From a virus (Duplodnaviria > Caudoviricetes): DNA of 64,000 nucleotides. A model generated the notes under the pieces. The model had not been told where the DNA came from. It ran no database searches and was given only the letters and a program-made list of their open reading frames with translations. The position numbers and the translations under genes were made by a program. Of the stretch, positions 1-64,000 are shown one piece after another. The stretch lies in IMG/VR virus record IMGVR_UViG_3300042858_000011, positions 24,010 through 88,009 of that record; one strand, 5' to 3'. Numbering within the stretch: position 1 is the stretch's first letter; the number at the start of each line of letters is the position of its first letter.

Positions 1-556
1 TCTGAAATCTGAAATAATAGTTACCATCAAAACGATACAGGCTATGAAAATTTCTCTCTTTAATGAAATCATAATAGAGTGCATACACAGAACCCTGATT
101 TATCAGCAATGGTATCAAACCTGAATGTCTTTCAAAATACAATATATAAACAATCATAGGCTGTTTAACATATAAATCCAGTAGATAAACATAGCCTGTT
201 TCTGCTATCTTCCAATTACCAGGTGGATAATCTCTTTCTCCTTTGAATTTAAGTTCAGTAAATGGAACAACGTATTGTGTTATTATCATCATTCTGTCTT
301 CATGCAAACTTTTTGGCCAGTGTCTACATACTAATACTCTGTATAATGCTTGTCTATCATCAAAATAGAATGTTTTGCCCAACGAAAGAAACCTATTTGC
401 AAGCAACGGATTAGGTAAAGCCATATACAAATCAATTAGTAATCCTTTCTGTGGATGATAGTTTAGTTTAATAGTGTAAAAGCTACGAAACAAAGGTATG
501 TATAGTTTTTTGTTATTGAAATTAAATCTTATGTTTAGATGCCTATGTTCTTCCAT
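1..556 (-). CDS. hypothetical protein, partial (runs off window start)
   Basis: Manual translation: open frame from ATG at 556 (MEEHRHLNIRFNF...) to position 1; AGC motif 13 nt upstream; not in ORF track. Confidence 0.75.
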   Translation of the reverse strand, partial: MEEHRHLNIRFNFNNKKLYIPLFRSFYTIKLNYHPQKGLLIDLYMALPNPLLANRFLSLGKTFYFDDRQALYRVLVCRHWPKSLHEDRMMIITQYVVPFTELKFKGERDYPPGNWKIAETGYVYLLDLYVKQPMIVYILYFERHSGLIPLLINQGSVYALYYDFIKERNFHSLYRFDGNYYFRFQ

Positions 557-576
557 ACTTTCAGCTGCTTTACAAT

Positions 577-2592
577 ATGACTTTTATTGTGGATGCAAAA
601 GCATACAGTCCATTTGTAAAAGATCGTATCAAAAATCTTGAAGTTGAGTATGATGAATTGTATGTTGACACAAATAGTATAACTTACAACTTTAGAGTTG
701 ACAGTTATTATAGTGATAGTTCTGCTCCAGTTTTATTTGTTAACAGAACAATTGATCTCAAAGTGATAACCAAAAAAGTAAATACTTTCAATAGATTGCT
801 TACTGATATAGAGAATGAAGCTTTTGGTTCCTATATTTGGAAGTATCAAAATACAATACTAGGTCTTGGTAGAAGAATTTCAGATCGTATTGCTTACACA
901 GACTTTGATATAGAGCATACGAACTCTTATCCGTCAATCAAATTAAGATTTCAACTGGATAGATCATTATTACCTATTGTTGATGTTCGCACTATATACA
1001 CTTCACAACGTTTATCAGTTTCAGATATTATGAACAAAACTATTAATAAATTTAACGAATTGATAAGTAGTTTTGCTATCTCAAAGATAAAATTTCTGTC
1101 GCATCCTTTTAATGATGTTGAAGCAAGCTACTTTACAAAAAGTTATAGAAATGATTTAGTGCTCACATTGTATGATATACTAAACCTCTGTGTGCAAGAC
1201 TATAAGCCTGTAGATTTATCTCTGTTATCTTATATTGCTCAACAAGAGAATGAATTAACTTTATATCTAATTCCGCTTACTGTTGATAATATAAATCCTA
1301 ATTCAGATTTTCCTGTTTTAACAAATATATTTGTTGATCAAAACATTTATCTTACAGAGAATGAATACAGTTTTAAGAAATATGATGATGTGATCGAAAT
1401 ACTCAAGAGTAACGCTTCGCAGCATACTAAACACAAAGCCATCGCTATTTTTAATCACAATTTACAACAACCAGATACAAATACACAAAGAAGAACAGAT
1501 GTTGTAGATAGTGATGGAAATTATTTGTCTGCAATGGAAAATATCTCCAATGAATCTAGTAGTATGTTTGATTATAAACAGATAACAGAATCACTACTAA
1601 AACTCAATACTTTTGTAACAAGAAACTCAAAACTAATTAAGTTTAACAATGATGATGTAATTATGGTTTATAATGACCGATATAGCAGTGAGCTAGACCT
1701 AGATTTTGATTTTCCATTTTTATGTAGATACAGTGAATTTTATTTACGACCTACATCCAATTCTACAATTATTAGGATAGCTAATTTGGTTATTCCATTT
1801 AATCTAACAATAGGTTTAGTAAATATATTGGATGTTGATCTAACTCCATCTACAAATAATACAATCACACCTCAATCATCTAGCAATAATCTTTATAAAC
1901 GAGTAGAACAGGGATTAGAACAAAGATTGAATGAGTATATGCAAGCAAATAATCTGCAAGAAAAAAGAGTCATCAAATACTATAGGGTTCTACCAAATGA
2001 TTTGGATAACATTACTCTAATAGTTAATGTGTTAGAGAGAAGTCTTGTGTTAGCACATCAGTTAGCTAAAACAGATGAAAAGCAAATGTATGCTAGAAGA
2101 GCAGAACAATTGCTAAATGAGAATAAAAGCAGTATTGCACCCATTATAAATATTACACCAACTAACTTTTCCAATCTTATCAAGAATTCACATAGCACAC
2201 TATCTGATTTGTTGAGAAAAGATTATTATCATTTTGGTAGACCTGAACAAGTTTCTATTATTTTCACATCGCTAGGCAATCTTGGTAATATCAATCAGCA
2301 ATTATATAACCTAATAAACGTAATTAAAGATGGATCAGGATCAGAACAAAACATATTAGAAATGTTAAATCAGTTTGCTACAAACGTTAACAATATTTTA
2401 CGACTTTTTACTTATCTACCAGATAACAATAAGCAAATTCTACGAAATATTATAGATGATGTCCTAACAAATTTAAACTATCTGCTAGGATTGATTGACA
2501 AAATTATAACAACAGATACCACAAGATCTATGATAATAAATCAAATTGAGAGCATTATGTATAGTATACAGCAAAAAACGAGTTTTGTTTAG
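577..2592 (+). CDS. hypothetical protein, probable virion/late protein (671 aa)
   Basis: Long ORF, AGC-class upstream motif; no family recognised. Confidence 0.6.
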   Translation: MTFIVDAKAYSPFVKDRIKNLEVEYDELYVDTNSITYNFRVDSYYSDSSAPVLFVNRTIDLKVITKKVNTFNRLLTDIENEAFGSYIWKYQNTILGLGRRISDRIAYTDFDIEHTNSYPSIKLRFQLDRSLLPIVDVRTIYTSQRLSVSDIMNKTINKFNELISSFAISKIKFLSHPFNDVEASYFTKSYRNDLVLTLYDILNLCVQDYKPVDLSLLSYIAQQENELTLYLIPLTVDNINPNSDFPVLTNIFVDQNIYLTENEYSFKKYDDVIEILKSNASQHTKHKAIAIFNHNLQQPDTNTQRRTDVVDSDGNYLSAMENISNESSSMFDYKQITESLLKLNTFVTRNSKLIKFNNDDVIMVYNDRYSSELDLDFDFPFLCRYSEFYLRPTSNSTIIRIANLVIPFNLTIGLVNILDVDLTPSTNNTITPQSSSNNLYKRVEQGLEQRLNEYMQANNLQEKRVIKYYRVLPNDLDNITLIVNVLERSLVLAHQLAKTDEKQMYARRAEQLLNENKSSIAPIINITPTNFSNLIKNSHSTLSDLLRKDYYHFGRPEQVSIIFTSLGNLGNINQQLYNLINVIKDGSGSEQNILEMLNQFATNVNNILRLFTYLPDNNKQILRNIIDDVLTNLNYLLGLIDKIITTDTTRSMIINQIESIMYSIQQKTSFV

Positions 2593-2594
2593 TA

Positions 2595-3215
2595 TTATTG
2601 TTCAAGCATTGTTATGTCAATACAAATACCTAGATCTGCATACTCTAATGTTGAGTATAATGTGATATGATCTTGTATGAGATATTTGTCTTCATTAAAC
2701 AAAACAATTAGTATTCTCTTGTCTTTTATATTGTTGTTGTAATTTTTTTGAATGATTTTATCATCGGTTGATATATAGAAAGCTACAATTTTGTTTTCAT
2801 ATTCTAATATTCCTTTGTCAAATATTAGTTGATCGTTATTGATTAATACATCTAGTTTTAATGAGCAAGGGTAGTTATTGTTTACATTGCCAAGTATATC
2901 ATTCAGTATATATGTTAATTCATCAATGATTTTACATTTATTGTTTACATTATTTAATGTCTCAAACTTACAAGCAAACGATAGATTTTTGCTTACAACT
3001 ACTTTGATATTTGCTCTGCAATAATCACTTATTAGATTTTTGTTTAATATAATCTTGTCATCATATAAAATACCTTCAATGTAATTTTTGTAAACTATTG
3101 GCTTTCCTTGTTCTGTTACAATAGTAAAATTTTTTACATCACTAGGTAAATCAATTAATGGATCTTTGATTTGAATAAATTGTGAGTTGCTTAATACATA
3201 GGCATATATATTCAT
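2595..3215 (-). CDS. hypothetical protein
   Basis: 206-aa ORF with CAA-N5-CTAAATTT-N6-ATG upstream. Confidence 0.7.
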   Translation of the reverse strand: MNIYAYVLSNSQFIQIKDPLIDLPSDVKNFTIVTEQGKPIVYKNYIEGILYDDKIILNKNLISDYCRANIKVVVSKNLSFACKFETLNNVNNKCKIIDELTYILNDILGNVNNNYPCSLKLDVLINNDQLIFDKGILEYENKIVAFYISTDDKIIQKNYNNNIKDKRILIVLFNEDKYLIQDHITLYSTLEYADLGICIDITMLEQ

Positions 3216-3245
3216 ACAAAAAAATTTAGTTTAGTTGCTAAACTA

Positions 3246-5126
3246 TTAGGCTAGCACACGCTTCCAATCAATGTTTCTGCTAGCAGGAACATCAAACAAT
3301 TGTTTCACCTTTTCCTTAAACTTTTCAACTAATAGTTCTTGTTTTTGTTGAATAGTTACTTTATCAGATTTTAGTTTTAGGTAGTATATATATGTCTCTC
3401 TTGTTTGCGAGAATCTATATACTCTGGCTACTGCTTGATGCAGATCTACATCTCTAAAGGGTAAGTCTGCATACATAACTATCCTGCCTTCTGTTAAAGT
3501 AAAGCCAAATGATAAAGATGAATATGTTGCTATCAGTATTGTTCCTGGTTGCTGCTTGAATATTTGAATTGATTTTTTACGTTCTTTCAAAGATTGTTCT
3601 CCTGTAACAATTACAATATTCCTAATACCATGTTTCTCAAGAGTTTGTTTTATGGCTTCCAATGTGTATTTGTAGTTCGTGAATATTATTATTCTTTCCT
3701 GCTTGGAAACTAAATCTTTTATGAGCTTAATATTCTTTTCATATAACTCGATGACTAACTCTATTAATCTTTGTTTATATATACTACTTAATTCTTTAGT
3801 GAAACAAATCAATTTACCCATAAATAGTTGCGACATTGCTTTGTTAAATTGTTCAGCTAAAGTATGTTCGTTTCTACTTTGCAGAAAATCATAGATTTGT
3901 TTGCGAGCGTAAACTAAATCTCTTGTTAATTTAATTTGATTTTGTTTGGCGTTTTCCCTAATCATTTTTACATAATCACTAATTTGATTATCTGTATCAA
4001 CTTGTTCTATTTTTGATAGCACATCAATTAGGTTTTGTTTATAGGTGTTGTAGTTTTGATTTACTTGTTGCAGACAACCTGATGACTGATCTCTGGCTTG
4101 CTCAATAATACTATCAACTATGTATTTATCAATATTATCTACATTTGTTTCTATAACTATTTCATGTTTTGGTGGTAAGGATAGACTGCTACTAATTTGA
4201 CTTCTTGTTACTCTGATCATACTTAAACTAAGTCTATGCTTTATCAAATCTATAGCATGTGTAGCATAAGCTGAATTATAGGCTTTAATGAAATAAGGGT
4301 AAGCATCCATATCAAATAAAGGATCCAACAATAAAAATGCTCCTGATAGTTCAGCATATCTACCTTTGACTGGAGTTCCAGATAACAATAATACATCATT
4401 AATGTTGTTAGCAATGACAAATTTGTATAGAGATTGCATTGTCTGTGTATCAGCATATCTTATGACTTGAGCCTCATCTATGATAAGGAAAATTCTCTCA
4501 ATATTATAGTTCCACGGAACATGTATTTTTGAAACATTATTAAAGTTTGTTATGATTGCAATATGATTATGGTTTGGTTGATCTAAAGGAAAAGCGCAAA
4601 CCTGTTCTCTTGGTATGTTGGTTAATTTCTCAAATTCATCTAGCCAATTTAATATAAGTGTTTTGGGACAAACAACAATAACTTTTGTTCCATAGGCCAG
4701 TGATGTATATAGAGATGTTAGTGTTTTACCTGTGCCAACATCAAAGGCCAAATAATAACCTCTTAGTTTGAGGTTATCCTTATATTCACCGTAATGCTGA
4801 ACAAATTTATTTTGATGTGGCATTAACTCAACTTTGAAGATTTGTTTCGCTTTATCTAAATGTTTTGGTGTATCTGGTTTATGATCAAACAATATATGAT
4901 GCAATACAGTATTCTCAATTAGTTCACGAGCAATTTTTAGTTGATTGTTGGATATTAGTGATAGAACAATCTCAACTGTAAAAAAGCGATGAAATTTGTA
5001 GTATGTTTTGCTTCCTACTCTTACATCATCGATAATCATTTTTAAAAAATTTTTGTCCTGTTCACTAACATAATCTAGCAAATTCAAATCCGTTAGATAG
5101 AAGTTTTTGCTTTCAATAATTTGCAT
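3246..5126 (-). CDS. SNF2-family (SF2) helicase/ATPase
   Basis: Motifs FDVGTGKT (I), IIDEAQ (II), LSGTP (III), QAVARVYRFSQ (VI); start trimmed to MQIIE (alternative 5132). Confidence 0.9.
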   Translation of the reverse strand: MQIIESKNFYLTDLNLLDYVSEQDKNFLKMIIDDVRVGSKTYYKFHRFFTVEIVLSLISNNQLKIARELIENTVLHHILFDHKPDTPKHLDKAKQIFKVELMPHQNKFVQHYGEYKDNLKLRGYYLAFDVGTGKTLTSLYTSLAYGTKVIVVCPKTLILNWLDEFEKLTNIPREQVCAFPLDQPNHNHIAIITNFNNVSKIHVPWNYNIERIFLIIDEAQVIRYADTQTMQSLYKFVIANNINDVLLLSGTPVKGRYAELSGAFLLLDPLFDMDAYPYFIKAYNSAYATHAIDLIKHRLSLSMIRVTRSQISSSLSLPPKHEIVIETNVDNIDKYIVDSIIEQARDQSSGCLQQVNQNYNTYKQNLIDVLSKIEQVDTDNQISDYVKMIRENAKQNQIKLTRDLVYARKQIYDFLQSRNEHTLAEQFNKAMSQLFMGKLICFTKELSSIYKQRLIELVIELYEKNIKLIKDLVSKQERIIIFTNYKYTLEAIKQTLEKHGIRNIVIVTGEQSLKERKKSIQIFKQQPGTILIATYSSLSFGFTLTEGRIVMYADLPFRDVDLHQAVARVYRFSQTRETYIYYLKLKSDKVTIQQKQELLVEKFKEKVKQLFDVPASRNIDWKRVLA

Positions 5127-5152
5127 AAACATAAATCGCTGAGATATTATCG

Positions 5153-5635
5153 TCAAAACAACAAACATAAATAATAGACAAAACTATTTACAAAAACTAC
5201 TCGTGGTATGTATTTTTGCTCTATAATTAGGTTAAGAAATGTACTAACTATCAAATTATTTTCTACACCTACAGAATGATAACTATGAATTTCGAGATTA
5301 CTGTTTTCCATATCTATAGTAATACGTTTTTTGTAATACATAAGTATTATTGTTAAATTTTGAAGGTAATTGGTTTTCAGTGTGTTTGGAAATGATATGA
5401 ATGGTAATATAGGAACATATATATTTGGACAAAATTTGCTCAACATTATGTAAACGATAAATTTGGAGTAATCAACATTTTCTATTTTGTTGCAATTAGC
5501 TAGTAGATCTAGCAGAGTATCTTCAAAATTGTTGCTGTAGCCAAAACCATCAAACCATACGTCTACATAGGCTGAATTATAGTGTATAAATTTGATAAGT
5601 CTATTTATCGTTTCGTAAGCAGATTTAATGATCAT
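5153..5635 (-). CDS. hypothetical protein (possible tandem paralog of next gene)
   Basis: CTAAATTT-N6-ATG; similar size and weak similarity to 5661..6131. Confidence 0.6.
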   Translation of the reverse strand: MIIKSAYETINRLIKFIHYNSAYVDVWFDGFGYSNNFEDTLLDLLANCNKIENVDYSKFIVYIMLSKFCPNIYVPILPFISFPNTLKTNYLQNLTIILMYYKKRITIDMENSNLEIHSYHSVGVENNLIVSTFLNLIIEQKYIPRVVFVNSFVYYLCLLF

Positions 5636-5660
5636 AACAGAAAATTTAGATCATTTTTCA

Positions 5661-6131
5661 TCACATGAGTAGCGTTATGTAACTCAATATTGGAGCATTA
5701 AAATCTCTGACATAACTATTTATCAAAGCAACATTCGCAAATAAGTTTGCAAGTATGACATTCTGTATTGGTATTGCTGATGAAGGTGATAATATTAACT
5801 TAGAATTTTTATGTTTGTAATAAAATAGTGTTTTTATTTTGAAAGACAACTCATAAAATATAATATGATGCAAAATTTTGTTTATGTTTTTGCATAATAT
5901 TATCCTTATATTATCTAGCAAATCGACATTATGAAAATCAATATCTGTTGTGTAATTTGCTTGCAACAATAACATGTAAGTTATTATCTTTTCAAATGAA
6001 TCAACACTATCTAACAAACTTAACATAACATTACCAAATTCTGATGATCTATAGTAAAGTCCGTAATACAAATAAGGATAATGTAGTTTTGAGAATAATA
6101 CATCCTGTAACAAAGTCAGACTGGAATACAT
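5661..6131 (-). CDS. hypothetical protein
   Basis: CAA-N5-CTAAATTT-N6-ATG upstream. Confidence 0.65.
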   Translation of the reverse strand: MYSSLTLLQDVLFSKLHYPYLYYGLYYRSSEFGNVMLSLLDSVDSFEKIITYMLLLQANYTTDIDFHNVDLLDNIRIILCKNINKILHHIIFYELSFKIKTLFYYKHKNSKLILSPSSAIPIQNVILANLFANVALINSYVRDFNAPILSYITLLM

Positions 6132-6161
6132 GACAAAAAATTTAGTGTATTTGTAAAAAAA

Positions 6162-7763
6162 TTATTTGCCTGCGTATGCGAATGCAAATACTCTATTATT
6201 CATATTCTTAACATCTTGCTTAACTTTGTTTATATCCATAGAAGTAGATACGATGCGTCTTTTATGTAGCGTTTGTAGTATCTTTGCTCCAACCAATATT
6301 ACACCTATACCAATCAATCCTGCGATACCAACTTTGGCAAAAGTAGGTATATCGGAATATACTTGCTGCAATTTCTCTATTAGAGATTTACCAGTAGTTT
6401 GAACTTTTTCTGCTACATCACCAATCTTTTCAACAACTTCACCAGATTTTTGTTCTACATTAGCAGCAGTATCTTGAGCTTGTTTAGCAGCTTCCACTAT
6501 TTTATCTGTATTCAACGCTGTAAGCAAGCCAATTATAAAACCAAATATACCAGCACCAACAACTGGAGTAGCAGCTTTCAATATACCAACTAGAGCTGGA
6601 ATTATACCTGGATTTGCTTTTCTCTGACTAACTTTTGCGTAAGCTTCTTTGCTTACAAATTTACTTACTAGCTTTTTGTAATTGTTTATTCCTTTCTTAC
6701 CAGCTTGTTCGAAAATCGATACAGCTTCTTTTGCTACTTGTTTGACATCCAAAGTAGGATTTGTTACAATAAGAACACTAGCTATATCATCTAGCACAGC
6801 ATATGTAAGTTTGTCATTAGGTATGCTTGCAAATTCTCTAGCTGCTACTCTTACAGCTCTCTTCTTCATAATAAGCATTATTATTCCGACAATGCTTGCT
6901 GTTGCAACTGCTGTTGTGATGGTTGGATAATGTGTTACAAAATCTTTTATAAACTTAACTATAGATTCAACCTGTGATCCTATTTTTGAAAGTATTTGTG
7001 ATAACTCGGCTTTTAGTTTGCTGAAGAATGTAATTACCTCTTGGATGAATCTTTCAATAATATCACGAACCTTCATATAAACCTTCACAAATGGATCTTG
7101 TAGAATTCGTTTTTCCTCGGGAGTTAATACCTTATCTTTTATTTTTTCTTTAACTTCAGCTTTAAATTTTTCCCAACCTTGCTTAAAGTTCTCTGCTCCT
7201 TTCTTTTCCGAAATGTCTTGTGAATCTTGTTCCATTTTTACACCATAAACTTTGGATATATAGGAAGATGCAATAGCTGCAAAGTATGATTCAACATTAA
7301 TCATAGACTCAACATTTGCTTCCTCACCCTGTTCAACGTTAATTACCTCTATAGTAAATACAGCATCTTGCTCACCATATTTTGATCTAACATGAGATTG
7401 ATCAATCATTATATGCAAACTTTCACCTGGATTTGTAACTATGCTATTAGCCACTACTGCAGCACTATGTACAAATTCTTTAGGATTTTTTATGAATGGT
7501 ATTGATGGATTTGCTACGTTAACATAAACATCTACTTCTGATACTGGCAGATCTACTTCACCTACAACCACATTATTAATTTTTACTGTTGCTGATTGTT
7601 TTGAAGCTTCAAATACTATTGTCTCATCTAAATCATCAAATACATCAAAATCTTCTATTGCTGATTCTTTGGTTGTTTTACTATTGCTGACAATGGTTCT
7701 AATTACTCCTAAATATTGTCCTATCAAAAGACTATAAGGTGAAAGATATTCAGCTGTCAACAT
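6162..7763 (-). CDS. multi-pass membrane protein, probable virion/internal protein; paralog of 20983..22623
   Basis: Three Gly/Ala-rich hydrophobic segments; N-domain SATVKINNVVVGEVDLPVSEVDV matches NATVHIKNVAIGKTSIPVSDIRV of paralog; AGC-class motif. Confidence 0.7.
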   Translation of the reverse strand: MLTAEYLSPYSLLIGQYLGVIRTIVSNSKTTKESAIEDFDVFDDLDETIVFEASKQSATVKINNVVVGEVDLPVSEVDVYVNVANPSIPFIKNPKEFVHSAAVVANSIVTNPGESLHIMIDQSHVRSKYGEQDAVFTIEVINVEQGEEANVESMINVESYFAAIASSYISKVYGVKMEQDSQDISEKKGAENFKQGWEKFKAEVKEKIKDKVLTPEEKRILQDPFVKVYMKVRDIIERFIQEVITFFSKLKAELSQILSKIGSQVESIVKFIKDFVTHYPTITTAVATASIVGIIMLIMKKRAVRVAAREFASIPNDKLTYAVLDDIASVLIVTNPTLDVKQVAKEAVSIFEQAGKKGINNYKKLVSKFVSKEAYAKVSQRKANPGIIPALVGILKAATPVVGAGIFGFIIGLLTALNTDKIVEAAKQAQDTAANVEQKSGEVVEKIGDVAEKVQTTGKSLIEKLQQVYSDIPTFAKVGIAGLIGIGVILVGAKILQTLHKRRIVSTSMDINKVKQDVKNMNNRVFAFAYAGK

Positions 7764-7803
7764 ATTTTTAGTTAGCTAAATAATAAGTTCAATCAAAAAA
7801 TAA

Positions 7804-8397
7804 TCATAGAATCAATTCAACATAAGCTTTCTGTGTCTCATAAAGTCTAATTTTACTAAGTTGTATTTTTGCTGGAATTAATCCTATAGTTTTCATTCTA
7901 TCAAATATTTTTACAAACCAATTACATAAATTTTCTGCAGTCGGAACAAAATCAACGATTATGAAGCTCTGTTTATGTTCATTGGTAAATTCTTCATAAT
8001 ATCTATTGAATTTTGAAAATAGAGATTTTTCCTTATCTGTTGATACTAACTCTAGCTTACCATCCATCTCAGTAATGGTGTAATAAACTAAGCATTTAGA
8101 CCAATCTAGTCTGTTATTTGTTACTCCGGTTATTGATTCAAACAATGGATCATTTATATCCAAGATGAATTTATGATCGATAAATCTTTGTATAAAATCG
8201 TTTAGATAGTTGAAAAATGTGAAATCTAGCACCATACCGCTTTCATCTAGATCAGATGTAATAAATAATTCCAACACATATTCATGTCCATGTAGAAATC
8301 TACATTTATTTGGTCCCAATGATTTTGGTAAATTTTGCGAATGTACCCTGTGACCTGCAACAAAATTAATTTTTTTGGTTATAAGCATTTCACTCAT
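7804..8397 (-). CDS. queD: 6-carboxy-5,6,7,8-tetrahydropterin synthase QueD
   Basis: FVAGHRV, KCRFLHGHEY, GMVLDF, IDHKF, PTAENL, LYET motifs. Confidence 0.93.
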   Translation of the reverse strand: MSEMLITKKINFVAGHRVHSQNLPKSLGPNKCRFLHGHEYVLELFITSDLDESGMVLDFTFFNYLNDFIQRFIDHKFILDINDPLFESITGVTNNRLDWSKCLVYYTITEMDGKLELVSTDKEKSLFSKFNRYYEEFTNEHKQSFIIVDFVPTAENLCNWFVKIFDRMKTIGLIPAKIQLSKIRLYETQKAYVELIL

Positions 8398-8407
8398 ACA
8401 AAAAAAT

Positions 8408-9118
8408 TTAGATTGGTTGGTTTGTTTCAAGTAATGTTGATGCTACTTCTGTAAGCAATATATCTCTTTCTGCCATATAACTTACTAACTCAAATTCATC
8501 TTTAAATACTTCTTTTACAAAGAGTTTATCAATAGCTTTACCATAAACATAAACAGATGTTAACACATCTCTATATACATCAGCATCAATAGCATTTTCC
8601 ATGCTAATCATTAATTCTATATTCTCTAGCTCATCATTAGTTAGTTCATTCTTGGCTTCATTCACTATTTGAGCAACCCGAAGTTTTATATCATCTTCCT
8701 TGATGTAACAATACTTTGGTAGCAGATTTTGTTCAATCTTTTCCTGAACAGTTACTATTATGTTATTGATCAATGTGCTTATATTTTCATACTCCTTAGC
8801 TAACGACACATCTTCAAAGAGCATATACTCCAAAGCCTTACGATAAAATTCTTTCACATCAGTAATATAAGTTTGATCCTCTTTAATCTCATTTTTGCTA
8901 TTGTTTTCTGTTTGTTCTTGTTTTACTACCGATTTTATAACTTTTGCAAAGGATAATAGATTTTCATCTATTGTCGAACTCGCTTCATTTATAATTTTCA
9001 TTTGAATTTCTACTATCTCTTTATCTTTTTGTTCTATGGGTAACGGAACTATTGAGGATGATTCATCAACGTTTTCATCGCTGTTTAGAATAACCTTAAG
9101 TAAATCATCTCTAAGCAT
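8408..9118 (-). CDS. acidic helical hypothetical protein, probable virion/head protein
   Basis: AGC-class motif; acidic, contains SMEN possible maturation-protease site. Confidence 0.55.
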   Translation of the reverse strand: MLRDDLLKVILNSDENVDESSSIVPLPIEQKDKEIVEIQMKIINEASSTIDENLLSFAKVIKSVVKQEQTENNSKNEIKEDQTYITDVKEFYRKALEYMLFEDVSLAKEYENISTLINNIIVTVQEKIEQNLLPKYCYIKEDDIKLRVAQIVNEAKNELTNDELENIELMISMENAIDADVYRDVLTSVYVYGKAIDKLFVKEVFKDEFELVSYMAERDILLTEVASTLLETNQPI

Positions 9119-9153
9119 TTACTTGTAGCTTAACATTCTAAGCAATGAAAAAA

Positions 9154-9843
9154 TCAAATCTGTTGCTGAGACAATTTCAATAACAAATAGTTTCTGTATT
9201 TTAGGAATTTACTATCTACTCTTTTATTTTGAGGAACATTTTTTATATTTATCACAGAATTGATTTCTGTTGATATGGATACAGTGTAATCATATAATAG
9301 GTATATGATCAGTATAGCTATATGTCTATCTGTTTCTGTATTGTATTTGTTTGATGACAGTAGTTTAATGGTATGATAAGTGAAATATGCTAAAGGTAAA
9401 GAACCATAATATACCATTGGAGACAAATCTTTGTTAACAGTATAATTACTTTTGTATGTTATTAATGAAGGCTCCTTTAAAACAATTGGATATTGTTTAC
9501 TCATACTAATAGCCATACCAACTCTATCAAAAGCTAATCCTAATACATCATAATTATCAAAGAAGTTTAATAATTGCTCAAAGGGAACAACATAATAATC
9601 ATTTGTTTCTAATTCATCATTTACACAGTGTAATAGGTAGAGAATAGATGTCAAAGCCAAATCAGATTTTGGATCTACAATTGCATGATTGATACCATTT
9701 ATGGATTGTATGATAAATTTTTTGTTTGTATTAATGCTAATTTGTTTTGGGAGCTTAAAGTTAACATTTTTATCATAAGGAAATCCAAAATATTTCAAAG
9801 CCATATCAATGTTAGCAAATAGATTTGGATTTCTGACTAGCAT
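9154..9843 (-). CDS. hypothetical protein
   Basis: CAT-N5-CTAAATTT-N6-ATG upstream. Confidence 0.65.
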   Translation of the reverse strand: MLVRNPNLFANIDMALKYFGFPYDKNVNFKLPKQISINTNKKFIIQSINGINHAIVDPKSDLALTSILYLLHCVNDELETNDYYVVPFEQLLNFFDNYDVLGLAFDRVGMAISMSKQYPIVLKEPSLITYKSNYTVNKDLSPMVYYGSLPLAYFTYHTIKLLSSNKYNTETDRHIAILIIYLLYDYTVSISTEINSVINIKNVPQNKRVDSKFLKYRNYLLLKLSQQQI

Positions 9844-9921
9844 ATCTAAAAATTTAGAGTGGATGTGGTGTTATTTATTGTCACTTTAAGATTGTTTTAC
9901 AACGGATCTAAATATATTAGT

Positions 9922-10257
9922 ATGTTGTACGTTTTCAACTCACAAATTATACCACTGAATTGGCAATTAGCAGATTCTTATACCGTTAAGATTAAAAGGA
10001 TTGATGTGAATCAGGCGAGACAATTAGTTAATCAGAATCAATTTATATCCGCCATCGGACATGAATCAACAGCGAAATTGCTGTCAATGTTGTTAGGGAT
10101 AGACATTCCAATAAATAGAATTCAAGTTGAAATGGTTTCGGGAGATATAGGGTTACATTTTGTATTAAAAAAGAGATTACAAGAAGGACAAATAATTAAA
10201 GACATTCAGGAATTGCAAGAAATTGGGTTTGATTTAGTAATGAGCGAAGTTTTATGA
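9922..10257 (+). CDS. acrIII-1: AcrIII-1 family viral ring nuclease (DUF1874; STIV B116/SIRV1 gp29/YddF-like)
   Basis: 111 aa: MLYVFNS...FISAIGHESTA...INRIQV...LKKRLQEGQII match the family signature including the catalytic GH His. Confidence 0.9.
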   Translation: MLYVFNSQIIPLNWQLADSYTVKIKRIDVNQARQLVNQNQFISAIGHESTAKLLSMLLGIDIPINRIQVEMVSGDIGLHFVLKKRLQEGQIIKDIQELQEIGFDLVMSEVL

Positions 10258-10345
10258 TCAATATTTTCATTTCTATCCATTTTTTCAGTTTTTTTATGAA
10301 ACAAAAGTAACTCAAGGAGTTAGCTTCACAAAAAAATAGAATTTA

Positions 10346-11146
10346 TTATTCTATTGCTTCTGCTAGCTCATCTAAATCTTTTAGCAAATGATTTACTTTT
10401 GATTTGTTAGCATCATCAAGTAAACTCCACATATCAACATAAACTTGTGTATCATCCAACGCATAACTGAACAATATTAACATTAACAAAACATCATAGT
10501 TTTTATTCTGTTTAATTTTGTTTATGAATAACAATGTTTTACTAGCAATCATACGGAAAATCTTTCTTGATGGTAAGTTATAATCAAGAGTTAGTTTTAA
10601 TGCTTCAGTTAAATCTTCTATATTCAAATCAGAAGCATTTATGTATCTATATAGATGATACAATCTCTTATCGAGATTTAATAATTCTGACTCGTTTAAT
10701 TTTAATCCCAGGTTGATCTCAATAATTTTATAGTGTTTACTCAATATATTAGATAAAACTAAATTTTCCAAACCAAATTGTCTTAATAATATGTTTAACT
10801 CATTGTTAAGTCGTTTTAAAATCGATGTTAAGACATTTATTGTATTTTGATTGGGATCATCCTTGAATGAATAATACATAAAACGGTATATATCAAGTAT
10901 AATATCCTTTGATGGATAAGAATTAATTTTTTGCTCCAGTGTGTCTATCATCTTTTCTGCGTAATCATATCTACCTATTTGCAGCATAGCAAGGAAGATT
11001 CTATTGAATAAGATTATGTCAGGTATGTCATATTCATGTTTAAACACATCTTCAACAATATCTTCAAAATCAGTTTCATTAAGATTTGATGTTAGCTTAT
11101 AGAAGGCTCTAACCTCAGCTAAACTGTTTAGTAACATTTTATACAT
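10346..11146 (-). CDS. helical-repeat (TPR-like) hypothetical protein
   Basis: LAMLQIGRYDYAEKMI TPR-like segment; CTAAATTT motif. Confidence 0.5.
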   Translation of the reverse strand: MYKMLLNSLAEVRAFYKLTSNLNETDFEDIVEDVFKHEYDIPDIILFNRIFLAMLQIGRYDYAEKMIDTLEQKINSYPSKDIILDIYRFMYYSFKDDPNQNTINVLTSILKRLNNELNILLRQFGLENLVLSNILSKHYKIIEINLGLKLNESELLNLDKRLYHLYRYINASDLNIEDLTEALKLTLDYNLPSRKIFRMIASKTLLFINKIKQNKNYDVLLMLILFSYALDDTQVYVDMWSLLDDANKSKVNHLLKDLDELAEAIE

Positions 11147-11249
11147 AATAAAAAATTTAGATATGTTAGAATCCAAGCATTGCTAAATAATTTGTAGTTG
11201 TTTTACTTAGTATTGTTATATCATTTGCTTTTGATGTAACTTTTTTATA

Positions 11250-12545
11250 CTATTCATTATTTATACTCCCTTCAACGAATTGCTTTGGAATAGCTATTAC
11301 AAGTCCTATTGGTAAATCTCTGAAGTAAGTTATTTTATTTGTTTTTTTGCTTTTGACTCTAATTGTTATATTTGCATCAACGCTATCACCATCAAAGTCT
11401 CCTCCCAGTGGTGCACAAGCTAACGGATGTATTTGTATTGTATCTTGATCTGCTATAACTGGTTTTGCTGCTAGCCAAGATGTCTTATGCAAAGCTGGGT
11501 CTCTTTTATAAACCACTACAGCATCTGGTAAAACATCTTGCTCTAAAACCTTTCTAAAGAAGTTTATCAATTCTTGTGGAAACAGAGTAGGATAATTGGA
11601 AATCTTGTTTATAAGCTTAGTTATATCATTAACAGCAGGTTTAATCTCTTGTCTTGCAGTTTTTGTTATCTCTATAAATTCTTGTTTGTGTTTTGTTAGT
11701 ATGCTATTAATTATTTGTGGCTTGTATAGTTGCAACAGAGCTGTAAATGGAATAGCAATTTGGTCTATCTCAAGATTTGGATTAGGACTAATAACAGATC
11801 TTGCTGTGTAGTTAACTGTTTTGCTAGCAAGTTGTTCTCTAATAAAACCTGTTTTTGTTCCAAATTGTTCTGCTAACAAATCTATTAGTTTAACGATCAA
11901 CCTATACAATTTTGAGCTATTAGCATTACCAACTTCAAAAGTTTTGTTTTGTTCTATTATTTTTGAGTAAACATCTGTTAACGGATGTATTGATATTTTG
12001 TTGTCTATCTTTGAGTAATCTCTCCAACCAGGAGGAAGCACAATTATTTTGTTTGTTATCAAATTCTCAACTTTATTGTTTGATAATTTGATTATCTCAT
12101 TTATTAACTGACCGGATACACTATTCTGTTGAGCAATATACTCAATCAATTTAATCAGTTTGTTTTTCTCAAAGAAGTCTGCGAAGCCTTGCATCAAGAT
12201 TTTATGATTTGTGTAGCTAATCTCTTTCTCATCTTCCAAAACTAAATTCCCTTCTTCATCAATTGCTAAAATCCTATCTGGTCTGTTTCTGAATGCTCTG
12301 ATTGTGGGTAAATTATCCAGAATCATCAACACAGGAAACTTAGGGATATATACATTCAACGGTATATATCCCATTTGCTCAAACCATTTTGAACTTTTTC
12401 TCTCACCAAATAGATATTGTGAGTACAATCCATTTATTTGGCTCAGTAACTTTTGTTCATTTAAGTTTGCAGGTAATGGTTCCATAATAGCTGGAGCATT
12501 ATGCTCCTTAATAAATTGTTCCACATTTAGTAGTTCAAAAATCAT
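11250..12545 (-). CDS. phage RNA polymerase beta'-like subunit, N-terminus to catalytic motif, ending in putative split-intein N-half
   Basis: GLYSQYLFG, MGYIPL, VLPPGWR, ARSVISPNP, KRDPALH, catalytic GGDFDGD; terminates 44 aa later. Confidence 0.92.
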   Translation of the reverse strand: MIFELLNVEQFIKEHNAPAIMEPLPANLNEQKLLSQINGLYSQYLFGERKSSKWFEQMGYIPLNVYIPKFPVLMILDNLPTIRAFRNRPDRILAIDEEGNLVLEDEKEISYTNHKILMQGFADFFEKNKLIKLIEYIAQQNSVSGQLINEIIKLSNNKVENLITNKIIVLPPGWRDYSKIDNKISIHPLTDVYSKIIEQNKTFEVGNANSSKLYRLIVKLIDLLAEQFGTKTGFIREQLASKTVNYTARSVISPNPNLEIDQIAIPFTALLQLYKPQIINSILTKHKQEFIEITKTARQEIKPAVNDITKLINKISNYPTLFPQELINFFRKVLEQDVLPDAVVVYKRDPALHKTSWLAAKPVIADQDTIQIHPLACAPLGGDFDGDSVDANITIRVKSKKTNKITYFRDLPIGLVIAIPKQFVEGSINNE

Positions 12546-12578
12546 TGATTTTGATTGCTCAAGAAAACAGCAAAAAAA

Positions 12579-14135
12579 CTAAAGCATATCTTTGATTGAT
12601 TTTACGAATTTATTCACATATTCTTGTTCCAAGCCAACTACATAATTTTGAACAAAGTTTATTGCTTCATCGCTATCCTCAACAACAATCACAGACGCAT
12701 TTTTTGCTTTATTAACAACAAGCATAACAATATCCAAAGGTAAATGTTGTCTCAATTTGTCTGATAACTCATTTAAAAACTTTAGTGAATATTTTCCTTT
12801 TAGTGATAGACCTCTGCTTCCATGACTGAACACAGGACCAACTATTAGATTGTATAGCAACATACCAAAGATATGCGGTGCAATTGACTTTAATATTTTT
12901 TCAGCTTCACTTCTGTTTTTAGCCGCTTTCAATATGGATATTAAATCATTGCTAGTTAATGTTGTAGTTTTCCAAGCAACCATACCTGATATATCTCGTA
13001 ATGTTGTAAGATCAAGATTTGCATTATAATCTTTCAATATACTTATTAACTCCATTTTTATGATATGTTCCAACATAGTTAACTTAACCTCTCCTCTACA
13101 TATACGTTTAAACAGATTTATCAAATACTCATTCAAAAAGTCTGGATTTTGTCTATTCAAAAAGCCTGCTAGCTTATACTCATCAGTCTGAGAGTTATAT
13201 AGGAAATATCTCTTCTTAACTCCTGTTCCAAATGCAGAGTCTCCAACAAATTCCAATTTAACTTTTGGATAATGTGCTAGTACTTTTTGTTTGTATGTGT
13301 TTGTAGCAAATCTATGAGCATAAGTGTAAACCAAGGGTAAAATACTATTATTCAAAACATCTTCATGCAAAATATCATATTTATCGTAAACAAAGAAGCT
13401 ATCTGTATCGTTATACATTATGAATTGAGTATTTGCATCAAACTTTTTACGAGCGCTAATAAAATCATTTATATTAACAGACAAATCATTAATATTTTTT
13501 GTTTGTATATAACGATTAATCAAAGCTGATGTTGTTAGAGATATATATTGTCCTGTTATTGTTATGGCTTCAGCAATGTATATATTGTAGAATGGAAATG
13601 AATCTGTTCCGAAGACACCGTACATGCTATTCATGGCAAGTTTGGTTGCATTCTGTATGAGATCTGCAACTTGATCGCCTTGCTTTGCCTTTGCCTTATA
13701 TATATCTCTCATTTTAATCCATTCAACTAAAGTCTTTTCTAGTAAGATAGATAACTGATTACCATTTGTTAGTAATCCATTAGGAGTAACAATTATGTTT
13801 TTGTTTTGTATTAAGTCCAGTAAATCTTGTCCATTCATTTCATGATTGGTAAATCGTTTTGTTGTTATAAACCATTTGTATTTGACAATTTCATCATACA
13901 ATCCAAACCAAAACAATGTTCCAAATATCCTACCTGCAAACCTACCTTTTGCAAAATTATTCCAATAGGATAAATCAGCTTCATTATTTGTTTCAATACA
14001 TAACAATTCTTGCAAGTATTTCTCTTCGTTTTTTATGTTTGATCCTGATACAAATCCATGAACATCTAGAATATTGTTTGCTACCATGAGATTTGGATAT
14101 AGTGAATTTACGTCAAAAACTTTTATTGTTGGCAT
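12579..14135 (-). CDS. family B DNA polymerase, C-terminal polymerase half (split enzyme)
   Basis: Begins at motif A (FDVNSLYP); KLAMNSMYG, YNDTDS, KKRY; no exonuclease domain. Confidence 0.92.
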   Translation of the reverse strand: MPTIKVFDVNSLYPNLMVANNILDVHGFVSGSNIKNEEKYLQELLCIETNNEADLSYWNNFAKGRFAGRIFGTLFWFGLYDEIVKYKWFITTKRFTNHEMNGQDLLDLIQNKNIIVTPNGLLTNGNQLSILLEKTLVEWIKMRDIYKAKAKQGDQVADLIQNATKLAMNSMYGVFGTDSFPFYNIYIAEAITITGQYISLTTSALINRYIQTKNINDLSVNINDFISARKKFDANTQFIMYNDTDSFFVYDKYDILHEDVLNNSILPLVYTYAHRFATNTYKQKVLAHYPKVKLEFVGDSAFGTGVKKRYFLYNSQTDEYKLAGFLNRQNPDFLNEYLINLFKRICRGEVKLTMLEHIIKMELISILKDYNANLDLTTLRDISGMVAWKTTTLTSNDLISILKAAKNRSEAEKILKSIAPHIFGMLLYNLIVGPVFSHGSRGLSLKGKYSLKFLNELSDKLRQHLPLDIVMLVVNKAKNASVIVVEDSDEAINFVQNYVVGLEQEYVNKFVKSIKDML

Positions 14136-14165
14136 AAATGAAAATTTAGATTGGATGCAAAAAAA

Positions 14166-14187
14166 CAAGCCGCCTAAATTTTTTTGT
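14166..14187 (+). promoter_or_regulatory. representative class-I phage promoter motif CA-N6-CTAAATTT-N6-ATG
   Basis: caagccgcctaaatttttttgt-ATG; same geometry before about 31 genes in window. Confidence 0.8.
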
Positions 14188-15186
14188 ATGCTAGACGTTA
14201 GGAATATCTTTAACTACTATGTATATAAGCCTATTTATTACAAACGAAATCACATATTAATACGGTGTCCTTTCTGTGGAGACAGTGTTAAAAATGTTAT
14301 GCATGCTCATTTGTATATTGAACCAGATTTGATGGTATTTTGGTGTGCAAGATGTTATGAAGGTGGTTCGCTAGCCTATCTGCTAACCAAAATCAGAGAC
14401 AGATTTTCAATTGATGTAAATCCGATAATAAACCAATTACGTAATGTTATAGTTAGTAATACTAGCTTACAAAAATCAAAACAAATAAACTTAGATATAA
14501 CTTACATTGAGATGCAAAAACTAAAACAAAAATTAAGTCAAGAATCTATTGCTAGGTATAGAAATGAGCTAGAGTATTACTTCATCAAAAAGCAAATCAA
14601 TATCAGTGAACATGTATTACATCAATTACCGATTGCTATGTATGATGTAGTGTACGATTATTTGCTACCACATAAAGATAGATTGGATAATTCACTAGTC
14701 GTATTTACAATCGGTAGTAGAGTAATTTACAGATATGATTATTTGAGTTTGTTACATAACTTCAAAACAGAAAGAAGGTTTATGAATCTCTATCTAGCAA
14801 TAGGTAAAAGCTATCAAGCTCTACAATATAGTTTGTTTACATTGCTACCATACAACTTTGATAGAAAGTTTTATCAATCATACAATCTAAGCAGAAAAAA
14901 TTTACTACTTGTTTCTGAAGGATTAACTGATATGATATTGTATGCAGAACATTTACTAACAAGTGTAGATACACCAATAACTTGCTTAGTGTTAAATGGT
15001 AAATGGTATGAAATTATAAAAGACTTTGAACCTTTGTTTGACAATATTACAGTAATTGTTGATAATGATGCTGCAACTAAAGCATACATAGCTGGTCTCA
15101 AGATAAACAGTAAACTAAGTTTTGTTATACCAGTTACAGGTAATGATCTTAGAGAGAGTAAAAAATATCTTGAAGTAGAAATTTAA
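14188..15186 (+). CDS. DnaG-type DNA primase (zinc finger + TOPRIM)
   Basis: CPFCGD...WCARC zinc finger; SEGLTD and VDND TOPRIM motifs. Confidence 0.85.
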   Translation: MLDVRNIFNYYVYKPIYYKRNHILIRCPFCGDSVKNVMHAHLYIEPDLMVFWCARCYEGGSLAYLLTKIRDRFSIDVNPIINQLRNVIVSNTSLQKSKQINLDITYIEMQKLKQKLSQESIARYRNELEYYFIKKQINISEHVLHQLPIAMYDVVYDYLLPHKDRLDNSLVVFTIGSRVIYRYDYLSLLHNFKTERRFMNLYLAIGKSYQALQYSLFTLLPYNFDRKFYQSYNLSRKNLLLVSEGLTDMILYAEHLLTSVDTPITCLVLNGKWYEIIKDFEPLFDNITVIVDNDAATKAYIAGLKINSKLSFVIPVTGNDLRESKKYLEVEI

Positions 15187-15202
15187 TGAGCACATTTTTT
15201 GA

Positions 15203-16096
15203 ATGATAGATTTACTACAACAAAACTATTCTAAATTGAAAGCAATAGAAGAGTTTAGTTTTAAACATATGCTTAGTTCATCAGCAGCTAAAGACTTTGT
15301 TGATAACTTAGTTGCAGAACAAAACAACCCATATTTAAGCAAGATATACAATCATCTTATAGATAACAACATATTAGTTATAACATATGACAGAGATTTG
15401 ATTAGCAGAACTATAACATACTTTCTTGGTTTAATAGTTAGAGGTCCTATGGTTTTAGGTTTCCATAGTCCAGAGAATAAAAAGATTTATTTGTTGCTAG
15501 ATAACAACTACATAGTATCCAAGCATACAAACCAACATATTAATAAGAGAATTATACAAACATTAATACATGAAACTGTTCATTATTTTGCTACAGTAAA
15601 ACCAAAAGAATTTTGTGAACAATTTGATACAATAATACAACGATTCTTCAAACTTGTTTTCTCAAACATAGACCCTAGGTTGGAGTATTATAAAATTGCA
15701 GATAGTTATTATGATTTGTTATATAACAGTAGAAAACAAATCTTTACAAAAAGTTATTATCAGACTTGGTTTGATACATTTATAAACTATGGGCGTGATG
15801 AAGTATTAAATGCTTTTGTTAAAGATTCACAGTATGATAAGGCATTTAACTACATGATTAAACATCCAGTTTATTTAAAGATTGTTGCTACACTCTATGT
15901 GGCAAATGGAAAAAGAGAAGCTATACCCTATTCTTTCTTTGCTGATATGTATAATGCCTATGTTAAGCTAACAGGTCAGTTAACAATTAACCTATACTAT
16001 CAGGAGTTATTTTATCCCGATGAAGTAATATGTGTGCTATCAGAAACAGATAAAAAGAGAGACAATATATTACAAAAGTTGTTACACTTGATCTAA
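15203..16096 (+). CDS. putative zincin metallopeptidase
   Basis: TLIHETVHY HExxH motif; AGC-class motif. Confidence 0.6.
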   Translation: MIDLLQQNYSKLKAIEEFSFKHMLSSSAAKDFVDNLVAEQNNPYLSKIYNHLIDNNILVITYDRDLISRTITYFLGLIVRGPMVLGFHSPENKKIYLLLDNNYIVSKHTNQHINKRIIQTLIHETVHYFATVKPKEFCEQFDTIIQRFFKLVFSNIDPRLEYYKIADSYYDLLYNSRKQIFTKSYYQTWFDTFINYGRDEVLNAFVKDSQYDKAFNYMIKHPVYLKIVATLYVANGKREAIPYSFFADMYNAYVKLTGQLTINLYYQELFYPDEVICVLSETDKKRDNILQKLLHLI

Positions 16097-16106
16097 ATTT
16101 TTTTGT

Positions 16107-17699
16107 ATGAGTAATTTGACATATAAACCGACACAGTTATTAACTGCTACTATGTTATGCGTTCCATTTCTAAGATTTAACGATCCAAATAGATTGCAGA
16201 TGGCTTCCAACCATCTAAGACAATCTCTACCTTTGGTTAATGCTGAAATTCCGAGGATAAGAACTGGATTTGAGAATGTAATTGTTAAGAAAGCAGAAAG
16301 CTTTTACATTGAGACAAATACTTTTGAGAAAATTGATGAATTTATAGTTAAAACAGATGAAGGTTTGAAGTTTAATGCTATGTTTTTAAAATATGATGAG
16401 AAATTAAAAGTTGCATACAATCCTTATCATATATGTTTTGTCAGAGATATTGTTAGCGGTGGTTGGTGTCCTGAGCTCAAACTAGGAGTAAATGCTTTAG
16501 TTGGTTATATGTCTTACTATGGTTTCAACTATCAAGATGCCGTAGTAATATCTGAATCTTTTGCTAAAAGACTAAAACATATCGAGAGAAAAGTATTTAT
16601 TATTAGATTGCCTGCAAATAGTCAATTAAAACATATCAGTAGTAATGACAATACTATTAGTTTGATACCAATACCAGGTAAAACATACAATACACTAATA
16701 TCCTATGAGTATATTGAAGCAGGTGTATTACAACGAAAACAAATTAATGTTGACAATTTGCTTGTAGTTGATGTAAGAGTTAAAGCTCTACCAAATTACA
16801 GATTACCTGCATCAGTAGCAGAATTCATCAAGAAAGCAAAGAAACCATTCAAACTAGCAAAATTAGAAACAGAACCTACACAAAAATATCCTATTGTTAT
16901 ACAAATAATTGGTTATGTTACCAGAGAAGCAACAATAGGAGATAAACTAACAAATAGACATGGAAACAAAGGAGTCATTGGCTTGATTGTTCCTGATGAA
17001 GAAATGCCCAAAACAAAAGACGGAAAGATATTAGATATATTGTTCTCTCCTCTTTCTGTTCCATCCAGAATGAACCTAGGCCAATTAATGGAAAATTTGC
17101 TTGCAAAAATTGTCGTTAAGGTTGAACAACAGGTATTAGATTTGCTTAATAGGAATATGAGGGATAAAGCTCAAAAAATGTTGCTAGACTTTTTAAAGAG
17201 AGTTGAAAAACGAAGTTCATTTCATCATTTAATTGACAATGTTTTAACTAAAAGATGGGATTTATTGGAGTATAACCTAACAAAATATGGATTGAGCATC
17301 ATACAACCACCTTTTAGTGAATTGAATGCAGAAGAGATAAAACAATTAGCCAAAGACTATAATGTCAAGGAAATAGATTATGTTAGAGTAGACAATTATG
17401 ATGTTAGCATCAATGTGGGTTATCAAACTATATTAAAACTAGAACATTTAGCATCAAGCAAAGTAACAGGAGCAGGCATAACAAACAATGAATACACTAA
17501 TCCACAAAGAATCGGAGAAATGGAAACTTGGAATATCATTGCTCACGATTATGATGAAATTAAGAGATTATTCCGCAGAAGTTATGAATTTGAAAAACTA
17601 TCCTACTATAGCGATAAGTTTGGCTTTGATAGTTATATATTCAAACCTGATGTAAATAATGTATATCAAGTTTACAAGAAAGTTTTATTCAATGAGTAA
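16107..17699 (+). CDS. phage RNA polymerase beta-like subunit, C-terminal part
   Basis: RLQMASNHLRQ, GFNYQDAVVISE, IGDKLTNRHGNKGVI, PLSVPSRMNLGQ, KLEH, QRIGEMETW. Confidence 0.95.
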   Translation: MSNLTYKPTQLLTATMLCVPFLRFNDPNRLQMASNHLRQSLPLVNAEIPRIRTGFENVIVKKAESFYIETNTFEKIDEFIVKTDEGLKFNAMFLKYDEKLKVAYNPYHICFVRDIVSGGWCPELKLGVNALVGYMSYYGFNYQDAVVISESFAKRLKHIERKVFIIRLPANSQLKHISSNDNTISLIPIPGKTYNTLISYEYIEAGVLQRKQINVDNLLVVDVRVKALPNYRLPASVAEFIKKAKKPFKLAKLETEPTQKYPIVIQIIGYVTREATIGDKLTNRHGNKGVIGLIVPDEEMPKTKDGKILDILFSPLSVPSRMNLGQLMENLLAKIVVKVEQQVLDLLNRNMRDKAQKMLLDFLKRVEKRSSFHHLIDNVLTKRWDLLEYNLTKYGLSIIQPPFSELNAEEIKQLAKDYNVKEIDYVRVDNYDVSINVGYQTILKLEHLASSKVTGAGITNNEYTNPQRIGEMETWNIIAHDYDEIKRLFRRSYEFEKLSYYSDKFGFDSYIFKPDVNNVYQVYKKVLFNE

Positions 17700-17726
17700 T
17701 CTTTTTTTATTACAGCACAAATGTAG

Positions 17727-18392
17727 ATGCATATAACAGAAGTAGTTGAGTATGTAAAAGGTATGCTAACAGGCTATGCAATTGATTTGGAGATAGATGA
17801 TCAACAAATACAGAACATCATAAAAAATAGTGTCATATCGATACTAAACCAATATGTTCCACAAGTTAAGATCAGAACAATACCTCAAGCAAATTTTGAT
17901 AATACAACTTGGACTGTGGAATTACCTGAACAACAAGTTGTTAATATATTACATGTTAGCACGAAGCCATTTCCTCTGTATCCGTTATTATTGGCTAATC
18001 AACAAAGTTTGATAGTTGCTCAAGAATTTGTTTCGAATAGAATTATAGATAGTTACTCCTATATATATGATGTTAGATTTAGTTTCATACCTCCAAACAA
18101 ATTACAACTATACAGTCAACCAATGTCTGATATAGTTGTAATGTATAGTTGCAGTTACAAAGATGATTTATCGGATGTCCCAAACAGTCTTGAATATTTG
18201 GTTAAAGCTCTTGCTCTTGCAAACGTTAAAATAGCAATAGGCAATATACGTACAAAATATCAAAGTTTCGACACTCCATTTGGAAGCATAACACTAGCAT
18301 ATGATATAAAACAAGAGGGTATGGATGAACTGAGAACAATAATAGAGGAATTGAAAGTATCTCCTCCACCTATACCCGTTATAGTAGTGTAA
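17727..18392 (+). CDS. neck/head-tail adaptor protein (T4 gp13-like)
   Basis: IDLEIDDQQI N-terminus and KALALANVKIAIGNIRTKY...GSITL...KQEG C-terminus. Confidence 0.75.
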   Translation: MHITEVVEYVKGMLTGYAIDLEIDDQQIQNIIKNSVISILNQYVPQVKIRTIPQANFDNTTWTVELPEQQVVNILHVSTKPFPLYPLLLANQQSLIVAQEFVSNRIIDSYSYIYDVRFSFIPPNKLQLYSQPMSDIVVMYSCSYKDDLSDVPNSLEYLVKALALANVKIAIGNIRTKYQSFDTPFGSITLAYDIKQEGMDELRTIIEELKVSPPPIPVIVV

Positions 18393-18421
18393 GTATAGCA
18401 ACTTGTCTAAATTTATATTAC

Positions 18422-18829
18422 ATGAGTACTTCTACTTTAAGACAAGGACTCTATACGATTGTCAGAGATCGTGAGAGCGGCAAATTGGGTTTATGCGCGC
18501 CATTCACTGTCAGGAATGTTGTATTACCTCTAAACATTAATCAATATAAAATCCATTTCATAACAAGATTTGACGAAAACAAACATGAAAAAATAATAGA
18601 GGTATTTCTGATAGATGAAGAATTACAGAAACAATTGAAAAATATGTCTCCATATGGTGTTTATATTATACAAGATATAGAAACAAATTATTATGGCTTA
18701 AATGTACCTTTTTATTTCAGATATGAAACTCCATTTCAATTAAGAGTTGATGGACAAATATACACCATCGCATTCATACGCTATGGTAAGATAAAAGATA
18801 AAAAGTACAAAAAAGTAGCAAGAATATGA
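18422..18829 (+). CDS. hypothetical protein
   Basis: CAA-N5-CTAAATTT motif upstream. Confidence 0.65.
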   Translation: MSTSTLRQGLYTIVRDRESGKLGLCAPFTVRNVVLPLNINQYKIHFITRFDENKHEKIIEVFLIDEELQKQLKNMSPYGVYIIQDIETNYYGLNVPFYFRYETPFQLRVDGQIYTIAFIRYGKIKDKKYKKVARI

Positions 18830-18846
18830 AAAAATCTCTTTTTTTG

Positions 18847-19878
18847 CTAGGCTAGGTTTGTGGATAATAACACTACTAACAAATCTCTGTATAACGGATG
18901 ACTCTCATCAAGATATGTAGATAGGTTATTTGATAGTTCATTTGCAAAAGTTGTTAATCTATCATCTTCTATGTCAAATGAAGTTGTGTAGTATATGTAT
19001 GCTCTTGGATTAGTAGCAAACAGTGTAGCTAGAAATTCAATTAACTGATTTGAGACATTACCAAATGTTATAGTTATTCCTGATGGCGTATTTGTTAGCA
19101 ATGCTTCCAAGGATTGTAAGTATTGATCTCTTGTAATGGTAGGCTGTATCGTTTCAGGTAGAATAGCAATTCCTACTAGTAAATCCTTAACTCCGCTTAT
19201 AGCGTTATCGCAATACGGAGATCGTATTAGGTTAGTGTAAACATGATCATAAAATCCTATTATATCCAATAGAATTCTACAAGAATCACCTGTTAAACAC
19301 TCAGACCTGTAAATTTGTGAACTAAAACAAATTGGTGTTTCTACATTATCATTTATACATATGAATGTATCTGTATGTATGGTACAGGATTGTTCGTAAA
19401 ATTGTTCCTCGTATTCCAAAAATCTGTTATCAATCTCATGTAACATCAAGTATAAAATTTTGTAAATAGTTGCCATCTGTTTATTGTGTTGTTCAATATA
19501 ATCTAGCAAATCATAAACATATTTATCTCTTTGTGAAACAAAACAAATTGATGTTTCTACATTATCATTTATACATATGAATGTATCTGTATGTATGGTA
19601 TAGGATTGTTTTAGAAAATCGTAAAATTGTTTTTTGTATTCCAAAAATCTGTTATTAATCTCATAGACCGAATCACAAATTGTACTCATACTGTTTGTAG
19701 AATTCAAGCAAATATTATTGGTAAAACCTAAATGTAAAAGGAAAAGTTCGTCTTTTTGATTGTTATATAGTATGTTCTCAACTAAAACAGAACAATCAAT
19801 ATTATCTGAGTCTTCATTACTACAACTTGAACAATATATATTTCTAATCAAGTCAACTATATAAAAATATTGCTTCAT
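18847..19878 (-). CDS. Cys-rich hypothetical protein with internal duplication, probable virion protein
   Basis: AGC-class motif; duplicated TIHTDTFICINDNVET segment. Confidence 0.6.
   Translation of the reverse strand: MKQYFYIVDLIRNIYCSSCSNEDSDNIDCSVLVENILYNNQKDELFLLHLGFTNNICLNSTNSMSTICDSVYEINNRFLEYKKQFYDFLKQSYTIHTDTFICINDNVETSICFVSQRDKYVYDLLDYIEQHNKQMATIYKILYLMLHEIDNRFLEYEEQFYEQSCTIHTDTFICINDNVETPICFSSQIYRSECLTGDSCRILLDIIGFYDHVYTNLIRSPYCDNAISGVKDLLVGIAILPETIQPTITRDQYLQSLEALLTNTPSGITITFGNVSNQLIEFLATLFATNPRAYIYYTTSFDIEDDRLTTFANELSNNLSTYLDESHPLYRDLLVVLLSTNLA
19324..19664. repeat. intragenic direct repeat (19324-19439 vs 19540-19664)
   Basis: 71-bp core with 2 mismatches plus an adjacent block offset by a 9-bp indel. 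Confidence 0.9.
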
Positions 19879-19911
19879 GTTGGTAGTTGCTTACTGATTA
19901 GCACAAAATTT

Positions 19912-20724
19912 ATGCTTGCACAGCAAAAGCCAATATCATCTAAGCTAAGAAACAAGCTATTGGTATTGATAAATAGATTAGGAGTAAGAAGTTTGAATGA
20001 TCTCATACTAAATCAAAAAATAAACAAGAAATTTTACAAGTATGTATTTGACATACATGTTAATGCAAACGATATTAGTGAAACTCTTGTTAACAATCTA
20101 TACACAAACATAAAGCAATTTTATGCAAAACATGGATTAAATATAACTTTAAATAGTTCAGATATTGCAACTCTGATAGGACTTAGGGCTGGAACCTATG
20201 CAACCTTAAAGCTTATTAAACAAAAAGTTTTGTTTGATGAAAATTATGCTCAGATAAAACCTAGTTCTGATGTGACAATAGATAGTTTTATAGAATCTGC
20301 TATTACAACAAAGGATTACAATATATCTTACTTCTTACTGTATTTGGATTATACACCTGATGATTTATTAAATTTGTTGCTTGATGGTATTAACATACTT
20401 ACAAAAGCAGACAAGTATGATAGCGATTACAATTTTGCTGCTGTAACAATGATTTTGTATATATCCATGATTGTTAAAACTATTCGTGATAGTTATAATA
20501 GATTGGTTAGATCGTCTCCACTATATGGAACAATATTGTATTTATCCTTCATGATAAGATATTATGTTATATTATTGGATTTGAGAAACAATTTAAAAAA
20601 TATAATGACTAAAATTAGTGACACTGAAATAGAGGGAACAACATTAAAGAAATATAAACAAATAAAACAGGATTATCTCAGATTTCTAATACAACCCACA
20701 AAAATTTATCCATCAAGCATGTAA
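19912..20724 (+). CDS. hypothetical protein
   Basis: AGC-class motif 12 nt before MLAQQK start. Confidence 0.65.
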   Translation: MLAQQKPISSKLRNKLLVLINRLGVRSLNDLILNQKINKKFYKYVFDIHVNANDISETLVNNLYTNIKQFYAKHGLNITLNSSDIATLIGLRAGTYATLKLIKQKVLFDENYAQIKPSSDVTIDSFIESAITTKDYNISYFLLYLDYTPDDLLNLLLDGINILTKADKYDSDYNFAAVTMILYISMIVKTIRDSYNRLVRSSPLYGTILYLSFMIRYYVILLDLRNNLKNIMTKISDTEIEGTTLKKYKQIKQDYLRFLIQPTKIYPSSM

Positions 20725-20726
20725 AA

Positions 20727-20942
20727 TTATACTACATCTTCGGCTTTAACAGGAACAAGTATTATATCTGCCATAATCGCTTCACAATTATTCTTTTCTT
20801 CTTCATCTAACTCAATAATTTCTCCTGGATATATGTAGTCGAGTTTACGAATAGGATTATCTTCTTTTACATCTAGCATGCTAATCAATATTGGTTGACT
20901 TGATCCACTTTTACGATTGATGATATATTTTTGTCTACGCAT
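20727..20942 (-). CDS. small hypothetical protein
   Basis: 71 aa, AGC-class motif 14 nt upstream. Confidence 0.65.
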   Translation of the reverse strand: MRRQKYIINRKSGSSQPILISMLDVKEDNPIRKLDYIYPGEIIELDEEEKNNCEAIMADIILVPVKAEDVV

Positions 20943-20982
20943 TGTAAATAGATGCTAAATAGGTAAAAAAGCTAACAAGGTT

Positions 20983-22623
20983 ATGGCTTCATTGCAAGCA
21001 AGTGATCTAGTAATAGCTTACAATGTTGGGAAAATACTTAAAAATGTCAAAATATACACTAGTAAACAAGAAGTTGCTCTTACAGATGATGTAGATATAT
21101 TAGATGTATTACTTGAACAAACATCTAGTAATGCAACAGTACATATAAAAAATGTAGCCATAGGTAAAACCAGTATACCCGTTTCTGATATTAGAGTAGA
21201 GGTAGAAGGTAATGTAAATAGAGTTGTTACATTTAAAGACGAAAAACAAGTTAAGGAAATACAAACAAAGCTAGCAGATTCAATTAACCAAAATCCAAAC
21301 GGTAAAATTAAAATGATTTTTAAGGAAGCAGAAAGAAAAGTCGAAGTGTATTATAACGATCAACTTATATCAGAGGGTAGATTAATATCACTAAATCCAG
21401 TTAACTTAGTTAGCAAAGGAACTGCTGTTAAAGAGTTTGCTCAGGAATTTGATTTTAGCGAACAACAATTAAACGAAGGTAGTGGAATAGTAGCTATAAA
21501 GAAGGAAGATCAAAGTGTTATATTGATGTTTGATGATGGTGAAGAAGTAAAAGTTGATAGGACAATCTTTGAGTTCATGAAACCAATAATAACTGCCGTA
21601 AAACAAGAACAAACAGGAAATCAAAATAATACCATATCAAATCGTGGTGCACTAAAGCTTCCTGTGGTTGTGTTCAAAGTGGTTATAACTAATCTCTTTA
21701 GAGTTCTACGAGCTGTTATAACCAATAAATTCCTACTAGTGTTTCTGCTTGGTGCAGGTTTAAGTATAATACTACTTAAATTTGTCATTCCTTATATTAC
21801 TTCAATTCAAGGAGTTGATCAAGTTTTAGGAAAAGTTTCATCTACATTCAAATCTATTATTAATCATCTTGGTATTGGAAAGGGAATTGAAGAGACAACA
21901 ACATCAGCAACAACAGATGTTATACATGGTCAGCAATCAATGCAACTTACACCACCTGCTGATACTACAACTCAAACATCTCAAGTAAGTGAATCAGCTA
22001 TACTTCCAAGAATAGCTATTGGTGCTGGTATAGGATTAGTTATAGCCTTTGCAATAAGAAAGTTGCTTAATAGTAAAAACAATTTAAAACAGGAATCTAT
22101 TGAGCAAATAGTTGAAAAAGAGTTTACTATTCCTTCAGCAGTTATTCCAGATTTTAATACTGTTGCAAGTTCTAATCCGAATTTAGCCTTAGTTATAAGT
22201 GTACTCTGTTTGTATTCAATCCTCTGGATCGGATACTACATACTTGATAAATTTGGACAAGGTTTCCTATCAGGTATTTTATCGATTTTAAGTATATTAT
22301 CATTTATTGGTTTTATGGTAATTATAGCTTACGCAATGTCTGGTGGAAAGCTAGACACTACTAATACCTTTCTTGCGATAGTAAAAACTGGCTATCAGGT
22401 TGTGAAATTTATATTCAGTGGTGTTGCTTATTTATTTCAGAATTTCGGGCAATTACCAGGGCTTATACAATTTATAGCGATATTTTCAACAGGAGTATTT
22501 CTACTTGTTGCTTTCACACGTATAAGATCAATGCTAACAGGTGGTAATGCTATCACTATGGTAAACAGAGTTAGACAAGGACCAACGGCTCAAGATGCAG
22601 CTCTAGCTTATCGTGCAGCATAA
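20983..22623 (+). CDS. multi-pass membrane protein, probable virion/internal protein; paralog of 6162..7763
   Basis: At least five hydrophobic segments; shared N-domain; AGC-class motif. Confidence 0.7.
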   Translation: MASLQASDLVIAYNVGKILKNVKIYTSKQEVALTDDVDILDVLLEQTSSNATVHIKNVAIGKTSIPVSDIRVEVEGNVNRVVTFKDEKQVKEIQTKLADSINQNPNGKIKMIFKEAERKVEVYYNDQLISEGRLISLNPVNLVSKGTAVKEFAQEFDFSEQQLNEGSGIVAIKKEDQSVILMFDDGEEVKVDRTIFEFMKPIITAVKQEQTGNQNNTISNRGALKLPVVVFKVVITNLFRVLRAVITNKFLLVFLLGAGLSIILLKFVIPYITSIQGVDQVLGKVSSTFKSIINHLGIGKGIEETTTSATTDVIHGQQSMQLTPPADTTTQTSQVSESAILPRIAIGAGIGLVIAFAIRKLLNSKNNLKQESIEQIVEKEFTIPSAVIPDFNTVASSNPNLALVISVLCLYSILWIGYYILDKFGQGFLSGILSILSILSFIGFMVIIAYAMSGGKLDTTNTFLAIVKTGYQVVKFIFSGVAYLFQNFGQLPGLIQFIAIFSTGVFLLVAFTRIRSMLTGGNAITMVNRVRQGPTAQDAALAYRAA

Positions 22624-22647
22624 TATTTTTTTGTTAGCATCAGCTAA

Positions 22648-23469
22648 ATGGAGAAAAAAGCGAAAGCTTTGCAATTCATAGCCTATCTAACAGAGCTTAC
22701 AAGATACTATCCTTATAGATTTGCTTTGATATATAATCCTCTACTTAAAAAATATATTGAAGATTATTTTCGAAAAACAAAAATCGGCACAGAATTTGTA
22801 GAAGCAAGAGGAAATATTTTAGTTAGTAAAACAGGTATCTTAACACCATACTACTTTAAAAACAATTATTTGCTTTGCCCTATATTCTCTAATATAAGTT
22901 TTGCATTTGATGATAAGAGTTTGCAAACTATAGATATGTTGACTCATGCTGGAAACTATCAATTACCATATCTAACTAACTTAGCAGGAACTATATCTAT
23001 CTCATATCTTGAAATGATGAACCCTATTGTATCAAAAATACATAGCTTATGGTTTTCTTTTGTTCAGCAGGCAAGTTATGACTCCTATAGTGCTCTTGAA
23101 ATTCCTTATGGACATATATTTATATTTACAACAACTCCAGATTTAAAATCTCCTTTATCAGGTATACTTTTGTTGGGAGCTATTCCAAGCAGAGATCCTA
23201 TAACTAACATACTGCAAGGCAATATAGCAGATAACACATTAGTTGAGGTGCAAGTTGAGTATATATATAGAAGTTATCGTAGGTTTTATATATCTGATCA
23301 AGTTATCTCTACTATATATGATCCAGTTAATCAAGTAATTGATGAAAACGTAGCAAATACTACTGTTTACAAATCTATATATGCAATCAAAAAATTAATT
23401 GATGCTTTTATACTAACAGATGATATTTTCTGGTTAGGAGCTCTTACCAATACCTCCAACGCTCAGTAA
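22648..23469 (+). CDS. tail tube-like protein (paralog of 54563..55222)
   Basis: GTISISYLE...TPDL...GAIPS...GNIADNTLVEVQVEY aligns by eye with GTITLQFLE...IPDL...NVYPE...GDVSATDLSQFSVSF. Confidence 0.65.
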   Translation: MEKKAKALQFIAYLTELTRYYPYRFALIYNPLLKKYIEDYFRKTKIGTEFVEARGNILVSKTGILTPYYFKNNYLLCPIFSNISFAFDDKSLQTIDMLTHAGNYQLPYLTNLAGTISISYLEMMNPIVSKIHSLWFSFVQQASYDSYSALEIPYGHIFIFTTTPDLKSPLSGILLLGAIPSRDPITNILQGNIADNTLVEVQVEYIYRSYRRFYISDQVISTIYDPVNQVIDENVANTTVYKSIYAIKKLIDAFILTDDIFWLGALTNTSNAQ

Positions 23470-24076
23470 TAACATTTTTGTAAATTTGTCCGTACTTGTA
23501 TATTTTTTGTGAGTAACTGTAATTTATGTCACATGCATGTCTGTATTGTTTGCAACCATGTTCAGTTCTCCAAACACAAACTTTACCTCTGCATTTAGTG
23601 TATCCATAGTTCTTGCAATTTATACATTGATCATAACAAACACTGTGATCAAAAGATTTAGCTCTTTTGCATTCAATTAATGGCCAATTACCACCATTAT
23701 ACATTTGCATCGTTAACCATAATCTTTTCTCTCTGCTTTCTGTGGCACTTGGATTTTTAACATGCAAGATATTAAACAAATAATGTATACCTGCTTGTAT
23801 GTTTCCTGTATAGCTATAAATGTTATATTGAGTTATAACTTCTTTTGGTATAAGGTTTGGAGTTAATTGCATAAAACCAATAGAACCAAGTCCGTCTAGA
23901 GATGTTCTCCATTTACATCCTGTTTCCGCTTGAATTAAACCAAGTACGTACCACCAAGGAGCATCATCAGCTACCATAATCTTTGTGTAATATTGAACAT
24001 GTCTAGCTAGAGATCTACAATCATTTGCATAGGAAATATTTATGAGTGTGAATATTAGTAAAAACAATGTTAGCAT
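23444..24076 (-). CDS. lytic transglycosylase (SLT-type endolysin) with N-terminal signal peptide
   Basis: Hydrophobic N-terminus; IQAETG, SIGFMQL, MYNGG motifs. Confidence 0.85.
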   Translation of the reverse strand: MLTLFLLIFTLINISYANDCRSLARHVQYYTKIMVADDAPWWYVLGLIQAETGCKWRTSLDGLGSIGFMQLTPNLIPKEVITQYNIYSYTGNIQAGIHYLFNILHVKNPSATESREKRLWLTMQMYNGGNWPLIECKRAKSFDHSVCYDQCINCKNYGYTKCRGKVCVWRTEHGCKQYRHACDINYSYSQKIYKYGQIYKNVITERWRYW

Positions 24077-24564
24077 GTTTTTTGATTGCTATTAATGTTT
24101 AGCATACAAGATAACACTTGTTTGAAATTATTTAAAGATATTAGCCCACAATCATCAAATAGAGTTACATATTCACTAACATTAATATACATCATATTGC
24201 AAACAACATATATTGGACTTCTATTACCCGCTATCACTAGAAACATCTTTTTGTCTTTATGTTTTGAAATGTATTGATTGTACAATCTTCTTATTAATGA
24301 CTTTTGTTTAATGGGATTATGAAATTGTTTCCATTTCTTGCATTCAATAACTATATCCACAAGTTCAGGAAATATCTGATAATATAATCCAAAATCAATA
24401 TCACCTTTATCTGTTTTGCTAGAACCTGACGATCTTGATCTCTTAACTTTTAGTTGATCATCGTTAGGTTTTATTTTGCTCCATTCTTCTAACCAATTTT
24501 GTAGTATGTTTGCAATCTTGTCTTCAAACTTTTTACCTTTTTGTTTTCTATTGCTATACTTCAT
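24070..24564 (-). CDS. Holliday junction resolvase-like PD-(D/E)XK nuclease
   Basis: KQKGKKFE...SGS...GDI...IECK pattern. Confidence 0.75.
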   Translation of the reverse strand: MKYSNRKQKGKKFEDKIANILQNWLEEWSKIKPNDDQLKVKRSRSSGSSKTDKGDIDFGLYYQIFPELVDIVIECKKWKQFHNPIKQKSLIRRLYNQYISKHKDKKMFLVIAGNRSPIYVVCNMMYINVSEYVTLFDDCGLISLNNFKQVLSCMLNINSNQKTC

Positions 24565-24594
24565 TTTAGCGCTTAGCTTCAGCGGGTTAATAAG

Positions 24595-26793
24595 ATGCAA
24601 GAGAACACTCTTGTTAGTTTATATAATTATCTTGCATTTGGATTTTCAAATGAAAATATTAACAATAGTCCAGATACTCTCATTGAAAGAAGTGTTTTTG
24701 GAATTAAAGATACTAAACTACATGAATACAATAAAACATTACTCGCATTAGTTGATTGTATACCTGGCTTTCATATAGCTACATGTTACTTCAATAACCA
24801 ACTACCTAATTTACATACTGATTACAAATTTGATAGGTTATATCTATATAGGTTTTTGTTTGATGATATGACAACAATAGCTAAAAATCTAGAACAAACT
24901 CTAGATATTAGTTATGCTAATAATTACGTTGTATTACGATATCAAAATAGTGAACTAATACCTGGCAATCTGTATTTTAGTAACTATCCTCAGATAAAAA
25001 ATTTACATTACGTTGTTGAAAAGGGAGTAGACTACTATCAGCTAGAAGCAAATAAACCTTTTGTCTACTTTTTATTGTTAACTCAAGACTTTCTCAACAA
25101 ACAACAAGTACAAGCAACTGATAAATTCTACATATATTTATTTGGCTTAGCGAACTCAAGTTATTTGGAACACGAGACATCAATATCAATAGATGATGTA
25201 TTTAAACAAAACTACATAAGGAATTTGTATGGGTTTGTTACTCCATACTATATCAAAACTGTTGATACCAATTTACTATTTGATAATAATCAGGTTAAAA
25301 TTAGAGCACAAGTTTATCGTCACAGAGAATTCTTTAATCCTTATAATGATATCATATCAGAGAAATTTAAAAAGCAGTTAGAGCGCCCTATATTGCTAGC
25401 TAATCTTTACATCAATTTTATGGATAATCAAAATCTGAACAAAGATTTATATAACATACAATCATTTCTTGCTACAATAACTCGATTTGCATCCATTTAT
25501 CCAAGAGGTATGCACGTAGATACATATGATACTATATTTGACAATAGAAATAGTTTGTTCGGTGGTAATATTGTTTTACGTAATGCCAAAGCTAACGGTA
25601 TAGATATAAACGTTTATGCTATCAAACTACCTAATAATTTTGAACTGGATAGACAATTACATTATTTTTCCTTAGCATTCTACGAATTTGAAGAAATACC
25701 TCTAAGCAAAATCTATTCAAACTACATTGATGATTTGGTTTATGATTTTGATAGTTTTAAAGTTGAATATAATTTACCAGAGAACATACAAAATTTATGT
25801 ACAGCTACTATAAGAGAAGGAAACAAAACCTTAACAGGTATATGGAAATACAGCTATCTGGGAACAAAAAGACGGAAACATTTCATAAGTCCAATTAGTG
25901 TACTATCATACAATATTGAGTTAGAAGATACTCTGGAACAAAAAATCATAACTCTATATGAGTTCGACATATGTCCGCAAACAAGATATAGGATTATAGA
26001 TGCTGATTTACCATTTGAGGAAGAAATAAAATATGATGATTTAACATTTTTATTGCTACGTATTGGACCTGGTTTGTATCAAATTATGAGCAATGAAGTT
26101 CTAAACAGAATCAATATTAGCTGCGATACAGAGTATGGAGATATTTTAGTCAGAGAGCTAACATATATATATAAGCCAACTATTAAAGCATTGCTAGAAG
26201 GTAAAGTCAGTTTTCATATACATCATATCCCGACAAACAGATACTATGAGATAGATTTTAAACTGAATTTAGCTTTACCTTTTACCTCTGAGTATATTGT
26301 TAGAGAAATGTTCGATCGTACAATAGAAGAATTGTTTATAACACCGGCTATAACAAGTGATAGCTTACAAACAAATAAGTTTATGCTCGTAAACTATTAT
26401 AATGCATCGAGCTTGACCGAACCAAGAGAACCAAGAGAACCAAGAGATACATGTCCAAATACCTATGTATGTTCTACATCGGATACCAGTTTAGCTTTTG
26501 CTCGTCTACAAGACACATGTCCAAATACCTATGTTTGTTCTACATCAGATACCAGTTTAGCTTTTACTCATCTACCATACATTCTATGTTTAAGAGGTGA
26601 AACCATATGCTATCATATTTGTAAAAATGCATTTGATATACAACAGTTAGAAAATATGTTAAAAGATAATCTGTTAGTTTACATACATGAATCGTATAGA
26701 CTTGTATCATCTGCTATGCTATTACCATACACAGATACAGAGATAAGAGACTTACAAATAAACCACAATACCTATTATGCAGTCAGAATGTAA
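24595..26793 (+). CDS. large hypothetical protein, probable baseplate/virion protein
   Basis: 732 aa, AGC-class motif, C-terminal tandem repeats. Confidence 0.5.
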   Translation: MQENTLVSLYNYLAFGFSNENINNSPDTLIERSVFGIKDTKLHEYNKTLLALVDCIPGFHIATCYFNNQLPNLHTDYKFDRLYLYRFLFDDMTTIAKNLEQTLDISYANNYVVLRYQNSELIPGNLYFSNYPQIKNLHYVVEKGVDYYQLEANKPFVYFLLLTQDFLNKQQVQATDKFYIYLFGLANSSYLEHETSISIDDVFKQNYIRNLYGFVTPYYIKTVDTNLLFDNNQVKIRAQVYRHREFFNPYNDIISEKFKKQLERPILLANLYINFMDNQNLNKDLYNIQSFLATITRFASIYPRGMHVDTYDTIFDNRNSLFGGNIVLRNAKANGIDINVYAIKLPNNFELDRQLHYFSLAFYEFEEIPLSKIYSNYIDDLVYDFDSFKVEYNLPENIQNLCTATIREGNKTLTGIWKYSYLGTKRRKHFISPISVLSYNIELEDTLEQKIITLYEFDICPQTRYRIIDADLPFEEEIKYDDLTFLLLRIGPGLYQIMSNEVLNRINISCDTEYGDILVRELTYIYKPTIKALLEGKVSFHIHHIPTNRYYEIDFKLNLALPFTSEYIVREMFDRTIEELFITPAITSDSLQTNKFMLVNYYNASSLTEPREPREPRDTCPNTYVCSTSDTSLAFARLQDTCPNTYVCSTSDTSLAFTHLPYILCLRGETICYHICKNAFDIQQLENMLKDNLLVYIHESYRLVSSAMLLPYTDTEIRDLQINHNTYYAVRM
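26419..26575 (+). repeat. in-frame tandem repeats: 3 x 9 bp (EPR) then 2 x 66 bp (DTCPNTYVCSTSDTSLAF)
   Basis: Read directly from sequence. Confidence 0.9.
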
Positions 26794-26826
26794 TATTTTT
26801 TTATTTGAAAAGCGATTTCAAATCTA

Positions 26827-27378
26827 ATGAAAATTTTCTGCCCAGAGAATTTCATTAAGATAGGAACAAACTTTTACTTGGATAATAACTCTAACCTATT
26901 GCATATAGCAAATGCAGAGATCATACAGCTAGGTAATTTACTTTATCTCTCAGGTAGTATTCCTGTTGAAGTTAGGTATAATGTTTTTGAGATAGTAGAT
27001 TATGAGATAAAGTTTATCAAAACTAAGTTTTATAAACTTAAGTTATCAAACAATTTGGAAACATATATCAACTATATGAACAAAGATATTGATAAACTAA
27101 AACTAATACCTGTTGTTAATATAAATAGAAATCAAAAAATTAGAACAAATACAATGCATACAAAGATAGATAATATAGCAAAGTATAGAAGTTTGTTAAA
27201 TCAGGGTTTATTAACTTATGTGGGACAAAACTATATAAGCACTAAACCAGATAACTACTTGATTGAGGATGATGGTGTTTATGTAAAAGTAGTTAGTAAG
27301 GAAGTAGTTGAATTTCCGTTTATTATTGAATTCAGTAAAGATATAAGTTTGATTGATTGTCTCTACTATTTACAGTAA
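26827..27378 (+). CDS. hypothetical protein (weak Hint-like pattern)
   Basis: 183-aa ORF; AGC 16 nt upstream. Confidence 0.55.
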   Translation: MKIFCPENFIKIGTNFYLDNNSNLLHIANAEIIQLGNLLYLSGSIPVEVRYNVFEIVDYEIKFIKTKFYKLKLSNNLETYINYMNKDIDKLKLIPVVNINRNQKIRTNTMHTKIDNIAKYRSLLNQGLLTYVGQNYISTKPDNYLIEDDGVYVKVVSKEVVEFPFIIEFSKDISLIDCLYYLQ

Positions 27379-27387
27379 ACAAAAAAA

Positions 27388-28722
27388 TCAGAATAATTTG
27401 TATGGATCTCTATCAGCTTTAATGTTTATTATACTTTCGTATTTAATCCAAAGTGAATTCTTGGGAATAAAGACTATATCATTTCTATCAAACACAAAAT
27501 CAGATATAAATATCATAACATCATTATCATTCATTTTATCCTTTAAATGACTTAACACTTTTTTGGGACTTGTTCCGCCTCTTCCACGAACTTCAATATT
27601 TTCAAAATCTTTTTTGCTTCTTAATATCACTGGACCATAAAAGTCTACATCAAAGTAGTATACTTTTATTCTGCTCATCTTGATTAATTTTGAGAATTTA
27701 CCAAACACATCCTCGAGAAATTCTGTTGGAATTGATCCGGATGTATCTATTACTGCATAAAGATATCTGGGATAACCTTTATACATAAATTTTGTTCCCA
27801 ATAGATCAGGATTTAGTTTATTGATCTTCATAGGAGTTCTTCTCACATCATAAATTTTTTTACCATATAAATCATAATCTCTAGCAAATTTTTCAAGATA
27901 TTTCCTCCAGTCGAATTGTGAATGTTCTTTTGCTTTGACCAATTCTACAAAATTTCCTCGGTTAGTTCCTACATCTTTAATGCTTTCCAATACTCTATTA
28001 ATCAAAATGAGTCTCATATCATCTGTTATATCCGGAGCATCTTGTATCAATTCACCATCTATCATATTGTTAAAATCAAGTGTCATATAATTATAATGTT
28101 GTATATTATTTTCTTGTTTAACAGAACATGTATTGCAATTGCTTTCGCTATTTATAGATGTCCCTTTATCTTCTTTTTGTTGCATTCTTTTGTATATTTC
28201 ATATGCTAATTGTTCTATTGTCATTGCTAAAGCATCTTCTATTCTAATACCAAATAGTTCTTCAATGTCATTTAGGAATATATCTTTCTTCAGAAAATCT
28301 CCCAAATCTGAAGATTTGCCTAGTTTAAACATTTTTTTGATATCTTCAATTTTTTCATTTTTGTTAGCATAAATTTTTGTAGTGGTAAATTTATCAATCT
28401 TATATGCTAACTGATATATGATCTCATTAATAAATGCATTAGCGGCCATGTTGTAAATATCAGGTGGAATAATTTCTTTAACATTGTTATATCTCTTTAT
28501 ATGGTTGAAGATTATATGCATTGCTCCATGAACTAGATATTTTAATAATGTAGATTCATCCTTTATTACATTTCTATTTACAATGATACAATCATCCTTT
28601 ACTATTATGGGAACACCAGATAATGATGCTTCTGCAATCTTTATGAATTGTAACATATGTCTGATTTCAATCGGAATCTGATTCATTAAATAAATCTTTC
28701 TTACTGCGTTTCTGATATCCAT
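27388..28722 (-). CDS. metallopeptidase-like + vWA domain protein (DUF2201-like MoxR partner)
   Basis: Degenerate zincin YLVHGAMHI...HIKR; MIDAS IDTSGS, GRGGT, FISD. Confidence 0.85.
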   Translation of the reverse strand: MDIRNAVRKIYLMNQIPIEIRHMLQFIKIAEASLSGVPIIVKDDCIIVNRNVIKDESTLLKYLVHGAMHIIFNHIKRYNNVKEIIPPDIYNMAANAFINEIIYQLAYKIDKFTTTKIYANKNEKIEDIKKMFKLGKSSDLGDFLKKDIFLNDIEELFGIRIEDALAMTIEQLAYEIYKRMQQKEDKGTSINSESNCNTCSVKQENNIQHYNYMTLDFNNMIDGELIQDAPDITDDMRLILINRVLESIKDVGTNRGNFVELVKAKEHSQFDWRKYLEKFARDYDLYGKKIYDVRRTPMKINKLNPDLLGTKFMYKGYPRYLYAVIDTSGSIPTEFLEDVFGKFSKLIKMSRIKVYYFDVDFYGPVILRSKKDFENIEVRGRGGTSPKKVLSHLKDKMNDNDVMIFISDFVFDRNDIVFIPKNSLWIKYESIINIKADRDPYKLF

Positions 28723-28773
28723 GACATTAAATTTAGATTAGTTGTTTCTAGCATCCACTCTAAATTTATAATC

Positions 28774-30453
28774 ATGCTTGGTTTGCTAGAGTTATTGAAA
28801 CCATCAACATATGTGATTGAAGTATCATTCTTCTGTGCATTACAAAATAAAAAGATGCTAGATTTAATCAAAAACATTCTACCCTATTGGAGTATGCTTG
28901 CAACTGAGGAGCAAAAACCTTTATTATCAATGTTAAATACATTTGTGAATAAGGGTATACCAGAACATGATTTCAAACTATCACAGCCATTGGAGTTTTA
29001 TTACAAACTATTTGATGTAGCAAATCTCGATGAATTGCAATCAACAATATTGGATAGGTTATATAAAATACAATTTATTGCTAAGGTATATGAGAAGATT
29101 CAACTACTCCAGCATCCAATACATGACTATAATAAAGTTGAAATGCTTGTTAGTGAATTGTTATCTGATCTTAATGAAGTTAGAGATAAAGAGCTAACAG
29201 AGAAAATCTTCAATGCAAAAGATTTATTAAATGTAACAGAAATATCTGATTTGAAATTGGTTAGTTTGATACCAGAGCTAGATTTAGTATTAGGAGGATT
29301 TTATGTTAATAATCTTTATCTGTTTGCCGCAGGATTGGGACAGGGTAAATCATTTACATTACTTAACATGGCAGTAGGATTTTCAGTTTTCCTAAAAGCA
29401 TTTGAAAACTACTATAAAGATTGGTATGGTAAAAAACCAGTTGTTTTATACATATCACTGGAAAATACTAGCGTTCAGATCAGGAACAGATTATACACAT
29501 TACTAAATGATTGCACATTAACAATACCAAAAGAAAAAAATACTCCTTTGAAACAATTATTCCAAGCTGTGGATAACTTCTATATTATATCTTTATCAGA
29601 TGAGATAGTGGATTATGTTTACATAGAGAATATTGTGTTGTCGATGCAATCAAAAAATATGCATCCAGTTGTCATTGTGTTAGATTATATGGATGAGTTA
29701 TATGCTCCTGCTAACATAAGTGAACATAGACATAAGTTAGGTTATAATGCTAGAATGTTAAGAAAGATAGCTATGAATCACAATCTACTAGTTGTATCAG
29801 CTACACAGATAAACAGAAAAGGCATTGAAGAAGGTAATATATCCATTACACATTTATCAGAATCGATAGAGCATGGTAAAGTAACAGATGCATTGATTGG
29901 TTTGGTTCCGGTAACAATAAACAAAGGTTATGTTATTACAAATCAACCTTTAACCAGAGATATTATTAAAAGCAGTCTAGACAACAAAGCAGATGCAATT
30001 GGAATGATAAATAGCATGTATCTCAAAGTATTAAAAAATAGACCAAATCTATTAACAGGATTTGGGTATGCAATTAGTAATCAAAGTTTAACAGGATTTA
30101 GATCTCTCATATATGGATTGAATTATGAAATCTCAATCTATCTTGTTCCAAGTTTACATTCATATTTAGGAGATGATTATATAACTACAAACTATGATAT
30201 ATTGCATAGCAGTGTTACAAATAGAATAGCACCATTCGTAAAAAATCTTGATGTTAAGGATTACAGTAAATATCAATACGGATTAGAGTTAATATCAAAT
30301 CTACTTGGTATTGATATAAAACAAATAAATGTAAATAATGAAAACATAGAAAATGACTTTGTAGTAAGTAATATCAATCAAAACATAGATGCACTTGATA
30401 TCATAGATGATTTTGAAGCATTCGAACAAAAAAGTTTAGATTTAGATATATAG
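28774..30453 (+). CDS. DnaB-like replicative helicase
   Basis: AAGLGQGKS Walker A, YISLEN, LDYMDEL, SATQINR, LKNR. Confidence 0.88.
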   Translation: MLGLLELLKPSTYVIEVSFFCALQNKKMLDLIKNILPYWSMLATEEQKPLLSMLNTFVNKGIPEHDFKLSQPLEFYYKLFDVANLDELQSTILDRLYKIQFIAKVYEKIQLLQHPIHDYNKVEMLVSELLSDLNEVRDKELTEKIFNAKDLLNVTEISDLKLVSLIPELDLVLGGFYVNNLYLFAAGLGQGKSFTLLNMAVGFSVFLKAFENYYKDWYGKKPVVLYISLENTSVQIRNRLYTLLNDCTLTIPKEKNTPLKQLFQAVDNFYIISLSDEIVDYVYIENIVLSMQSKNMHPVVIVLDYMDELYAPANISEHRHKLGYNARMLRKIAMNHNLLVVSATQINRKGIEEGNISITHLSESIEHGKVTDALIGLVPVTINKGYVITNQPLTRDIIKSSLDNKADAIGMINSMYLKVLKNRPNLLTGFGYAISNQSLTGFRSLIYGLNYEISIYLVPSLHSYLGDDYITTNYDILHSSVTNRIAPFVKNLDVKDYSKYQYGLELISNLLGIDIKQINVNNENIENDFVVSNINQNIDALDIIDDFEAFEQKSLDLDI

Positions 30454-30555
30454 TTTTTTTGCTATGGAATTATAAAATGTCATAGGAAAAAAGAAAGTTC
30501 AAGCAAAGATTTCACATAGCTTGAAAAGGCTTAAGTTAAGCTTAAATTCATAGAC

Positions 30556-31302
30556 ATGGATACTCTGGAAATTATAGGACAAAGGCTAAAACAAGCACGA
30601 GAAACTGTAGGCTACACGCCAGAAGAGGTCTCACAAAAGCTTGGAATTAGCACGGATGAAATTTTGCTTTTTGAAAGCGGAAGGAAAAGCCCGCCACTTA
30701 GCCTTTTGAGAAAACTTGCCAAACTCTATGGAGTCTTTGATAGCTACTTCTATGGGATAGATAAACCCGAAGGAACCGCCTTTACCCTACTTCTTGATAA
30801 AGCCAAAAAACTCTCTTTTCCTCCTGAAACCATAAGCCAGCTTCACCGCTTTGTTTTTCTGTGTAGGGAGATAGTAAAGCTTAGGCAAAAGCTTGGCATT
30901 CCAAAGCCTGAAATTCCTCGCCATATAGATAACCAAGAGAACTTGGGAGAACTCTTGGAGAATATGGGTATCCCAGTAATCAGGATGTCCTTAGGCAAAG
31001 AACTTTCTTCCGCCATGGTTTGTGATAAAAGGTTTGGTGCGTTTATCCTCGTGAATTCCGATTGTCCTGACCAAAACCAGCTTATTGCCCATGAGTATGC
31101 CCGCATCCTTCAGGGAGAAAAAATTCATCTAAATGCTAAAGATTGCCCAAAAGCCATGCCACTACAAAGCAGAACTTCACGACCTGTGTCCAAGGTTCTT
31201 TGGGAACTTGTTTTGACTGCGGTAAAACACGGACTGATAAGCACCAGTTATGCATCCGATTTGCTTGAAATAAGTCCTATGGAAATTGAAGAGTTTTCAT
31301 AA
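30556..31302 (+). CDS. Xre HTH regulator fused to degenerate ImmA/IrrE-type peptidase domain
   Basis: IGQRLKQARE...FESGRKSP HTH; LIAHEYARIL (second His of HExxH lost); GC-richer than core. Confidence 0.8.
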   Translation: MDTLEIIGQRLKQARETVGYTPEEVSQKLGISTDEILLFESGRKSPPLSLLRKLAKLYGVFDSYFYGIDKPEGTAFTLLLDKAKKLSFPPETISQLHRFVFLCREIVKLRQKLGIPKPEIPRHIDNQENLGELLENMGIPVIRMSLGKELSSAMVCDKRFGAFILVNSDCPDQNQLIAHEYARILQGEKIHLNAKDCPKAMPLQSRTSRPVSKVLWELVLTAVKHGLISTSYASDLLEISPMEIEEFS

Positions 31303-31339
31303 AGCCCGCACGGGCTTCTTATTGGTGCGGGCAATTTTT
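31302..31339 (+). terminator. intrinsic (hairpin) terminator
   Basis: gcccgcac...gtgcgggc stem followed by aattttt immediately after stop. Confidence 0.6.
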
Positions 31340-31492
31340 CCTGATGAATTTTGATAAGACTGTAAGCTGATGGTAAGCTGTTAGTTCTATAGCATCGCCC
31401 TCCAGATCTATCACCCTAACTGGTCCCGTCCCCTCCCTCTCAATGAAAAAAAAGGGAGGGCGGAGAGGGTTTGTTCTATGTTTCTGGTCTCA

Positions 31493-31939
31493 TCAGTCTT
31501 CATAGTAGACTCTGTAGTTATCATCCTCCTGATAACTCCTTAGCAGGCTTTCTGCTTCGTCCTTTGTCAACAGTTCTGCATATTCTCCCTCTTTCAAGGT
31601 TGACAGTTTTCCGATAGGTTTGCCCTTGTCAAAGATTACCACGTATCTCAACTCACTCGCGCTAAAAGCATCACGGGTATTCTCATGGGTCGCCAAGTAG
31701 ATGTGTGGAGTAATCTGATACAACCGAATGATGTCGTGATACCATCCGCCATCATTATGGCGTACATTACCAAATCTCCTCCAGCAATCACACCTCTCGT
31801 AGATCGTAACGATAGGCGTTAGACTGTTCAAAGATTCCATCCACTGCTCTTCCGTATGATACACGTATAAGCTAATGTCTCCAAGGCGGGAACTCCACCA
31901 GAGTTCCCTATCGTCTGGGTAGTATGCGGTTTGTTGCAT
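31493..31939 (-). CDS. hypothetical protein, accessory island
   Basis: Strong SD aggaggt upstream; GC-richer. Confidence 0.8.
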   Translation of the reverse strand: MQQTAYYPDDRELWWSSRLGDISLYVYHTEEQWMESLNSLTPIVTIYERCDCWRRFGNVRHNDGGWYHDIIRLYQITPHIYLATHENTRDAFSASELRYVVIFDKGKPIGKLSTLKEGEYAELLTKDEAESLLRSYQEDDNYRVYYED

Positions 31940-31972
31940 GTTTATTACCTCCTGTGGGTTTTATTTGTTTAT

Positions 31973-32047
31973 TAAATTTAGGTAGATTTTTATTCTGATC
32001 TTAAAGTGATTTTTTTGTTATTGTTTTTTACTAAATAGATAACATGC
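31973..32047 (-). repeat. 75-bp promoter cassette, copy 1 (inverted copy of 61772..61846)
   Basis: One mismatch to other copy; ends in CTAAATTT box. Confidence 0.9.
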
Positions 32048-32136
32048 TAGTTGAGAGTCTCTTATAGCTTCTCTTCATTCCTTTATCTCCTTATTTATAA
32101 ATGGAGCCGTAGGAGAGGCTCCTGAGGAAGTAAAAG

Positions 32137-32655
32137 TCAATAGACTTTTATCTTTACTGGATTTAAAGCTGTCATTAATCTTGGAAGTAGTTCCTCTAAG
32201 TCTTCTTGACTGCCTACGAAGATATAACCTCCATCAAGCTCTAATTTTGCAATCGTCTCAAGTTCTTGCTTATCCCAAACATACACTGCAAAGTATTCCT
32301 CTTCAAATCCAACAAAAGCATGGACTATATACAAATCACACATCACAACCCGATAAACATCTATATGGTAGAGAATGTCCGACCCTTCTACTCTAAAAAG
32401 TATCTCAAGAACCAATGCTGCTCCTTCATTTGCGAAATGATTTTCTTTTGGGTTTTCTTCCACTTCCACCTCATAATCATTAATAGAGTGCACAATCTCA
32501 AAATGCTTTCCATACGGTGGAACAAACGGAACAAGCACTTCCTTCGTTCTTGCAAAACCTAAGTCTCTTAGTATTTTGTCAAGTTTTTCTTTCGTCATAG
32601 CTTCACCTCCTTCTTTAGTGTTTTCGGTTATGTTCTTAAGTTCTTCCATCTTCAT
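32137..32655 (-). CDS. acidic hypothetical protein B, accessory island (copy at 63677)
   Basis: SD aggaggtg; second in-frame SD+ATG at EGGEAM. Confidence 0.8.
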   Translation of the reverse strand: MKMEELKNITENTKEGGEAMTKEKLDKILRDLGFARTKEVLVPFVPPYGKHFEIVHSINDYEVEVEENPKENHFANEGAALVLEILFRVEGSDILYHIDVYRVVMCDLYIVHAFVGFEEEYFAVYVWDKQELETIAKLELDGGYIFVGSQEDLEELLPRLMTALNPVKIKVY

Positions 32656-33200
32656 GGCAAACACCTCCTTTGTTATATTCTCACAACGGGTAGGTTATTC
32701 AGTTCTTCCTCAGCTCTTTCTCTTGCTTCTTCCCACAAAGCGTCCTCTTCATCTTCTCCGTAATAATCACTTAACCTCTCTGCCCATTCTTCTGTAAGCC
32801 TCTCATACGCATATTCGTAGGTCTCATACACATTGTTATACCAAAACAGATTCTTCCTACCATACTCGTCGAAATACGGCGGAAACTCAATCTCACGACC
32901 TCCAAAATCGTCAGGAATGAAAACCTTTTTCCCTTCCAATTTCTCAGACAAGAAAACACTCTTTCCTACTCCAGGTGGGATACTCCAAAACTCTTCGTAA
33001 TCCTCCTCATCTGTAAATTCTACAATGAGAAAGGTATGAATACGATTAGCCGCATCAATTGTACTCCAGATCACTCTTAGATCCCTCATAGCTTCTCCTC
33101 CTTCTTGGGTTAGCTGTTGCTTCTTCCTCATGTCTTCACCTCCTAAAGTTTTATTTATATATTTAATTTTATACAACTTTATAAAAATCAAGAGGGCATA
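32332..33200 (-). repeat. inverted repeat of 63140..64000 (upstream region + genes A and B)
   Basis: 32332-32675 reads identical to 63657-64000; gene A part diverged mainly at synonymous sites. Confidence 0.95.
32673..33131 (-). CDS. highly acidic hypothetical protein A, accessory island (copy at 63201)
   Basis: SD aggaggtg; Glu/Asp/aromatic rich. Confidence 0.8.
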   Translation of the reverse strand: MRKKQQLTQEGGEAMRDLRVIWSTIDAANRIHTFLIVEFTDEEDYEEFWSIPPGVGKSVFLSEKLEGKKVFIPDDFGGREIEFPPYFDEYGRKNLFWYNNVYETYEYAYERLTEEWAERLSDYYGEDEEDALWEEARERAEEELNNLPVVRI

Positions 33201-33449
33201 TTATGATTTGCGTCATGTCCTCATTCCCTTTGAATATGCGTGTAGAACAGAGAACTCAGTGTTAGGTCTTTGTATCTTTTCCAGATAAGCTTTAGAAAGT
33301 CCCTTATTTGACGGGACACCCTTCACAGTATTGAAAATCAACCTGTTCAGAAGGGTAGGGTGTCCCATTTTTTTGTCAAATTATAGGAATACAATAAGTT
33401 CAATAACAAAAAAAGAGGGAGGAAGAGGGCAATTATGAAGAGCTTCTAA

Positions 33450-35186
33450 TTACCTTTGAACGATAAGTCTACCTACTACATTAGGATAGATTACAGATAC
33501 TCCGAATCTATGAACAGCAGTCATTGCTTGACCAAGAGTATTTGCAGGATAAGGTATCATATGGGTTGCATAAGGTGCATATATTGCAGTAGAGAAGAAT
33601 TCTTGTTTGGATTTGAGTACAAGTAAGTTCCTACCAACAGGAAGTATAGGTGTAGGCAATACCTTTATCCATTCTTCAGATCCATCTTTGCTTCTGGTGT
33701 ATATCTTGAATGGGTCTGCTTTCGTTACAGGGTCGGATACCCACTTACCTATGTTAACAAGTAGTGAAGCATCTTCAACATTCATCACAAGTATGGGTTC
33801 TACTTCGGGAACAGGTGTATTCCTGAGTATCTTACCAAGCAGGTTAGATATTGCATAAGGGAAATGAGTCATAACGTACATGCCTGGTCCCCAACTGTAA
33901 GCAGCAAGAGCAGCAGCAGTCATATCTACAGATTCTTCTATGTTATGAACAAGTGATGCATTATACAAGTTCATTAGAAGGAATGCATCAGTGTTAAGTG
34001 CAATTATAGCAGATAGTATGCTACTTACTTCGCCGAGTATGTCGAGATTGAAGAGAACTTGAGCATCAAAAGCCATTTCGGGAGATACAAGTATTGTGCT
34101 TTCAAGCCTGTTTTCAGCAAGAGTTTGTCTTGCAAGTTCAAGTCTGAGCTTCCTAGCAGGATCTCTCGCTTCATAGGCTACTCTTGCATATATCTCTATA
34201 CCTTGAACTTCAGGAGCAGTTCCACCAGTTACTATAACAGTTATAGTGAAATCACCAGATTTGAAGTCTACTCTACCAGTTACATTAACAGTGTAGGTAT
34301 TGGCACTAATAGTTACAGTCCCAGCTCCGGTTATAGCACCAGATGATTCAATATTGGAAGATACATTTATTGTTCCAGATGTCGCACCATCAGTTATACG
34401 AACAGCTATTACTCTAAAATCAGGTGTTACTCTAAGCTTATTGTCAGGAGCAACAGTCGCAGGAGGCAACAAGTTAGCATCACGTAGAATGTTATACACA
34501 TTACCTCTTATTATCTCTTCTGCAGAAGGAGTTGTAGCGGGAACAAATACACCCTGCCCAGGAGCTGTTCCGTAATAGCCAAGAGAATCTCCACTGAGAA
34601 GTCTACCAGTTGTCATGTCTACTGATAGATAGGATGAGAATGGATAAGGATTTGTAGAGTTAGTTAGTTCTTCATAAAACCTGAAGAAGTAAACATAGGC
34701 ACCTGGAGCAGACATATTCCTGACATCATATACTTGCGTTGCAACAAGTCTTGGATACATAAACCTTATCAGTGGTGCCAAATACATAAAGTATGGTATC
34801 ACATTAGCAGATGTATTTTCTGTAGCTATAGCCCTAAGACTATTTTCATACAAAACTTTAATGGCTTTGGATAGTGAATATACTTCTGCCTCTGATAGAT
34901 TACCTTGTTCTGCAACTATATCGGTTACTATTGCATTGGATATTAAATCAATTACAGTCTTATCACCTTGTAAAGCTCTTTTTGCCAGTTCTGATATTTT
35001 ATCTACAAATTCTGATGGATTTTTAGATGCATTAACCTTAGTTATATCCGAATAAAATTCTTTTACTATTTTCTTGGCATCTTCAACATTCTTATTTGCC
35101 ATTTCCATTGCTAGACTGTAAATTCTTTTCGTAGATATAATTGAGTCAGATGGGTAAAATCTTGATAGTCTTACGTCTTTATCCAT
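33450..35186 (-). CDS. major capsid protein (T4 gp23-like, HK97 fold)
   Basis: PLIRFMYPRLVATQVYDVRNMSAPGAYVYFFRF and C-terminal AIYAPY...RFG; probable cleaved N-propeptide (ATE/N). Confidence 0.85.
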   Translation of the reverse strand: MDKDVRLSRFYPSDSIISTKRIYSLAMEMANKNVEDAKKIVKEFYSDITKVNASKNPSEFVDKISELAKRALQGDKTVIDLISNAIVTDIVAEQGNLSEAEVYSLSKAIKVLYENSLRAIATENTSANVIPYFMYLAPLIRFMYPRLVATQVYDVRNMSAPGAYVYFFRFYEELTNSTNPYPFSSYLSVDMTTGRLLSGDSLGYYGTAPGQGVFVPATTPSAEEIIRGNVYNILRDANLLPPATVAPDNKLRVTPDFRVIAVRITDGATSGTINVSSNIESSGAITGAGTVTISANTYTVNVTGRVDFKSGDFTITVIVTGGTAPEVQGIEIYARVAYEARDPARKLRLELARQTLAENRLESTILVSPEMAFDAQVLFNLDILGEVSSILSAIIALNTDAFLLMNLYNASLVHNIEESVDMTAAALAAYSWGPGMYVMTHFPYAISNLLGKILRNTPVPEVEPILVMNVEDASLLVNIGKWVSDPVTKADPFKIYTRSKDGSEEWIKVLPTPILPVGRNLLVLKSKQEFFSTAIYAPYATHMIPYPANTLGQAMTAVHRFGVSVIYPNVVGRLIVQR

Positions 35187-35200
35187 AACGTTCTTCTGCT
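35187..35200 (-). promoter_or_regulatory. representative class-II (late) motif AGC 12-15 nt before ATG
   Basis: agcagaagaacgtt-ATG before capsid gene; same geometry before about 29 genes. Confidence 0.65.
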
Positions 35201-35322
35201 AAAAAGTTGTGAGTAAACAACTTTAAATATTAATGCAAAAAATTTTTTACAAGTATGCTAAAGATAATACTGTAAGAAAACAAACATTTTATTATTGGAT
35301 GCTATCATTTAACACACCTCCG

Positions 35323-35509
35323 CAAGAAGTCTCCATCTTCCGTAAGGTGGAGATTAATTGCGAAAGACTTGACAAGGTTCTTATTTTGGACTATATTAAT
35401 AAATGTCCCGATAATCAAGGGACCTAGGGCTGGAGCGGCCCGAAGTTAAGCCTGTGGAGAGGCGAAAGCCTCTATGAAGCAGGAAGCTCCACCTATTGGA
35501 GCGGCTCAC
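35323..35509 (+). mobile_element. non-autonomous IS200/IS605 miniature (LE hairpin + omega-RNA-like RE; no tnpA/tnpB)
   Basis: caagaagt + stem tctccatctt/aaggtggaga; 3' block gggctggagcggcccgaag..aagcctgtggag..atgaagcaggaagc + hairpin + TCAC typical of tnpB right ends. Confidence 0.8.
35369..35397 (+). promoter_or_regulatory. sigma70-type promoter inside mini-IS
   Basis: TTGACA-17 nt-TATATT. Confidence 0.75.
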
Positions 35510-35529
35510 TCGATATTGTTCTCAAATTG
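35404..35529 (+). ncRNA. putative TnpB omega-RNA (reRNA) scaffold plus flanking guide
   Basis: Stem-loops gtccc/gggac, agaggc-gaaa-gcctct, gctcca/tggagc ending TCAC; ends approximate. Confidence 0.55.
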
Positions 35530-36828
35530 CCAAACAAGATAGTTAACTGATCCAACTTTCTTTGATTCTGGTGTTACAATAGGGTCCAAGTATCCCAACA
35601 TATCTGTTACAAGTCTTATTTTGTGACTTAATCTCTTCATTGCAAATTTATGAGCATATGTAGCTTTTAACTGTAACATAACTTCTGATATAGGATTATG
35701 TATTTTATCCTCTACATATTCAACTTGCATTATCTTATACAAAATGGATAGAGATGTTGAATGCTTTCTGGGCAATTTTCGTGTTCTAATTCTCTCATAC
35801 ACCAAGTGCATTAGTTGTCTAACCAATGGATGCAATAAGAATGTTTTGAATCTTACTGTTTTGCTTTTTAGTGAGCTATACAAACCACAATTTTTTATAT
35901 AATTGTAGAAGTCATTGCTTGGAACAAATGTAAATAGAAAGTAATAGGGATCTTTAAACTCCTGTCTAACCAATGGATCAAATATAGCACTTATCTCTCC
36001 ATATAATAATGTCATTATCTCAAAAGAATGTTTACCCATAAGTCTTTCTAATAACCTACTTCCACCGTAGTCCTTGAATGATTTTGCAAATCTTCTCCTA
36101 TAATTGCTTTCATATGTTACATCTACAATTAATTGTTTATTGACTGATGTATCTGTATACACAATAGATGTTTCCGTTTCTTGTATTGTTATATATTTAA
36201 CTTTCTTTCCTTTTGTTACAGTAGTTACTATGTTTGATTGATTATTATCTAGCTCTTGCATATCAACTTGAAAGCCAGTTTGTTGTAAAACCATATACAA
36301 CAAATCTAGCAAGGATAAATTACTTTCCATTAAACTTTCATCATTCTTGAGCAAATACAATATCAAAAAGTTCAATATAGGTAATGTTTTATGTTTTGAT
36401 TCATATAAGATTGGTTTTGTTTCATCTAAAATATTTTTAAACACTACTTTCCTATACAGATTAGATAATTTTGCATCCATACTCTCTGTTCCAAATCTAT
36501 CCAAGAACTTATCTGCGATTGAGTAAATAAATACATATCGTTGTCCATTAACTATTATGTAGTTTCCAATAAACCTAGGAATGAATGTTTTATAATTACA
36601 AATTGCTCCATCCTTTTTGTCCTTCAAACTATATTTGATAGTATAAACAGATACTAATCCGTCTGTTGACATGAGATCTTCTTCCTCAATTTGTAAATCA
36701 ATTAATTCAGCATCAATCAGATCACAAAACCAAATTATGGTATTTTTAACATCTTCTGTAATATTGTTTAATACTTGTTTGCGATATGAAATGGGTTTAC
36801 TGTCTATGTTTAGGTTTATGAAATACAT
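35506..36828 (-). CDS. phage RNA polymerase beta-like subunit, N-terminal part
   Basis: FIPRFIGNYIIVNGQRY and GYLDPIVTPESKKVGSVNYL (beta fork-region motif). Confidence 0.85.
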   Translation of the reverse strand: MYFINLNIDSKPISYRKQVLNNITEDVKNTIIWFCDLIDAELIDLQIEEEDLMSTDGLVSVYTIKYSLKDKKDGAICNYKTFIPRFIGNYIIVNGQRYVFIYSIADKFLDRFGTESMDAKLSNLYRKVVFKNILDETKPILYESKHKTLPILNFLILYLLKNDESLMESNLSLLDLLYMVLQQTGFQVDMQELDNNQSNIVTTVTKGKKVKYITIQETETSIVYTDTSVNKQLIVDVTYESNYRRRFAKSFKDYGGSRLLERLMGKHSFEIMTLLYGEISAIFDPLVRQEFKDPYYFLFTFVPSNDFYNYIKNCGLYSSLKSKTVRFKTFLLHPLVRQLMHLVYERIRTRKLPRKHSTSLSILYKIMQVEYVEDKIHNPISEVMLQLKATYAHKFAMKRLSHKIRLVTDMLGYLDPIVTPESKKVGSVNYLVWQFENNIE

Positions 36829-36877
36829 GATAGTAAATTTAGTATGGGTGCTCAAAAAAAATGTTTTATTTTTTTTG

Positions 36878-37504
36878 TTATAGTAATATATCATCTGAAT
36901 CTGATGATACATTTACAGTCACATCAGATAGATCCAAATCCAATTCATCTTCTATTGTATCTGATTTATCAATTTCGGATATTTTCTTTTTAGATGGTGC
37001 TTCTGTTGTATATTTATTGTATAGTTCCCAGAATCTTGTAGCATCTCTTTCAATTCTTTTTAATGTGACACCTTTTCTCATTAGTTCTTCAATTGCATTA
37101 ATAACCCTATCAATCTCCTCTTTGACATTTTCCAATACTTCATCATTTATCTCATTGTCCATTTTTGTTCCAATTTCTCTTAGATATAATGCATGATTTT
37201 CTTTTATCACTGCTATGTATGGAGATGTTTTCAATCCTGTAGCTGATGTCAATCTGTTTGAATAAATCAATGCTACTGTATATCCATTCGCATCATACAA
37301 TTTGGTTCCTAGTAGCAAATTCTCTCTTTTCTTAATCACAATTACGTGATCTTTGGATATTGGCTCAATTATTTTGAATTTTTTATTTGCTGGAAATCCG
37401 ACTAAATTGCTACCTACTAACGTACAATAATATATTTGTTCATCATATTTAATTGGTTTGAATACACTTGATAATTTTTCTATGGAGATTACTCTGACCT
37501 TCAT
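36878..37504 (-). CDS. hypothetical protein with acidic tail (possible ssDNA-binding protein)
   Basis: Acidic C-terminus; class-I motif. Confidence 0.5.
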   Translation of the reverse strand: MKVRVISIEKLSSVFKPIKYDEQIYYCTLVGSNLVGFPANKKFKIIEPISKDHVIVIKKRENLLLGTKLYDANGYTVALIYSNRLTSATGLKTSPYIAVIKENHALYLREIGTKMDNEINDEVLENVKEEIDRVINAIEELMRKGVTLKRIERDATRFWELYNKYTTEAPSKKKISEIDKSDTIEDELDLDLSDVTVNVSSDSDDILL

Positions 37505-37534
37505 GTCTATAAATTTAGACAAGTTGTAAAAAAC

Positions 37535-38692
37535 TCAAAACCAATCAATTTCATTTGAAGTATCTTTAACAGGAGATCTACCCAAATACATAAACAAATA
37601 CAAAACTAAATGCTTTGCTATGTTTGAATACGTTTGCAATGAATACTTACTTAATATATCCTCTCTAATCTTAGGTATTGATATTGTTACACTATATAAT
37701 TTATTTATCTGATTCATATTGGTAGCATCCAATGGAAATCCGACTACACTTATGATTTTATTTACAATCATTTTTAATTCATCATAACTCAATTTTTGTA
37801 ATTGTTGAATGTATTGTTTGAATGTTTGTTTTGATATTTTGTTTCCGAGCATCTCGATTATAGTATCAACTAAATCGTCTATTGGTTCAGGTTCCATTTT
37901 GAAGTTAATTATTGCATCATGATAATACCTACTGTAATCCCGTTCAGCAATCTCATCTTTAGTAATTTTCTTCTCTTTTGCTATATGTATTAGATTGTCT
38001 TTCAATCTGTTAGCATAGTTATTAACTCTTGCTCGCAAATAACCCGTCCACACATTATGTATTTTTTTCGGATTGGATTCTCTATCAACTAATATTAATT
38101 GAGCCTTTCTTTCTGCAATTGACTCTAATAATCCTGATATGGATGAGAAATTGCTTGGATGTAATAAGTTAGATCTGGGTAATAGTCTTCTGGCTTGTTC
38201 AAGATCATGCTTGTTAAGTATTACAACAGACTTAGTTACTTGAACTATAAACATGATAGCAGAAAACATAAAGTAAAGATTACGAAGTATGGCTAGCTTA
38301 TCTATAACTGGATTGTTATCACAATCTACTAACGTAACAACATCAGCATGTAAGACAATAGCCGCAAGATGCCATCTGTTCATATAGTAAATTGGATTAG
38401 ATAAACTTGGATCAAGAGTTTTATGAAGTTTGAATACTAATTCCTTTAATTCCTTTTGAACTATGCTGGTATTCGTATGCATCTTATCAAACAATAGAGG
38501 ACGAAATTTTTCTACACTGATAACATTTAAGTTGTCAACGTATGGTCTTATTTGAGTTGTAATTCTATCGGTTGTACGATACAAAGTTAGCATATAATCT
38601 TCAAAATTTTGAAAACCAAAATAGCGCACAATATGCTCAATTAGTTCTTTTTGTTGATTATTTAACCAGTGAACATATTTACAGTTCGTCAT
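37535..38692 (-). CDS. putative sigma-like promoter-specificity subunit (phiKZ gp68/AR9 gp226-like)
   Basis: LPRSNLL...SISGLLESIAE...YLRARVNNYANRL resembles the recalled gp68/gp226 core; near beta-N gene. Confidence 0.5.
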   Translation of the reverse strand: MTNCKYVHWLNNQQKELIEHIVRYFGFQNFEDYMLTLYRTTDRITTQIRPYVDNLNVISVEKFRPLLFDKMHTNTSIVQKELKELVFKLHKTLDPSLSNPIYYMNRWHLAAIVLHADVVTLVDCDNNPVIDKLAILRNLYFMFSAIMFIVQVTKSVVILNKHDLEQARRLLPRSNLLHPSNFSSISGLLESIAERKAQLILVDRESNPKKIHNVWTGYLRARVNNYANRLKDNLIHIAKEKKITKDEIAERDYSRYYHDAIINFKMEPEPIDDLVDTIIEMLGNKISKQTFKQYIQQLQKLSYDELKMIVNKIISVVGFPLDATNMNQINKLYSVTISIPKIREDILSKYSLQTYSNIAKHLVLYLFMYLGRSPVKDTSNEIDWF

Positions 38693-38739
38693 AATAGCTA
38701 AATTTAGCTGCGTTGTGTATTACTAATACATAAACAGTT

Positions 38740-38777
38740 GTGAACTACTCCATCTTCTACAAGATGGAGACTTCTCA
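38740..38777 (-). mobile_element. IS200/IS605 single-hairpin scar (LE start fused to RE end)
   Basis: Minus strand gagaagtctccatcttgtagaagatggagtagttcac; shares gaagtctccatctt with 35326-35339. Confidence 0.7.
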
Positions 38778-38806
38778 CCTAAATTTTTAAAAGCACATAA
38801 TGAAAT

Positions 38807-40546
38807 ATGTTTATTCCAAATCAACTTGCACCTGGTGTTTACATCAATGTTGTATTTGCACCTGAACCATTAATTGGATTACCTGAAAAATACAATGCAT
38901 TATTCTTTATTGTAGCAGAGAAAGGACCTGCAAATAAACCAGTGTATATAACATCAGCTCAAAGATTTCTTGATACTTTTGGTCAGCCAGATCCGAAATT
39001 CCCATTAACATCACTTTATGCATATGAATATGTTAGGAATGGTGGACCAGCATATGTGGTTAGATTACTTCCAAGAAATGCTACAAAAGCTAATGCTACC
39101 TTAGCTCTTGTTCCTGATCCGGATGATGCAGATACCTATGTATGGGCATATGGGTATGTAGATTACTCTACTAATACATTTATTGGTCGCGATGAAATTA
39201 ATGATAGAAACGTATCACTACCTGTATCTGCAACTTATGCTCCACCAGAACCTAACAAAGCAGTTATAATTGCGCAATTTGGTGAATACGGTATGTATTA
39301 CAATACCTATAGATTGAGATTTTCATTACCTTTACTTAGAACAAATAAAACATTTAATGTAGTTATAGAAAGAGTTATAGGAACACAAACTGAAAATGTT
39401 GCGGTATTCAATAATGTTACTTTTGAACCAAATGTAAATGAATTGGGATATCCAACACAAATTAATCATACTCTTTACACATTTAATCAACCAGCATTTG
39501 AATACTTAAAGACTAACTACATAATAAAGTATAAAGATTATGAAACGAATACTATTACAGATACTAATACAAGACCAATAGATTCTGTTGACATAGTGTA
39601 TTCAACTAATACAATATGGAATTTTGCAGGTGGTTCTGATGGTGGATTAAGAGATCCGCTTACAGGTTTGGTAAATTTCTCATTGTTTGCTGATCTAGTT
39701 GTAGAAGCCGTATATGGTTATACTACATTACTTCCAAACAGAATACAAGGACTTATTGATGATGAAACAATATTCATCAAATACATTGTTGATCCCTGTG
39801 ATGAGAGATTTCCCTACACAAAGAGAAGATCAGTATGGAATGCTTTAGTTGATTTGGCTCAATCCAAGTATATGCTTAATGCTGGTGCTATAGTTCTGAG
39901 TAACATAGCTGATTTGTTTGACTGGACAGATATAGGACTTTTAGATTCAACCAACCCTCCTATACCTAGACATTATCTACATGCAACTTACTATTCAAAA
40001 ATTGAGGATGTTGATGGCAGAATATATCCTCATCTTAGATATGTTGTTCAAAATATTGCTAGATTAAGAGCACAACAACAAAGTATTGAACCACTTGCTG
40101 GTGTTATTAATGCTACGATACCAACAGGAGTAGATGTTATACCGAGATTAACAGTTCCTGAGAGATCAAGGCTGGTAGAACTTGGAATTAACTTTGCTCA
40201 CAAAGATCCTTTCTATGGTGTATTTACTGATCTTGATAGAACTACATCACTTGCTCTCGGTAAATTTCTGTATGTAATTGAGGATGTTGTTGATATTAAG
40301 AGAGAGCTAGTTAAATTGCTAAGACCGTTTGTACATAAATTAGAAACTTATGATTGGGAGAGCATCAAGAGTTTAATCATAGACTTCTTACTAAAACCAA
40401 GAGTAGCAAGTGGTTTAATAAAGGAATATGAAGTTAACTTGAGATTATCCGAAGAATTAACTAGACAAAATGTACTAGGCATAGATATGAATCTACGATA
40501 TGCTCGCGAAATAGAACGTATTGCAGTAACAATATATGTGAGATAA
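38807..40546 (+). CDS. tail sheath protein
   Basis: APGVYINV, KGPANKPVYITS..FLDTFGQP, YVVRL, FAGGSDG, C-terminal REIERIAVTI. Confidence 0.9.
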   Translation: MFIPNQLAPGVYINVVFAPEPLIGLPEKYNALFFIVAEKGPANKPVYITSAQRFLDTFGQPDPKFPLTSLYAYEYVRNGGPAYVVRLLPRNATKANATLALVPDPDDADTYVWAYGYVDYSTNTFIGRDEINDRNVSLPVSATYAPPEPNKAVIIAQFGEYGMYYNTYRLRFSLPLLRTNKTFNVVIERVIGTQTENVAVFNNVTFEPNVNELGYPTQINHTLYTFNQPAFEYLKTNYIIKYKDYETNTITDTNTRPIDSVDIVYSTNTIWNFAGGSDGGLRDPLTGLVNFSLFADLVVEAVYGYTTLLPNRIQGLIDDETIFIKYIVDPCDERFPYTKRRSVWNALVDLAQSKYMLNAGAIVLSNIADLFDWTDIGLLDSTNPPIPRHYLHATYYSKIEDVDGRIYPHLRYVVQNIARLRAQQQSIEPLAGVINATIPTGVDVIPRLTVPERSRLVELGINFAHKDPFYGVFTDLDRTTSLALGKFLYVIEDVVDIKRELVKLLRPFVHKLETYDWESIKSLIIDFLLKPRVASGLIKEYEVNLRLSEELTRQNVLGIDMNLRYAREIERIAVTIYVR

Positions 40547-40567
40547 TTTTTTTTACTAACAAAAAAA
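40547..40567. terminator. bidirectional oligo-T terminator between convergent genes (representative)
   Basis: T tract after sheath stop and A tract before the stop of the minus-strand gene. Confidence 0.55.
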
Positions 40568-41527
40568 TTAAGATAGATGGATAGTTTGAATTGTTGCAGG
40601 ATAAACTTTTATTTTTTGATTTCCAAATGTTGTTAATATGCTTTCAAAGTAAAAGTTTGGAGCTAAGACCTGATTATCATTTTCAACAATCTTTAAAATT
40701 GGTTTAATAATAGCACTTGGATAAAGTAAAGGTCTATTAACTTTGTTGTTTATAATAATGTCTATAATCAAGTTTTCATCTTCATTATAAAGAAAACCTG
40801 TTATATCAAAAATAGTATAGGTTATGCCAGAACGATTTATTGTTATTAATTCATTAGTTGATTCAACAGGTAATGTATATCTGTTACGAAGCATATTAAA
40901 ATCAGAAATTAGTTTTGCTTTCGATAAATTAATTGCATAACTATAAACTTCAACATTCAAAAATCTGTTACTCATCATTCTAGCAAACAATGATGAATCT
41001 TGTTCATAATCTACAATCAAATCTACTATTAAAGCATTTGTTTTTGGTAAACGAAATCTTAAAAAGTTTTGTTGTAATAGGGAATTAGCATAAAATACTG
41101 GAATCGTATCCATATTTAACAATATCCGGTGTGCTAGTATTGGTAAGTAAATATAATCCAAACTACTATTGATATTTAGTTCAGCTAAAGTATGCTCTTG
41201 TGTTGTATTTGTAATTACATCTTGATAAACTATTTTGTAGATTATTTTATTTAGTGTCCAGTTAAAATTATAGACTTGTCTAAAGAGATAAGGTGTATAA
41301 TATTCTGGTGTTGTTATTAACCTAATATGCTTATCAAAAGTCAAAGTTGTATAAGAACTTAGCAGACTCGTAGGTATTTCCAAAAACAGAAGACGATAAG
41401 AATTTCTGAGTGTATTTATGTCATAGGTGTAATCTGTATGTTCTGCGTACAGGTTAAAAGTTGTTGAAATTATATTTGCTTCTATTAGTTTGAGTAAATT
41501 TTCCAGATGTCTATTAACAACATACAT
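40568..41527 (-). CDS. hypothetical protein, probable virion protein
   Basis: AGC-class motif. Confidence 0.55.
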   Translation of the reverse strand: MYVVNRHLENLLKLIEANIISTTFNLYAEHTDYTYDINTLRNSYRLLFLEIPTSLLSSYTTLTFDKHIRLITTPEYYTPYLFRQVYNFNWTLNKIIYKIVYQDVITNTTQEHTLAELNINSSLDYIYLPILAHRILLNMDTIPVFYANSLLQQNFLRFRLPKTNALIVDLIVDYEQDSSLFARMMSNRFLNVEVYSYAINLSKAKLISDFNMLRNRYTLPVESTNELITINRSGITYTIFDITGFLYNEDENLIIDIIINNKVNRPLLYPSAIIKPILKIVENDNQVLAPNFYFESILTTFGNQKIKVYPATIQTIHLS

Positions 41528-41539
41528 TTGCTTTATGCT

Positions 41540-42364
41540 TTAACCTATATTGCCAAGCAGAAATTTCTCAAATTCTGTTATACTATCTTGTTTACGTACA
41601 AGTAAATTAGGTATTGCTAACTTGATATTCTCAAAATACAACTGTCGTATTGGATATAAATATTTTATGGTTTGCTTAAATCTTAGCATTTTAGCATACT
41701 TACAATTACTATTCCTATACAACTTAAATACATCATCATTACAAGTTAAAGTTTGAGCAAGCCAAGTCTCGATATAAACACTAGTTATATCCAAACCTAG
41801 TAGTTCTGCTAACTGTTGTATTCTGTCAAATGCTTTTTGACCATTCAAGCCATTTATCATGTTAAGCCAATCTGCCATTTGCTCTAGTATTGACATTGCA
41901 ATATCAGCAGTTAACGTTAGATTTTCTATCCTAGCAAATGGCGTTTGTTCTTCAGGATAATACAACAAAGCCAAGTACACATTTTTATCTTTGATCCTGA
42001 GGGTTAAATTATCTGATTCAGTATCTTGAGATTCTGCTTCAGATAACAACCTAGACAAAGGTCTATTTGTTTTTTGTAAATTAGCTTCGTTCAAATATAC
42101 ACATACATAATGTATACCAGTAGTGTAATAAACATTACTATATTTTGCATCATGTAAGTCTATAGTCTCTTCGTTATCTAGCAAATCATATATTTCCAGA
42201 GCAATATCTCTATCCTGTGTAAAATATAACAATGGTATACAATAAAGTTCGTTTTCCTGTTTTAATATATGTGTTGTTTTAAGAATGATATACAAATTAG
42301 ATAAATTTGTTAGCAATGTTACATTATCACTGTCTACAGTAATAGGAATTTTATCTTTACTCAT
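41540..42364 (-). CDS. probable RNA polymerase beta'-like C-terminal fragment
   Basis: ITSVYIETWLAQ, LYFENIKLAI, FEKFLLG resemble the beta' C-terminal region. Confidence 0.55.
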   Translation of the reverse strand: MSKDKIPITVDSDNVTLLTNLSNLYIILKTTHILKQENELYCIPLLYFTQDRDIALEIYDLLDNEETIDLHDAKYSNVYYTTGIHYVCVYLNEANLQKTNRPLSRLLSEAESQDTESDNLTLRIKDKNVYLALLYYPEEQTPFARIENLTLTADIAMSILEQMADWLNMINGLNGQKAFDRIQQLAELLGLDITSVYIETWLAQTLTCNDDVFKLYRNSNCKYAKMLRFKQTIKYLYPIRQLYFENIKLAIPNLLVRKQDSITEFEKFLLGNIG

Positions 42365-42365
42365 T

Positions 42366-44414
42366 CTAGTTGGGTGCTATTCGACGTGTGGGAATTCCAG
42401 CAACTCTACTCAAATCTACTAATTCCCACTTACCATTATAATATTCAAGAACTGCTATATGAAAGTGATGTCCTGTAGACAGTCTGGATATGTATTCTGT
42501 TCTATTTATTTCATAATGTTTCATATCAACTACAACTATTTTACCATCACTAGTTTTTGCTCTTAATATGTAGTTTGCATCTCTAGAACCAAAAGAACAA
42601 ATACCAAAATAGCGACTTATTCTATTTATAATATTTGTTCCCATATCTATTTTTGGACTTCCAGTTGGTATATCAGTACCTGCATGATGTCCTAGACCAG
42701 GTCTTACATCTAACGGAACTGATGATGCAAATCTGAATTTGTTGTTATATAGTATGTTAGGTATTTGAGATATTAAACTGGTTGCACTATATTGTGTTGT
42801 TACAATATTTCCGTTACAGTCTAATGAAACTTCATCCAAACATAATCTACCAGAACGACTAATTTGTTGTTGTAATTGCTTACGTACATTATCATCTTCT
42901 GTAAATACCCACCTGTTATTTCTCAGAATGTAGGTTGTTATACGACCTCTTTCATACTTTACCTTAACTGGAACCTGTTCTCCATTAATAATTACATAAT
43001 TATTACATCCGATTGTTTTTATTGGTATTCTTGTTTTTGCATTTGGTTTGGTATAAGTATCTTTTTTTGGTGGAGCAATCGGTCCAGTAGCTCCAGTTCC
43101 TGTTTCAATGCTCAATCTATCCTTTGTTAGAGTCTTCAAAATTGGATGACCCATTGCTAACATAATCTCTCTAGACTGAAATTCATTATCTAGTTTAGAT
43201 ATATCTTGCTCTAAAACATACTTAATGGGATCAAAGAAATATGCTCCAGTAAATAGCGGTAAAGTCGGTTGAGCAAGATACTTGAGATCTTTAGTTGCAA
43301 CAACTATGTTTGCTATATCAGAGACAGTTAAGTTGATAGTTACTTTTTTAGGCCATCCGTTAGCAAAAGTTTCTTTGCTTGTTTGTAAATTAAAATCTGT
43401 TATAATTCCTAATGGTATGAATATTTTACCAGGAACTAAGAGTGTAACATAGTGAGGTTCACCAGCAAATAATTGAGAATAGTTTTGTAATATGGCTAAT
43501 ATATGTTTAATTAACCTGTTTGTTGCTTCAAATCTATTTAGATAGTCAGGTCCAGCTTGTTGCAAGGTCATACCTGTTAGATATAAAGATGGAACAAATA
43601 TATTCTCGTAAAATTGTCTAGTAGAATTTGCTACCAAAGTTATTGTTATTGAGCATTGACAATTGTAAGAGGTAGATGTATACACTCTTGGTAGTTGTAT
43701 GTTTTTAATTAACTTGGATAACAGTATGGCTAGAGTTGCTGTTTCCATAAGAGTTTCAGGTAGATTAGTTAGTATATTTGATGTTGGTTCATTTGTTGTA
43801 GTTGATTTATTAATTCCAATTAAATCGATTATAGATTTTGCAAGACTACTACCTAGATAAACTGATATACCATATTGTCTGAGCAACTGAACAAACCGTT
43901 CATCTAGATCTAATTCAGAATCGCTATAACGATTAGTTATTGTCTGACTAATGTCTACATTATCAGCTAAAAATCCTACCAAAACAGATCGCCTCAAGCT
44001 ACTAACCAATTTATTAACATTAACTCCTCTTATTACATCCATTGTATCAAATCTTTTAAGTTTTTCTGAATTACCGGATAATGATAATATATACTGAGCA
44101 ATTTTATCGTTATAATATCTGGCTCTGCCTCCAACAGACCTAATAAGCTTGTAAAATTCAAATACGTTGCTAGCAGATAGTTCAACTTTAGTTTTGTTCA
44201 AATCCAACGTTGTTAACAAACCGATTAGTAGAATTGATTGTATAGTTGTTAGTTGTCCTAAATTTATGTTTATAGGATCTAAGGGAAATAAATAACAAAT
44301 GTCACTTGTTATAATTGTATCTTTATAAACTTGACTCATTAATGCATCTGTATTTGAAGTCACATCTTTTCCGAAAACAGTGATAGTTCCAAATCTGCTT
44401 TCTAGGGTATACAT
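42366..44414 (-). CDS. baseplate hub/tube-initiator-like protein with C-terminal M23-like peptidase motifs
   Basis: LPRVY..TSY, PGKIFIPLGIITDF, GWPKKVTINLTV (gp48/gp54-like); HAGTD and STGHHFH. Confidence 0.6.
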   Translation of the reverse strand: MYTLESRFGTITVFGKDVTSNTDALMSQVYKDTIITSDICYLFPLDPININLGQLTTIQSILLIGLLTTLDLNKTKVELSASNVFEFYKLIRSVGGRARYYNDKIAQYILSLSGNSEKLKRFDTMDVIRGVNVNKLVSSLRRSVLVGFLADNVDISQTITNRYSDSELDLDERFVQLLRQYGISVYLGSSLAKSIIDLIGINKSTTTNEPTSNILTNLPETLMETATLAILLSKLIKNIQLPRVYTSTSYNCQCSITITLVANSTRQFYENIFVPSLYLTGMTLQQAGPDYLNRFEATNRLIKHILAILQNYSQLFAGEPHYVTLLVPGKIFIPLGIITDFNLQTSKETFANGWPKKVTINLTVSDIANIVVATKDLKYLAQPTLPLFTGAYFFDPIKYVLEQDISKLDNEFQSREIMLAMGHPILKTLTKDRLSIETGTGATGPIAPPKKDTYTKPNAKTRIPIKTIGCNNYVIINGEQVPVKVKYERGRITTYILRNNRWVFTEDDNVRKQLQQQISRSGRLCLDEVSLDCNGNIVTTQYSATSLISQIPNILYNNKFRFASSVPLDVRPGLGHHAGTDIPTGSPKIDMGTNIINRISRYFGICSFGSRDANYILRAKTSDGKIVVVDMKHYEINRTEYISRLSTGHHFHIAVLEYYNGKWELVDLSRVAGIPTRRIAPN

Positions 44415-44457
44415 AAGCTGACTTGCTTGCTGTTTCAATTAAATGATAACAAAAAAA

Positions 44458-44886
44458 CTATATAACTACCTGAGCAATATAATCTACTCCATTAATTCTT
44501 ACTCTCACTTCATAAAATGGTAGAGCATCAGATTGAGTTACTGCATCCACTTGATCATGGATAACATACTCATTTGTTGTTGGATCTTTAAGCAAATACT
44601 TTAAATTTAATTCTATACTTTCAATTAGTAATAAGAGTTCGCGAGCTTCTGTTTCACTTAGACCATAGTTAATCATGTTACGAACTATATCCTCTCTAAA
44701 ATCATTAAGTGAAGGATAATGAGTTTTACCAAGCAAATTGTATAAATAACTACCTCCAGTTAAATCTATTATAAAAGCATTTTTTGGAAAACTTAATGTT
44801 TTTATGATAAAGTATAATAACTTTAATGCTTCATCATCAATATCTCTTAAAATTGACCCATCATAAATGTTTTGTATTGGAAGCAT
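44458..44886 (-). CDS. possible baseplate wedge protein (gp25-like)
   Basis: LSFPKN...GGSYLYNLL pattern and size; AGC-class motif. Confidence 0.45.
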   Translation of the reverse strand: MLPIQNIYDGSILRDIDDEALKLLYFIIKTLSFPKNAFIIDLTGGSYLYNLLGKTHYPSLNDFREDIVRNMINYGLSETEARELLLLIESIELNLKYLLKDPTTNEYVIHDQVDAVTQSDALPFYEVRVRINGVDYIAQVVI

Positions 44887-44893
44887 CTACATA

Positions 44894-45949
44894 ATGCTAG
44901 ATATTAAGAGAATATATGCCACAGATAATTCAGAGATTACAAACTTATTCAAAAAAGTTCCTCTAAAAAAAGATGAAACTTCTGTTATGAAACTTTACCA
45001 ACTAACTTGTAAAGGTTCTGCTTCCGTTAACTATACAGAAACAGAAAAAAATAAATTAATTAGGATACCCATATTTACTTTATCTGTTAACAAAACAATT
45101 ATTTACATTCCAAAGTATGATTTATATAACGTTGACATTGTAACTCCTGTTAAAGAGTTAGAAGAATATTTTGGAAAGTTTTATGCCAAGTTTTTAGCAA
45201 CTCTATCAGATCAAGGAAAAATAGTTATAGTTAGAGATATCGTTTTACCCAGATTTATAGCCGTTCAATGTCCTACGTATGTAGCTGATAGATTTGTCTT
45301 GAATTCACTGCCCAAAATTGTTAGTGATTTATATATCATATTTAAAAGTAAAGATGAAGTCACTGTAGATGCTTTGTTATCTCCGATTAGTAAGATTAAA
45401 TTGATGCTTGATATGTATAACAATATCAACAACAGGTTTGATATATTAGTAGAGTATTTATCCAGCAATGTTGAAATATTTTTGGAACAGGTCTTGGAGA
45501 TGTTTAAATACTTTCTATTTTCACAGAAAGGACTAAATGTTAGTCAAATCAAAGATGAAGTTCATGCTAAAATAACACTTTACATTTTACATCACTTTAT
45601 ATCTCCATTAATGTTTCCGAATTTGACTGATCAACAAAGAGAACAAATCATAAACAAGTTTTCAAAACGATTGAACTATAAATTTGTTTACAATCCAAAT
45701 TACATACCAACACTGGGAAATCTGTTCTCATCAATATCCGAGTTAGATAAAGAGTTATACTACTATCAAGATGTAACAAGAGTATTTGCTCGTGCCTATA
45801 AAATACATCCGTATTTGCTATGGACTTTAAGTAATATTTATGGTATGTTGCATACTCTTATTGCGAATCAATTCAACATACAAATAATGAAGATACCTTT
45901 GTTATCAAGGTTTATTACCTTACAACTTCCTCTAAAAAGAGGAGAGTAA
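44894..45949 (+). CDS. hypothetical protein
   Basis: AGC-class motif; divergent start pair with 44886. Confidence 0.65.
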   Translation: MLDIKRIYATDNSEITNLFKKVPLKKDETSVMKLYQLTCKGSASVNYTETEKNKLIRIPIFTLSVNKTIIYIPKYDLYNVDIVTPVKELEEYFGKFYAKFLATLSDQGKIVIVRDIVLPRFIAVQCPTYVADRFVLNSLPKIVSDLYIIFKSKDEVTVDALLSPISKIKLMLDMYNNINNRFDILVEYLSSNVEIFLEQVLEMFKYFLFSQKGLNVSQIKDEVHAKITLYILHHFISPLMFPNLTDQQREQIINKFSKRLNYKFVYNPNYIPTLGNLFSSISELDKELYYYQDVTRVFARAYKIHPYLLWTLSNIYGMLHTLIANQFNIQIMKIPLLSRFITLQLPLKRGE

Positions 45950-45951
45950 AA

Positions 45952-46608
45952 ATGATTTACATAACTTATAAATATAACATGAGACAATCTCCTGCAACTA
46001 AATCATTAAAACACTTCGAGCAAAGAATATTTGATCGCATACATCAGATCGAGAAAGGATTACTTGAATTACAAATATCTCCTTTGTTTAAGTTTAATAA
46101 AAATGAGTTTAGATGGCTCTTGTTTTTGGATGTAGAAACCATCACTAAAATTAGAGAACCAAATAAAGGATTAACATTAAAAACTTTCACAGGTAGAGGC
46201 TTACATGTTTTCAATTTTGTTGCTTACAAGATTCGTGATATTATTAAAACTAGACAAATGTTAAAACAAAACGAATGCATAAAAAATAAGATTGATATAG
46301 CAACTACATTAAGAGTAACACCAATGAGATTTTTAGGTTGCTTTTCAACAAAACATAAAATATGGCTACATCCTTATTTAGTTGAACATGGTGATTACGA
46401 ACAAATAAAATATCTTGCTTCCAAACCACCGAGTGTGTATTTGCAAACAAAATTTGCAAAACAAGTTTGTGATTATTTATCCATACCATATAACAAACAC
46501 GATTTAGATACGTATGCTAGAATAATAGTTGAACCTTTCAAAAAAATTATTAAAAGCGAAAGTAACATTTTGGATATTGTAAATCATATGCTAAACTGTG
46601 TACAATAA
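45952..46608 (+). CDS. archaeo-eukaryotic primase (AEP) superfamily catalytic domain protein
   Basis: LFLDVE, FTGRGLHV, ID....RVTPMRFLG motifs; SD gaggag within upstream gene. Confidence 0.65.
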   Translation: MIYITYKYNMRQSPATKSLKHFEQRIFDRIHQIEKGLLELQISPLFKFNKNEFRWLLFLDVETITKIREPNKGLTLKTFTGRGLHVFNFVAYKIRDIIKTRQMLKQNECIKNKIDIATTLRVTPMRFLGCFSTKHKIWLHPYLVEHGDYEQIKYLASKPPSVYLQTKFAKQVCDYLSIPYNKHDLDTYARIIVEPFKKIIKSESNILDIVNHMLNCVQ

Positions 46609-46624
46609 AGCTAAATTTTAAAAC

Positions 46625-47068
46625 ATGAGGAACTTTGCCATACCTAGAAACCTATTGAACATATCCTTTAATGTTGTTTATGCAGATAAATTCATTATTT
46701 GTAGCATGGAACCCAGTACTAGTGATGAAGATAGTCTTCTGATTGCAGGATTAGATCACACAGAAATTGTTGCTAATAATAAACGAGTAAAATTTTCCAA
46801 CTTAGAAAAAGGTTTAAGATTGTATACAGGTAGTTATTACTATGTTGTTAAGGATATCGTACATGTAAAACAAAATAATCTAGTTCCATTTTACATTGCA
46901 AAACCATTTATGGAAATCGGAGAATTTAGAATCTTTGGTCCGTTTAGAGTTAATTTAGAAATAACAGAAAACGAAACTGAGGAATATGAAATAGCTAATC
47001 TAAAAATAAGTTTTGAAAAGAAATTTAATTTGTTAGAGGTATTAGATACTAACTTTGCGGCAAATTAG
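46625..47068 (+). CDS. hypothetical protein (possible degenerate Hint fold)
   Basis: IAGLDH...VKFSNLEKGLRL resembles Hint block B region; class-I motif. Confidence 0.55.
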   Translation: MRNFAIPRNLLNISFNVVYADKFIICSMEPSTSDEDSLLIAGLDHTEIVANNKRVKFSNLEKGLRLYTGSYYYVVKDIVHVKQNNLVPFYIAKPFMEIGEFRIFGPFRVNLEITENETEEYEIANLKISFEKKFNLLEVLDTNFAAN

Positions 47069-47090
47069 CAAATTGTCTAAATTTTTTACA

Positions 47091-47342
47091 ATGAGGAAAG
47101 TCAAAGTTCCAAAAAAAGAAATTTCCAATTTAGATCAATTAATACTCGATTTCATGAATCTACCGTCAATTGACAGAATGAGAAGAATTATGTATTGCAT
47201 GTATAATGTAAATACATATGATGAAGATACAATAAAAATTGATCCTTATTTGTTACCGATGTTTAGAAAATTAAAATCTATGTATCCAACGGTTAGGGAT
47301 GAAGTCTTATTAAGAGCAACGATGCTAAATTTATCAAAATGA
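47091..47342 (+). CDS. small hypothetical protein
   Basis: Class-I motif before MRKVKV. Confidence 0.65.
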   Translation: MRKVKVPKKEISNLDQLILDFMNLPSIDRMRRIMYCMYNVNTYDEDTIKIDPYLLPMFRKLKSMYPTVRDEVLLRATMLNLSK

Positions 47343-47959
47343 AAGAGTTCTTGAGTATAGCAAAACAATTAGTAGATTTAACAAAAAATGATTCATTTGC
47401 AAATCATTTTACTGAATCTGCAGAGAGAATATCAAAATACTGGATGGAGATTATGCAATTTGCTATTAATAGAAAAAATTTTGATTCTGATGTAGAATGT
47501 ATTAAGCATCTGCTAACTATCAAAACTTTTGAGGATAGAATTAATGAATTAGATTTTGAAGATGAAGATATAAGCATAAACAAAAGCAAAAATTTGCTAT
47601 TCGTTGGACCTATTAAAGTATATAGTGTATGCGCTCATCATTATGCTCCCATTATAGGTAATGTCTGGTGTGGATACAAGCCACAAAACAAAATCATTGG
47701 CTTATCAAAATTATCACGTATCGCTAAACTATATGCAAGACAACCCATTGTACAGGAACTATATACTGAAGGACTATTTGATTTGCTAAAGTATTTTACT
47801 GAATCAGACAGAATAGTGGTAATAACTTATATGAGACATTTATGTATGGAATCTAGAGGAATAAATGATACAAATTCGATAACAACATACTACAAACATA
47901 ATTTAGATGATGCAGAATTCCAAGCATTACTATCTACAATTAAGTTTGAGAAACCATAA
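47339..47959 (+). CDS. folE: GTP cyclohydrolase I
   Basis: SVCAHHYAPI, GLSKLSRI, RQPIVQE, HLCMESRG. Confidence 0.95.
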   Translation: MKEFLSIAKQLVDLTKNDSFANHFTESAERISKYWMEIMQFAINRKNFDSDVECIKHLLTIKTFEDRINELDFEDEDISINKSKNLLFVGPIKVYSVCAHHYAPIIGNVWCGYKPQNKIIGLSKLSRIAKLYARQPIVQELYTEGLFDLLKYFTESDRIVVITYMRHLCMESRGINDTNSITTYYKHNLDDAEFQALLSTIKFEKP

Positions 47960-47989
47960 CTATTTTACAAATTGTCTAAATTTTTTGTT

Positions 47990-49048
47990 ATGAAGTTAAG
48001 TAGTTTGCTACAAGTTAATATTGATCGAATGCTGCTATTGGGACCTCCAGGAATTGGTAAAACATCTATTATTAAACAGATTGCAATATCAGAATCTGAA
48101 AAGAAAAATAAAATATTTGTTGATCTGAATGAAAAATTTTCAGCAGATGAGATATTGAAAAATCCAGATAAATACTATGTGTACTATAGGATTATTGCTC
48201 CGTATTTTAATAGTGATATCATAGAATTTCCAAAAATTGTTGATGGATATGTTAAATTATTTCCTGTAGAGGTATTTGAAGTATTACAGAAATGCGAAGG
48301 TATACTATTTGTTGATGAGATAACGAATGTTCAAATACCTCATATAAGAACATTGTTCTATTCATTACTTGATTCGAAGGAATTGGGTAGTCATATAAAA
48401 TTGAGTCATTTGAAAATTGTAGCAGCTGGTAACAAAATTGAACATTCGGAAGATGCGGAAACATTACCAAAACCATTGAGAAACAGATTAATAATTGTTA
48501 ATGTAGAAGTAGATGCTAATGATTGGCTAAAGTGGTATACATCATCTAATTCATTCAATGAACATGTTGCCGCATTTATACATGAACATCCAGGATATTT
48601 GCTATATGATGTTGATCCAAAGTATGACGATGGATATGTTAATTTTGCATCACCAAGAACATGGGAACGAGTTGGAATATTACTAAATGAAATGAAAGAT
48701 AATATTGATACAAAAATTAGGAGAGAATTGTTGGTAGGATTATTAGGACCAATTGTAGCTGATAAGTTTGACTCATTCTTAAAATATAATGTTGACTATC
48801 ATAGATTAAAGAATCACTATGAATATTGGAACTCATTACATAGATCACAGAAATTGATGGCAATATTCACGATTGCAGCTAATATTAACAAAGAATGGAT
48901 TAAATTTCTAATGTGGCTAATTGATCATGAACCGGAGATGGTTAAGATTTGTTTGGATAAGGTTAATACAAAACTAAATGTGGATATAGTCAAAGATCTA
49001 ACAATGCTTAATGTTCAACTATCAAAAAAGATTTCGCTATTGAGATAA
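47990..49048 (+). CDS. MoxR-like AAA+ ATPase
   Basis: GPPGIGKT, ILFVDE, AAGN, PLRNRL, ASPRTWE. Confidence 0.88.
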   Translation: MKLSSLLQVNIDRMLLLGPPGIGKTSIIKQIAISESEKKNKIFVDLNEKFSADEILKNPDKYYVYYRIIAPYFNSDIIEFPKIVDGYVKLFPVEVFEVLQKCEGILFVDEITNVQIPHIRTLFYSLLDSKELGSHIKLSHLKIVAAGNKIEHSEDAETLPKPLRNRLIIVNVEVDANDWLKWYTSSNSFNEHVAAFIHEHPGYLLYDVDPKYDDGYVNFASPRTWERVGILLNEMKDNIDTKIRRELLVGLLGPIVADKFDSFLKYNVDYHRLKNHYEYWNSLHRSQKLMAIFTIAANINKEWIKFLMWLIDHEPEMVKICLDKVNTKLNVDIVKDLTMLNVQLSKKISLLR

Positions 49049-49420
49049 ATTGATCATTTTTTGCTTCCAGAACTCTATTAAATACTTCTTTTTAAATATG
49101 TGATTTCTGCTAGCATACAATTTCAGAGTATTTTTTATAACTCTCATTGTGTATAATTTGAGACTAAAATATTTACCATCGGTTAGATACGAGATTAGCA
49201 ATCTATCTTTATAGATTTCAGAGCTCATCATTAATTCCTTTAAGCCAAGCTTGGTAAAATTTGATGCTAATTTATCGCCTCCATAAACAGGCAATAAATC
49301 CACATCGTCAATATCATAAAAGTTATCATCCTTTGCATATTTGATTTGATAGAATTTTTTTGCTTTCTCATGTTGTCCAAATAATATGTGTGCTGATATC
49401 TCCTTATGTTGATCTTGCAT
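49037..49420 (-). CDS. hypothetical protein
   Basis: Class-I motif. Confidence 0.65.
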   Translation of the reverse strand: MQDQHKEISAHILFGQHEKAKKFYQIKYAKDDNFYDIDDVDLLPVYGGDKLASNFTKLGLKELMMSSEIYKDRLLISYLTDGKYFSLKLYTMRVIKNTLKLYASRNHIFKKKYLIEFWKQKMINLSQ

Positions 49421-49451
49421 AACAAAAAATTTAGTATAATTGTAAAAAAAA

Positions 49452-50486
49452 CTACCATTTTAATTCGTTTCGTTTTGCGTATGTTTGTGGTTTCTTTTGG
49501 AAGAAATCTGTTTTGGTATTGTTTATTGTCCTAAATTGATCAATCCAAGGTAATGGATTCTCTGTTATGTGATATATTGGCTTGAAACCTAATTGAGTTA
49601 TCCTCAAGTTAGCCAAATATTTTATGTACTTCTCAATCAAATCATTGTTTATACCCAATATTTTGTTTTGTGTTACATATTGTCCCCATCTAATTTCATG
49701 ATATGTAGCAAATTTAAAGTATTCAACAATCCATTTCTCAAGTTCTTTAAATACATCCGGTTGCTCCTCCTTTAGGCTAAGTATTATATTGCGAAACAAT
49801 GTAACATGGGTTAACTCATCTCTGTTTATGTATTTTATTTGTTGAACTGTGTTTAACATTTTGCCTTGTCTACCAAGTGTATAGAAGAATGCAAAACCAG
49901 AATAAAAGTATAAGCTCTCAAGTACGTAGTTTGCAATAGTAGACTTAACAAAGTTTTCAATACTTGGATTGAATCTCAAGTTATCATAAATTTCAGCTAT
50001 GACTTTTATACGCTCCTTCAATATTTCATCTTGTCTCCAGTAGTTGTATATCTCATCTGCTTTGATAGGATCTACAACACTTTCAAGTATTAGTTGATAG
50101 GAATATGAATGTAGTGCTTCCTGAAATTCCTGTGCTGTTATAGCCATATGCAATTCTGGAGCGGTTAAATATCTTGTGAATTCTTTCAAATTAACAACTT
50201 GAAAACTATCTAAAGCAATTAGAAAGCTTAACACTAATTCATATGCTCGCTTCTCAGCTTCTGATAGTGATTTCTCATATTGTTTTTTGTCATCATTCAT
50301 AGATATTTCTTCAGGTATCCAAAAGTTTGTAAATCCCATTGTTCTGTATAAATCATATGCCCAATTGTATTTGAGATTATTCAATTCCATAATGTTAGTT
50401 GTATTTCCGCCAATGATGCATCTGGCATCAATATTTCTTTCTCCAAATTCGTTAAATATTTTTGTTGGACTTAAATACTTTTCCAT
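49452..50486 (-). CDS. nrdB: class I ribonucleotide reductase beta subunit
   Basis: NFWIPEEI, LDSFQ, EALHSYSY, LESLYFYSGF, RDELTH; recalled as very like Aquifex NrdB. Confidence 0.95.
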   Translation of the reverse strand: MEKYLSPTKIFNEFGERNIDARCIIGGNTTNIMELNNLKYNWAYDLYRTMGFTNFWIPEEISMNDDKKQYEKSLSEAEKRAYELVLSFLIALDSFQVVNLKEFTRYLTAPELHMAITAQEFQEALHSYSYQLILESVVDPIKADEIYNYWRQDEILKERIKVIAEIYDNLRFNPSIENFVKSTIANYVLESLYFYSGFAFFYTLGRQGKMLNTVQQIKYINRDELTHVTLFRNIILSLKEEQPDVFKELEKWIVEYFKFATYHEIRWGQYVTQNKILGINNDLIEKYIKYLANLRITQLGFKPIYHITENPLPWIDQFRTINNTKTDFFQKKPQTYAKRNELKW

Positions 50487-50518
50487 AGTGATAAATTTAG
50501 CATAGGTGCAAAAAAATG

Positions 50519-50815
50519 TTAAAACTTCATTTTTCTTAATTTCAAAATACACTTCGGATGTACTTCATGCATATAAAATTGAACAATTTTATTCCCTTTT
50601 TCCAATTCATTTGGAATAAATTTCACTGGAACATAAAACAATTTTGGAGTTATTTGTAATTTAATCACATCTGAATTGTAATGTACGAGATAATTGTTAT
50701 CATTTTTAAATACCATAATTTCAATTGATACAGATCCCGGTATTAATTCTTTCATAATGGATGAAATCAAATCGTAATTTAGAATTCCTTCCTTGTCGTA
50801 TATAAACACTTCCAT
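50519..50815 (-). CDS. hypothetical protein
   Basis: Class-I motif. Confidence 0.65.
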   Translation of the reverse strand: MEVFIYDKEGILNYDLISSIMKELIPGSVSIEIMVFKNDNNYLVHYNSDVIKLQITPKLFYVPVKFIPNELEKGNKIVQFYMHEVHPKCILKLRKMKF

Positions 50816-50846
50816 GTTTATAAATTTAGATTGGTTGTAAAAAAAA

Positions 50847-51431
50847 TTAAACTAATCTAAATAAACTGTAGCTATCATATCTTCCAATCAATATTGTATG
50901 TTCATCATCTGTATATATGTCGATTACCTCCGGATCAAAGTCAAGTATTGTGTTTAATGGAACTTCTAATTTTGTTTCTGCATCCAGATATATTTCTGAT
51001 TCAAAATCAATCGTTGAACATACTATTTTATCATTTTCAATGTTTACATTCAATCCTTTCATAACAGAAGTTAGTTCATAGACTTTGCTTAGAATACCTG
51101 TATCAATTCTATAGTTGTATATATTGTTGGTGTATAGGTTTATAATCTTCTTGAGCAAATCATTTTTATCTTCATTTTTCATTACAGTGAATTTAAACTT
51201 TCCAAAATTTGTTTCAATTACTAACTCATTTGAACCATAATTTACAGCAATGTTTTTGATTGCATCTTTCTCAAGAATTTGTAGTGGAGCATAATTAACA
51301 ATTGAACAGTTGGGTAGAAAATCATTTGCTCCGACTAATACAAAATCATTGTTGTAAGCATACATAATATTATCATCAATCGTAATAAAGAATGCTCCAA
51401 TTTTAGTTGCCGTCTTAACTAATTCTTTCAT
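50847..51431 (-). CDS. hypothetical protein (possible sliding-clamp-like)
   Basis: Class-I motif; two alpha/beta halves, acidic; clamp loader present in window. Confidence 0.4.
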   Translation of the reverse strand: MKELVKTATKIGAFFITIDDNIMYAYNNDFVLVGANDFLPNCSIVNYAPLQILEKDAIKNIAVNYGSNELVIETNFGKFKFTVMKNEDKNDLLKKIINLYTNNIYNYRIDTGILSKVYELTSVMKGLNVNIENDKIVCSTIDFESEIYLDAETKLEVPLNTILDFDPEVIDIYTDDEHTILIGRYDSYSLFRLV

Positions 51432-51462
51432 TTTAATAAATTTAGCCTGGTTGCATAAAAAA

Positions 51463-52575
51463 TTAGATATCTATATCCAATTCATCAAGTTGATGATTTT
51501 TCTTTTTTGTTTTTTTGTTTGTGTCTATATCCTCTGTTGATAATACATCTTCAGTATTCTGCATATTAGCAAGTATGTCCATTTCTGTTTGACTATCAGA
51601 AACATTATCTTCAAACATATATGGTTTGACTAATATCTCGTATGTACTAGTGTTAATTAAATTATCAAGCTGTTCTCTGAACTTTGTATCATTTTTGTAT
51701 AGAGTTATAACATCTTTTATTAATAAACCTTTGTCTGTAAATGGAAACTTTAATCTTCCTTGCTTTGATTCAATTACATTATAATCAACTAGAAATTGTA
51801 ATGATGATAGCAAATCAAAGAACCCGTATTTGTCAGAGAATGCTATTTTTATACTCTTCCCACTAGTAAACAATCTGTTCTTTATAATACCAGCTTCGAC
51901 GAATCTTATTTGAACATTACCTGCTAACTCTTTTGTTTCTTTTGCTATTAGATACAGCATTTGATTTGCTGCATACAGTAATGCAGCTCCACCCGGTATC
52001 CTGTATTTTCCCTTTATTGTTAGTAATCCAGTTGATCCAAAGGGAGTTAAACTTATGTTCTCTTTCATGTGAGCAGTTATAACAACGGTTAGATTATAGT
52101 CAATTTTGTATCTAAACAGTTTGTTTATTAGTCTGGTTAACAGATTTGCTTTTATACCTAGTGCTATACTATCTGTTAGTGAACTAAATTCTTGTTTCGT
52201 TGATAGTGCTGATATGCTATCTATAACTAACAAAGTTTTCTTATCTTGTAATTTTGGCAATAATTCTGATTCAATTGCTTCATCCAATTCTTCTATAGTT
52301 GGAGCATATTGTATGAGATCATTCAAATCTAATCCAAATGCTTTAGCTCTTGTTTCTGTTACAGCAATTTCTGTGTCCAAATAGAATATTTGATAACCCT
52401 GCTTCTTAAATTGTGATGCAATTTGAATAGATAATTGTGTCTTACCTGCACCTGGAGTTCCTACAATCAGTACTATTCCTCTTTCTTCTATTCCACCTCC
52501 TAATATACTATCCAATACTTTAATTTGAGTGGGTATAATTTTTCTCTCTACAAATCTACCTGTTTTTGTAAACAT
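51463..52575 (-). CDS. RecA/UvsX-like recombinase
   Basis: LDSILGGG, GTPGAGKT, YLDTE, VIDSIS, IPGGAAL, KNR. Confidence 0.92.
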   Translation of the reverse strand: MFTKTGRFVERKIIPTQIKVLDSILGGGIEERGIVLIVGTPGAGKTQLSIQIASQFKKQGYQIFYLDTEIAVTETRAKAFGLDLNDLIQYAPTIEELDEAIESELLPKLQDKKTLLVIDSISALSTKQEFSSLTDSIALGIKANLLTRLINKLFRYKIDYNLTVVITAHMKENISLTPFGSTGLLTIKGKYRIPGGAALLYAANQMLYLIAKETKELAGNVQIRFVEAGIIKNRLFTSGKSIKIAFSDKYGFFDLLSSLQFLVDYNVIESKQGRLKFPFTDKGLLIKDVITLYKNDTKFREQLDNLINTSTYEILVKPYMFEDNVSDSQTEMDILANMQNTEDVLSTEDIDTNKKTKKKNHQLDELDIDI

Positions 52576-52597
52576 AAACAAAAATTTAGACTGAGTG

Positions 52598-53872
52598 CTA
52601 AACACTAATTGTTAGTTTATCTCTATCAATATGTACAAACAATTTAACACTAATTATTCTATTGTAGATATTAAATGTAAACAAAAGTTCAATGTATACT
52701 AAACCAAGTGCTTCCACATGTTCTATGTTTAGTATTTGAAAATCTTGTACAATTTCTTTCAGATACAAATTTATATCATCTACGAATGCATTAAGCGCAT
52801 CCAAAACCTTATTTATACTAAGCGAATGTAGAGCCCTTAATAAATAGACTCTTAATATTTTCTTCAAAATAGATATTCCTGCTATGAAGTATTCTTGATA
52901 AAATTTGTGCTTGTGTGTGTAAAGATAATCTGTTAATACATCTTCAGCAATTAACTGAGTTGTATTTGTATTCGGATCAATTAAATACTTAAAATCAGCA
53001 TGATCAACTGTTAAAGTTTTTTGTTGTAATCTTGCTTGTAGTAACAGAGCATAGTATATGTAAGACAATAAAATATCTTTATCTCTAAAGTAAGGAAGGT
53101 AATTAAATTGAAAGACTTCATGTGTCAAAGAATCATTATCTAGTCTGCGTAAAGCAAATAGGTATTCCTTCTGATTCACTTCAGGATAATGATGCGAAGC
53201 ATAAACAACAAAACCAGAACCGTAAACTTCCTTATATTCATAGTATAGTTTGTTTAGCCAATCATCCATAATAGGTATTTGTTCTGCATCTAATTGTTCA
53301 GGTAAAACTATAAATGTAATATCATAACCAGTTGTTAATGTTCTGTATAAGTTATATAATAAATCTTCAAACTGAATCACCTCAATTGTATAAGTTAAAG
53401 CTTGATCATCCAAATCATTTATGTTTATATTGTTTAAACTTTCCCTATCTATAAAAAATGCATCTGTGATATCTCTGTGATTTGTGTAATCAATCAATCT
53501 TAATTGAGATGATAATATCTTTGCTCTTATGTTAAGACCTGCTGGTAAAGTTCTTATTGAGTATGCAATAGTTTGATTACTTATTGATAGTTTGTAGTAG
53601 ACTACTGTGCTTGTTCTTGTTTCTGGTAGAACATACACATAGAAGGGTAAGTTGTTACTTGCTAACTTCCAAGCAACAAAATAAGAACTGTAGCTATTAC
53701 TATTAATTATCTCAATGGGAATTTTACTTACTAATTTATTCAAACTATTAATAAAGATTAAATCTTTTGTGTATGCTTTACCCTTAACAAAAATAATAGT
53801 TGTTAGCGGATCAAATTTTGGTTCTTCTACTTTTTCCTTTATAAAAGTGTTAAGCTGCAAAGCATAAAACAT
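52598..53872 (-). CDS. divergent tail-sheath-like protein
   Basis: C-terminal helix + VYIELLF..NRIISVKLFV pattern parallels sheath C-domain; AGC-class motif. Confidence 0.45.
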   Translation of the reverse strand: MFYALQLNTFIKEKVEEPKFDPLTTIIFVKGKAYTKDLIFINSLNKLVSKIPIEIINSNSYSSYFVAWKLASNNLPFYVYVLPETRTSTVVYYKLSISNQTIAYSIRTLPAGLNIRAKILSSQLRLIDYTNHRDITDAFFIDRESLNNININDLDDQALTYTIEVIQFEDLLYNLYRTLTTGYDITFIVLPEQLDAEQIPIMDDWLNKLYYEYKEVYGSGFVVYASHHYPEVNQKEYLFALRRLDNDSLTHEVFQFNYLPYFRDKDILLSYIYYALLLQARLQQKTLTVDHADFKYLIDPNTNTTQLIAEDVLTDYLYTHKHKFYQEYFIAGISILKKILRVYLLRALHSLSINKVLDALNAFVDDINLYLKEIVQDFQILNIEHVEALGLVYIELLFTFNIYNRIISVKLFVHIDRDKLTISV

Positions 53873-53894
53873 TTATTTGTTAGCTCAAGTCAAA

Positions 53895-54113
53895 ATGCTT
53901 TTCACAGAAATGCAAATATACCTTGACTTAAACAATGAAGAGGTTATCACTTTACCTTCATACACTATATATCAATACAGACCTGAGATCATGGCTTTAA
54001 GAGAAAAAAATATAATTTATCATGATCAGATAAATGATTACATAAAGTTTAACATACTAATAAATACGAAGAAGAAGTTTATATCCGATTTTGAATTTGT
54101 AGATAGATTTTAG
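53895..54113 (+). CDS. small hypothetical protein
   Basis: AGC 13 nt before MLFTEM. Confidence 0.55.
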   Translation: MLFTEMQIYLDLNNEEVITLPSYTIYQYRPEIMALREKNIIYHDQINDYIKFNILINTKKKFISDFEFVDRF

Positions 54114-54124
54114 CAGAATTCAAG

Positions 54125-54145
54125 CAAGAAGTGGGAGTAGCTCAC
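54125..54145 (+). mobile_element. minimal IS200/IS605 scar
   Basis: caagaagt-gggagtagctcac: LE start and RE end without hairpin. Confidence 0.45.
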
Positions 54146-54531
54146 TCTAAATCAACTCCAAATCTAAAGACCATGTAGTAATGTAGAAGTTTTGTGTATA
54201 TGAGATCTAAAACTAGTGCTTCACTTCCAAAACATTCAATTAAAATATCGTATGTTTCCTCGTTTATAACATTTTTAAAGTTACGAGTTAATCTTACTAT
54301 CTCGTTTGATACATATGATTCAAAATCTACAAAATTACCGACTATTGTATCATTAAATTGTGATAGAGCCAAAGCATTAGCTATACAATAATTTTCTACT
54401 ATCTCCATACAAATTTGTTTTTTAAAATTGTCATACATGTCCATTTCCAATTCATATTCTTGATCTATATCCTCATCTACAAAATCATTAGTTTTGTCTC
54501 TCATAAAGATTTTTTTTAGCCAATCAAACAT
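54142..54531 (-). CDS. hypothetical protein
   Basis: AGC 13 nt before MFDWLKK. Confidence 0.65.
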   Translation of the reverse strand: MFDWLKKIFMRDKTNDFVDEDIDQEYELEMDMYDNFKKQICMEIVENYCIANALALSQFNDTIVGNFVDFESYVSNEIVRLTRNFKNVINEETYDILIECFGSEALVLDLIYTKLLHYYMVFRFGVDLE

Positions 54532-54562
54532 ATTCCCAACAGCTGTTACAAAAAATAAAAAA

Positions 54563-55222
54563 CTAACATTTAGCGACGCTAGGGAATAATTTATCACGAT
54601 AATATAATCCTTTCGGATCCCACTTTGGATTAAAACAAGGAACTGCTGCTACATATCTGAACGATACACTGAACTGAGATAAATCAGTTGCAGATACGTC
54701 TCCTGCTATAGCATCATTCGATATTGATTCTGGGTAAACATTGTAGAATATGATTTTCAAATCTATTGCAGATAGGTCTGGTATTAGGTAATAGACTGTT
54801 AATCTACCAGACATTTTTGGTGGATCATAGTATATGGCTTTGCCTGAGAAGTCATCCCAAGTTTTTCTCCAAAGCAAGAAGAAATCTCTAGCAGAAGGTT
54901 TTCTTGTTTCCAGAAATTGTAAGGTTATGGTTCCTGGCTCTTCATGCTTAGGAGCAGATATAGCATATCTACCACCATACACTTGTTGCTTTGCATAAGT
55001 AGATCTCGGTATCCAGTCTGAAATAGATATGGTTCTAGCAGCTAATTTTACACCAAAATCTTTATCACCACCATATTTTGTTATGTAGTTAAATAAATCT
55101 CTATTAACATCTGGAACTAATCTTGGTAATTCTATTACAGCAAATGCAAAATTTGTTGTAGGTATTATGTCTGGTTCTGTTATTGATTTCTTTAATCCTG
55201 TCGCACCTGGAACATAAGGCAT
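54563..55222 (-). CDS. tail tube protein
   Basis: GTITLQFLE..FFLLW...IIFYNVYPESI...FSVSFRY gp19-like pattern. Confidence 0.75.
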   Translation of the reverse strand: MPYVPGATGLKKSITEPDIIPTTNFAFAVIELPRLVPDVNRDLFNYITKYGGDKDFGVKLAARTISISDWIPRSTYAKQQVYGGRYAISAPKHEEPGTITLQFLETRKPSARDFFLLWRKTWDDFSGKAIYYDPPKMSGRLTVYYLIPDLSAIDLKIIFYNVYPESISNDAIAGDVSATDLSQFSVSFRYVAAVPCFNPKWDPKGLYYRDKLFPSVAKC

Positions 55223-55285
55223 AAAGAACTTATGCTTTTGAGATCACAATATATCAAATTATTCAACCGCTCTAAATTTTAGACC

Positions 55286-55888
55286 ATGCGTATAATAATA
55301 GACGGACTTTCAAAAATTGGTAAATCATTTCTATTCAATGAACTTATGAAATATACAAAAAAGATTGTATTTATAGAACCCAAATATAATGAATGTGAGT
55401 TACAAAATTTAACAATAATTGATAGACAGAAAAAATTTATTGAGACATATTCCAAAATTACAAGAAATGCAATGAAATTTAATTCATTTGTAATGTATAG
55501 AAGTATTGTATCCGTTAATGTTTATAACATTCATTATTTCAAACTTAGATTGAACGATGATATTGATAACAATAGTATTTTGGAAAACATAGCTATTCTA
55601 CAAAAGTTATCACCATTAGTTATATTTCTTCACTGTTCAGATATTGACATTTTGAAAGACATTTATTACTACATGATTTATAATGTTCCATCAGAAAGCA
55701 TGTTCTTCAAATCACTAAAATCATTCACAGAGGATAATCTTGAGATAGGTTATAAGTTGCTAGAAAGTTACAATAAGTTTATGTTTACAACTAAAATTTA
55801 TGATCTAAAGGATTTCTACAATGGTAATGTGATAGATTCTTTCACGAAGAGAAATGAATCAATTTTGAAAAATATTCTGTTAAAGTAA
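55286..55888 (+). CDS. P-loop nucleotide kinase-like protein (dNMP kinase family)
   Basis: MRIIIDGLSKIGKS N-terminus, YRS..S..VY. Confidence 0.6.
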   Translation: MRIIIDGLSKIGKSFLFNELMKYTKKIVFIEPKYNECELQNLTIIDRQKKFIETYSKITRNAMKFNSFVMYRSIVSVNVYNIHYFKLRLNDDIDNNSILENIAILQKLSPLVIFLHCSDIDILKDIYYYMIYNVPSESMFFKSLKSFTEDNLEIGYKLLESYNKFMFTTKIYDLKDFYNGNVIDSFTKRNESILKNILLK

Positions 55889-56043
55889 AAGTTTTTTTGA
55901 TGATTCAGAGCATACACAAAAAGAAACAGAGATTATTGAAAATGCCACCAGTAAAAAATGATTTACCTGCTCCAGATTCATTAACATTCATTGAGCCCTG
56001 GCCCGAAGGAGTTTGATTTTTTTGTAAACTATAAAACAAAAAA

Positions 56044-56982
56044 CTACTCACTATTAAGTATCTGAGCAATCAAATCTATCAAGCTAGCATCTTTATTCTT
56101 TTTTCTTAAATCTATCATCATCTCAATCAATTCAAGTTCATCTTTCTTGTCTAGTAATTGCATAACAGTTTCAATAGGAATATCCTCAATTCTATCAATA
56201 ACAAATGGTAAAGTTTTGATTGTTTCTTTTGTGAAGTTCTTTCTGTTTTTCCATAATGCAACTATGAATTGTTTGCTGAGTTCAATTCTATTAATACTAT
56301 AAATTTCAGCTATTGCTTTTGTTAACAGATTATCATCAATTAACTTAACATTTGCTCTCTGCACAATACATCCTTCTAATAGTTGTAGAGCATTTCTCAT
56401 ATTCGGATATGTAGTGTTTATTATTCTCATTAATTGTTGATCATCATATTGTATTTGTTCTTGTTCGCATATATATCTCAATCTATCAAGCATATCATTT
56501 TTTTGCATTTCTTCTATTTTTATTTGAACAAATCTAGATCTTAAGGATGGCAATAATCTTTCAGGAAAATTTGTTGTCATTATAAATCTAGCATAAGTAT
56601 GCTTATCTTCAATTATATTCAATAATGCTGATTGTGCTGCCATTGTTAAGCCACCCTGTGGTGCACCTACTTCTTCCATGAATACAATCCTAAAATTATC
56701 ATTTGCAGGCTTAACAGATATAAAAGGAGTAATTTTGTTACGTATAACATCTATGCCTCTGTCATCAGAAGCATTCAATACTAGAGCATTCTTCTCATTG
56801 TTTAGAATGTTTTTGATTATTATTCTGGCTATGGTTGTTTTACCTGTTCCTGGTGGACCATACAAAAGCAAATTTGGTATATTCTTGCTATCAATCATTT
56901 GTTTTATTTTCTCCTTTACATAATAAGGGAGTACAATATGCTCGAGTGAATCTGGTCTGTATTTCTCAACAAGCAAACCCAT
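56044..56982 (-). CDS. clamp loader ATPase subunit (RFC small/T4 gp44-like)
   Basis: LVEKYRP, LLYGPPGTGKTT, LNASDDRGIDVIR, AQSAL, LRSR. Confidence 0.93.
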   Translation of the reverse strand: MGLLVEKYRPDSLEHIVLPYYVKEKIKQMIDSKNIPNLLLYGPPGTGKTTIARIIIKNILNNEKNALVLNASDDRGIDVIRNKITPFISVKPANDNFRIVFMEEVGAPQGGLTMAAQSALLNIIEDKHTYARFIMTTNFPERLLPSLRSRFVQIKIEEMQKNDMLDRLRYICEQEQIQYDDQQLMRIINTTYPNMRNALQLLEGCIVQRANVKLIDDNLLTKAIAEIYSINRIELSKQFIVALWKNRKNFTKETIKTLPFVIDRIEDIPIETVMQLLDKKDELELIEMMIDLRKKNKDASLIDLIAQILNSE

Positions 56983-57055
56983 AACTATAATTTTAGTTTA
57001 GTTGTATAAATTACTTGATTATGAATGTTTAGACAGAACAGCTAAATTTGAGATT

Positions 57056-57847
57056 ATGAATATCCCTAGAATACTGGATAGAAAAAGTAATGGATTTAGC
57101 ATATTGGAAAATAACAAGGTATTTTGGAGAACAAACTCATTAGTTACATATAAGAGATGTCCATTATATTTCAAACTATTTATCATTGATCAGAAAGAAC
57201 AAAAACTAGACTTACCCAGGAATATAGCTCTAGCTCACGGAATTATTGTTCATAGAGCAGTTGAATTCTTACTGAGATTATATCTATTTGGTTTAAACGG
57301 AAGCACAAATCGATTACTACTTGAAGTTATTGATAATACGATAGCTGAGATATTAGAAGAAACAAATAATGTAGAGAATAAAAAGTTATTTAAAGACTCT
57401 ATAGAGTATGGATATTTAGCTAAGAAAGCATTTCAAGCCATACTAAGTTTAAATCAAAAAATAATAGATGTTGAAAGTGTTTATCTGTTTGAAAATGATA
57501 AATTCATACTCAAGTTAACACCAGATGTTATTTTATCAAATGCAATTGTTGATTTAAAAACAACTAGCAAACCATTATCAAATCTATATATTTACGATGA
57601 TTATAATTGGCAACTAAGTATTTATACCTCTCTATTTGATGTAGAGAAATCATATTTTATCTATGTATCATTTGCTGATATGGATGTAAGGATAGTGGAT
57701 AATACTGAACAAAAAAATAAGACGGAGGTATTAGAGACTATTAATAAGCTTACAGATAAAGTATTAAGATCAGAATACGAACCAAGAAAAAACCCTCTAT
57801 GTAGGTTTTGTAAATATCGAAGCAATTGCAGTTTATTTAACAAATAA
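57056..57847 (+). CDS. Cas4/RecB-like PD-(D/E)XK nuclease with 4-Cys Fe-S motif
   Basis: YKRCP, HGIIVH, PDV..IVDLKT, QLSIY, CRFCKYRSNC. Confidence 0.85.
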   Translation: MNIPRILDRKSNGFSILENNKVFWRTNSLVTYKRCPLYFKLFIIDQKEQKLDLPRNIALAHGIIVHRAVEFLLRLYLFGLNGSTNRLLLEVIDNTIAEILEETNNVENKKLFKDSIEYGYLAKKAFQAILSLNQKIIDVESVYLFENDKFILKLTPDVILSNAIVDLKTTSKPLSNLYIYDDYNWQLSIYTSLFDVEKSYFIYVSFADMDVRIVDNTEQKNKTEVLETINKLTDKVLRSEYEPRKNPLCRFCKYRSNCSLFNK

Positions 57848-57874
57848 TTTTTTGTTTTTATCAGCTAAACTAAA

Positions 57875-58570
57875 ATGCAGAAATTCTTTATGATTTCTGG
57901 CTTAACTATATACACACTGATACTCATGTTCATATTTGTAGATCTAGTTTATGTTTTTAAATCTTTTGCTGTGCATACGTTACAGACAATACCATTAGCG
58001 TTAGGTGTAGAATTATTAGCAGCATACTTTTCGTTTGCAGCTATCTATTATCGTAAATTAATTCTAAAGATTATTGCTTTATCATTTGGAGCATTTGTTT
58101 GGTTTTTAGTTATGACTGCAACTACAAAACTATGGACAGATATCTCTTTACTCTCAGTAGCAATAACTATATTTGTTCCTTTTGCTAACCTTGTTTTACC
58201 AAGTATAATTGCTTACATATTGAGTAATACAGAAAACAAACAAGTACAATTGAACCTAGAGTCTGCTAACAATAATAATGAAGAAACACCAAGAGTGGAT
58301 GCAGAAACAAACACTAAAAAGAATAACAATATATCATTTGATGTTATTGCTACAGAACAAAAAATTAAAGCTTTACAGCAGGACAAAGAATTAGTAGCAA
58401 AACTAAGTAAACTAAAACGTTTATTACACCGCTACAAAATAATAGAGTTCAATAACGGTTCTATCTATCTTGGTGTTGATAGAAAGCAAGCCAAAAACAT
58501 CAAATATTTAACCGCAGAAGATATAAAGAAACTAGATGGAGTTAAAATTGTATACAAAAATAAAACCTAA
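57875..58570 (+). CDS. membrane protein (4 N-terminal TM segments)
   Basis: Hydrophobic segments then soluble tail; AGC-class motif. Confidence 0.65.
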   Translation: MQKFFMISGLTIYTLILMFIFVDLVYVFKSFAVHTLQTIPLALGVELLAAYFSFAAIYYRKLILKIIALSFGAFVWFLVMTATTKLWTDISLLSVAITIFVPFANLVLPSIIAYILSNTENKQVQLNLESANNNNEETPRVDAETNTKKNNNISFDVIATEQKIKALQQDKELVAKLSKLKRLLHRYKIIEFNNGSIYLGVDRKQAKNIKYLTAEDIKKLDGVKIVYKNKT

Positions 58571-59109
58571 CCAGTACTATTAGATTTTTTTGTTATTTGC
58601 TCTGCAATAAATGCTTCCAATTTCTGAATGATAGCATCAAGATATTCATAAACATTGTTTATATTGGTTTCGCTGTTCATAGCAGTTACAACTTTACTTA
58701 ATTCTTTTTGCAAGAATTTTAACACATACTTTTTCTCTAGATCATTTATTAGTTTCCTATGTAATATCTGTATCAGAGTTACAATATAATCTATTTTTGA
58801 GAGCAATATCTCTTTATATAGTTGTTCATCTATATCATTTACATTGATAGCATTTATATCATCTATATTGGATTGAACTTTATTTATATCTAACTCTGCA
58901 TCCAAATCTATTAAACTATCATCATTGTTTTCTAAACTGTTTTCTTGTTCATTTAAACTAAAATCCGTTAAACTTAAATCATTGTTTTTCAAACTGTTTT
59001 CATTATTGTTTAAATTTGTGCTTTCTGTTTTATTTCCTTCAGACTCCAAAAAGATTATGATGTTATTTATCTTTTTTATGCTACTATCAAAACTTTCGTA
59101 TGAAAACAT
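58567..59109 (-). CDS. Asn/Asp-rich hypothetical protein, probable virion protein
   Basis: AGC 12 nt before MFSYES. Confidence 0.6.
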   Translation of the reverse strand: MFSYESFDSSIKKINNIIIFLESEGNKTESTNLNNNENSLKNNDLSLTDFSLNEQENSLENNDDSLIDLDAELDINKVQSNIDDINAINVNDIDEQLYKEILLSKIDYIVTLIQILHRKLINDLEKKYVLKFLQKELSKVVTAMNSETNINNVYEYLDAIIQKLEAFIAEQITKKSNSTG

Positions 59110-59790
59110 AAAATGATAGCTACAACATACATTTGATAGCACATACTATAGAAAGTGAACTTAGTGAATATTTCACTTTTTTTGTACACAATACATTTCT
59201 TAAATCTTATTGCTTTCTTATCTACTGTTTTTGAATCGCATTGCATTAAAACTTCCAAACAATAGATGTAAGTCTAATATATTTGTTTGCAGAAAACATT
59301 TCAAATGTATATGATATACTGTTTCTAAATATCTATTAACAGAAAGATTCTGTGAATACGATTGCAAATACAGTTGTATTGAAATAAAATGAATTCTATT
59401 GCAATAGACAAAAAAAGAAATATTTCTCTGTAAACAGATTATGATCTATAGCATAACAGAATACAGTATTATATGTTTGCGAAAAACAGAAAATAGTTTT
59501 TCTTTATAATCTGTAGTCACAATAGTTTAATTTCTATTGCAAAGAACAAAAAAGTAAAATTTGATTGCATAGAAACTATTGTATCGTTTTGTATCTGATC
59601 TGTTAATTGTTTTGTCTTTCTGTTTCATTGTTTGTTATGCAATGCTAAATTATATATTTAGTATAATATGTTATATACATAACGTATAGAGGATAAATAA
59701 GCTATAAATATTGTTACTATATCGGAACGGAATAATAACAGTACAGTATACATATTATCTATAACGTTATTACGAAATAGATAGATTATC

Positions 59791-59890
59791 AGAAAAAAAG
59801 ATACAATAGAAAAAAAAGATTCAATAGAAAAAAAGATACAATAGAAAAAAAGAAAACAATAAAAAAAAAGAAAACAATAGAAAAAAGATA
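59791..59890 (+). repeat. tandem 17-18 bp A-tract repeats (5 full + partial) in ~1-kb non-coding region
   Basis: Unit approx. AGAAAAAAAGATACAAT. Confidence 0.9.
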
Positions 59891-60200
59891 TATGTATCAT
59901 ACATAATAAGTATCGTCTATATACTTACTATATAGTTTAGCTATAGTGTAGTAAAAGTTTTATTCACTATGCCTAAACTTACTTATAGAATGTTCAACAA
60001 AACAAAAAGAGAGAAGAAATCTTCAAGTTTCCTTTTGCAGTTCTATATCATTAGTTTGCATTTTACATTATTGCAATTATGATATAGTTTGATTGCACTT
60101 ATGCTAAATTTATAGTCCATAGTCTCAGAAAACCAAACAAAAAAAGAGGGAGGATTTATTTTGACAACTCATTGTTAGCAGGTAAACTAAATTTATCATT

Positions 60201-61019
60201 ATGACAAACGTAACTAACCAAAAAGCAATTGTACTATTCAGTTCAGGATTAGATTCTGTTGTTAATGTTAGCATATTACAACATATTTACAAGATTGAAC
60301 CTATATTGTTGTTCATTGATTATGGACAAAAAGCATTAGAAGCTGAATTACAATCTACAAAAAGATTTGCTTCTGCAAATGGATTAAAATTAATCACACA
60401 TAAAATTAGTGATAGAATACTTGGTTCAAAATTGACAGATGGAAATAGTGATATTAATGTAGATGTATCTGATGGCAGAGAGGCTCCTGTAGATTTAGTT
60501 CCATATAGGAATTTACAGTTTGCATTGATAGGAGCACAATATGCTCGCAAATTAAACATTAACATAGTATCATTTGCATTCAATATTAGTGAAATGGGAG
60601 CATACCCAGATAACACAGATAGATTTCTTGAGAATTTGAATGAAATGTTTCTTGCTATTACATACTATCCCTATGAGCAACCAATCTTCTTCATAAGTCC
60701 AACAATAAGATTCACAAAAACAGAATTGGTAAAGCTTGGAACATATCTTGGAGCAGATTTCAAAAATTCAACATCTTGCTATTATCCTATTAACAATTTA
60801 GCATGTGGAGTATGTAACTCATGTAGATTTAGAATAGAAGCATTCAAAAGAGCCAAAGTTAAAGATCACATAGATTATGCTATTGAAATAGATTTTGATT
60901 CTCAACCGGTAAGTTATGAAGATGTTAAAATGCTCTTGGATATAGCATTACAGGATAAACAGAAACTAGAACAAAAACTTGAGAAATTTGGACTTACTTT
61001 AGGAGCAAGCCATGTGTAA
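60201..61019 (+). CDS. queC: 7-cyano-7-deazaguanine synthase QueC
   Basis: FSSGLDS, DYGQ, VPYRN, YPDNT, SCYY...CGVCNSCRFR. Confidence 0.95.
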   Translation: MTNVTNQKAIVLFSSGLDSVVNVSILQHIYKIEPILLFIDYGQKALEAELQSTKRFASANGLKLITHKISDRILGSKLTDGNSDINVDVSDGREAPVDLVPYRNLQFALIGAQYARKLNINIVSFAFNISEMGAYPDNTDRFLENLNEMFLAITYYPYEQPIFFISPTIRFTKTELVKLGTYLGADFKNSTSCYYPINNLACGVCNSCRFRIEAFKRAKVKDHIDYAIEIDFDSQPVSYEDVKMLLDIALQDKQKLEQKLEKFGLTLGASHV

Positions 61020-61635
61020 CATAGTTTTATCCTACAGCAAGAATTATTTGGAGCCTGATTTAGTTGATTATATGCTTGATATATTGCCAACAAAAGGTAG
61101 AGATAATTACAGTGCATTGATTGTTGATGATGATTTTAGTGTTAGCTTAATACATAACAAAGATTATGATACATTCAAAACATTAGTTGATTTACATATG
61201 CCAACTAAGTTGTTATTACTACATAGTAGAGCAATACCAGAAACAGAAACAAATACATACAATGGACCGAATATTTACACAAACAATAGATTTTATGTAG
61301 CACATCACGGAATAATACCAAATGCAGAACAAATAAACAAAAACATTAAGATTGATAGTCAGGCTTTGCTTGATATATATGAGACTATTGATTACGAGAA
61401 CATTGACAATTGGTTTATGCAATCAGTAAAAAAATATCCAAGAGCAAGTGTAGAAATAGTTTATGATGTAGAAAATGATAAGCTAGTTATTGCAAATACA
61501 TTTATGCCTCTATATTACACCATTATTGATGATATGTATATATATGTTGCATATAAAGCTGATGATAGATTCTGTAGTATGCAACCATATAGTGTTAAAG
61601 TTATTGATCTCAAAGAGATTTTAGTTTACAAGTAG
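61012..61635 (+). CDS. class II glutamine amidotransferase (Gat), stand-alone partner of QueC
   Basis: N-terminal Met-Cys, KGRD, HSRAIPETE, VAHHGIIPN, IDSQ; overlaps queC stop with SD aggag. Confidence 0.85.
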   Translation: MCNIVLSYSKNYLEPDLVDYMLDILPTKGRDNYSALIVDDDFSVSLIHNKDYDTFKTLVDLHMPTKLLLLHSRAIPETETNTYNGPNIYTNNRFYVAHHGIIPNAEQINKNIKIDSQALLDIYETIDYENIDNWFMQSVKKYPRASVEIVYDVENDKLVIANTFMPLYYTIIDDMYIYVAYKADDRFCSMQPYSVKVIDLKEILVYK

Positions 61636-61771
61636 ATTTGCTAGAAATCTAAGTGCAAATTCCCTGAAGTACTTTGCGGTATTATATGGCTTGGATTATA
61701 TGGGCATGTATCGCAACTTAAAAGATCTTTATGCTATACAGGTTGAGTAAAATATACTTTAAGCATACTAC

Positions 61772-61846
61772 GCATGTTATCTATTTAGTAAAAAACAATA
61801 ACAAAAAAATCATTTTAAGATCAGAATAAAAATCTACCTAAATTTA
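61772..61846 (+). repeat. 75-bp promoter cassette, copy 2
   Basis: Inverted near-identical copy of 31973..32047. Confidence 0.9.
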
Positions 61847-61851
61847 TTAAT

Positions 61852-62043
61852 ATGGACAGGGAAAAGTTAACAAGTGACAGATTTCTAAAAATTCACCTTG
61901 AGAATGGTGAATTATTAGTCGTAGATGTAAACAATTTAAACGATGATTATGAAAGAATTCTGAATCAAAAACAGAAGATTATAAGAATAGAAACTTGTGA
62001 ATGGACATGGAATTTGGTGTCTAACGAAATTATATTTCATTAG
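61852..62043 (+). CDS. small hypothetical protein
   Basis: CTAAATTT-N6-ATG supplied by the cassette. Confidence 0.6.
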   Translation: MDREKLTSDRFLKIHLENGELLVVDVNNLNDDYERILNQKQKIIRIETCEWTWNLVSNEIIFH

Positions 62044-62112
62044 CTCTCCCTCTCTCTTCCCATAATATATATAACTCAGTAGAAGGTTAAAACAAAGAAA
62101 GGAGGTGGTGCT

Positions 62113-62514
62113 ATGGTAGTGTTTGAATTCAGAGGAAGGAATAAGGATGCTAAGAAATGTGAGGTGGTAGCATACGGAAAGAAGTGCACATTGAAACAAC
62201 TTCTAATTTTTCAAGCTGTGATGTATAGTTTACATGACTCCACGAACTTTTACATTGCTTATAAAGATGAGTATGATAAGGACTGTTGCATGATTACACT
62301 TGAGAACGATAGATACTTAGTGCGTTTTCTTTTACCCAAATATGTTTCTACCGTAGAGGCTAAAACAATGATTTTCTGGTTTTCAATGAGAAAAGTTTCT
62401 CCTATGGAAATGCTCCTCTTCATTTTGGAAAACGCATCAGACATACTCATTAAGACTCCAAGAGGAAGTTTCAAAATCTCTCCTCCGTCTGGAGGAGACC
62501 TTGTTATTGAGTAA
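62113..62514 (+). CDS. hypothetical protein, accessory
   Basis: Strong SD aaggaggtg. Confidence 0.75.
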   Translation: MVVFEFRGRNKDAKKCEVVAYGKKCTLKQLLIFQAVMYSLHDSTNFYIAYKDEYDKDCCMITLENDRYLVRFLLPKYVSTVEAKTMIFWFSMRKVSPMEMLLFILENASDILIKTPRGSFKISPPSGGDLVIE

Positions 62515-62649
62515 TCTGGAGGATGGATAAGCACCATTTTCTCTCCCTCTACGAATAAATTTCGTTTTCAGCGAGTATTTTGATAGTATTGATTAATCGT
62601 TATCATCATAAACAATATTTTTTTGCTCAACAAGTCTAAAATTTATTCT

Positions 62650-63135
62650 ATGAATATAGTAAGCACAGTTCTAAACAAACTATTTAACAAACCCGTTGAT
62701 GTTAAAATCAAGGTATTACCTCATGCTAGAACATTACCCATACCAAGATATATGTCAGATGGAGCTGTCGGATTTGATCTGTATGCTGCAATAGCAGATC
62801 GAATAACAATACCACCATTTGAGACAGGATTAATACCAACAGGTATTATGATTGAATTGCCTAGAGGTTATGAATTACAAATTAGACCTAGAAGCGGATT
62901 GGCATTAAACTATAAAGTAACGATTCTAAATAGCCCAGGCACAATAGATTGGGATTATAGAGGAGAAATAAAGATTATATTGATAAACTTAAGCAATTCA
63001 CCATTCACAATACAAAGAGGTGATAGAATTGCTCAAGCAGTATTGAGTAGAGTATATAGAGCAAATCTTATTGTTTCCGATGAATTAAGCGAGACATTAA
63101 GAGGTGATAAAGGATTTGGAAGCACAGGTATATGA
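62650..63135 (+). CDS. dut: trimeric dUTPase
   Basis: GFDL, RPRSG, GTIDWDYRGEI, RIAQ, RGDKGFGSTG. Confidence 0.97.
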   Translation: MNIVSTVLNKLFNKPVDVKIKVLPHARTLPIPRYMSDGAVGFDLYAAIADRITIPPFETGLIPTGIMIELPRGYELQIRPRSGLALNYKVTILNSPGTIDWDYRGEIKIILINLSNSPFTIQRGDRIAQAVLSRVYRANLIVSDELSETLRGDKGFGSTGI

Positions 63136-63200
63136 TAATATGTCCTCTTGACTTTTATAAAGTTGTATAAAATTAAATTAAAACTTTAGGAGGTGAAGCC

Positions 63201-63659
63201 ATGAGGAAAAAGCAACGGCTAACCCAAGAAGGAGGAGAAGCTATGAGGAACCTAAGAGTGGTCTGGAGCACAATCGATGCGGCTAATCGTGTTCATACCT
63301 TTCTCATCGTAGAATTTACAGATGAGGAGGATTACGAGGAATTTTGGAGCATCCCGCCCGGAGTAGGAAAAAGCGTTTTCTTGTCTGAAAAACTGGAAGG
63401 GAAAAGGGTTTTTGTTCCTGATGCAGTAGGCGGTCGTGAAATTGAGTTTCCTCCGTATTTTGACGAGTATGGTAGGAAGAATCTGTTTTGGTATAACAAC
63501 GTATATGAAACCTATAGAAGGGCTTTAGAGAGGCTAACAGAAGAATGGGCAGAGCGGTTAAGCGATTATTACAGAGAAGATGAAGAGGAAGCTTTGTGGG
63601 AAGAAGCAAGAGAAATGGCTGAAGAGGAGCTAAAAAATCTACCCGTTGTGAAAATATAA
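63201..63659 (+). CDS. highly acidic hypothetical protein A, second copy
   Basis: Close paralog of 32673..33131; SD aggaggtg. Confidence 0.85.
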   Translation: MRKKQRLTQEGGEAMRNLRVVWSTIDAANRVHTFLIVEFTDEEDYEEFWSIPPGVGKSVFLSEKLEGKRVFVPDAVGGREIEFPPYFDEYGRKNLFWYNNVYETYRRALERLTEEWAERLSDYYREDEEEALWEEAREMAEEELKNLPVVKI

Positions 63660-63676
63660 CAAAGGAGGTGTTTGCC

Positions 63677-64000
63677 ATGAAGATGGAAGAACTTAAGAAC
63701 ATAACCGAAAACACTAAAGAAGGAGGTGAAGCTATGACGAAAGAAAAACTTGACAAAATACTAAGAGACTTAGGTTTTGCAAGAACGAAGGAAGTGCTTG
63801 TTCCGTTTGTTCCACCGTATGGAAAGCATTTTGAGATTGTGCACTCTATTAATGATTATGAGGTGGAAGTGGAAGAAAACCCAAAAGAAAATCATTTCGC
63901 AAATGAAGGAGCAGCATTGGTTCTTGAGATACTTTTTAGAGTAGAAGGGTCGGACATTCTCTACCATATAGATGTTTATCGGGTTGTGATGTGTGATTTG
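63677..64000 (+). CDS. acidic hypothetical protein B, second copy, partial
   Basis: Identical to the 5' part of 32137..32655; runs off window end. Confidence 0.85.
   Translation, partial: MKMEELKNITENTKEGGEAMTKEKLDKILRDLGFARTKEVLVPFVPPYGKHFEIVHSINDYEVEVEENPKENHFANEGAALVLEILFRVEGSDILYHIDVYRVVMCDL

Follow-up and report, generated by a model that had tools for sequence, protein, structure and literature searches.

What starts those genes of a phage that carry the triplet AGC shortly before their ATG and lack a Shine-Dalgarno site? The source is an uncultivated hot-spring phage, and the window is the whole stretch of 64,000 nucleotides analysed here. About 40% of the phage genes bear AGC, with the motif 12-14 bases before the start codon. 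The first-pass annotation of the window had named these genes class II and had read the motif as a minimal late promoter.

AGC upstream of start codons

The annotation had listed about 29 genes with AGC 12-15 nt before the ATG, followed by A or T and rarely by G. All 29 starts carry the triplet at -15 to -12 (Table 1). The A of AGC lies at -14 in 12 of these sites, at -13 in 8, at -12 in 8 and at -15 in 1, and the base right after AGC is A in 17, T in 10 and G in 2. The ATG is the first in-frame ATG of its ORF in 27 of the 29 cases, the exceptions being 5126 and 44894 with an in-frame ATG 42 and 27 nt further upstream, respectively.

Table 1. Class-II sites of the window, with two sites of the class-I element. 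The position is that of the A of AGC relative to the ATG.
Feature	Coordinates	Strand	Motif and position	ATG	Gene or remark
Class-II site	554..569	-	AGC at -13	556	224 aa, extends beyond window
Class-II site	563..579	+	AGCT at -14	577	671 aa, without family match
Class-II candidate	5124..5140	-	AGCG at -14	5126	helicase; in-frame ATG also at 5168, start uncertain
Class-II site	7761..7777	-	AGCT at -14	7763	533 aa
Class-II site	9116..9130	-	AGCT at -12	9118	236 aa
Class-II site	12543..12559	-	AGCA at -14	12545	RNA polymerase beta'-N-like, 431 aa
Class-II site	15189..15205	+	AGCA at -14	15203	297 aa
Class-II site	17714..17729	+	AGCA at -13	17727	virion structural / adaptor-like protein
Class-II site	19876..19891	-	AGCA at -13	19878	343 aa
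Class-II site	19900..19914	+	AGCA at -12	19912	270 aa
Class-II site	20940..20956	-	AGCA at -14	20942	71 aa
Class-II site	20970..20985	+	AGCT at -13	20983	546 aa
Class-II site	22636..22650	+	AGCA at -12	22648	273 aa
Class-II site	24074..24090	-	AGCA at -14	24076	210 aa
Class-II site	24562..24578	-	AGCT at -14	24564	RusA-like resolvase
Class-II site	24581..24597	+	AGCG at -14	24595	732 aa
Class-II site	35184..35200	-	AGCA at -14	35186	major capsid protein, gp23-like
Class-II site	38792..38809	+	AGCA at -15	38807	tail sheath
Class-II site	41525..41539	-	AGCA at -12	41527	319 aa
Class-II site	42362..42378	-	AGCA at -14	42364	274 aa
Class-II site	44412..44427	-	AGCA at -13	44414	682 aa
Class-II site	44884..44898	-	AGCA at -12	44886	142 aa; gp25 / sheath-initiator-like, lead only
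Class-II candidate	44882..44896	+	AGCA at -12	44894	351 aa; in-frame ATG also at 44867
Class-II site	53870..53885	-	AGCT at -13	53872	424 aa
Class-II site	53882..53897	+	AGCT at -13	53895	72 aa
Class-II site	54529..54544	-	AGCT at -13	54531	129 aa
Class-II site	55220..55236	-	AGCA at -14	55222	219 aa
Class-II site	57863..57877	+	AGCT at -12	57875	231 aa
Class-II site	59107..59121	-	AGCT at -12	59109	180 aa
Representative class-I site	16084..16109	+	R-C-A-A-C N4 CTAAATTT N6 ATG	16107	RNA polymerase beta-like
CTAAATTT away from ATG	31937..31981	-	CTAAATTT, then ~28-nt leader with GGAGG	31939

Independently of this list, we called ORFs greedily over the complete 94-kb contig C110 and used the first ATG of each of the resulting 105. 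AGC is found 15 times at -14, 13 times at -13 and 8 times at -12, compared to approximately 1.2 times per position elsewhere. The positional enrichment that the annotation had proposed to check is thus present: AGC occupies -14 to -12 at 36 of the 105 starts, compared to 21 of the 1795 ATGs internal to genes (binomial p 2e-42). An unbiased scan of every 3-mer at positions -45 to -3 ranks AGC at -14/-13 first. The consensus over 41 sites is AGC followed by A (24), T (14) or G (3). C as the fourth base is missing from true sites (0/49) and present in 14 of 50 non-start sites (p 4e-5). The spacer that separates AGC from ATG is rich in A (42%) and poor in G, and from AGC(A/T) to the ATG it spans 8-10 nt.

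The pattern recurs on contig C161 of the same phage, which is 96-99% identical to a 129-kb relative and on which 11 of 20 genes are class II. On the cellular contigs of the same bin the AGC motif is absent, its profile being flat, and the top ATG-locked signal is GGAG/GAGG. YerA41, used as a negative control, has no AGC start pattern either. Relatives of 96-98% identity show 0 changes in 11 AGC triplets, an outcome with a chance of ~0.13 anyway by rough estimate. At ATG 44414, an extra AGC at -17 has changed in two relatives, both of which retain the AGC at -13.

That the pattern arose by chance, or from start codons picked to fit the motif, is practically negligible as an explanation. Downstream ATGs were indeed chosen in 2 of the 29 listed cases, but the first-ATG rule behind the enrichment on C110 is blind to the motif, the pattern is repeated on C161, and both the cellular contigs and YerA41 are negative. 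Start enrichment, together with the depletion of the AGC-ATG pair inside genes, refutes this reading.

Avoidance inside genes and divergent junctions

Inside genes, AGC at -15 to -12 of an ATG is found 42 times on both strands taken together, where 132.6 are expected (0.32x, P 4e-20). This 3-fold depletion of the pair affects both strands, and the dip is visible separately in sense and in antisense. Among all 64 triplets, ATG is the most depleted downstream of AGC, and AGC is the most depleted upstream of ATG. On the antisense strand of genes, 20 AGC are observed at -16 to -12 of an ATG versus about 70 expected. The simplest explanation for avoidance also in antisense is a signal that acts on DNA in either orientation.

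Divergent gene pairs point in the same direction. As the annotation had noted, the pairs 44886/44894, 556/577 and 53872/53895 interlock, with ATG-to-ATG gaps of 7, 20 and 22 nt. The sites for 556 and 577 have an AGCAGCT core in common, those for 53872 and 53895 an AGCT palindrome. Of the 48 genes that lie at divergent junctions on C110 and C161, 41 have a motif of class I or class II, and in 11 divergent pairs both genes are class II. In 6 of these 11 pairs, no more than 20-23 nt separate the ATGs, and the two sites have in common a central AGCT (4 pairs) or AGCAGCT/AGCTGCT (2 pairs), so that there is no space for any other upstream element. Since divergent junctions must hold promoters, the presence of the motif there favours a promoter role. 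Both-strand avoidance and the presence at divergent junctions support the conclusion that the AGC motif behaves as a start signal at the level of DNA.

AGC could alternatively act in the RNA, either as a Shine-Dalgarno-independent site for the ribosome or a factor, or as a cut site of a phage endoribonuclease that trims long transcripts to short-leadered mRNAs of gene size. This would agree with the occurrence of a single motif for each gene, at constant distance from the start codon, and with the lack of a Shine-Dalgarno site, and the 29 co-directional class-II genes on C110 and C161 could lie in operons. We nevertheless regard action in the RNA as unlikely, given the equal depletion on the antisense strand and the motif at divergent junctions, which need a promoter and where nothing else is conserved. 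The class-I motif, found in the same position, moreover matches known promoter geometry.

The functional unit, which the annotation had missed, is AGC plus ATG at fixed spacing, and this points to leaderless mRNA. The seven defined bases cannot be the whole specificity, since C110 and C161 have 99 AGC-N9-11-ATG sites, 50 of which do not start a gene, and the AGC triplet is commoner than expected overall (1.37x).

Class-I motif, leaders and Shine-Dalgarno sites

Class-I genes carry R-C-A-A-C N4 CTAAATTT N6 ATG, where the upstream R-C-A-A-C is an additional element. N6-ATG follows CTAAATTT exactly in 35 of 45 occurrences. This geometry fits the known early promoters of virion RNA polymerases. 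For AR9, phiKZ and phiR1-37, the available part of the source places the start site 6 nt past the element (PMC5312081), in AR9 as AAATATATATTAT-(6N)-G. Class I resembles these promoters in its AT-rich conserved element and in the N6 spacing, and its place before genes of DNA, RNA or nucleotide metabolism agrees with an early promoter. It differs in sequence, in the added R-C-A-A-C and in its start site, which is predicted 6 nt after CTAAATTT and would thus fall on the A of the ATG.

Class I and class II had been described as mutually exclusive. This is true as stated, but it is a geometric necessity: CTAAATTT fills -14 to -7 and leaves no space for AGC at -15 to -12 of the same ATG. AGC at -16 does coexist with the class-I element, as in AGCTAAATTT. 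Upstream of the tail sheath ATG 38807, CTAAATTT is also present at 38779-38786.

A Shine-Dalgarno-like tetramer is found in 0 of 78 class-I and class-II genes on C110 versus 10 of 25 motif-less genes (p 1e-7), which bears out the earlier claim that class-II genes lack such a site. Likewise, all 78 motif genes are devoid of a GGAGG-like purine tract 5-12 nt before the start codon. Controls with YerA41 and the cellular contigs demonstrate that the scan does detect Shine-Dalgarno sites where they are present. GGAGG is used by operon-internal genes and by a lone CTAAATTT far from an ATG. The leader of approximately 28 nt with GGAGG before ATG 31939 suggests that genes with a leader do use a Shine-Dalgarno site.

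An element at fixed short distance from the start codon without a ribosome binding site is the architecture of leaderless promoters. In Deinococcus-Thermus, a -10 motif few bp before ORFs marks leaderless genes, according to the available part of the report (PMC12340547). As far as that part goes, the element near the ORF replaces the ribosome binding site and its distance to the start codon matters, as here. The two cases differ in that Deinococcus-Thermus employs the cellular sigma-A polymerase and a TATAAT-like motif, and the phage AGC or CTAAATTT and its own polymerases; the cellular contigs of the phage's bin, in turn, use Shine-Dalgarno sites.

For the RNA libraries, which are assembled contigs, the contig ends are anecdotal here. 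One ends exactly on ATG 9118, one at 7746 inside the ORF of ATG 7763, followed by adapter, and a further one at 9833. They touch on a different placement of AGC, namely as an initiator-type element over the transcription start, comparable to the TATG of phiKZ. The mRNA would then have an A-rich leader, fixed at 10-13 nt and lacking a Shine-Dalgarno site, and its translation would rely on an AUG near the 5' end. The late motif of phiKZ does overlap the start site in the available text (PMC7598289), the stretch from AGC to ATG is A-rich and G-poor, and fixed spacing is expected here as well. Avoidance concerns AGC together with ATG and does not extend to AGC by itself, so that the initiator model would still have to bring in the ATG. 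Two of the contigs, anecdotal as they are, stop at the ATG (9118) or inside the ORF (7746) rather than at AGC. We consider the initiator model improbable.

Gene functions, polymerases and a candidate promoter

All 17 annotated class-I genes function in DNA, RNA or nucleotide metabolism. Structural or packaging genes make up 7 of 16 annotated class-II genes and 0 of 17 annotated class-I genes (p 0.003). Class II includes capsid, sheath, an adaptor-like virion protein, terminase and tape-measure-like proteins. It also precedes the ribonucleotide reductase large subunit, thymidylate synthase, DNA ligase, RusA, helicase and a transposase-like gene. The reductase large subunit, thymidylate synthase and ligase are enzymes usually made early. 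The proposal that class II marks virion and lysis genes therefore holds for capsid, sheath and terminase but not for the class as a whole, and, in contrast to the two-class code of the annotation, class II alone does not predict virion membership. Of the products named in the annotation, capsid and sheath stand, while tubes, neck and endolysin have no family support, and the hub has only a weak PHROG match, which belongs to a gene of the contig outside the window, on its upstream side.

At least 5 genes for split RNA polymerase beta/beta' subunits, which form two paralogous sets, are present in the phage; two of these genes are class I and three are class II. Their nearest annotated relatives include AR9, PBS1, phiR1-37, S6 and YerA41 at 22-35% identity. 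Within AR9, the class-II beta'-N gene matches best to g145, which bears the annotation virion RNA polymerase subunit, and a class-II beta gene to g089, a non-virion subunit. On these matches, the assignment of the paralogues to virion or non-virion sets is ambiguous.

T4 late promoters likewise consist of a single short element near -10, and this phage is T4-like in its gp23-like capsid protein, clamp loader and UvsX. Host RNA polymerase redirected by a sigma-like phage factor in the manner of T4 late transcription could thus be imagined to read the AGC motif. We hold this to be very unlikely in view of the phage's own polymerase genes. Sigma-70-like matches are also fewer than in shuffles (105 versus 130 +/- 9.8), and a scan of 119 proteins revealed no sigma-like gene.

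The closest parallel is the late promoter of AR9, a PBS1-like phage, read by its non-virion RNA polymerase. It is very short, AACA-N6-T-A/G(+1), with the element at -11 to -8, in the available part of the source (PMC5312081). Both systems have a 4-base element approximately 10 bp before the start, and both place it before virion genes and many others in a phage with two split multisubunit RNA polymerases. The element is AACA there and AGC(A/T) here. AR9 has 7 nt from the element to the start site, as given in the same source, compared to the 8-10 nt to the ATG here; with strict AR9 spacing, the start would not coincide with the ATG but precede it by 1-3 nt. Leaders in AR9 measure 26-491 nt in what is available of the article (PMC5312081), whereas the motif here is locked to the start codon. 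The AR9 late promoter requires uracil-containing template DNA, while the thymidylate synthase gene here suggests thymine DNA. A tblastn search of the assembly with AR9 gp226, the promoter-recognition subunit, returned nothing below E 7, in a genome that is incomplete and a family that diverges fast.

For phiKZ, the late promoter is T(-3)ATG(+1) in the available part of the report (PMC7598289). As described there, it is, like the motif studied here, very short, contains ATG and is too frequent to suffice. All four of its bases are required, and its polymerase is a multisubunit enzyme of the non-virion type, as is most likely the one for the AGC motif. In our phage, the ATG serves as start codon, and AGC upstream forms a second element. 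The base before the ATG in the 29 listed sites is T in 12, A in 12, G in 3 and C in 2, at variance with a TATG motif. Early-infection dRNA-seq of phiKZ gives 5' UTRs of mostly 31-40 nt and, in the available part of that study, no leaderless transcript (PMC8244752). Leaderless mRNA is shown by neither AR9 nor phiKZ.

With moderate confidence, we favour AGC(A/T)-N8-10-ATG as the minimal core of a non-early promoter that is read by a multisubunit RNA polymerase of the phage and yields leaderless or near-leaderless mRNA. The first-pass proposal of a minimal late promoter for the phage polymerase is in line with a DNA-level signal, the phage's own polymerases and structural genes in class II; its restriction to late virion genes is not, as class II is not virion-limited. 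Promoter role, reading polymerase, exact start site and timing are what we infer from these patterns. The AGC promoter would serve middle and late genes, and the polymerase would most likely be a non-virion enzyme produced from early genes. The ATG would double as start codon and as part of the promoter signal, with transcription starting at the A of AUG or within few bases upstream. A start at or near AUG would leave an mRNA without usable leader, for which a Shine-Dalgarno site is not needed.

AGC before start codons

The 29 starts listed in the first-pass annotation as preceded by AGC are all ATG codons with this triplet at −15 to −12, and the first in-frame ATG is used at 27 of them. The base following AGC is A at 17 sites, T at 10 and G at 2. 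We refer to genes with AGC(A/T) at this distance as class II, and to those with the companion motif R-C-A-A-C N4 CTAAATTT N6 ATG as class I. A test independent of the reader took 105 ORFs called greedily on C110, the 94,403-bp phage contig whose bases 30403–94402 are the window, and started each at its first ATG. AGC counts at −14, −13 and −12 are 15, 13 and 8, respectively, and about 1.2 at each other position. AGC at −14 to −12 thus precedes 36 of 105 starts; among 1795 internal ATGs the number is 21 (p = 2e-42). In a scan of all 3-mers at all upstream positions AGC is the top hit. The observation of AGC before start codons is real and strong. A second contig, C161, repeats the pattern, with 11 class-II genes out of 20. 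Across 1258 genes of cellular contigs the AGC profile is flat at about 1.2% per position, and the strongest ATG-locked signal is GGAG/GAGG. The same scan returns AAGG/AGGA for phage YerA41, a relative that is organised differently, with Shine-Dalgarno sites in use, and that serves as control only. On the 30 other low-GC contigs of the bin, both motifs are missing from 89 of 98 genes.

Within genes, flanking offsets predict 132.6 cases of AGC at −15 to −12 of an ATG; the count is 42 (0.32x, P = 4e-20). No other triplet downstream of AGC is nearly as depleted as ATG (the runner-up among the 64 reaches 0.67x), and among the 64 triplets upstream of ATG depletion is strongest for AGC. The dip at −16 to −12 is seen on both strands, with 36 sites against about 94 expected in the sense and 20 against about 70 expected in the antisense orientation. 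Since the pair is depleted while AGC by itself is over-represented 1.37x, selection purges AGC–ATG at this spacing in either orientation, as would be expected for a start signal that is read at the DNA level and whose ATG matters. C110 and C161 together hold 99 AGC-N9-11-ATG sites, of which 49 are gene starts; C as the fourth base occurs at none of these 49 and at 14 of the 50 others (p = 4e-5).

Proposed promoter function and predicted leader length

Genes at divergent junctions need promoters of their own, so that a motif found there counts toward promoter function. A class-I or class-II motif is present in 41 of 48 such genes. In 11 divergent pairs both genes are class II, and six of these pairs have ATGs only 20–23 nt apart, which leaves no space for a further upstream element; they share a central AGCT (four pairs) or AGCAGCT/AGCTGCT (two pairs). 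The lack of a Shine-Dalgarno site, already stated by the first-pass annotation, holds for the motif genes of C110, with a Shine-Dalgarno-like tetramer in 0 of 78 versus 10 of 25 motif-less genes. The motif-less genes include three operon-internal genes with GGAG-type sites; the others lie in two GC-richer islands and the first 6.4 kb of C110 or are a few tiny ORFs. One CTAAATTT alone lies far from any ATG, at 31981 on the minus strand; the leader after it, about 28 nt long, includes GGAGG.

The spacing of class I is rigid, with exactly N6-ATG after 35 of 45 CTAAATTT occurrences, and an R-C-A-A-C element lies upstream. In AR9, phiKZ and phiR1-37, phages with their own multisubunit RNA polymerases, transcription of early genes begins 6 nt past the early element (PMC5312081); by this rule the A of the ATG would be the first base of class-I transcripts. 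Any class-II start downstream of AGC would leave a leader of at most about 10 nt, and the AR9 spacing (AACA-6N-T-A/G) applied to class II predicts 1–3 nt. Leaderless genes of Deinococcus-Thermus are described as marked by a −10 motif located a few bp ahead of the ORF (PMC12340547). A tRNA and Rfam search returned no RNA gene in the window, a kind of gene at which the motif might have been seen without an ATG. The promoter reading of the class-II motif is well supported by this indirect evidence. The candidate promoter is tied to the start codon and probably yields leaderless mRNA.

The window's stretch is contained in 18 RNA-labelled libraries (metatranscriptomes; hot springs, microbial mats). 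Contigs assembled from four of these metatranscriptome runs end at 9118, 7746 and 9833, which we take only as hints of transcript starts. A recurring end at 22616–22618 coincides with a polymorphism, so contig ends are unreliable as transcript-end markers. Two adapter-bearing ends lie about 30 nt before stop codons; they may mark defined RNA 3′ termini immediately before the next gene's promoter, or be artefacts. In the same libraries, class-II genes differ between strains by insertions and deletions, such as in-frame differences of 6, 21 and 42 nt and a 384-nt skip. Between 5001 and 25000, the window has 105 sigma-70-like promoter matches, below the 130 ± 9.8 of shuffled sequence, and terminator-like hairpins are not enriched (7 versus 4.4 ± 2.4).

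Coordinates of individual features (window coordinates unless marked C110)
Feature	Position	Strand	Remark
Polymerase gene	12545		class II; best AR9 match g145 (virion subunit)
Polymerase gene	16107		class I; best AR9 match g089 (non-virion subunit)
DNA polymerase, one piece	12579-14135	−	class I
DNA polymerase, other piece	C110 19869-21689	+	class I
QueD-like gene	7804-8397	−	class I
FolE-like gene	47339-47959	+	class I
QueC-like gene	60201-61019	+	class I
QueE-like gene	C110 13778-14539	−	class I
Sheath gene start	38779-38809		CTAAATTT 28 nt before ATG plus AGC at −15
Class-I genes with AGCTAAATTT	38692, 46625, 57056, −1328		AGC at −16 fused to CTAAATTT; last is a contig gene
Palindrome AGCTAAATTTAGCT	38696-38709		perfect, 14 bp; at class-I site of gene 38692(−)
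GC-richer island	30525-33359		true GGAGG sites, both motifs absent
GC-richer island	about 61000-64000		true GGAGG sites, both motifs absent
Flank ATAAAAATCTAC preceding CTAAATTT	31981; 61838	−; +	shared by the islands
152-aa genes	33131; 63201	−; +	near-identical upstream regions
GC-richer contig end	C110 1-6415	−	six or seven genes, both motifs absent
RNA contig end	9118		exactly on class-II ATG
RNA contig ends	7746; 9833		with adapter
RNA contig end	7836		with adapter; gene 7804-8397(−)
RNA contig end	16062		with adapter; gene 15203-16096(+)
Strain-level indels	19302-19756; 21601-21915		in class-II genes

Gene classes and the phage

Judged by its gene content, C110 is a phage: it encodes a split RNA polymerase beta/beta′, a two-piece DNA polymerase, primase, DnaB-type helicase, both ribonucleotide reductase subunits, UvsX, a gp23-like capsid protein, tail sheath and large terminase. 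The two DNA polymerase pieces are apparently encoded separately. The GC content of C110 is 31.8%, and the other contigs of the enclosing 2.0-Mb bin average 40%. C161 (22.5 kb, 30.4% GC) maps at 96–99% identity onto a 129-kb viral contig, rated 50% complete, that also carries a capsid gene 97% identical to that of the window; by these matches C161 and C110 are the same phage. The polymerase genes are only 22–35% identical to those of the closest annotated phages, which include AR9, PBS1, phiR1-37, Staphylococcus S6-like phages and YerA41. For the capsid protein, the phage collection gave no match and a set of 5.8 billion proteins only two homologues (97% and 58% identity). Eight related loci are all 95–97% identical at the protein level, and none were found in genome_contigs; with relatives so near-identical, footprinting across them has little power. 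The island at 30525–33359 is missing from the alignments to every related contig and therefore looks like a mobile insertion, and the GC-richer end of C110 upstream of the window could be a further island or a chimeric contig end.

Of the class-I genes, 17 have a functional PHROG label, and every one of these belongs to DNA, RNA or nucleotide metabolism, among them QueC, QueD, QueE, FolE and two polymerase subunits. The 16 labelled class-II genes comprise seven structural or packaging genes (capsid, sheath, adaptor-like protein, terminase, a weak hub match and two tape-measure-like proteins), three polymerase subunits and six others (ribonucleotide reductase large subunit, thymidylate synthase, DNA ligase, RusA, a helicase with uncertain start and a transposase-like gene). 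Structural genes thus make up 7 of the 16 in class II and none of the 17 in class I (p = 0.003). This split agrees with the known scheme of early non-virion and late virion polymerase genes (PMC7598289). Since class II also holds metabolic enzymes, thymidylate synthase and ligase included, it is better described as non-early than as the virion and lysis genes proposed at first, and the suggested minimal late promoter becomes a start-codon-locked one for non-early genes in general. From the proposed virion set, capsid and sheath are recovered, and for the hub PHROGs offer no more than a weak match, on a C110 gene upstream of the window; tubes, neck and endolysin find no confirmation in PHROG or Pfam searches. 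Pfam gave nothing above cut-offs for 20 class-II proteins scanned, most of these have no PHROG match, and the protein Atlas no usable match for gene 20983–22623. A 142-aa class-II protein resembles gp25/sheath initiator, which is a lead only.

The sheath gene and four class-I genes may combine both signals and, by analogy with AR9, could be expressed throughout infection. The palindrome AGCTAAATTTAGCT puts one CTAAATTT on each strand. A class-II beta gene on C161 has g089 as its best AR9 match; assigning virion and non-virion sets by best AR9 match is ambiguous, since g089 is best for both class-I and class-II genes. Using AR9 gp226, the promoter-recognition subunit, tblastn found no homologue in the assembly.

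Comparison with known promoters and implications

The class-II motif appears to act in the manner of the AR9 and phiKZ late promoters, which are likewise very short, yet it belongs to neither type and shares the sequence of neither. Unlike in phiKZ, the base before the ATG is T in just 12 of 29 class-II sites. AR9 leaders measure 26–491 nt (PMC5312081), whereas class II is predicted to be near-leaderless, and the phiKZ early-infection dRNA-seq study reports 5′ UTRs of mostly 31–40 nt and no leaderless transcripts (PMC8244752). Our literature searches on phages with multisubunit polymerases found no start-codon-locked or leaderless architecture. Middle and late transcripts of Thermus phage phiYS40 are reportedly mostly leaderless and made by the host polymerase.

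A more far-reaching model, which we regard as improbable in its entirety, joins a start codon within the promoter with individually transcribed leaderless genes, an AGCT core and a possible dependence on 7-deazaguanine. Here, the non-virion polymerase of the phage would recognise AGC(A/T) plus the ATG 8–10 bp downstream and begin transcription on that ATG, and almost every gene would form a separate leaderless transcription unit. For two genes 22 bp apart, the 4-bp AGCT palindrome would be the whole bidirectional promoter core. The sole G:C pairs of the class-II element lie in AGC and the Que/FolE gene set suggests a 7-deazaguanine base in the phage DNA, so that recognition may need this base, marking phage DNA as uracil does in AR9. 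The phage contigs yielded no TGT/DpdA-like gene.

Being locked to the start codon, with chance copies purged from the genome, the class-II promoter candidate is legible from sequence alone. Confirmation of the start sites would make this the first phage of its kind with an essentially leaderless transcriptome, and its thermophile-associated polymerase would use a very small, possibly bidirectional promoter. The motifs would then serve, in an uncultivated lineage, as a rule by which start codons can be corrected and early genes told apart from non-early ones.

Follow-up and report, generated by a model that had tools for sequence, protein, structure and literature searches.

The window, a 64,000-nucleotide stretch of a phage genome that the run records trace to hot springs, carries a gene for a 431-aa protein related to the β' subunit of RNA polymerase (Table 1). 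The Pfam RNA_pol_Rpb1_2 model matches residues 242-394 of this protein (E = 1.4e-25) over profile positions 2-151 of 166, so that the match stops at the DFDGD motif; PHROGs 2987 and 2986 ("RNA polymerase beta subunit") match it with E-values of 3e-21 and 4e-16, and β' chains in the PDB with E = 4e-18 and weaker. Judged by these matches, it is the N-terminal β' fragment of a jumbo-phage RNA polymerase, with Rpb1 domain 2 and the DFDGD motif, and the nearest cultured matches are jumbo phages of Listeria, Staphylococcus and Bacillus (AR9/PBS1) at about 24-29% identity. The β' sequence ends ACAPLGGDFDGD and is followed by 44 residues (SVDANITIRVKSKK...GSINNE) and a TAG stop codon. We accordingly divide the protein into an N-extein (residues 1-387) and a putative N-terminal intein piece or IntN (residues 388-431), with Ser388 (codon 11382-11384) as the predicted first nucleophile. 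The β fragment that is also listed belongs to the genomic context and is not part of the intein.

Table 1. Features of the β' locus and its surroundings in the window
Feature	Position	Strand	Basis
RNA polymerase β' N-fragment gene, 431 aa	11250..12545	-	ORF list; Pfam Rpb1_2; PHROG 2987/2986; PDB β' chains
Catalytic DFDGD codons	11385..11399	-	Read from sequence; last Asp, D387, is -1 of the N-terminal splice junction
IntN, 44 residues, S388-E431 (putative)	11253..11384	-	S388 conservation; tails of relatives; complex prediction
TAG stop ending IntN, real and not recoded	11250..11252	-	Shared by relatives; stop-codon usage
27 sense codons past the TAG, intergenic spacer	11169..11249	-	Translation; broken frame in a relative
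RNA polymerase β fragment, 530 aa, Rpb2 domain 6	16107..17699	+	Pfam PF00562, E 5e-39; genome search

A sequence-only reading of this locus had noted that the β' ORF stops 44 aa past DFDGD and that its tail stands in place of the normal β' strand. Both observations hold: Ser and 43 further residues precede the TAG, and in seven full-length intein-less relatives (~435 aa) the motif runs into a strand and a helix, both conserved (AMAVVALFTKEAQEEAK type), whereas in the window ORF and three relatives a Ser and an unrelated hairpin-like tail replace these elements. Tails of 31-52 aa with the same pattern are present in P0007, P0008 and P0017, and D383, D385, G386, D387 and S388 are invariant in 4/4 tail-bearing relatives, while the intein-less relatives P0106 and P0009-P0016 have uninterrupted sequence at the site. 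A profile made from 39 contiguous or long-IntN alleles over their ~70 N-terminal intein residues scored the window's tail at 14 bits (E = 0.13), in an alignment covering the motif and about 16 residues only. In HMMER pairwise β' alignments the match continues without gaps over ~14 residues of the tail, which may thus bear a slight resemblance to the normal strand.

It might be argued that the ORF ends where it does by artefact, whether through decay to a pseudogene, a frameshift, a misassembly or recoding of the TAG, and that the real gene reads on. The frame indeed stays open past the TAG for 27 codons (YKKVTSKANDITILSK...) until the next stop, and one database copy of the partner protein described below (P0002, 258 aa) is frameshifted. 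However, two independent IMG/VR records with 99% identical genes share the stop, which is thus no assembly accident, and one of the two has a broken frame beyond it. At 90% identity the ORF falls into a protein cluster of 111 members, whose 431-aa representative is 99% identical to it. More distant relatives, at 42% and 37% identity, end 52 and 43 aa past the motif. On the two phage contigs TAG ends 19 of 104 long ORFs (TAA 59, TGA 26), and this usage, together with the same stop in relatives, rules out recoding or read-through. An artefact is hence hardly credible. The 27 codons had been taken in the sequence-only reading for a possible remnant of a longer intein, an idea we abandoned since the 99%-identical relative L013 has stops after 10 codons in that frame and a search of six-frame ORFs of at least 25 aa gave no intein-profile match there at E<=10; the latter result also speaks against a gene that continues downstream.

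The same reading had seen no bridge helix or trigger loop ORF in the window and had expected the partner elsewhere. Phage-like matches to Rpb1 domain 5 (the bridge helix/trigger loop region) are indeed confined to a second contig of the same phage, C161, with none on the window's contig. C161 carries two β' C-like genes, a separately encoded β' C-fragment of 545 aa lies at C161:14278-15912, and on the same contig we also found the partner, a protein of 345 aa (G000:C161:2168-3202). In the window's assembly the two half-genes are on different contigs, while a single 129-kb IMG/VR record carries both (N-half 99% and partner 97% identical), ~77 kb apart on opposite strands. Three RNA libraries with the N-half also contain the partner, though RNA libraries may carry DNA; read mapping revealed no joints, and contigs are unable to show transcription.

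The partner comprises a 58-aa helical lead, ~168 aa of the remaining Hint fold ending at Asp226, and a 119-aa C-extein from Thr227. Its intein part ends VVD, followed by Thr and TAIVYTLHTEEAKK..., which aligns to β' from the residue after DFDGD, and in this region I229, Y231, H234, EEAKKEA (236-242) and EKM (244-246) are invariant in 5/5 homologues with 39-96% identity. A 16-sequence profile matched solved β' chains (176-236/286 on residues 464-523/576, E = 3e-4 to 2e-3), with the C-extein alignment beginning at the last Asp of the motif. By BLASTP, partner residues 223-334 align with residues 306-412 of an uninterrupted 1019-aa β' in which DFDGD ends at 309 (E = 8e-7), and the 545-aa C-fragment aligns next, at 414-745 (E = 1e-26). 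The three gene products thereby tile an uninterrupted β' without overlap (...309, 306-412, 414-745), and removal of the intein gives a colinear β' in which the N-extein ends at the motif and the C-extein aligns from the next residue.

These alignments bear on a second alternative, namely an ordinary jumbo-phage β' split in which the tail would be the normal strand in diverged form and the 345-aa ORF would encode an unrelated protein. Such a split would agree with the intein-less relatives, which likewise end 55-56 aa past DFDGD, with the few residues by which the HMMER β' alignment enters the tail, and with the comparison of the partner to the host's own β', where neither BLAST nor Smith-Waterman gave a significant result (score 36, shuffles 32.3 +/- 5.6). 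However, the conserved strand and helix missing from the tail lie in register within the 345-aa ORF, the latter models as an N-terminally truncated intein, and the three products tile uninterrupted β'; we therefore consider an ordinary split highly improbable.

The partner has no sequence match in Pfam, PHROGs or the PDB. The Pfam Intein_splicing model misses it at both E<=1 and E<=10 and gave one sub-threshold match across the whole assembly, on the unrelated contig C148 (E = 0.136). Against PDB sequences the partner alone yielded only a chance match (E = 0.055) and a 5-sequence profile retrieved no intein, giving coiled-coil noise only (E = 0.4-0.5); the 16-sequence profile reached PDB inteins marginally (9hth, E = 0.006; TFIIB inteins, E = 0.02-0.03). 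An AlphaFold model of the partner built on a 5-row alignment has a mean pLDDT of 62.3, with 10-residue block means of 62-94 over residues ~60-225, and all 20 Foldseek matches listed for it at E<=1e-3 are inteins. The best of these, with E = 6.9e-9, is Aes123 PolB1, a split intein without catalytic cysteine, on which VIA-align superimposes the model with Z 10.7 and rmsd 2.6 over 136 aligned residues. The model begins at residues ~18-27 of every mini-intein (e.g. model 72-226 corresponds to NpuDnaE 19-137), implying that the first Hint strands are missing from the partner, which is thus modelled as a Hint fold without roughly its first 20 residues.

Prediction of a complex between the tail and the partner gave an ipSAE of 0.82 (runs 0.84, 0.82, 0.81) against 0.00 for the best control, a value that may reflect memory of solved split inteins; the mark used for this score is reached by 58/80 solved complexes and 2/110 mismatched pairs. 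The runs share at least 60% of contacts, and the partner has a pLDDT of 65-68 in the complex. Tail residues 386-401 are predicted to face partner residues 80-86, 102-105, 130-137, 201-206 and 224-226, and residues 386-401, 410 and 413-424 of the tail to touch blocks B and F and the C-terminal residues of the partner, such that in the complex model the tail supplies the missing first ~20 residues of the fold. These models point to two separately encoded halves complementing one Hint fold. A split so near the N-terminus places the intein in the atypical short-IntN class, with a presumptive exact secondary-structure position. The proposal in the sequence-only reading that the tail is a short split-intein N-half is hence supported by a partner with the rest of the Hint domain, from which the downstream β' fragment continues. 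A charge complementarity of the tail with the lead at the N-terminus of the partner was also considered and dropped, as both are roughly neutral to basic by reading their residues.

A comparison of the splicing positions showed that: 1) the first-residue nucleophile is present as Ser388, directly after DFDGD. 2) The block B/N3 motif T(S)-x-x-H occurs as S133-N-D135-H136, is invariant in 5/5 homologues and touches the tail in the complex model. 3) Among 16 diverse C-fragments H105, S137, D205, G221 and D226 are invariant; conservation is 90% or more for S133, D135 and H136 of block B/N3 (S-x-x-H) and for Y204 and T227. 4) H105 lies 31 residues upstream of H136 at the predicted IntN interface, preceded by Val here and by Lys in some members; it is a candidate for the NX histidine that PMC10189870 describes as specific to Ser1 inteins. 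5) The +1 nucleophile of the C-extein is present as Thr227. 6) The C-terminal His-Asn is absent, the last intein residues being Val225-Asp226, and in the family the terminal Asp is preceded by Q/Y/W/V. Inteins terminating in Asp or Gln are reportedly able to splice, going by work of Amitai et al. in 2004. An Asp at -1, as in D387, is described as a cause of premature N-cleavage in many inteins (PMC11842431), a point against splicing here.

The missing terminal Asn and penultimate His are what one would expect if the Hint halves associated without splicing and acted as a clamp, tying β' 1-387 non-covalently to the 119 residues that follow, with the Hint domain staying on the working polymerase. 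Jumbo-phage RNA polymerases routinely work as non-covalent fragments, as illustrated by the intein-less relatives and by a second, intein-less β' N-fragment of the same phage (found in a related IMG/VR record), and the complex prediction bears on binding alone and not on chemistry. Against a clamp, a domain of ~210 residues would, judging from the position of DFDGD, cover the catalytic Mg loop and interrupt a barrel strand. The wider family likewise argues for splicing. A profile search of 1.84 billion proteins returned 103 matches, which we sorted into C-fragments sharing the atypical split point (39), contiguous forms (27), N-fragments whose IntN is long (12), short IntC forms (2), an intein-less form (1) and other or unclear sequences (22); splits in the family thus occur at two different positions. 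At 44 of 53 D[FYH]DGD junctions the sequence continues into Ser (32), Thr (8) or Cys (4) and non-β' sequence, so that position 1 is Ser, Thr or Cys in 44/44 insert-bearing junctions. The terminal intein residue is Asp in 84/85 members and never Asn, and the +1 residue in the 85 is T in 72, S in 10, C in 2 and G in 1, the lone G coming from a doubtful first domain in P0036. The contiguous P0025, P0029 and P0061 contain a LAGLIDADG_3 domain (Pfam, E = 1e-7 to 1.5e-11) between Rpb1_2 and Rpb1_3-5, with sub-threshold Intein_splicing matches in two of the three. Since they interrupt the catalytic loop, such endonuclease-bearing alleles can give a working enzyme only by splicing, and hence the Asp-terminated chemistry is presumably active in the family. 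They have the same Asp terminus as the split forms and cannot be clamps; further, the nucleophile and helper positions are kept even in very divergent members (position 1 in 44/44, S-x-D-H, H105, and +1 in 84/85). On balance a clamp that does not splice appears unlikely.

From the gene anatomy, the extein homology, the partner's Hint fold, the conservation of the junction residues and the wider family, we infer that the halves associate in the cell and that a natural, cysteine-less, atypically split intein directly after DFDGD probably trans-splices β'. In the proposed reaction the 44-aa IntN would dock into the incomplete Hint domain of the partner, Ser388 would perform an N-O acyl shift at the D387-S388 bond, Thr227 would take over the N-extein, and Asp226, in place of the usual Asn, would cyclise and release the intein. 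The outcome would be a 506-aa β' piece with an intact double-psi barrel, for which the C-extein supplies the last active-site barrel strand and the next part of β'; this piece would then assemble non-covalently with the 545-aa β' C-fragment, as in other jumbo-phage RNA polymerases. It is conceivable, if rather doubtful, that trans-splicing is an obligatory and possibly regulatory maturation step of the phage's own polymerase, within a Ser1/Thr+1/Asp-terminus family split independently at two positions. The catalytic barrel of one of its two polymerases would then be closed only once both precursors come together, and as their genes lie on opposite strands with ~77 kb between them, these may belong to different temporal classes.

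Among known systems, PolB16 OarG, from a PolB-type DNA polymerase in a sheep-gut metagenome, is described as a natural intein with an atypical split, a short IntN, a long IntC and a conserved NX histidine, whose Ser1 and lack of a catalytic cysteine imply class 1 oxyester chemistry (PMC10189870); the available text of PMC13014065 calls it the sole known natural cysteine-less atypically split intein. The β' intein shares its atypical N-terminal split, Ser1 and lack of a catalytic cysteine, but differs in the lengths of its parts (IntN and IntC of 44 and 226 aa against 15 and 168 aa), in an extra 58-aa N-terminal lead on IntC, and in having a terminal Asp, Thr+1 and an RNA polymerase β' host, where the accessible description of PolB16 OarG gives Asn183, Ser+1 and a DNA polymerase. 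Aes123 PolB1, the best structural match to the partner and also the top PDB intein in the profile search (E = 0.006), belongs with the CP21, LCGC14 and GOM-OPS-1 PolB inteins to a group that the consulted portion of PMC12707363 presents as cysteine-less Ser1 inteins of phage polymerases; in contrast to the β' intein these are canonically split, with an IntN of 115-120 aa, an IntC of 39-46 aa and Ser+1, and reside in PolB. The AceL-TerL, GOS-TerL and VidaL inteins, from phage or metagenome sources, have an IntN of 15-37 aa and are split after strand β2 or the first helix, according to the available text of PMC13014065. VidaL also turned up in the structural comparison of the partner, as did an engineered intein with an atypical split (Z 7.0-7.1). 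These three have Cys1 and other host proteins (terminase and others), whereas the β' intein has Ser1, and its IntN of 44 aa is slightly above their range and below the canonical 100-130 aa.

As in phiKZ/AR9-type RNA polymerases, β' is spread over several genes, each genome has two polymerase sets, and the PHROG families match. In those enzymes the fragments are held non-covalently and the break lies ~55 aa past DFDGD, while here it falls at the motif and is bridged by intein halves; to our knowledge phiKZ and AR9 carry no intein at the DFDGD site. Tblastn of the partner against GenBank phages gave no match, and in the same search the contiguous member P0026 and the N-half matched through their β' parts and never through the intein region. 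Conserved sites of RNA polymerase subunits are known intein targets, with examples in archaeal COG0086, chloroplast RpoB, eukaryotes and giant viruses (PMC4760082, PMC5784728). In their available text these surveys list inteins by taxon, naming no insertion site, split state or phage, and the phage β' DFDGD site is absent from it. The "fractured genes" of Dassa et al. 2009 are, like the β' intein, natural split inteins in phage-like metagenomic genes, but have a homing-endonuclease gene between adjacent halves, unlike the distant halves seen here; "RNA polymerase" has 0 occurrences in the main text of that paper. A literature search found no description of a β' DFDGD intein, though supplementary survey or jumbo-phage tables may list the site.

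Because Pfam and PHROGs miss the partner, annotation will describe polymerases of this kind as truncated and leave the partner as a hypothetical protein. Few split inteins combine a short N-piece with the lack of a cysteine; a single natural example is named in the accessible part of PMC13014065, and the present family offers dozens of candidates for engineering, given its 39 atypically split clusters. The DFDGD insertion site hosts contiguous, endonuclease-bearing, canonically split and atypically split inteins; this variety of split forms, combined with the near-universal C-terminal Asp, makes the family a natural experiment on splitting and on the last step of splicing. This Ser1/Thr+1, Asp-terminus family would be large, specialised for the DFDGD loop and so far undescribed, and would supply new short-IntN split inteins that lack cysteine, some of hot-spring origin. 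If trans-splicing is true, the active site of a multisubunit RNA polymerase would be finished post-translationally by the joining of two proteins at its catalytic Mg-binding loop, adding a new layer, and a possible timing switch, to the fragmented polymerases of jumbo phages.

The beta' N-fragment gene encodes 431 aa, whose match to Pfam RNA_pol_Rpb1_2 (E 1.4e-25, residues 242-394) reaches only to position 151 of 166 in the profile. As the sequence-only reading had claimed, the ORF stops 44 aa past DFDGD, and beyond the TAG the frame is open for 27 codons; the TAG is conserved in two IMG/VR records, in one of which the frame past it is broken, and the phage contigs make use of TAA, TGA and TAG alike. 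A word-based search recovered 13 relatives, and the alignment revealed that: 1) seven full-length relatives (432-437 aa) run on from the motif into a strand and helix that are conserved (AMAVVALFTKEAQEEAK-type), and end 55-56 aa after it. 2) An eighth relative of this type, the database protein P0013, is truncated at the motif. 3) In the window ORF, in its 99% twin and in three relatives (at 42%, 37% and 25% identity), an invariant Ser comes next instead, leading into a tail of 31-52 aa that resembles a beta-hairpin and has no helix of that kind. The strand-and-helix type is the ordinary jumbo-phage beta' N-fragment; compared with it the window tail differs, and the conserved strand and helix are missing.

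Features of the split beta' and of related genes (G000, assembly; L007, its contig C161; L015, part of the 129-kb IMG/VR record)
Feature	Location	Strand	Remarks
Window	C110:30403-94402		C110 is 94.4 kb, 31.8% GC
Beta' N-fragment gene, 431 aa	window 11250-12545	-	Pfam RNA_pol_Rpb1_2; jumbo-phage RNAP PHROGs 2987 and 2986
DFDGD codons	window 11385-11399	-	then Ser388, 43 further residues, TAG
ORF just downstream of N-fragment gene, 276 aa	window 10346-11176	-	no Pfam or PHROG match
Family-B DNA polymerase piece, 529 aa	window 12579-14168	-	starts a few residues before DxxSLYP
Family-B DNA polymerase piece, 615-aa frame	G000:C110:19842-21686	+	outside window; exonuclease domain, GEAPG-type motif near N-terminus; ends just before DxxSLYP
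Partner, 345 aa	L007:2168-3202		
Partner lead, residues 1-58	L007:2168-2341		helical
Beta' C-like gene, 308 aa	L007:6230-7153	-	starts near end of Rpb1 domain 3
Beta' C-like gene, 545 aa	L007:14278-15912	-	starts near end of Rpb1 domain 3
Strain variant of partner N-terminus, 64 aa	G000:C95:2-193	-	contig-end fragment
Second beta' N-fragment, 461 aa	L015:1420-2805	-	DADGD

The earlier expectation of a partner elsewhere in the genome, with a Hint C-part followed by beta', held as to its existence but not as to its junction, which reads VVD-T and not (H)N-[S/T/C]. The partner lies on C161, another low-GC contig (22.5 kb), together with genes for a 914-aa beta and two beta' C-like proteins. Its sequence has no match in Pfam (E<=1), PHROG (E<=0.01) or PDB sequences; its five homologues (41-96% identity) share the invariant stretch VVD-T-x-I-x-Y-x-x-H-x-EEAKKEA-x-EKM, which is the strand and helix that the N-fragment lacks. 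A 16-sequence profile matched this stretch to solved beta' chains (E 3e-4 to 2e-3), the alignment beginning exactly where the catalytic motif ends, at its final Asp (residue 464 in E. coli-type chains). In BLASTP against P0106, an uninterrupted 1019-aa beta', the N-fragment matched up to the motif at 305-309 (E 4e-14), partner residues 223-334 matched 306-412 (E 8e-7), and the 545-aa C-fragment, adjoining the partner C-extein, matched 414-745 (E 1e-26). As the three pieces lie end to end, this beta' is spread over three genes, and its first break is exactly at DFDGD. The 308-aa gene probably belongs to a second polymerase.

Structural modeling indicates that the N-terminal two thirds of the partner is an intein without its first strands. 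The AlphaFold model, based on five sequences, has a mean pLDDT of 62 (62-94 over residues 60-225), and among the Foldseek matches listed (E<=1e-3) all 20 were inteins, of which the cysteine-less Aes123 PolB1 split intein ranked first (E 6.9e-9); the Pfam intein model did not detect the partner. VIA-align (Z 10.7, rmsd 2.6, 136 residues) started at chain residue ~18-27 in every mini-intein, e.g. pairing model residues 72-226 with NpuDnaE 19-137 and 73-226 with gp41-1 18-125. The 44-aa tail of the window ORF is the evident source of these strands. In support of this, complex prediction of tail and partner gave an ipSAE of 0.82 (runs 0.84, 0.82 and 0.81) versus 0.00 for the best control, passing a mark attained by 58 of the 80 solved complexes and by two of the 110 mismatched pairs; since split inteins have solved structures, this signifies likeness to split inteins, not binding in the cell. 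The runs share at least 60% of contacts (partner pLDDT 65-68). In the predicted interface the tail contributes residues 386-401, Ser388 among them, which on the partner face block B (130-137), H105, block F (201-206) and, at the C-terminal end, 224-226. The partner further carries an extra ~58-aa lead, also found in its closest relatives, before the conserved LF strand at which most other atypical IntC (C-piece) fragments start; in the complex model its last helix contacts the tail. P0002 (258 aa), a database copy of the partner, has a frameshift just before the C-terminal junction.

A partner-profile search among 1.84 billion proteins recovered 103 (E<=1e-3), which we sorted by profile coordinates and motif into: 1) 39 C-fragments starting at the same atypical point, most beginning M-x-LF and without the 58-aa lead; 2) 27 contiguous forms (23 clear, four with the C-part alone aligned); 3) 12 N-fragments with a long IntN (N-piece) of 121-153 aa, the canonical split; 4) two C-fragments with a short IntC; 5) one beta' without intein; 6) 16 long proteins in which the C-junction is internal and the motif has no exact match; and 7) six other or unaligned proteins. 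Judging from these sequences, an entire family of inteins, contiguous and split, occupies the post-DFDGD site. At the N-junction, the residue after the motif is Ser (32), Thr (8) or Cys (4) in 44 of 53 motif-bearing sequences, and what comes next there is not beta'; the other nine continue into beta'. Asp ends the intein in 84 of 85 (one of the 84 being the intein-less protein's own motif Asp, and the exception a frameshifted copy), with Thr (72), Ser (10) or Cys (2) at +1; among 16 diverse C-fragments there is little or no variation in block B (S-x-D-H) or at H105, D205 and G221. The window tail shows weak sequence similarity (E 0.13) to the N-termini of contiguous alleles. Three of the latter, P0025, P0029 and P0061, are mobile inteins of the usual build: between Rpb1_2 and Rpb1_3-5 they have Pfam LAGLIDADG_3 (E 1e-7 to 1.5e-11) and, in two of them, a sub-threshold Intein_splicing match. 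Contiguous P0024, P0051 and P0055 display a third match to the intein-profile N-part at their extreme C-terminus, a few residues past the first intein's C-junction, which may point to a further intein, canonically split, shortly after the first.

We propose that the window-phage intein would be of class 1, acting by oxyester chemistry (Ser1, Thr+1) and split after its first ~44 residues. The conservation of H105 would fit the 'NX' histidine that PMC10189870 describes in cysteine-less inteins as Ser1-specific. Unusually, a terminal Asp replaces Asn and the penultimate His is absent throughout the family, including the endonuclease-bearing contiguous alleles. Since those alleles break up both the catalytic loop and the last strand of the barrel, a working enzyme requires their removal, from which we infer that the Asp terminus is competent for splicing. 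Asp-terminated inteins were reportedly found able to splice by Amitai et al. in 2004. In this family the Asp at -1 is set by the catalytic motif. Asp at this position is reported (PMC11842431) to trigger premature N-cleavage in many inteins, a context with which the family must cope.

Contig C110, which belongs to an assembly of 2.0 Mb in 169 contigs (median contig GC 37%), is phage-like; it encodes a Gp23-type major capsid, SNF2 and DnaB-like helicases, a primase, a family-B DNA polymerase fragment and RNA polymerase fragments. Host rpoB and rpoC lie on a different contig (C101, 44.7% GC), and the host beta' runs uninterrupted for 1359 aa. Completeness is rated at ~50% for a near-identical IMG/VR record of 129 kb, implying a genome of roughly 250 kb and hence a jumbo phage. 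One IMG/VR record has both genes, ~77 kb apart: that of the N-fragment on the minus strand (99% identity) and that of the partner on the plus strand (97% identity). Their protein clusters contain 111 and 110 member sequences, respectively. The N-fragment gene is contained in 20 public runs from 14 studies, labeled as hot-spring or microbial-mat metagenomes. In three metatranscriptome runs with 76-79% of its words, contigs also span the whole partner ORF with no indels within it, such contigs not being proof of transcription.

The 129-kb record also encodes a second beta' N-fragment, with DADGD rather than DFDGD followed by the normal strand and no insert, which was not found in the binned assembly. 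The phage would thus have two polymerase sets with the intein in one only, suggesting an arrangement like that of phiKZ-like phages. Its family-B DNA polymerase is likewise in two genes, ~21 kb apart on opposite strands; as no Hint-like sequence was seen at either broken end, the arrangement resembles a simple split at a site classic for inteins. The 276-aa ORF downstream of the N-fragment gene shows no sign of a homing endonuclease.

Inteins of RNAP subunits are known from archaeal RNA polymerase (COG0086), chloroplast RpoB, and eukaryotic and giant-virus subunits (PMC4760082, PMC5784728), and split inteins of phage polymerases from PolB (PMC6892783, PMC12707363, PMC10189870). PMC13014065 describes atypical split inteins with a short IntN of 15-37 aa, in contrast to 44 aa in the window phage, and states PolB16 to be the only natural cysteine-less one. 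In full-text searches of open-access papers and bioRxiv, we found no description of a contiguous or split intein in the beta' of a phage RNAP. On this basis we rate as new the host site, the 44-aa IntN, the Asp terminus and the coexistence of split forms.
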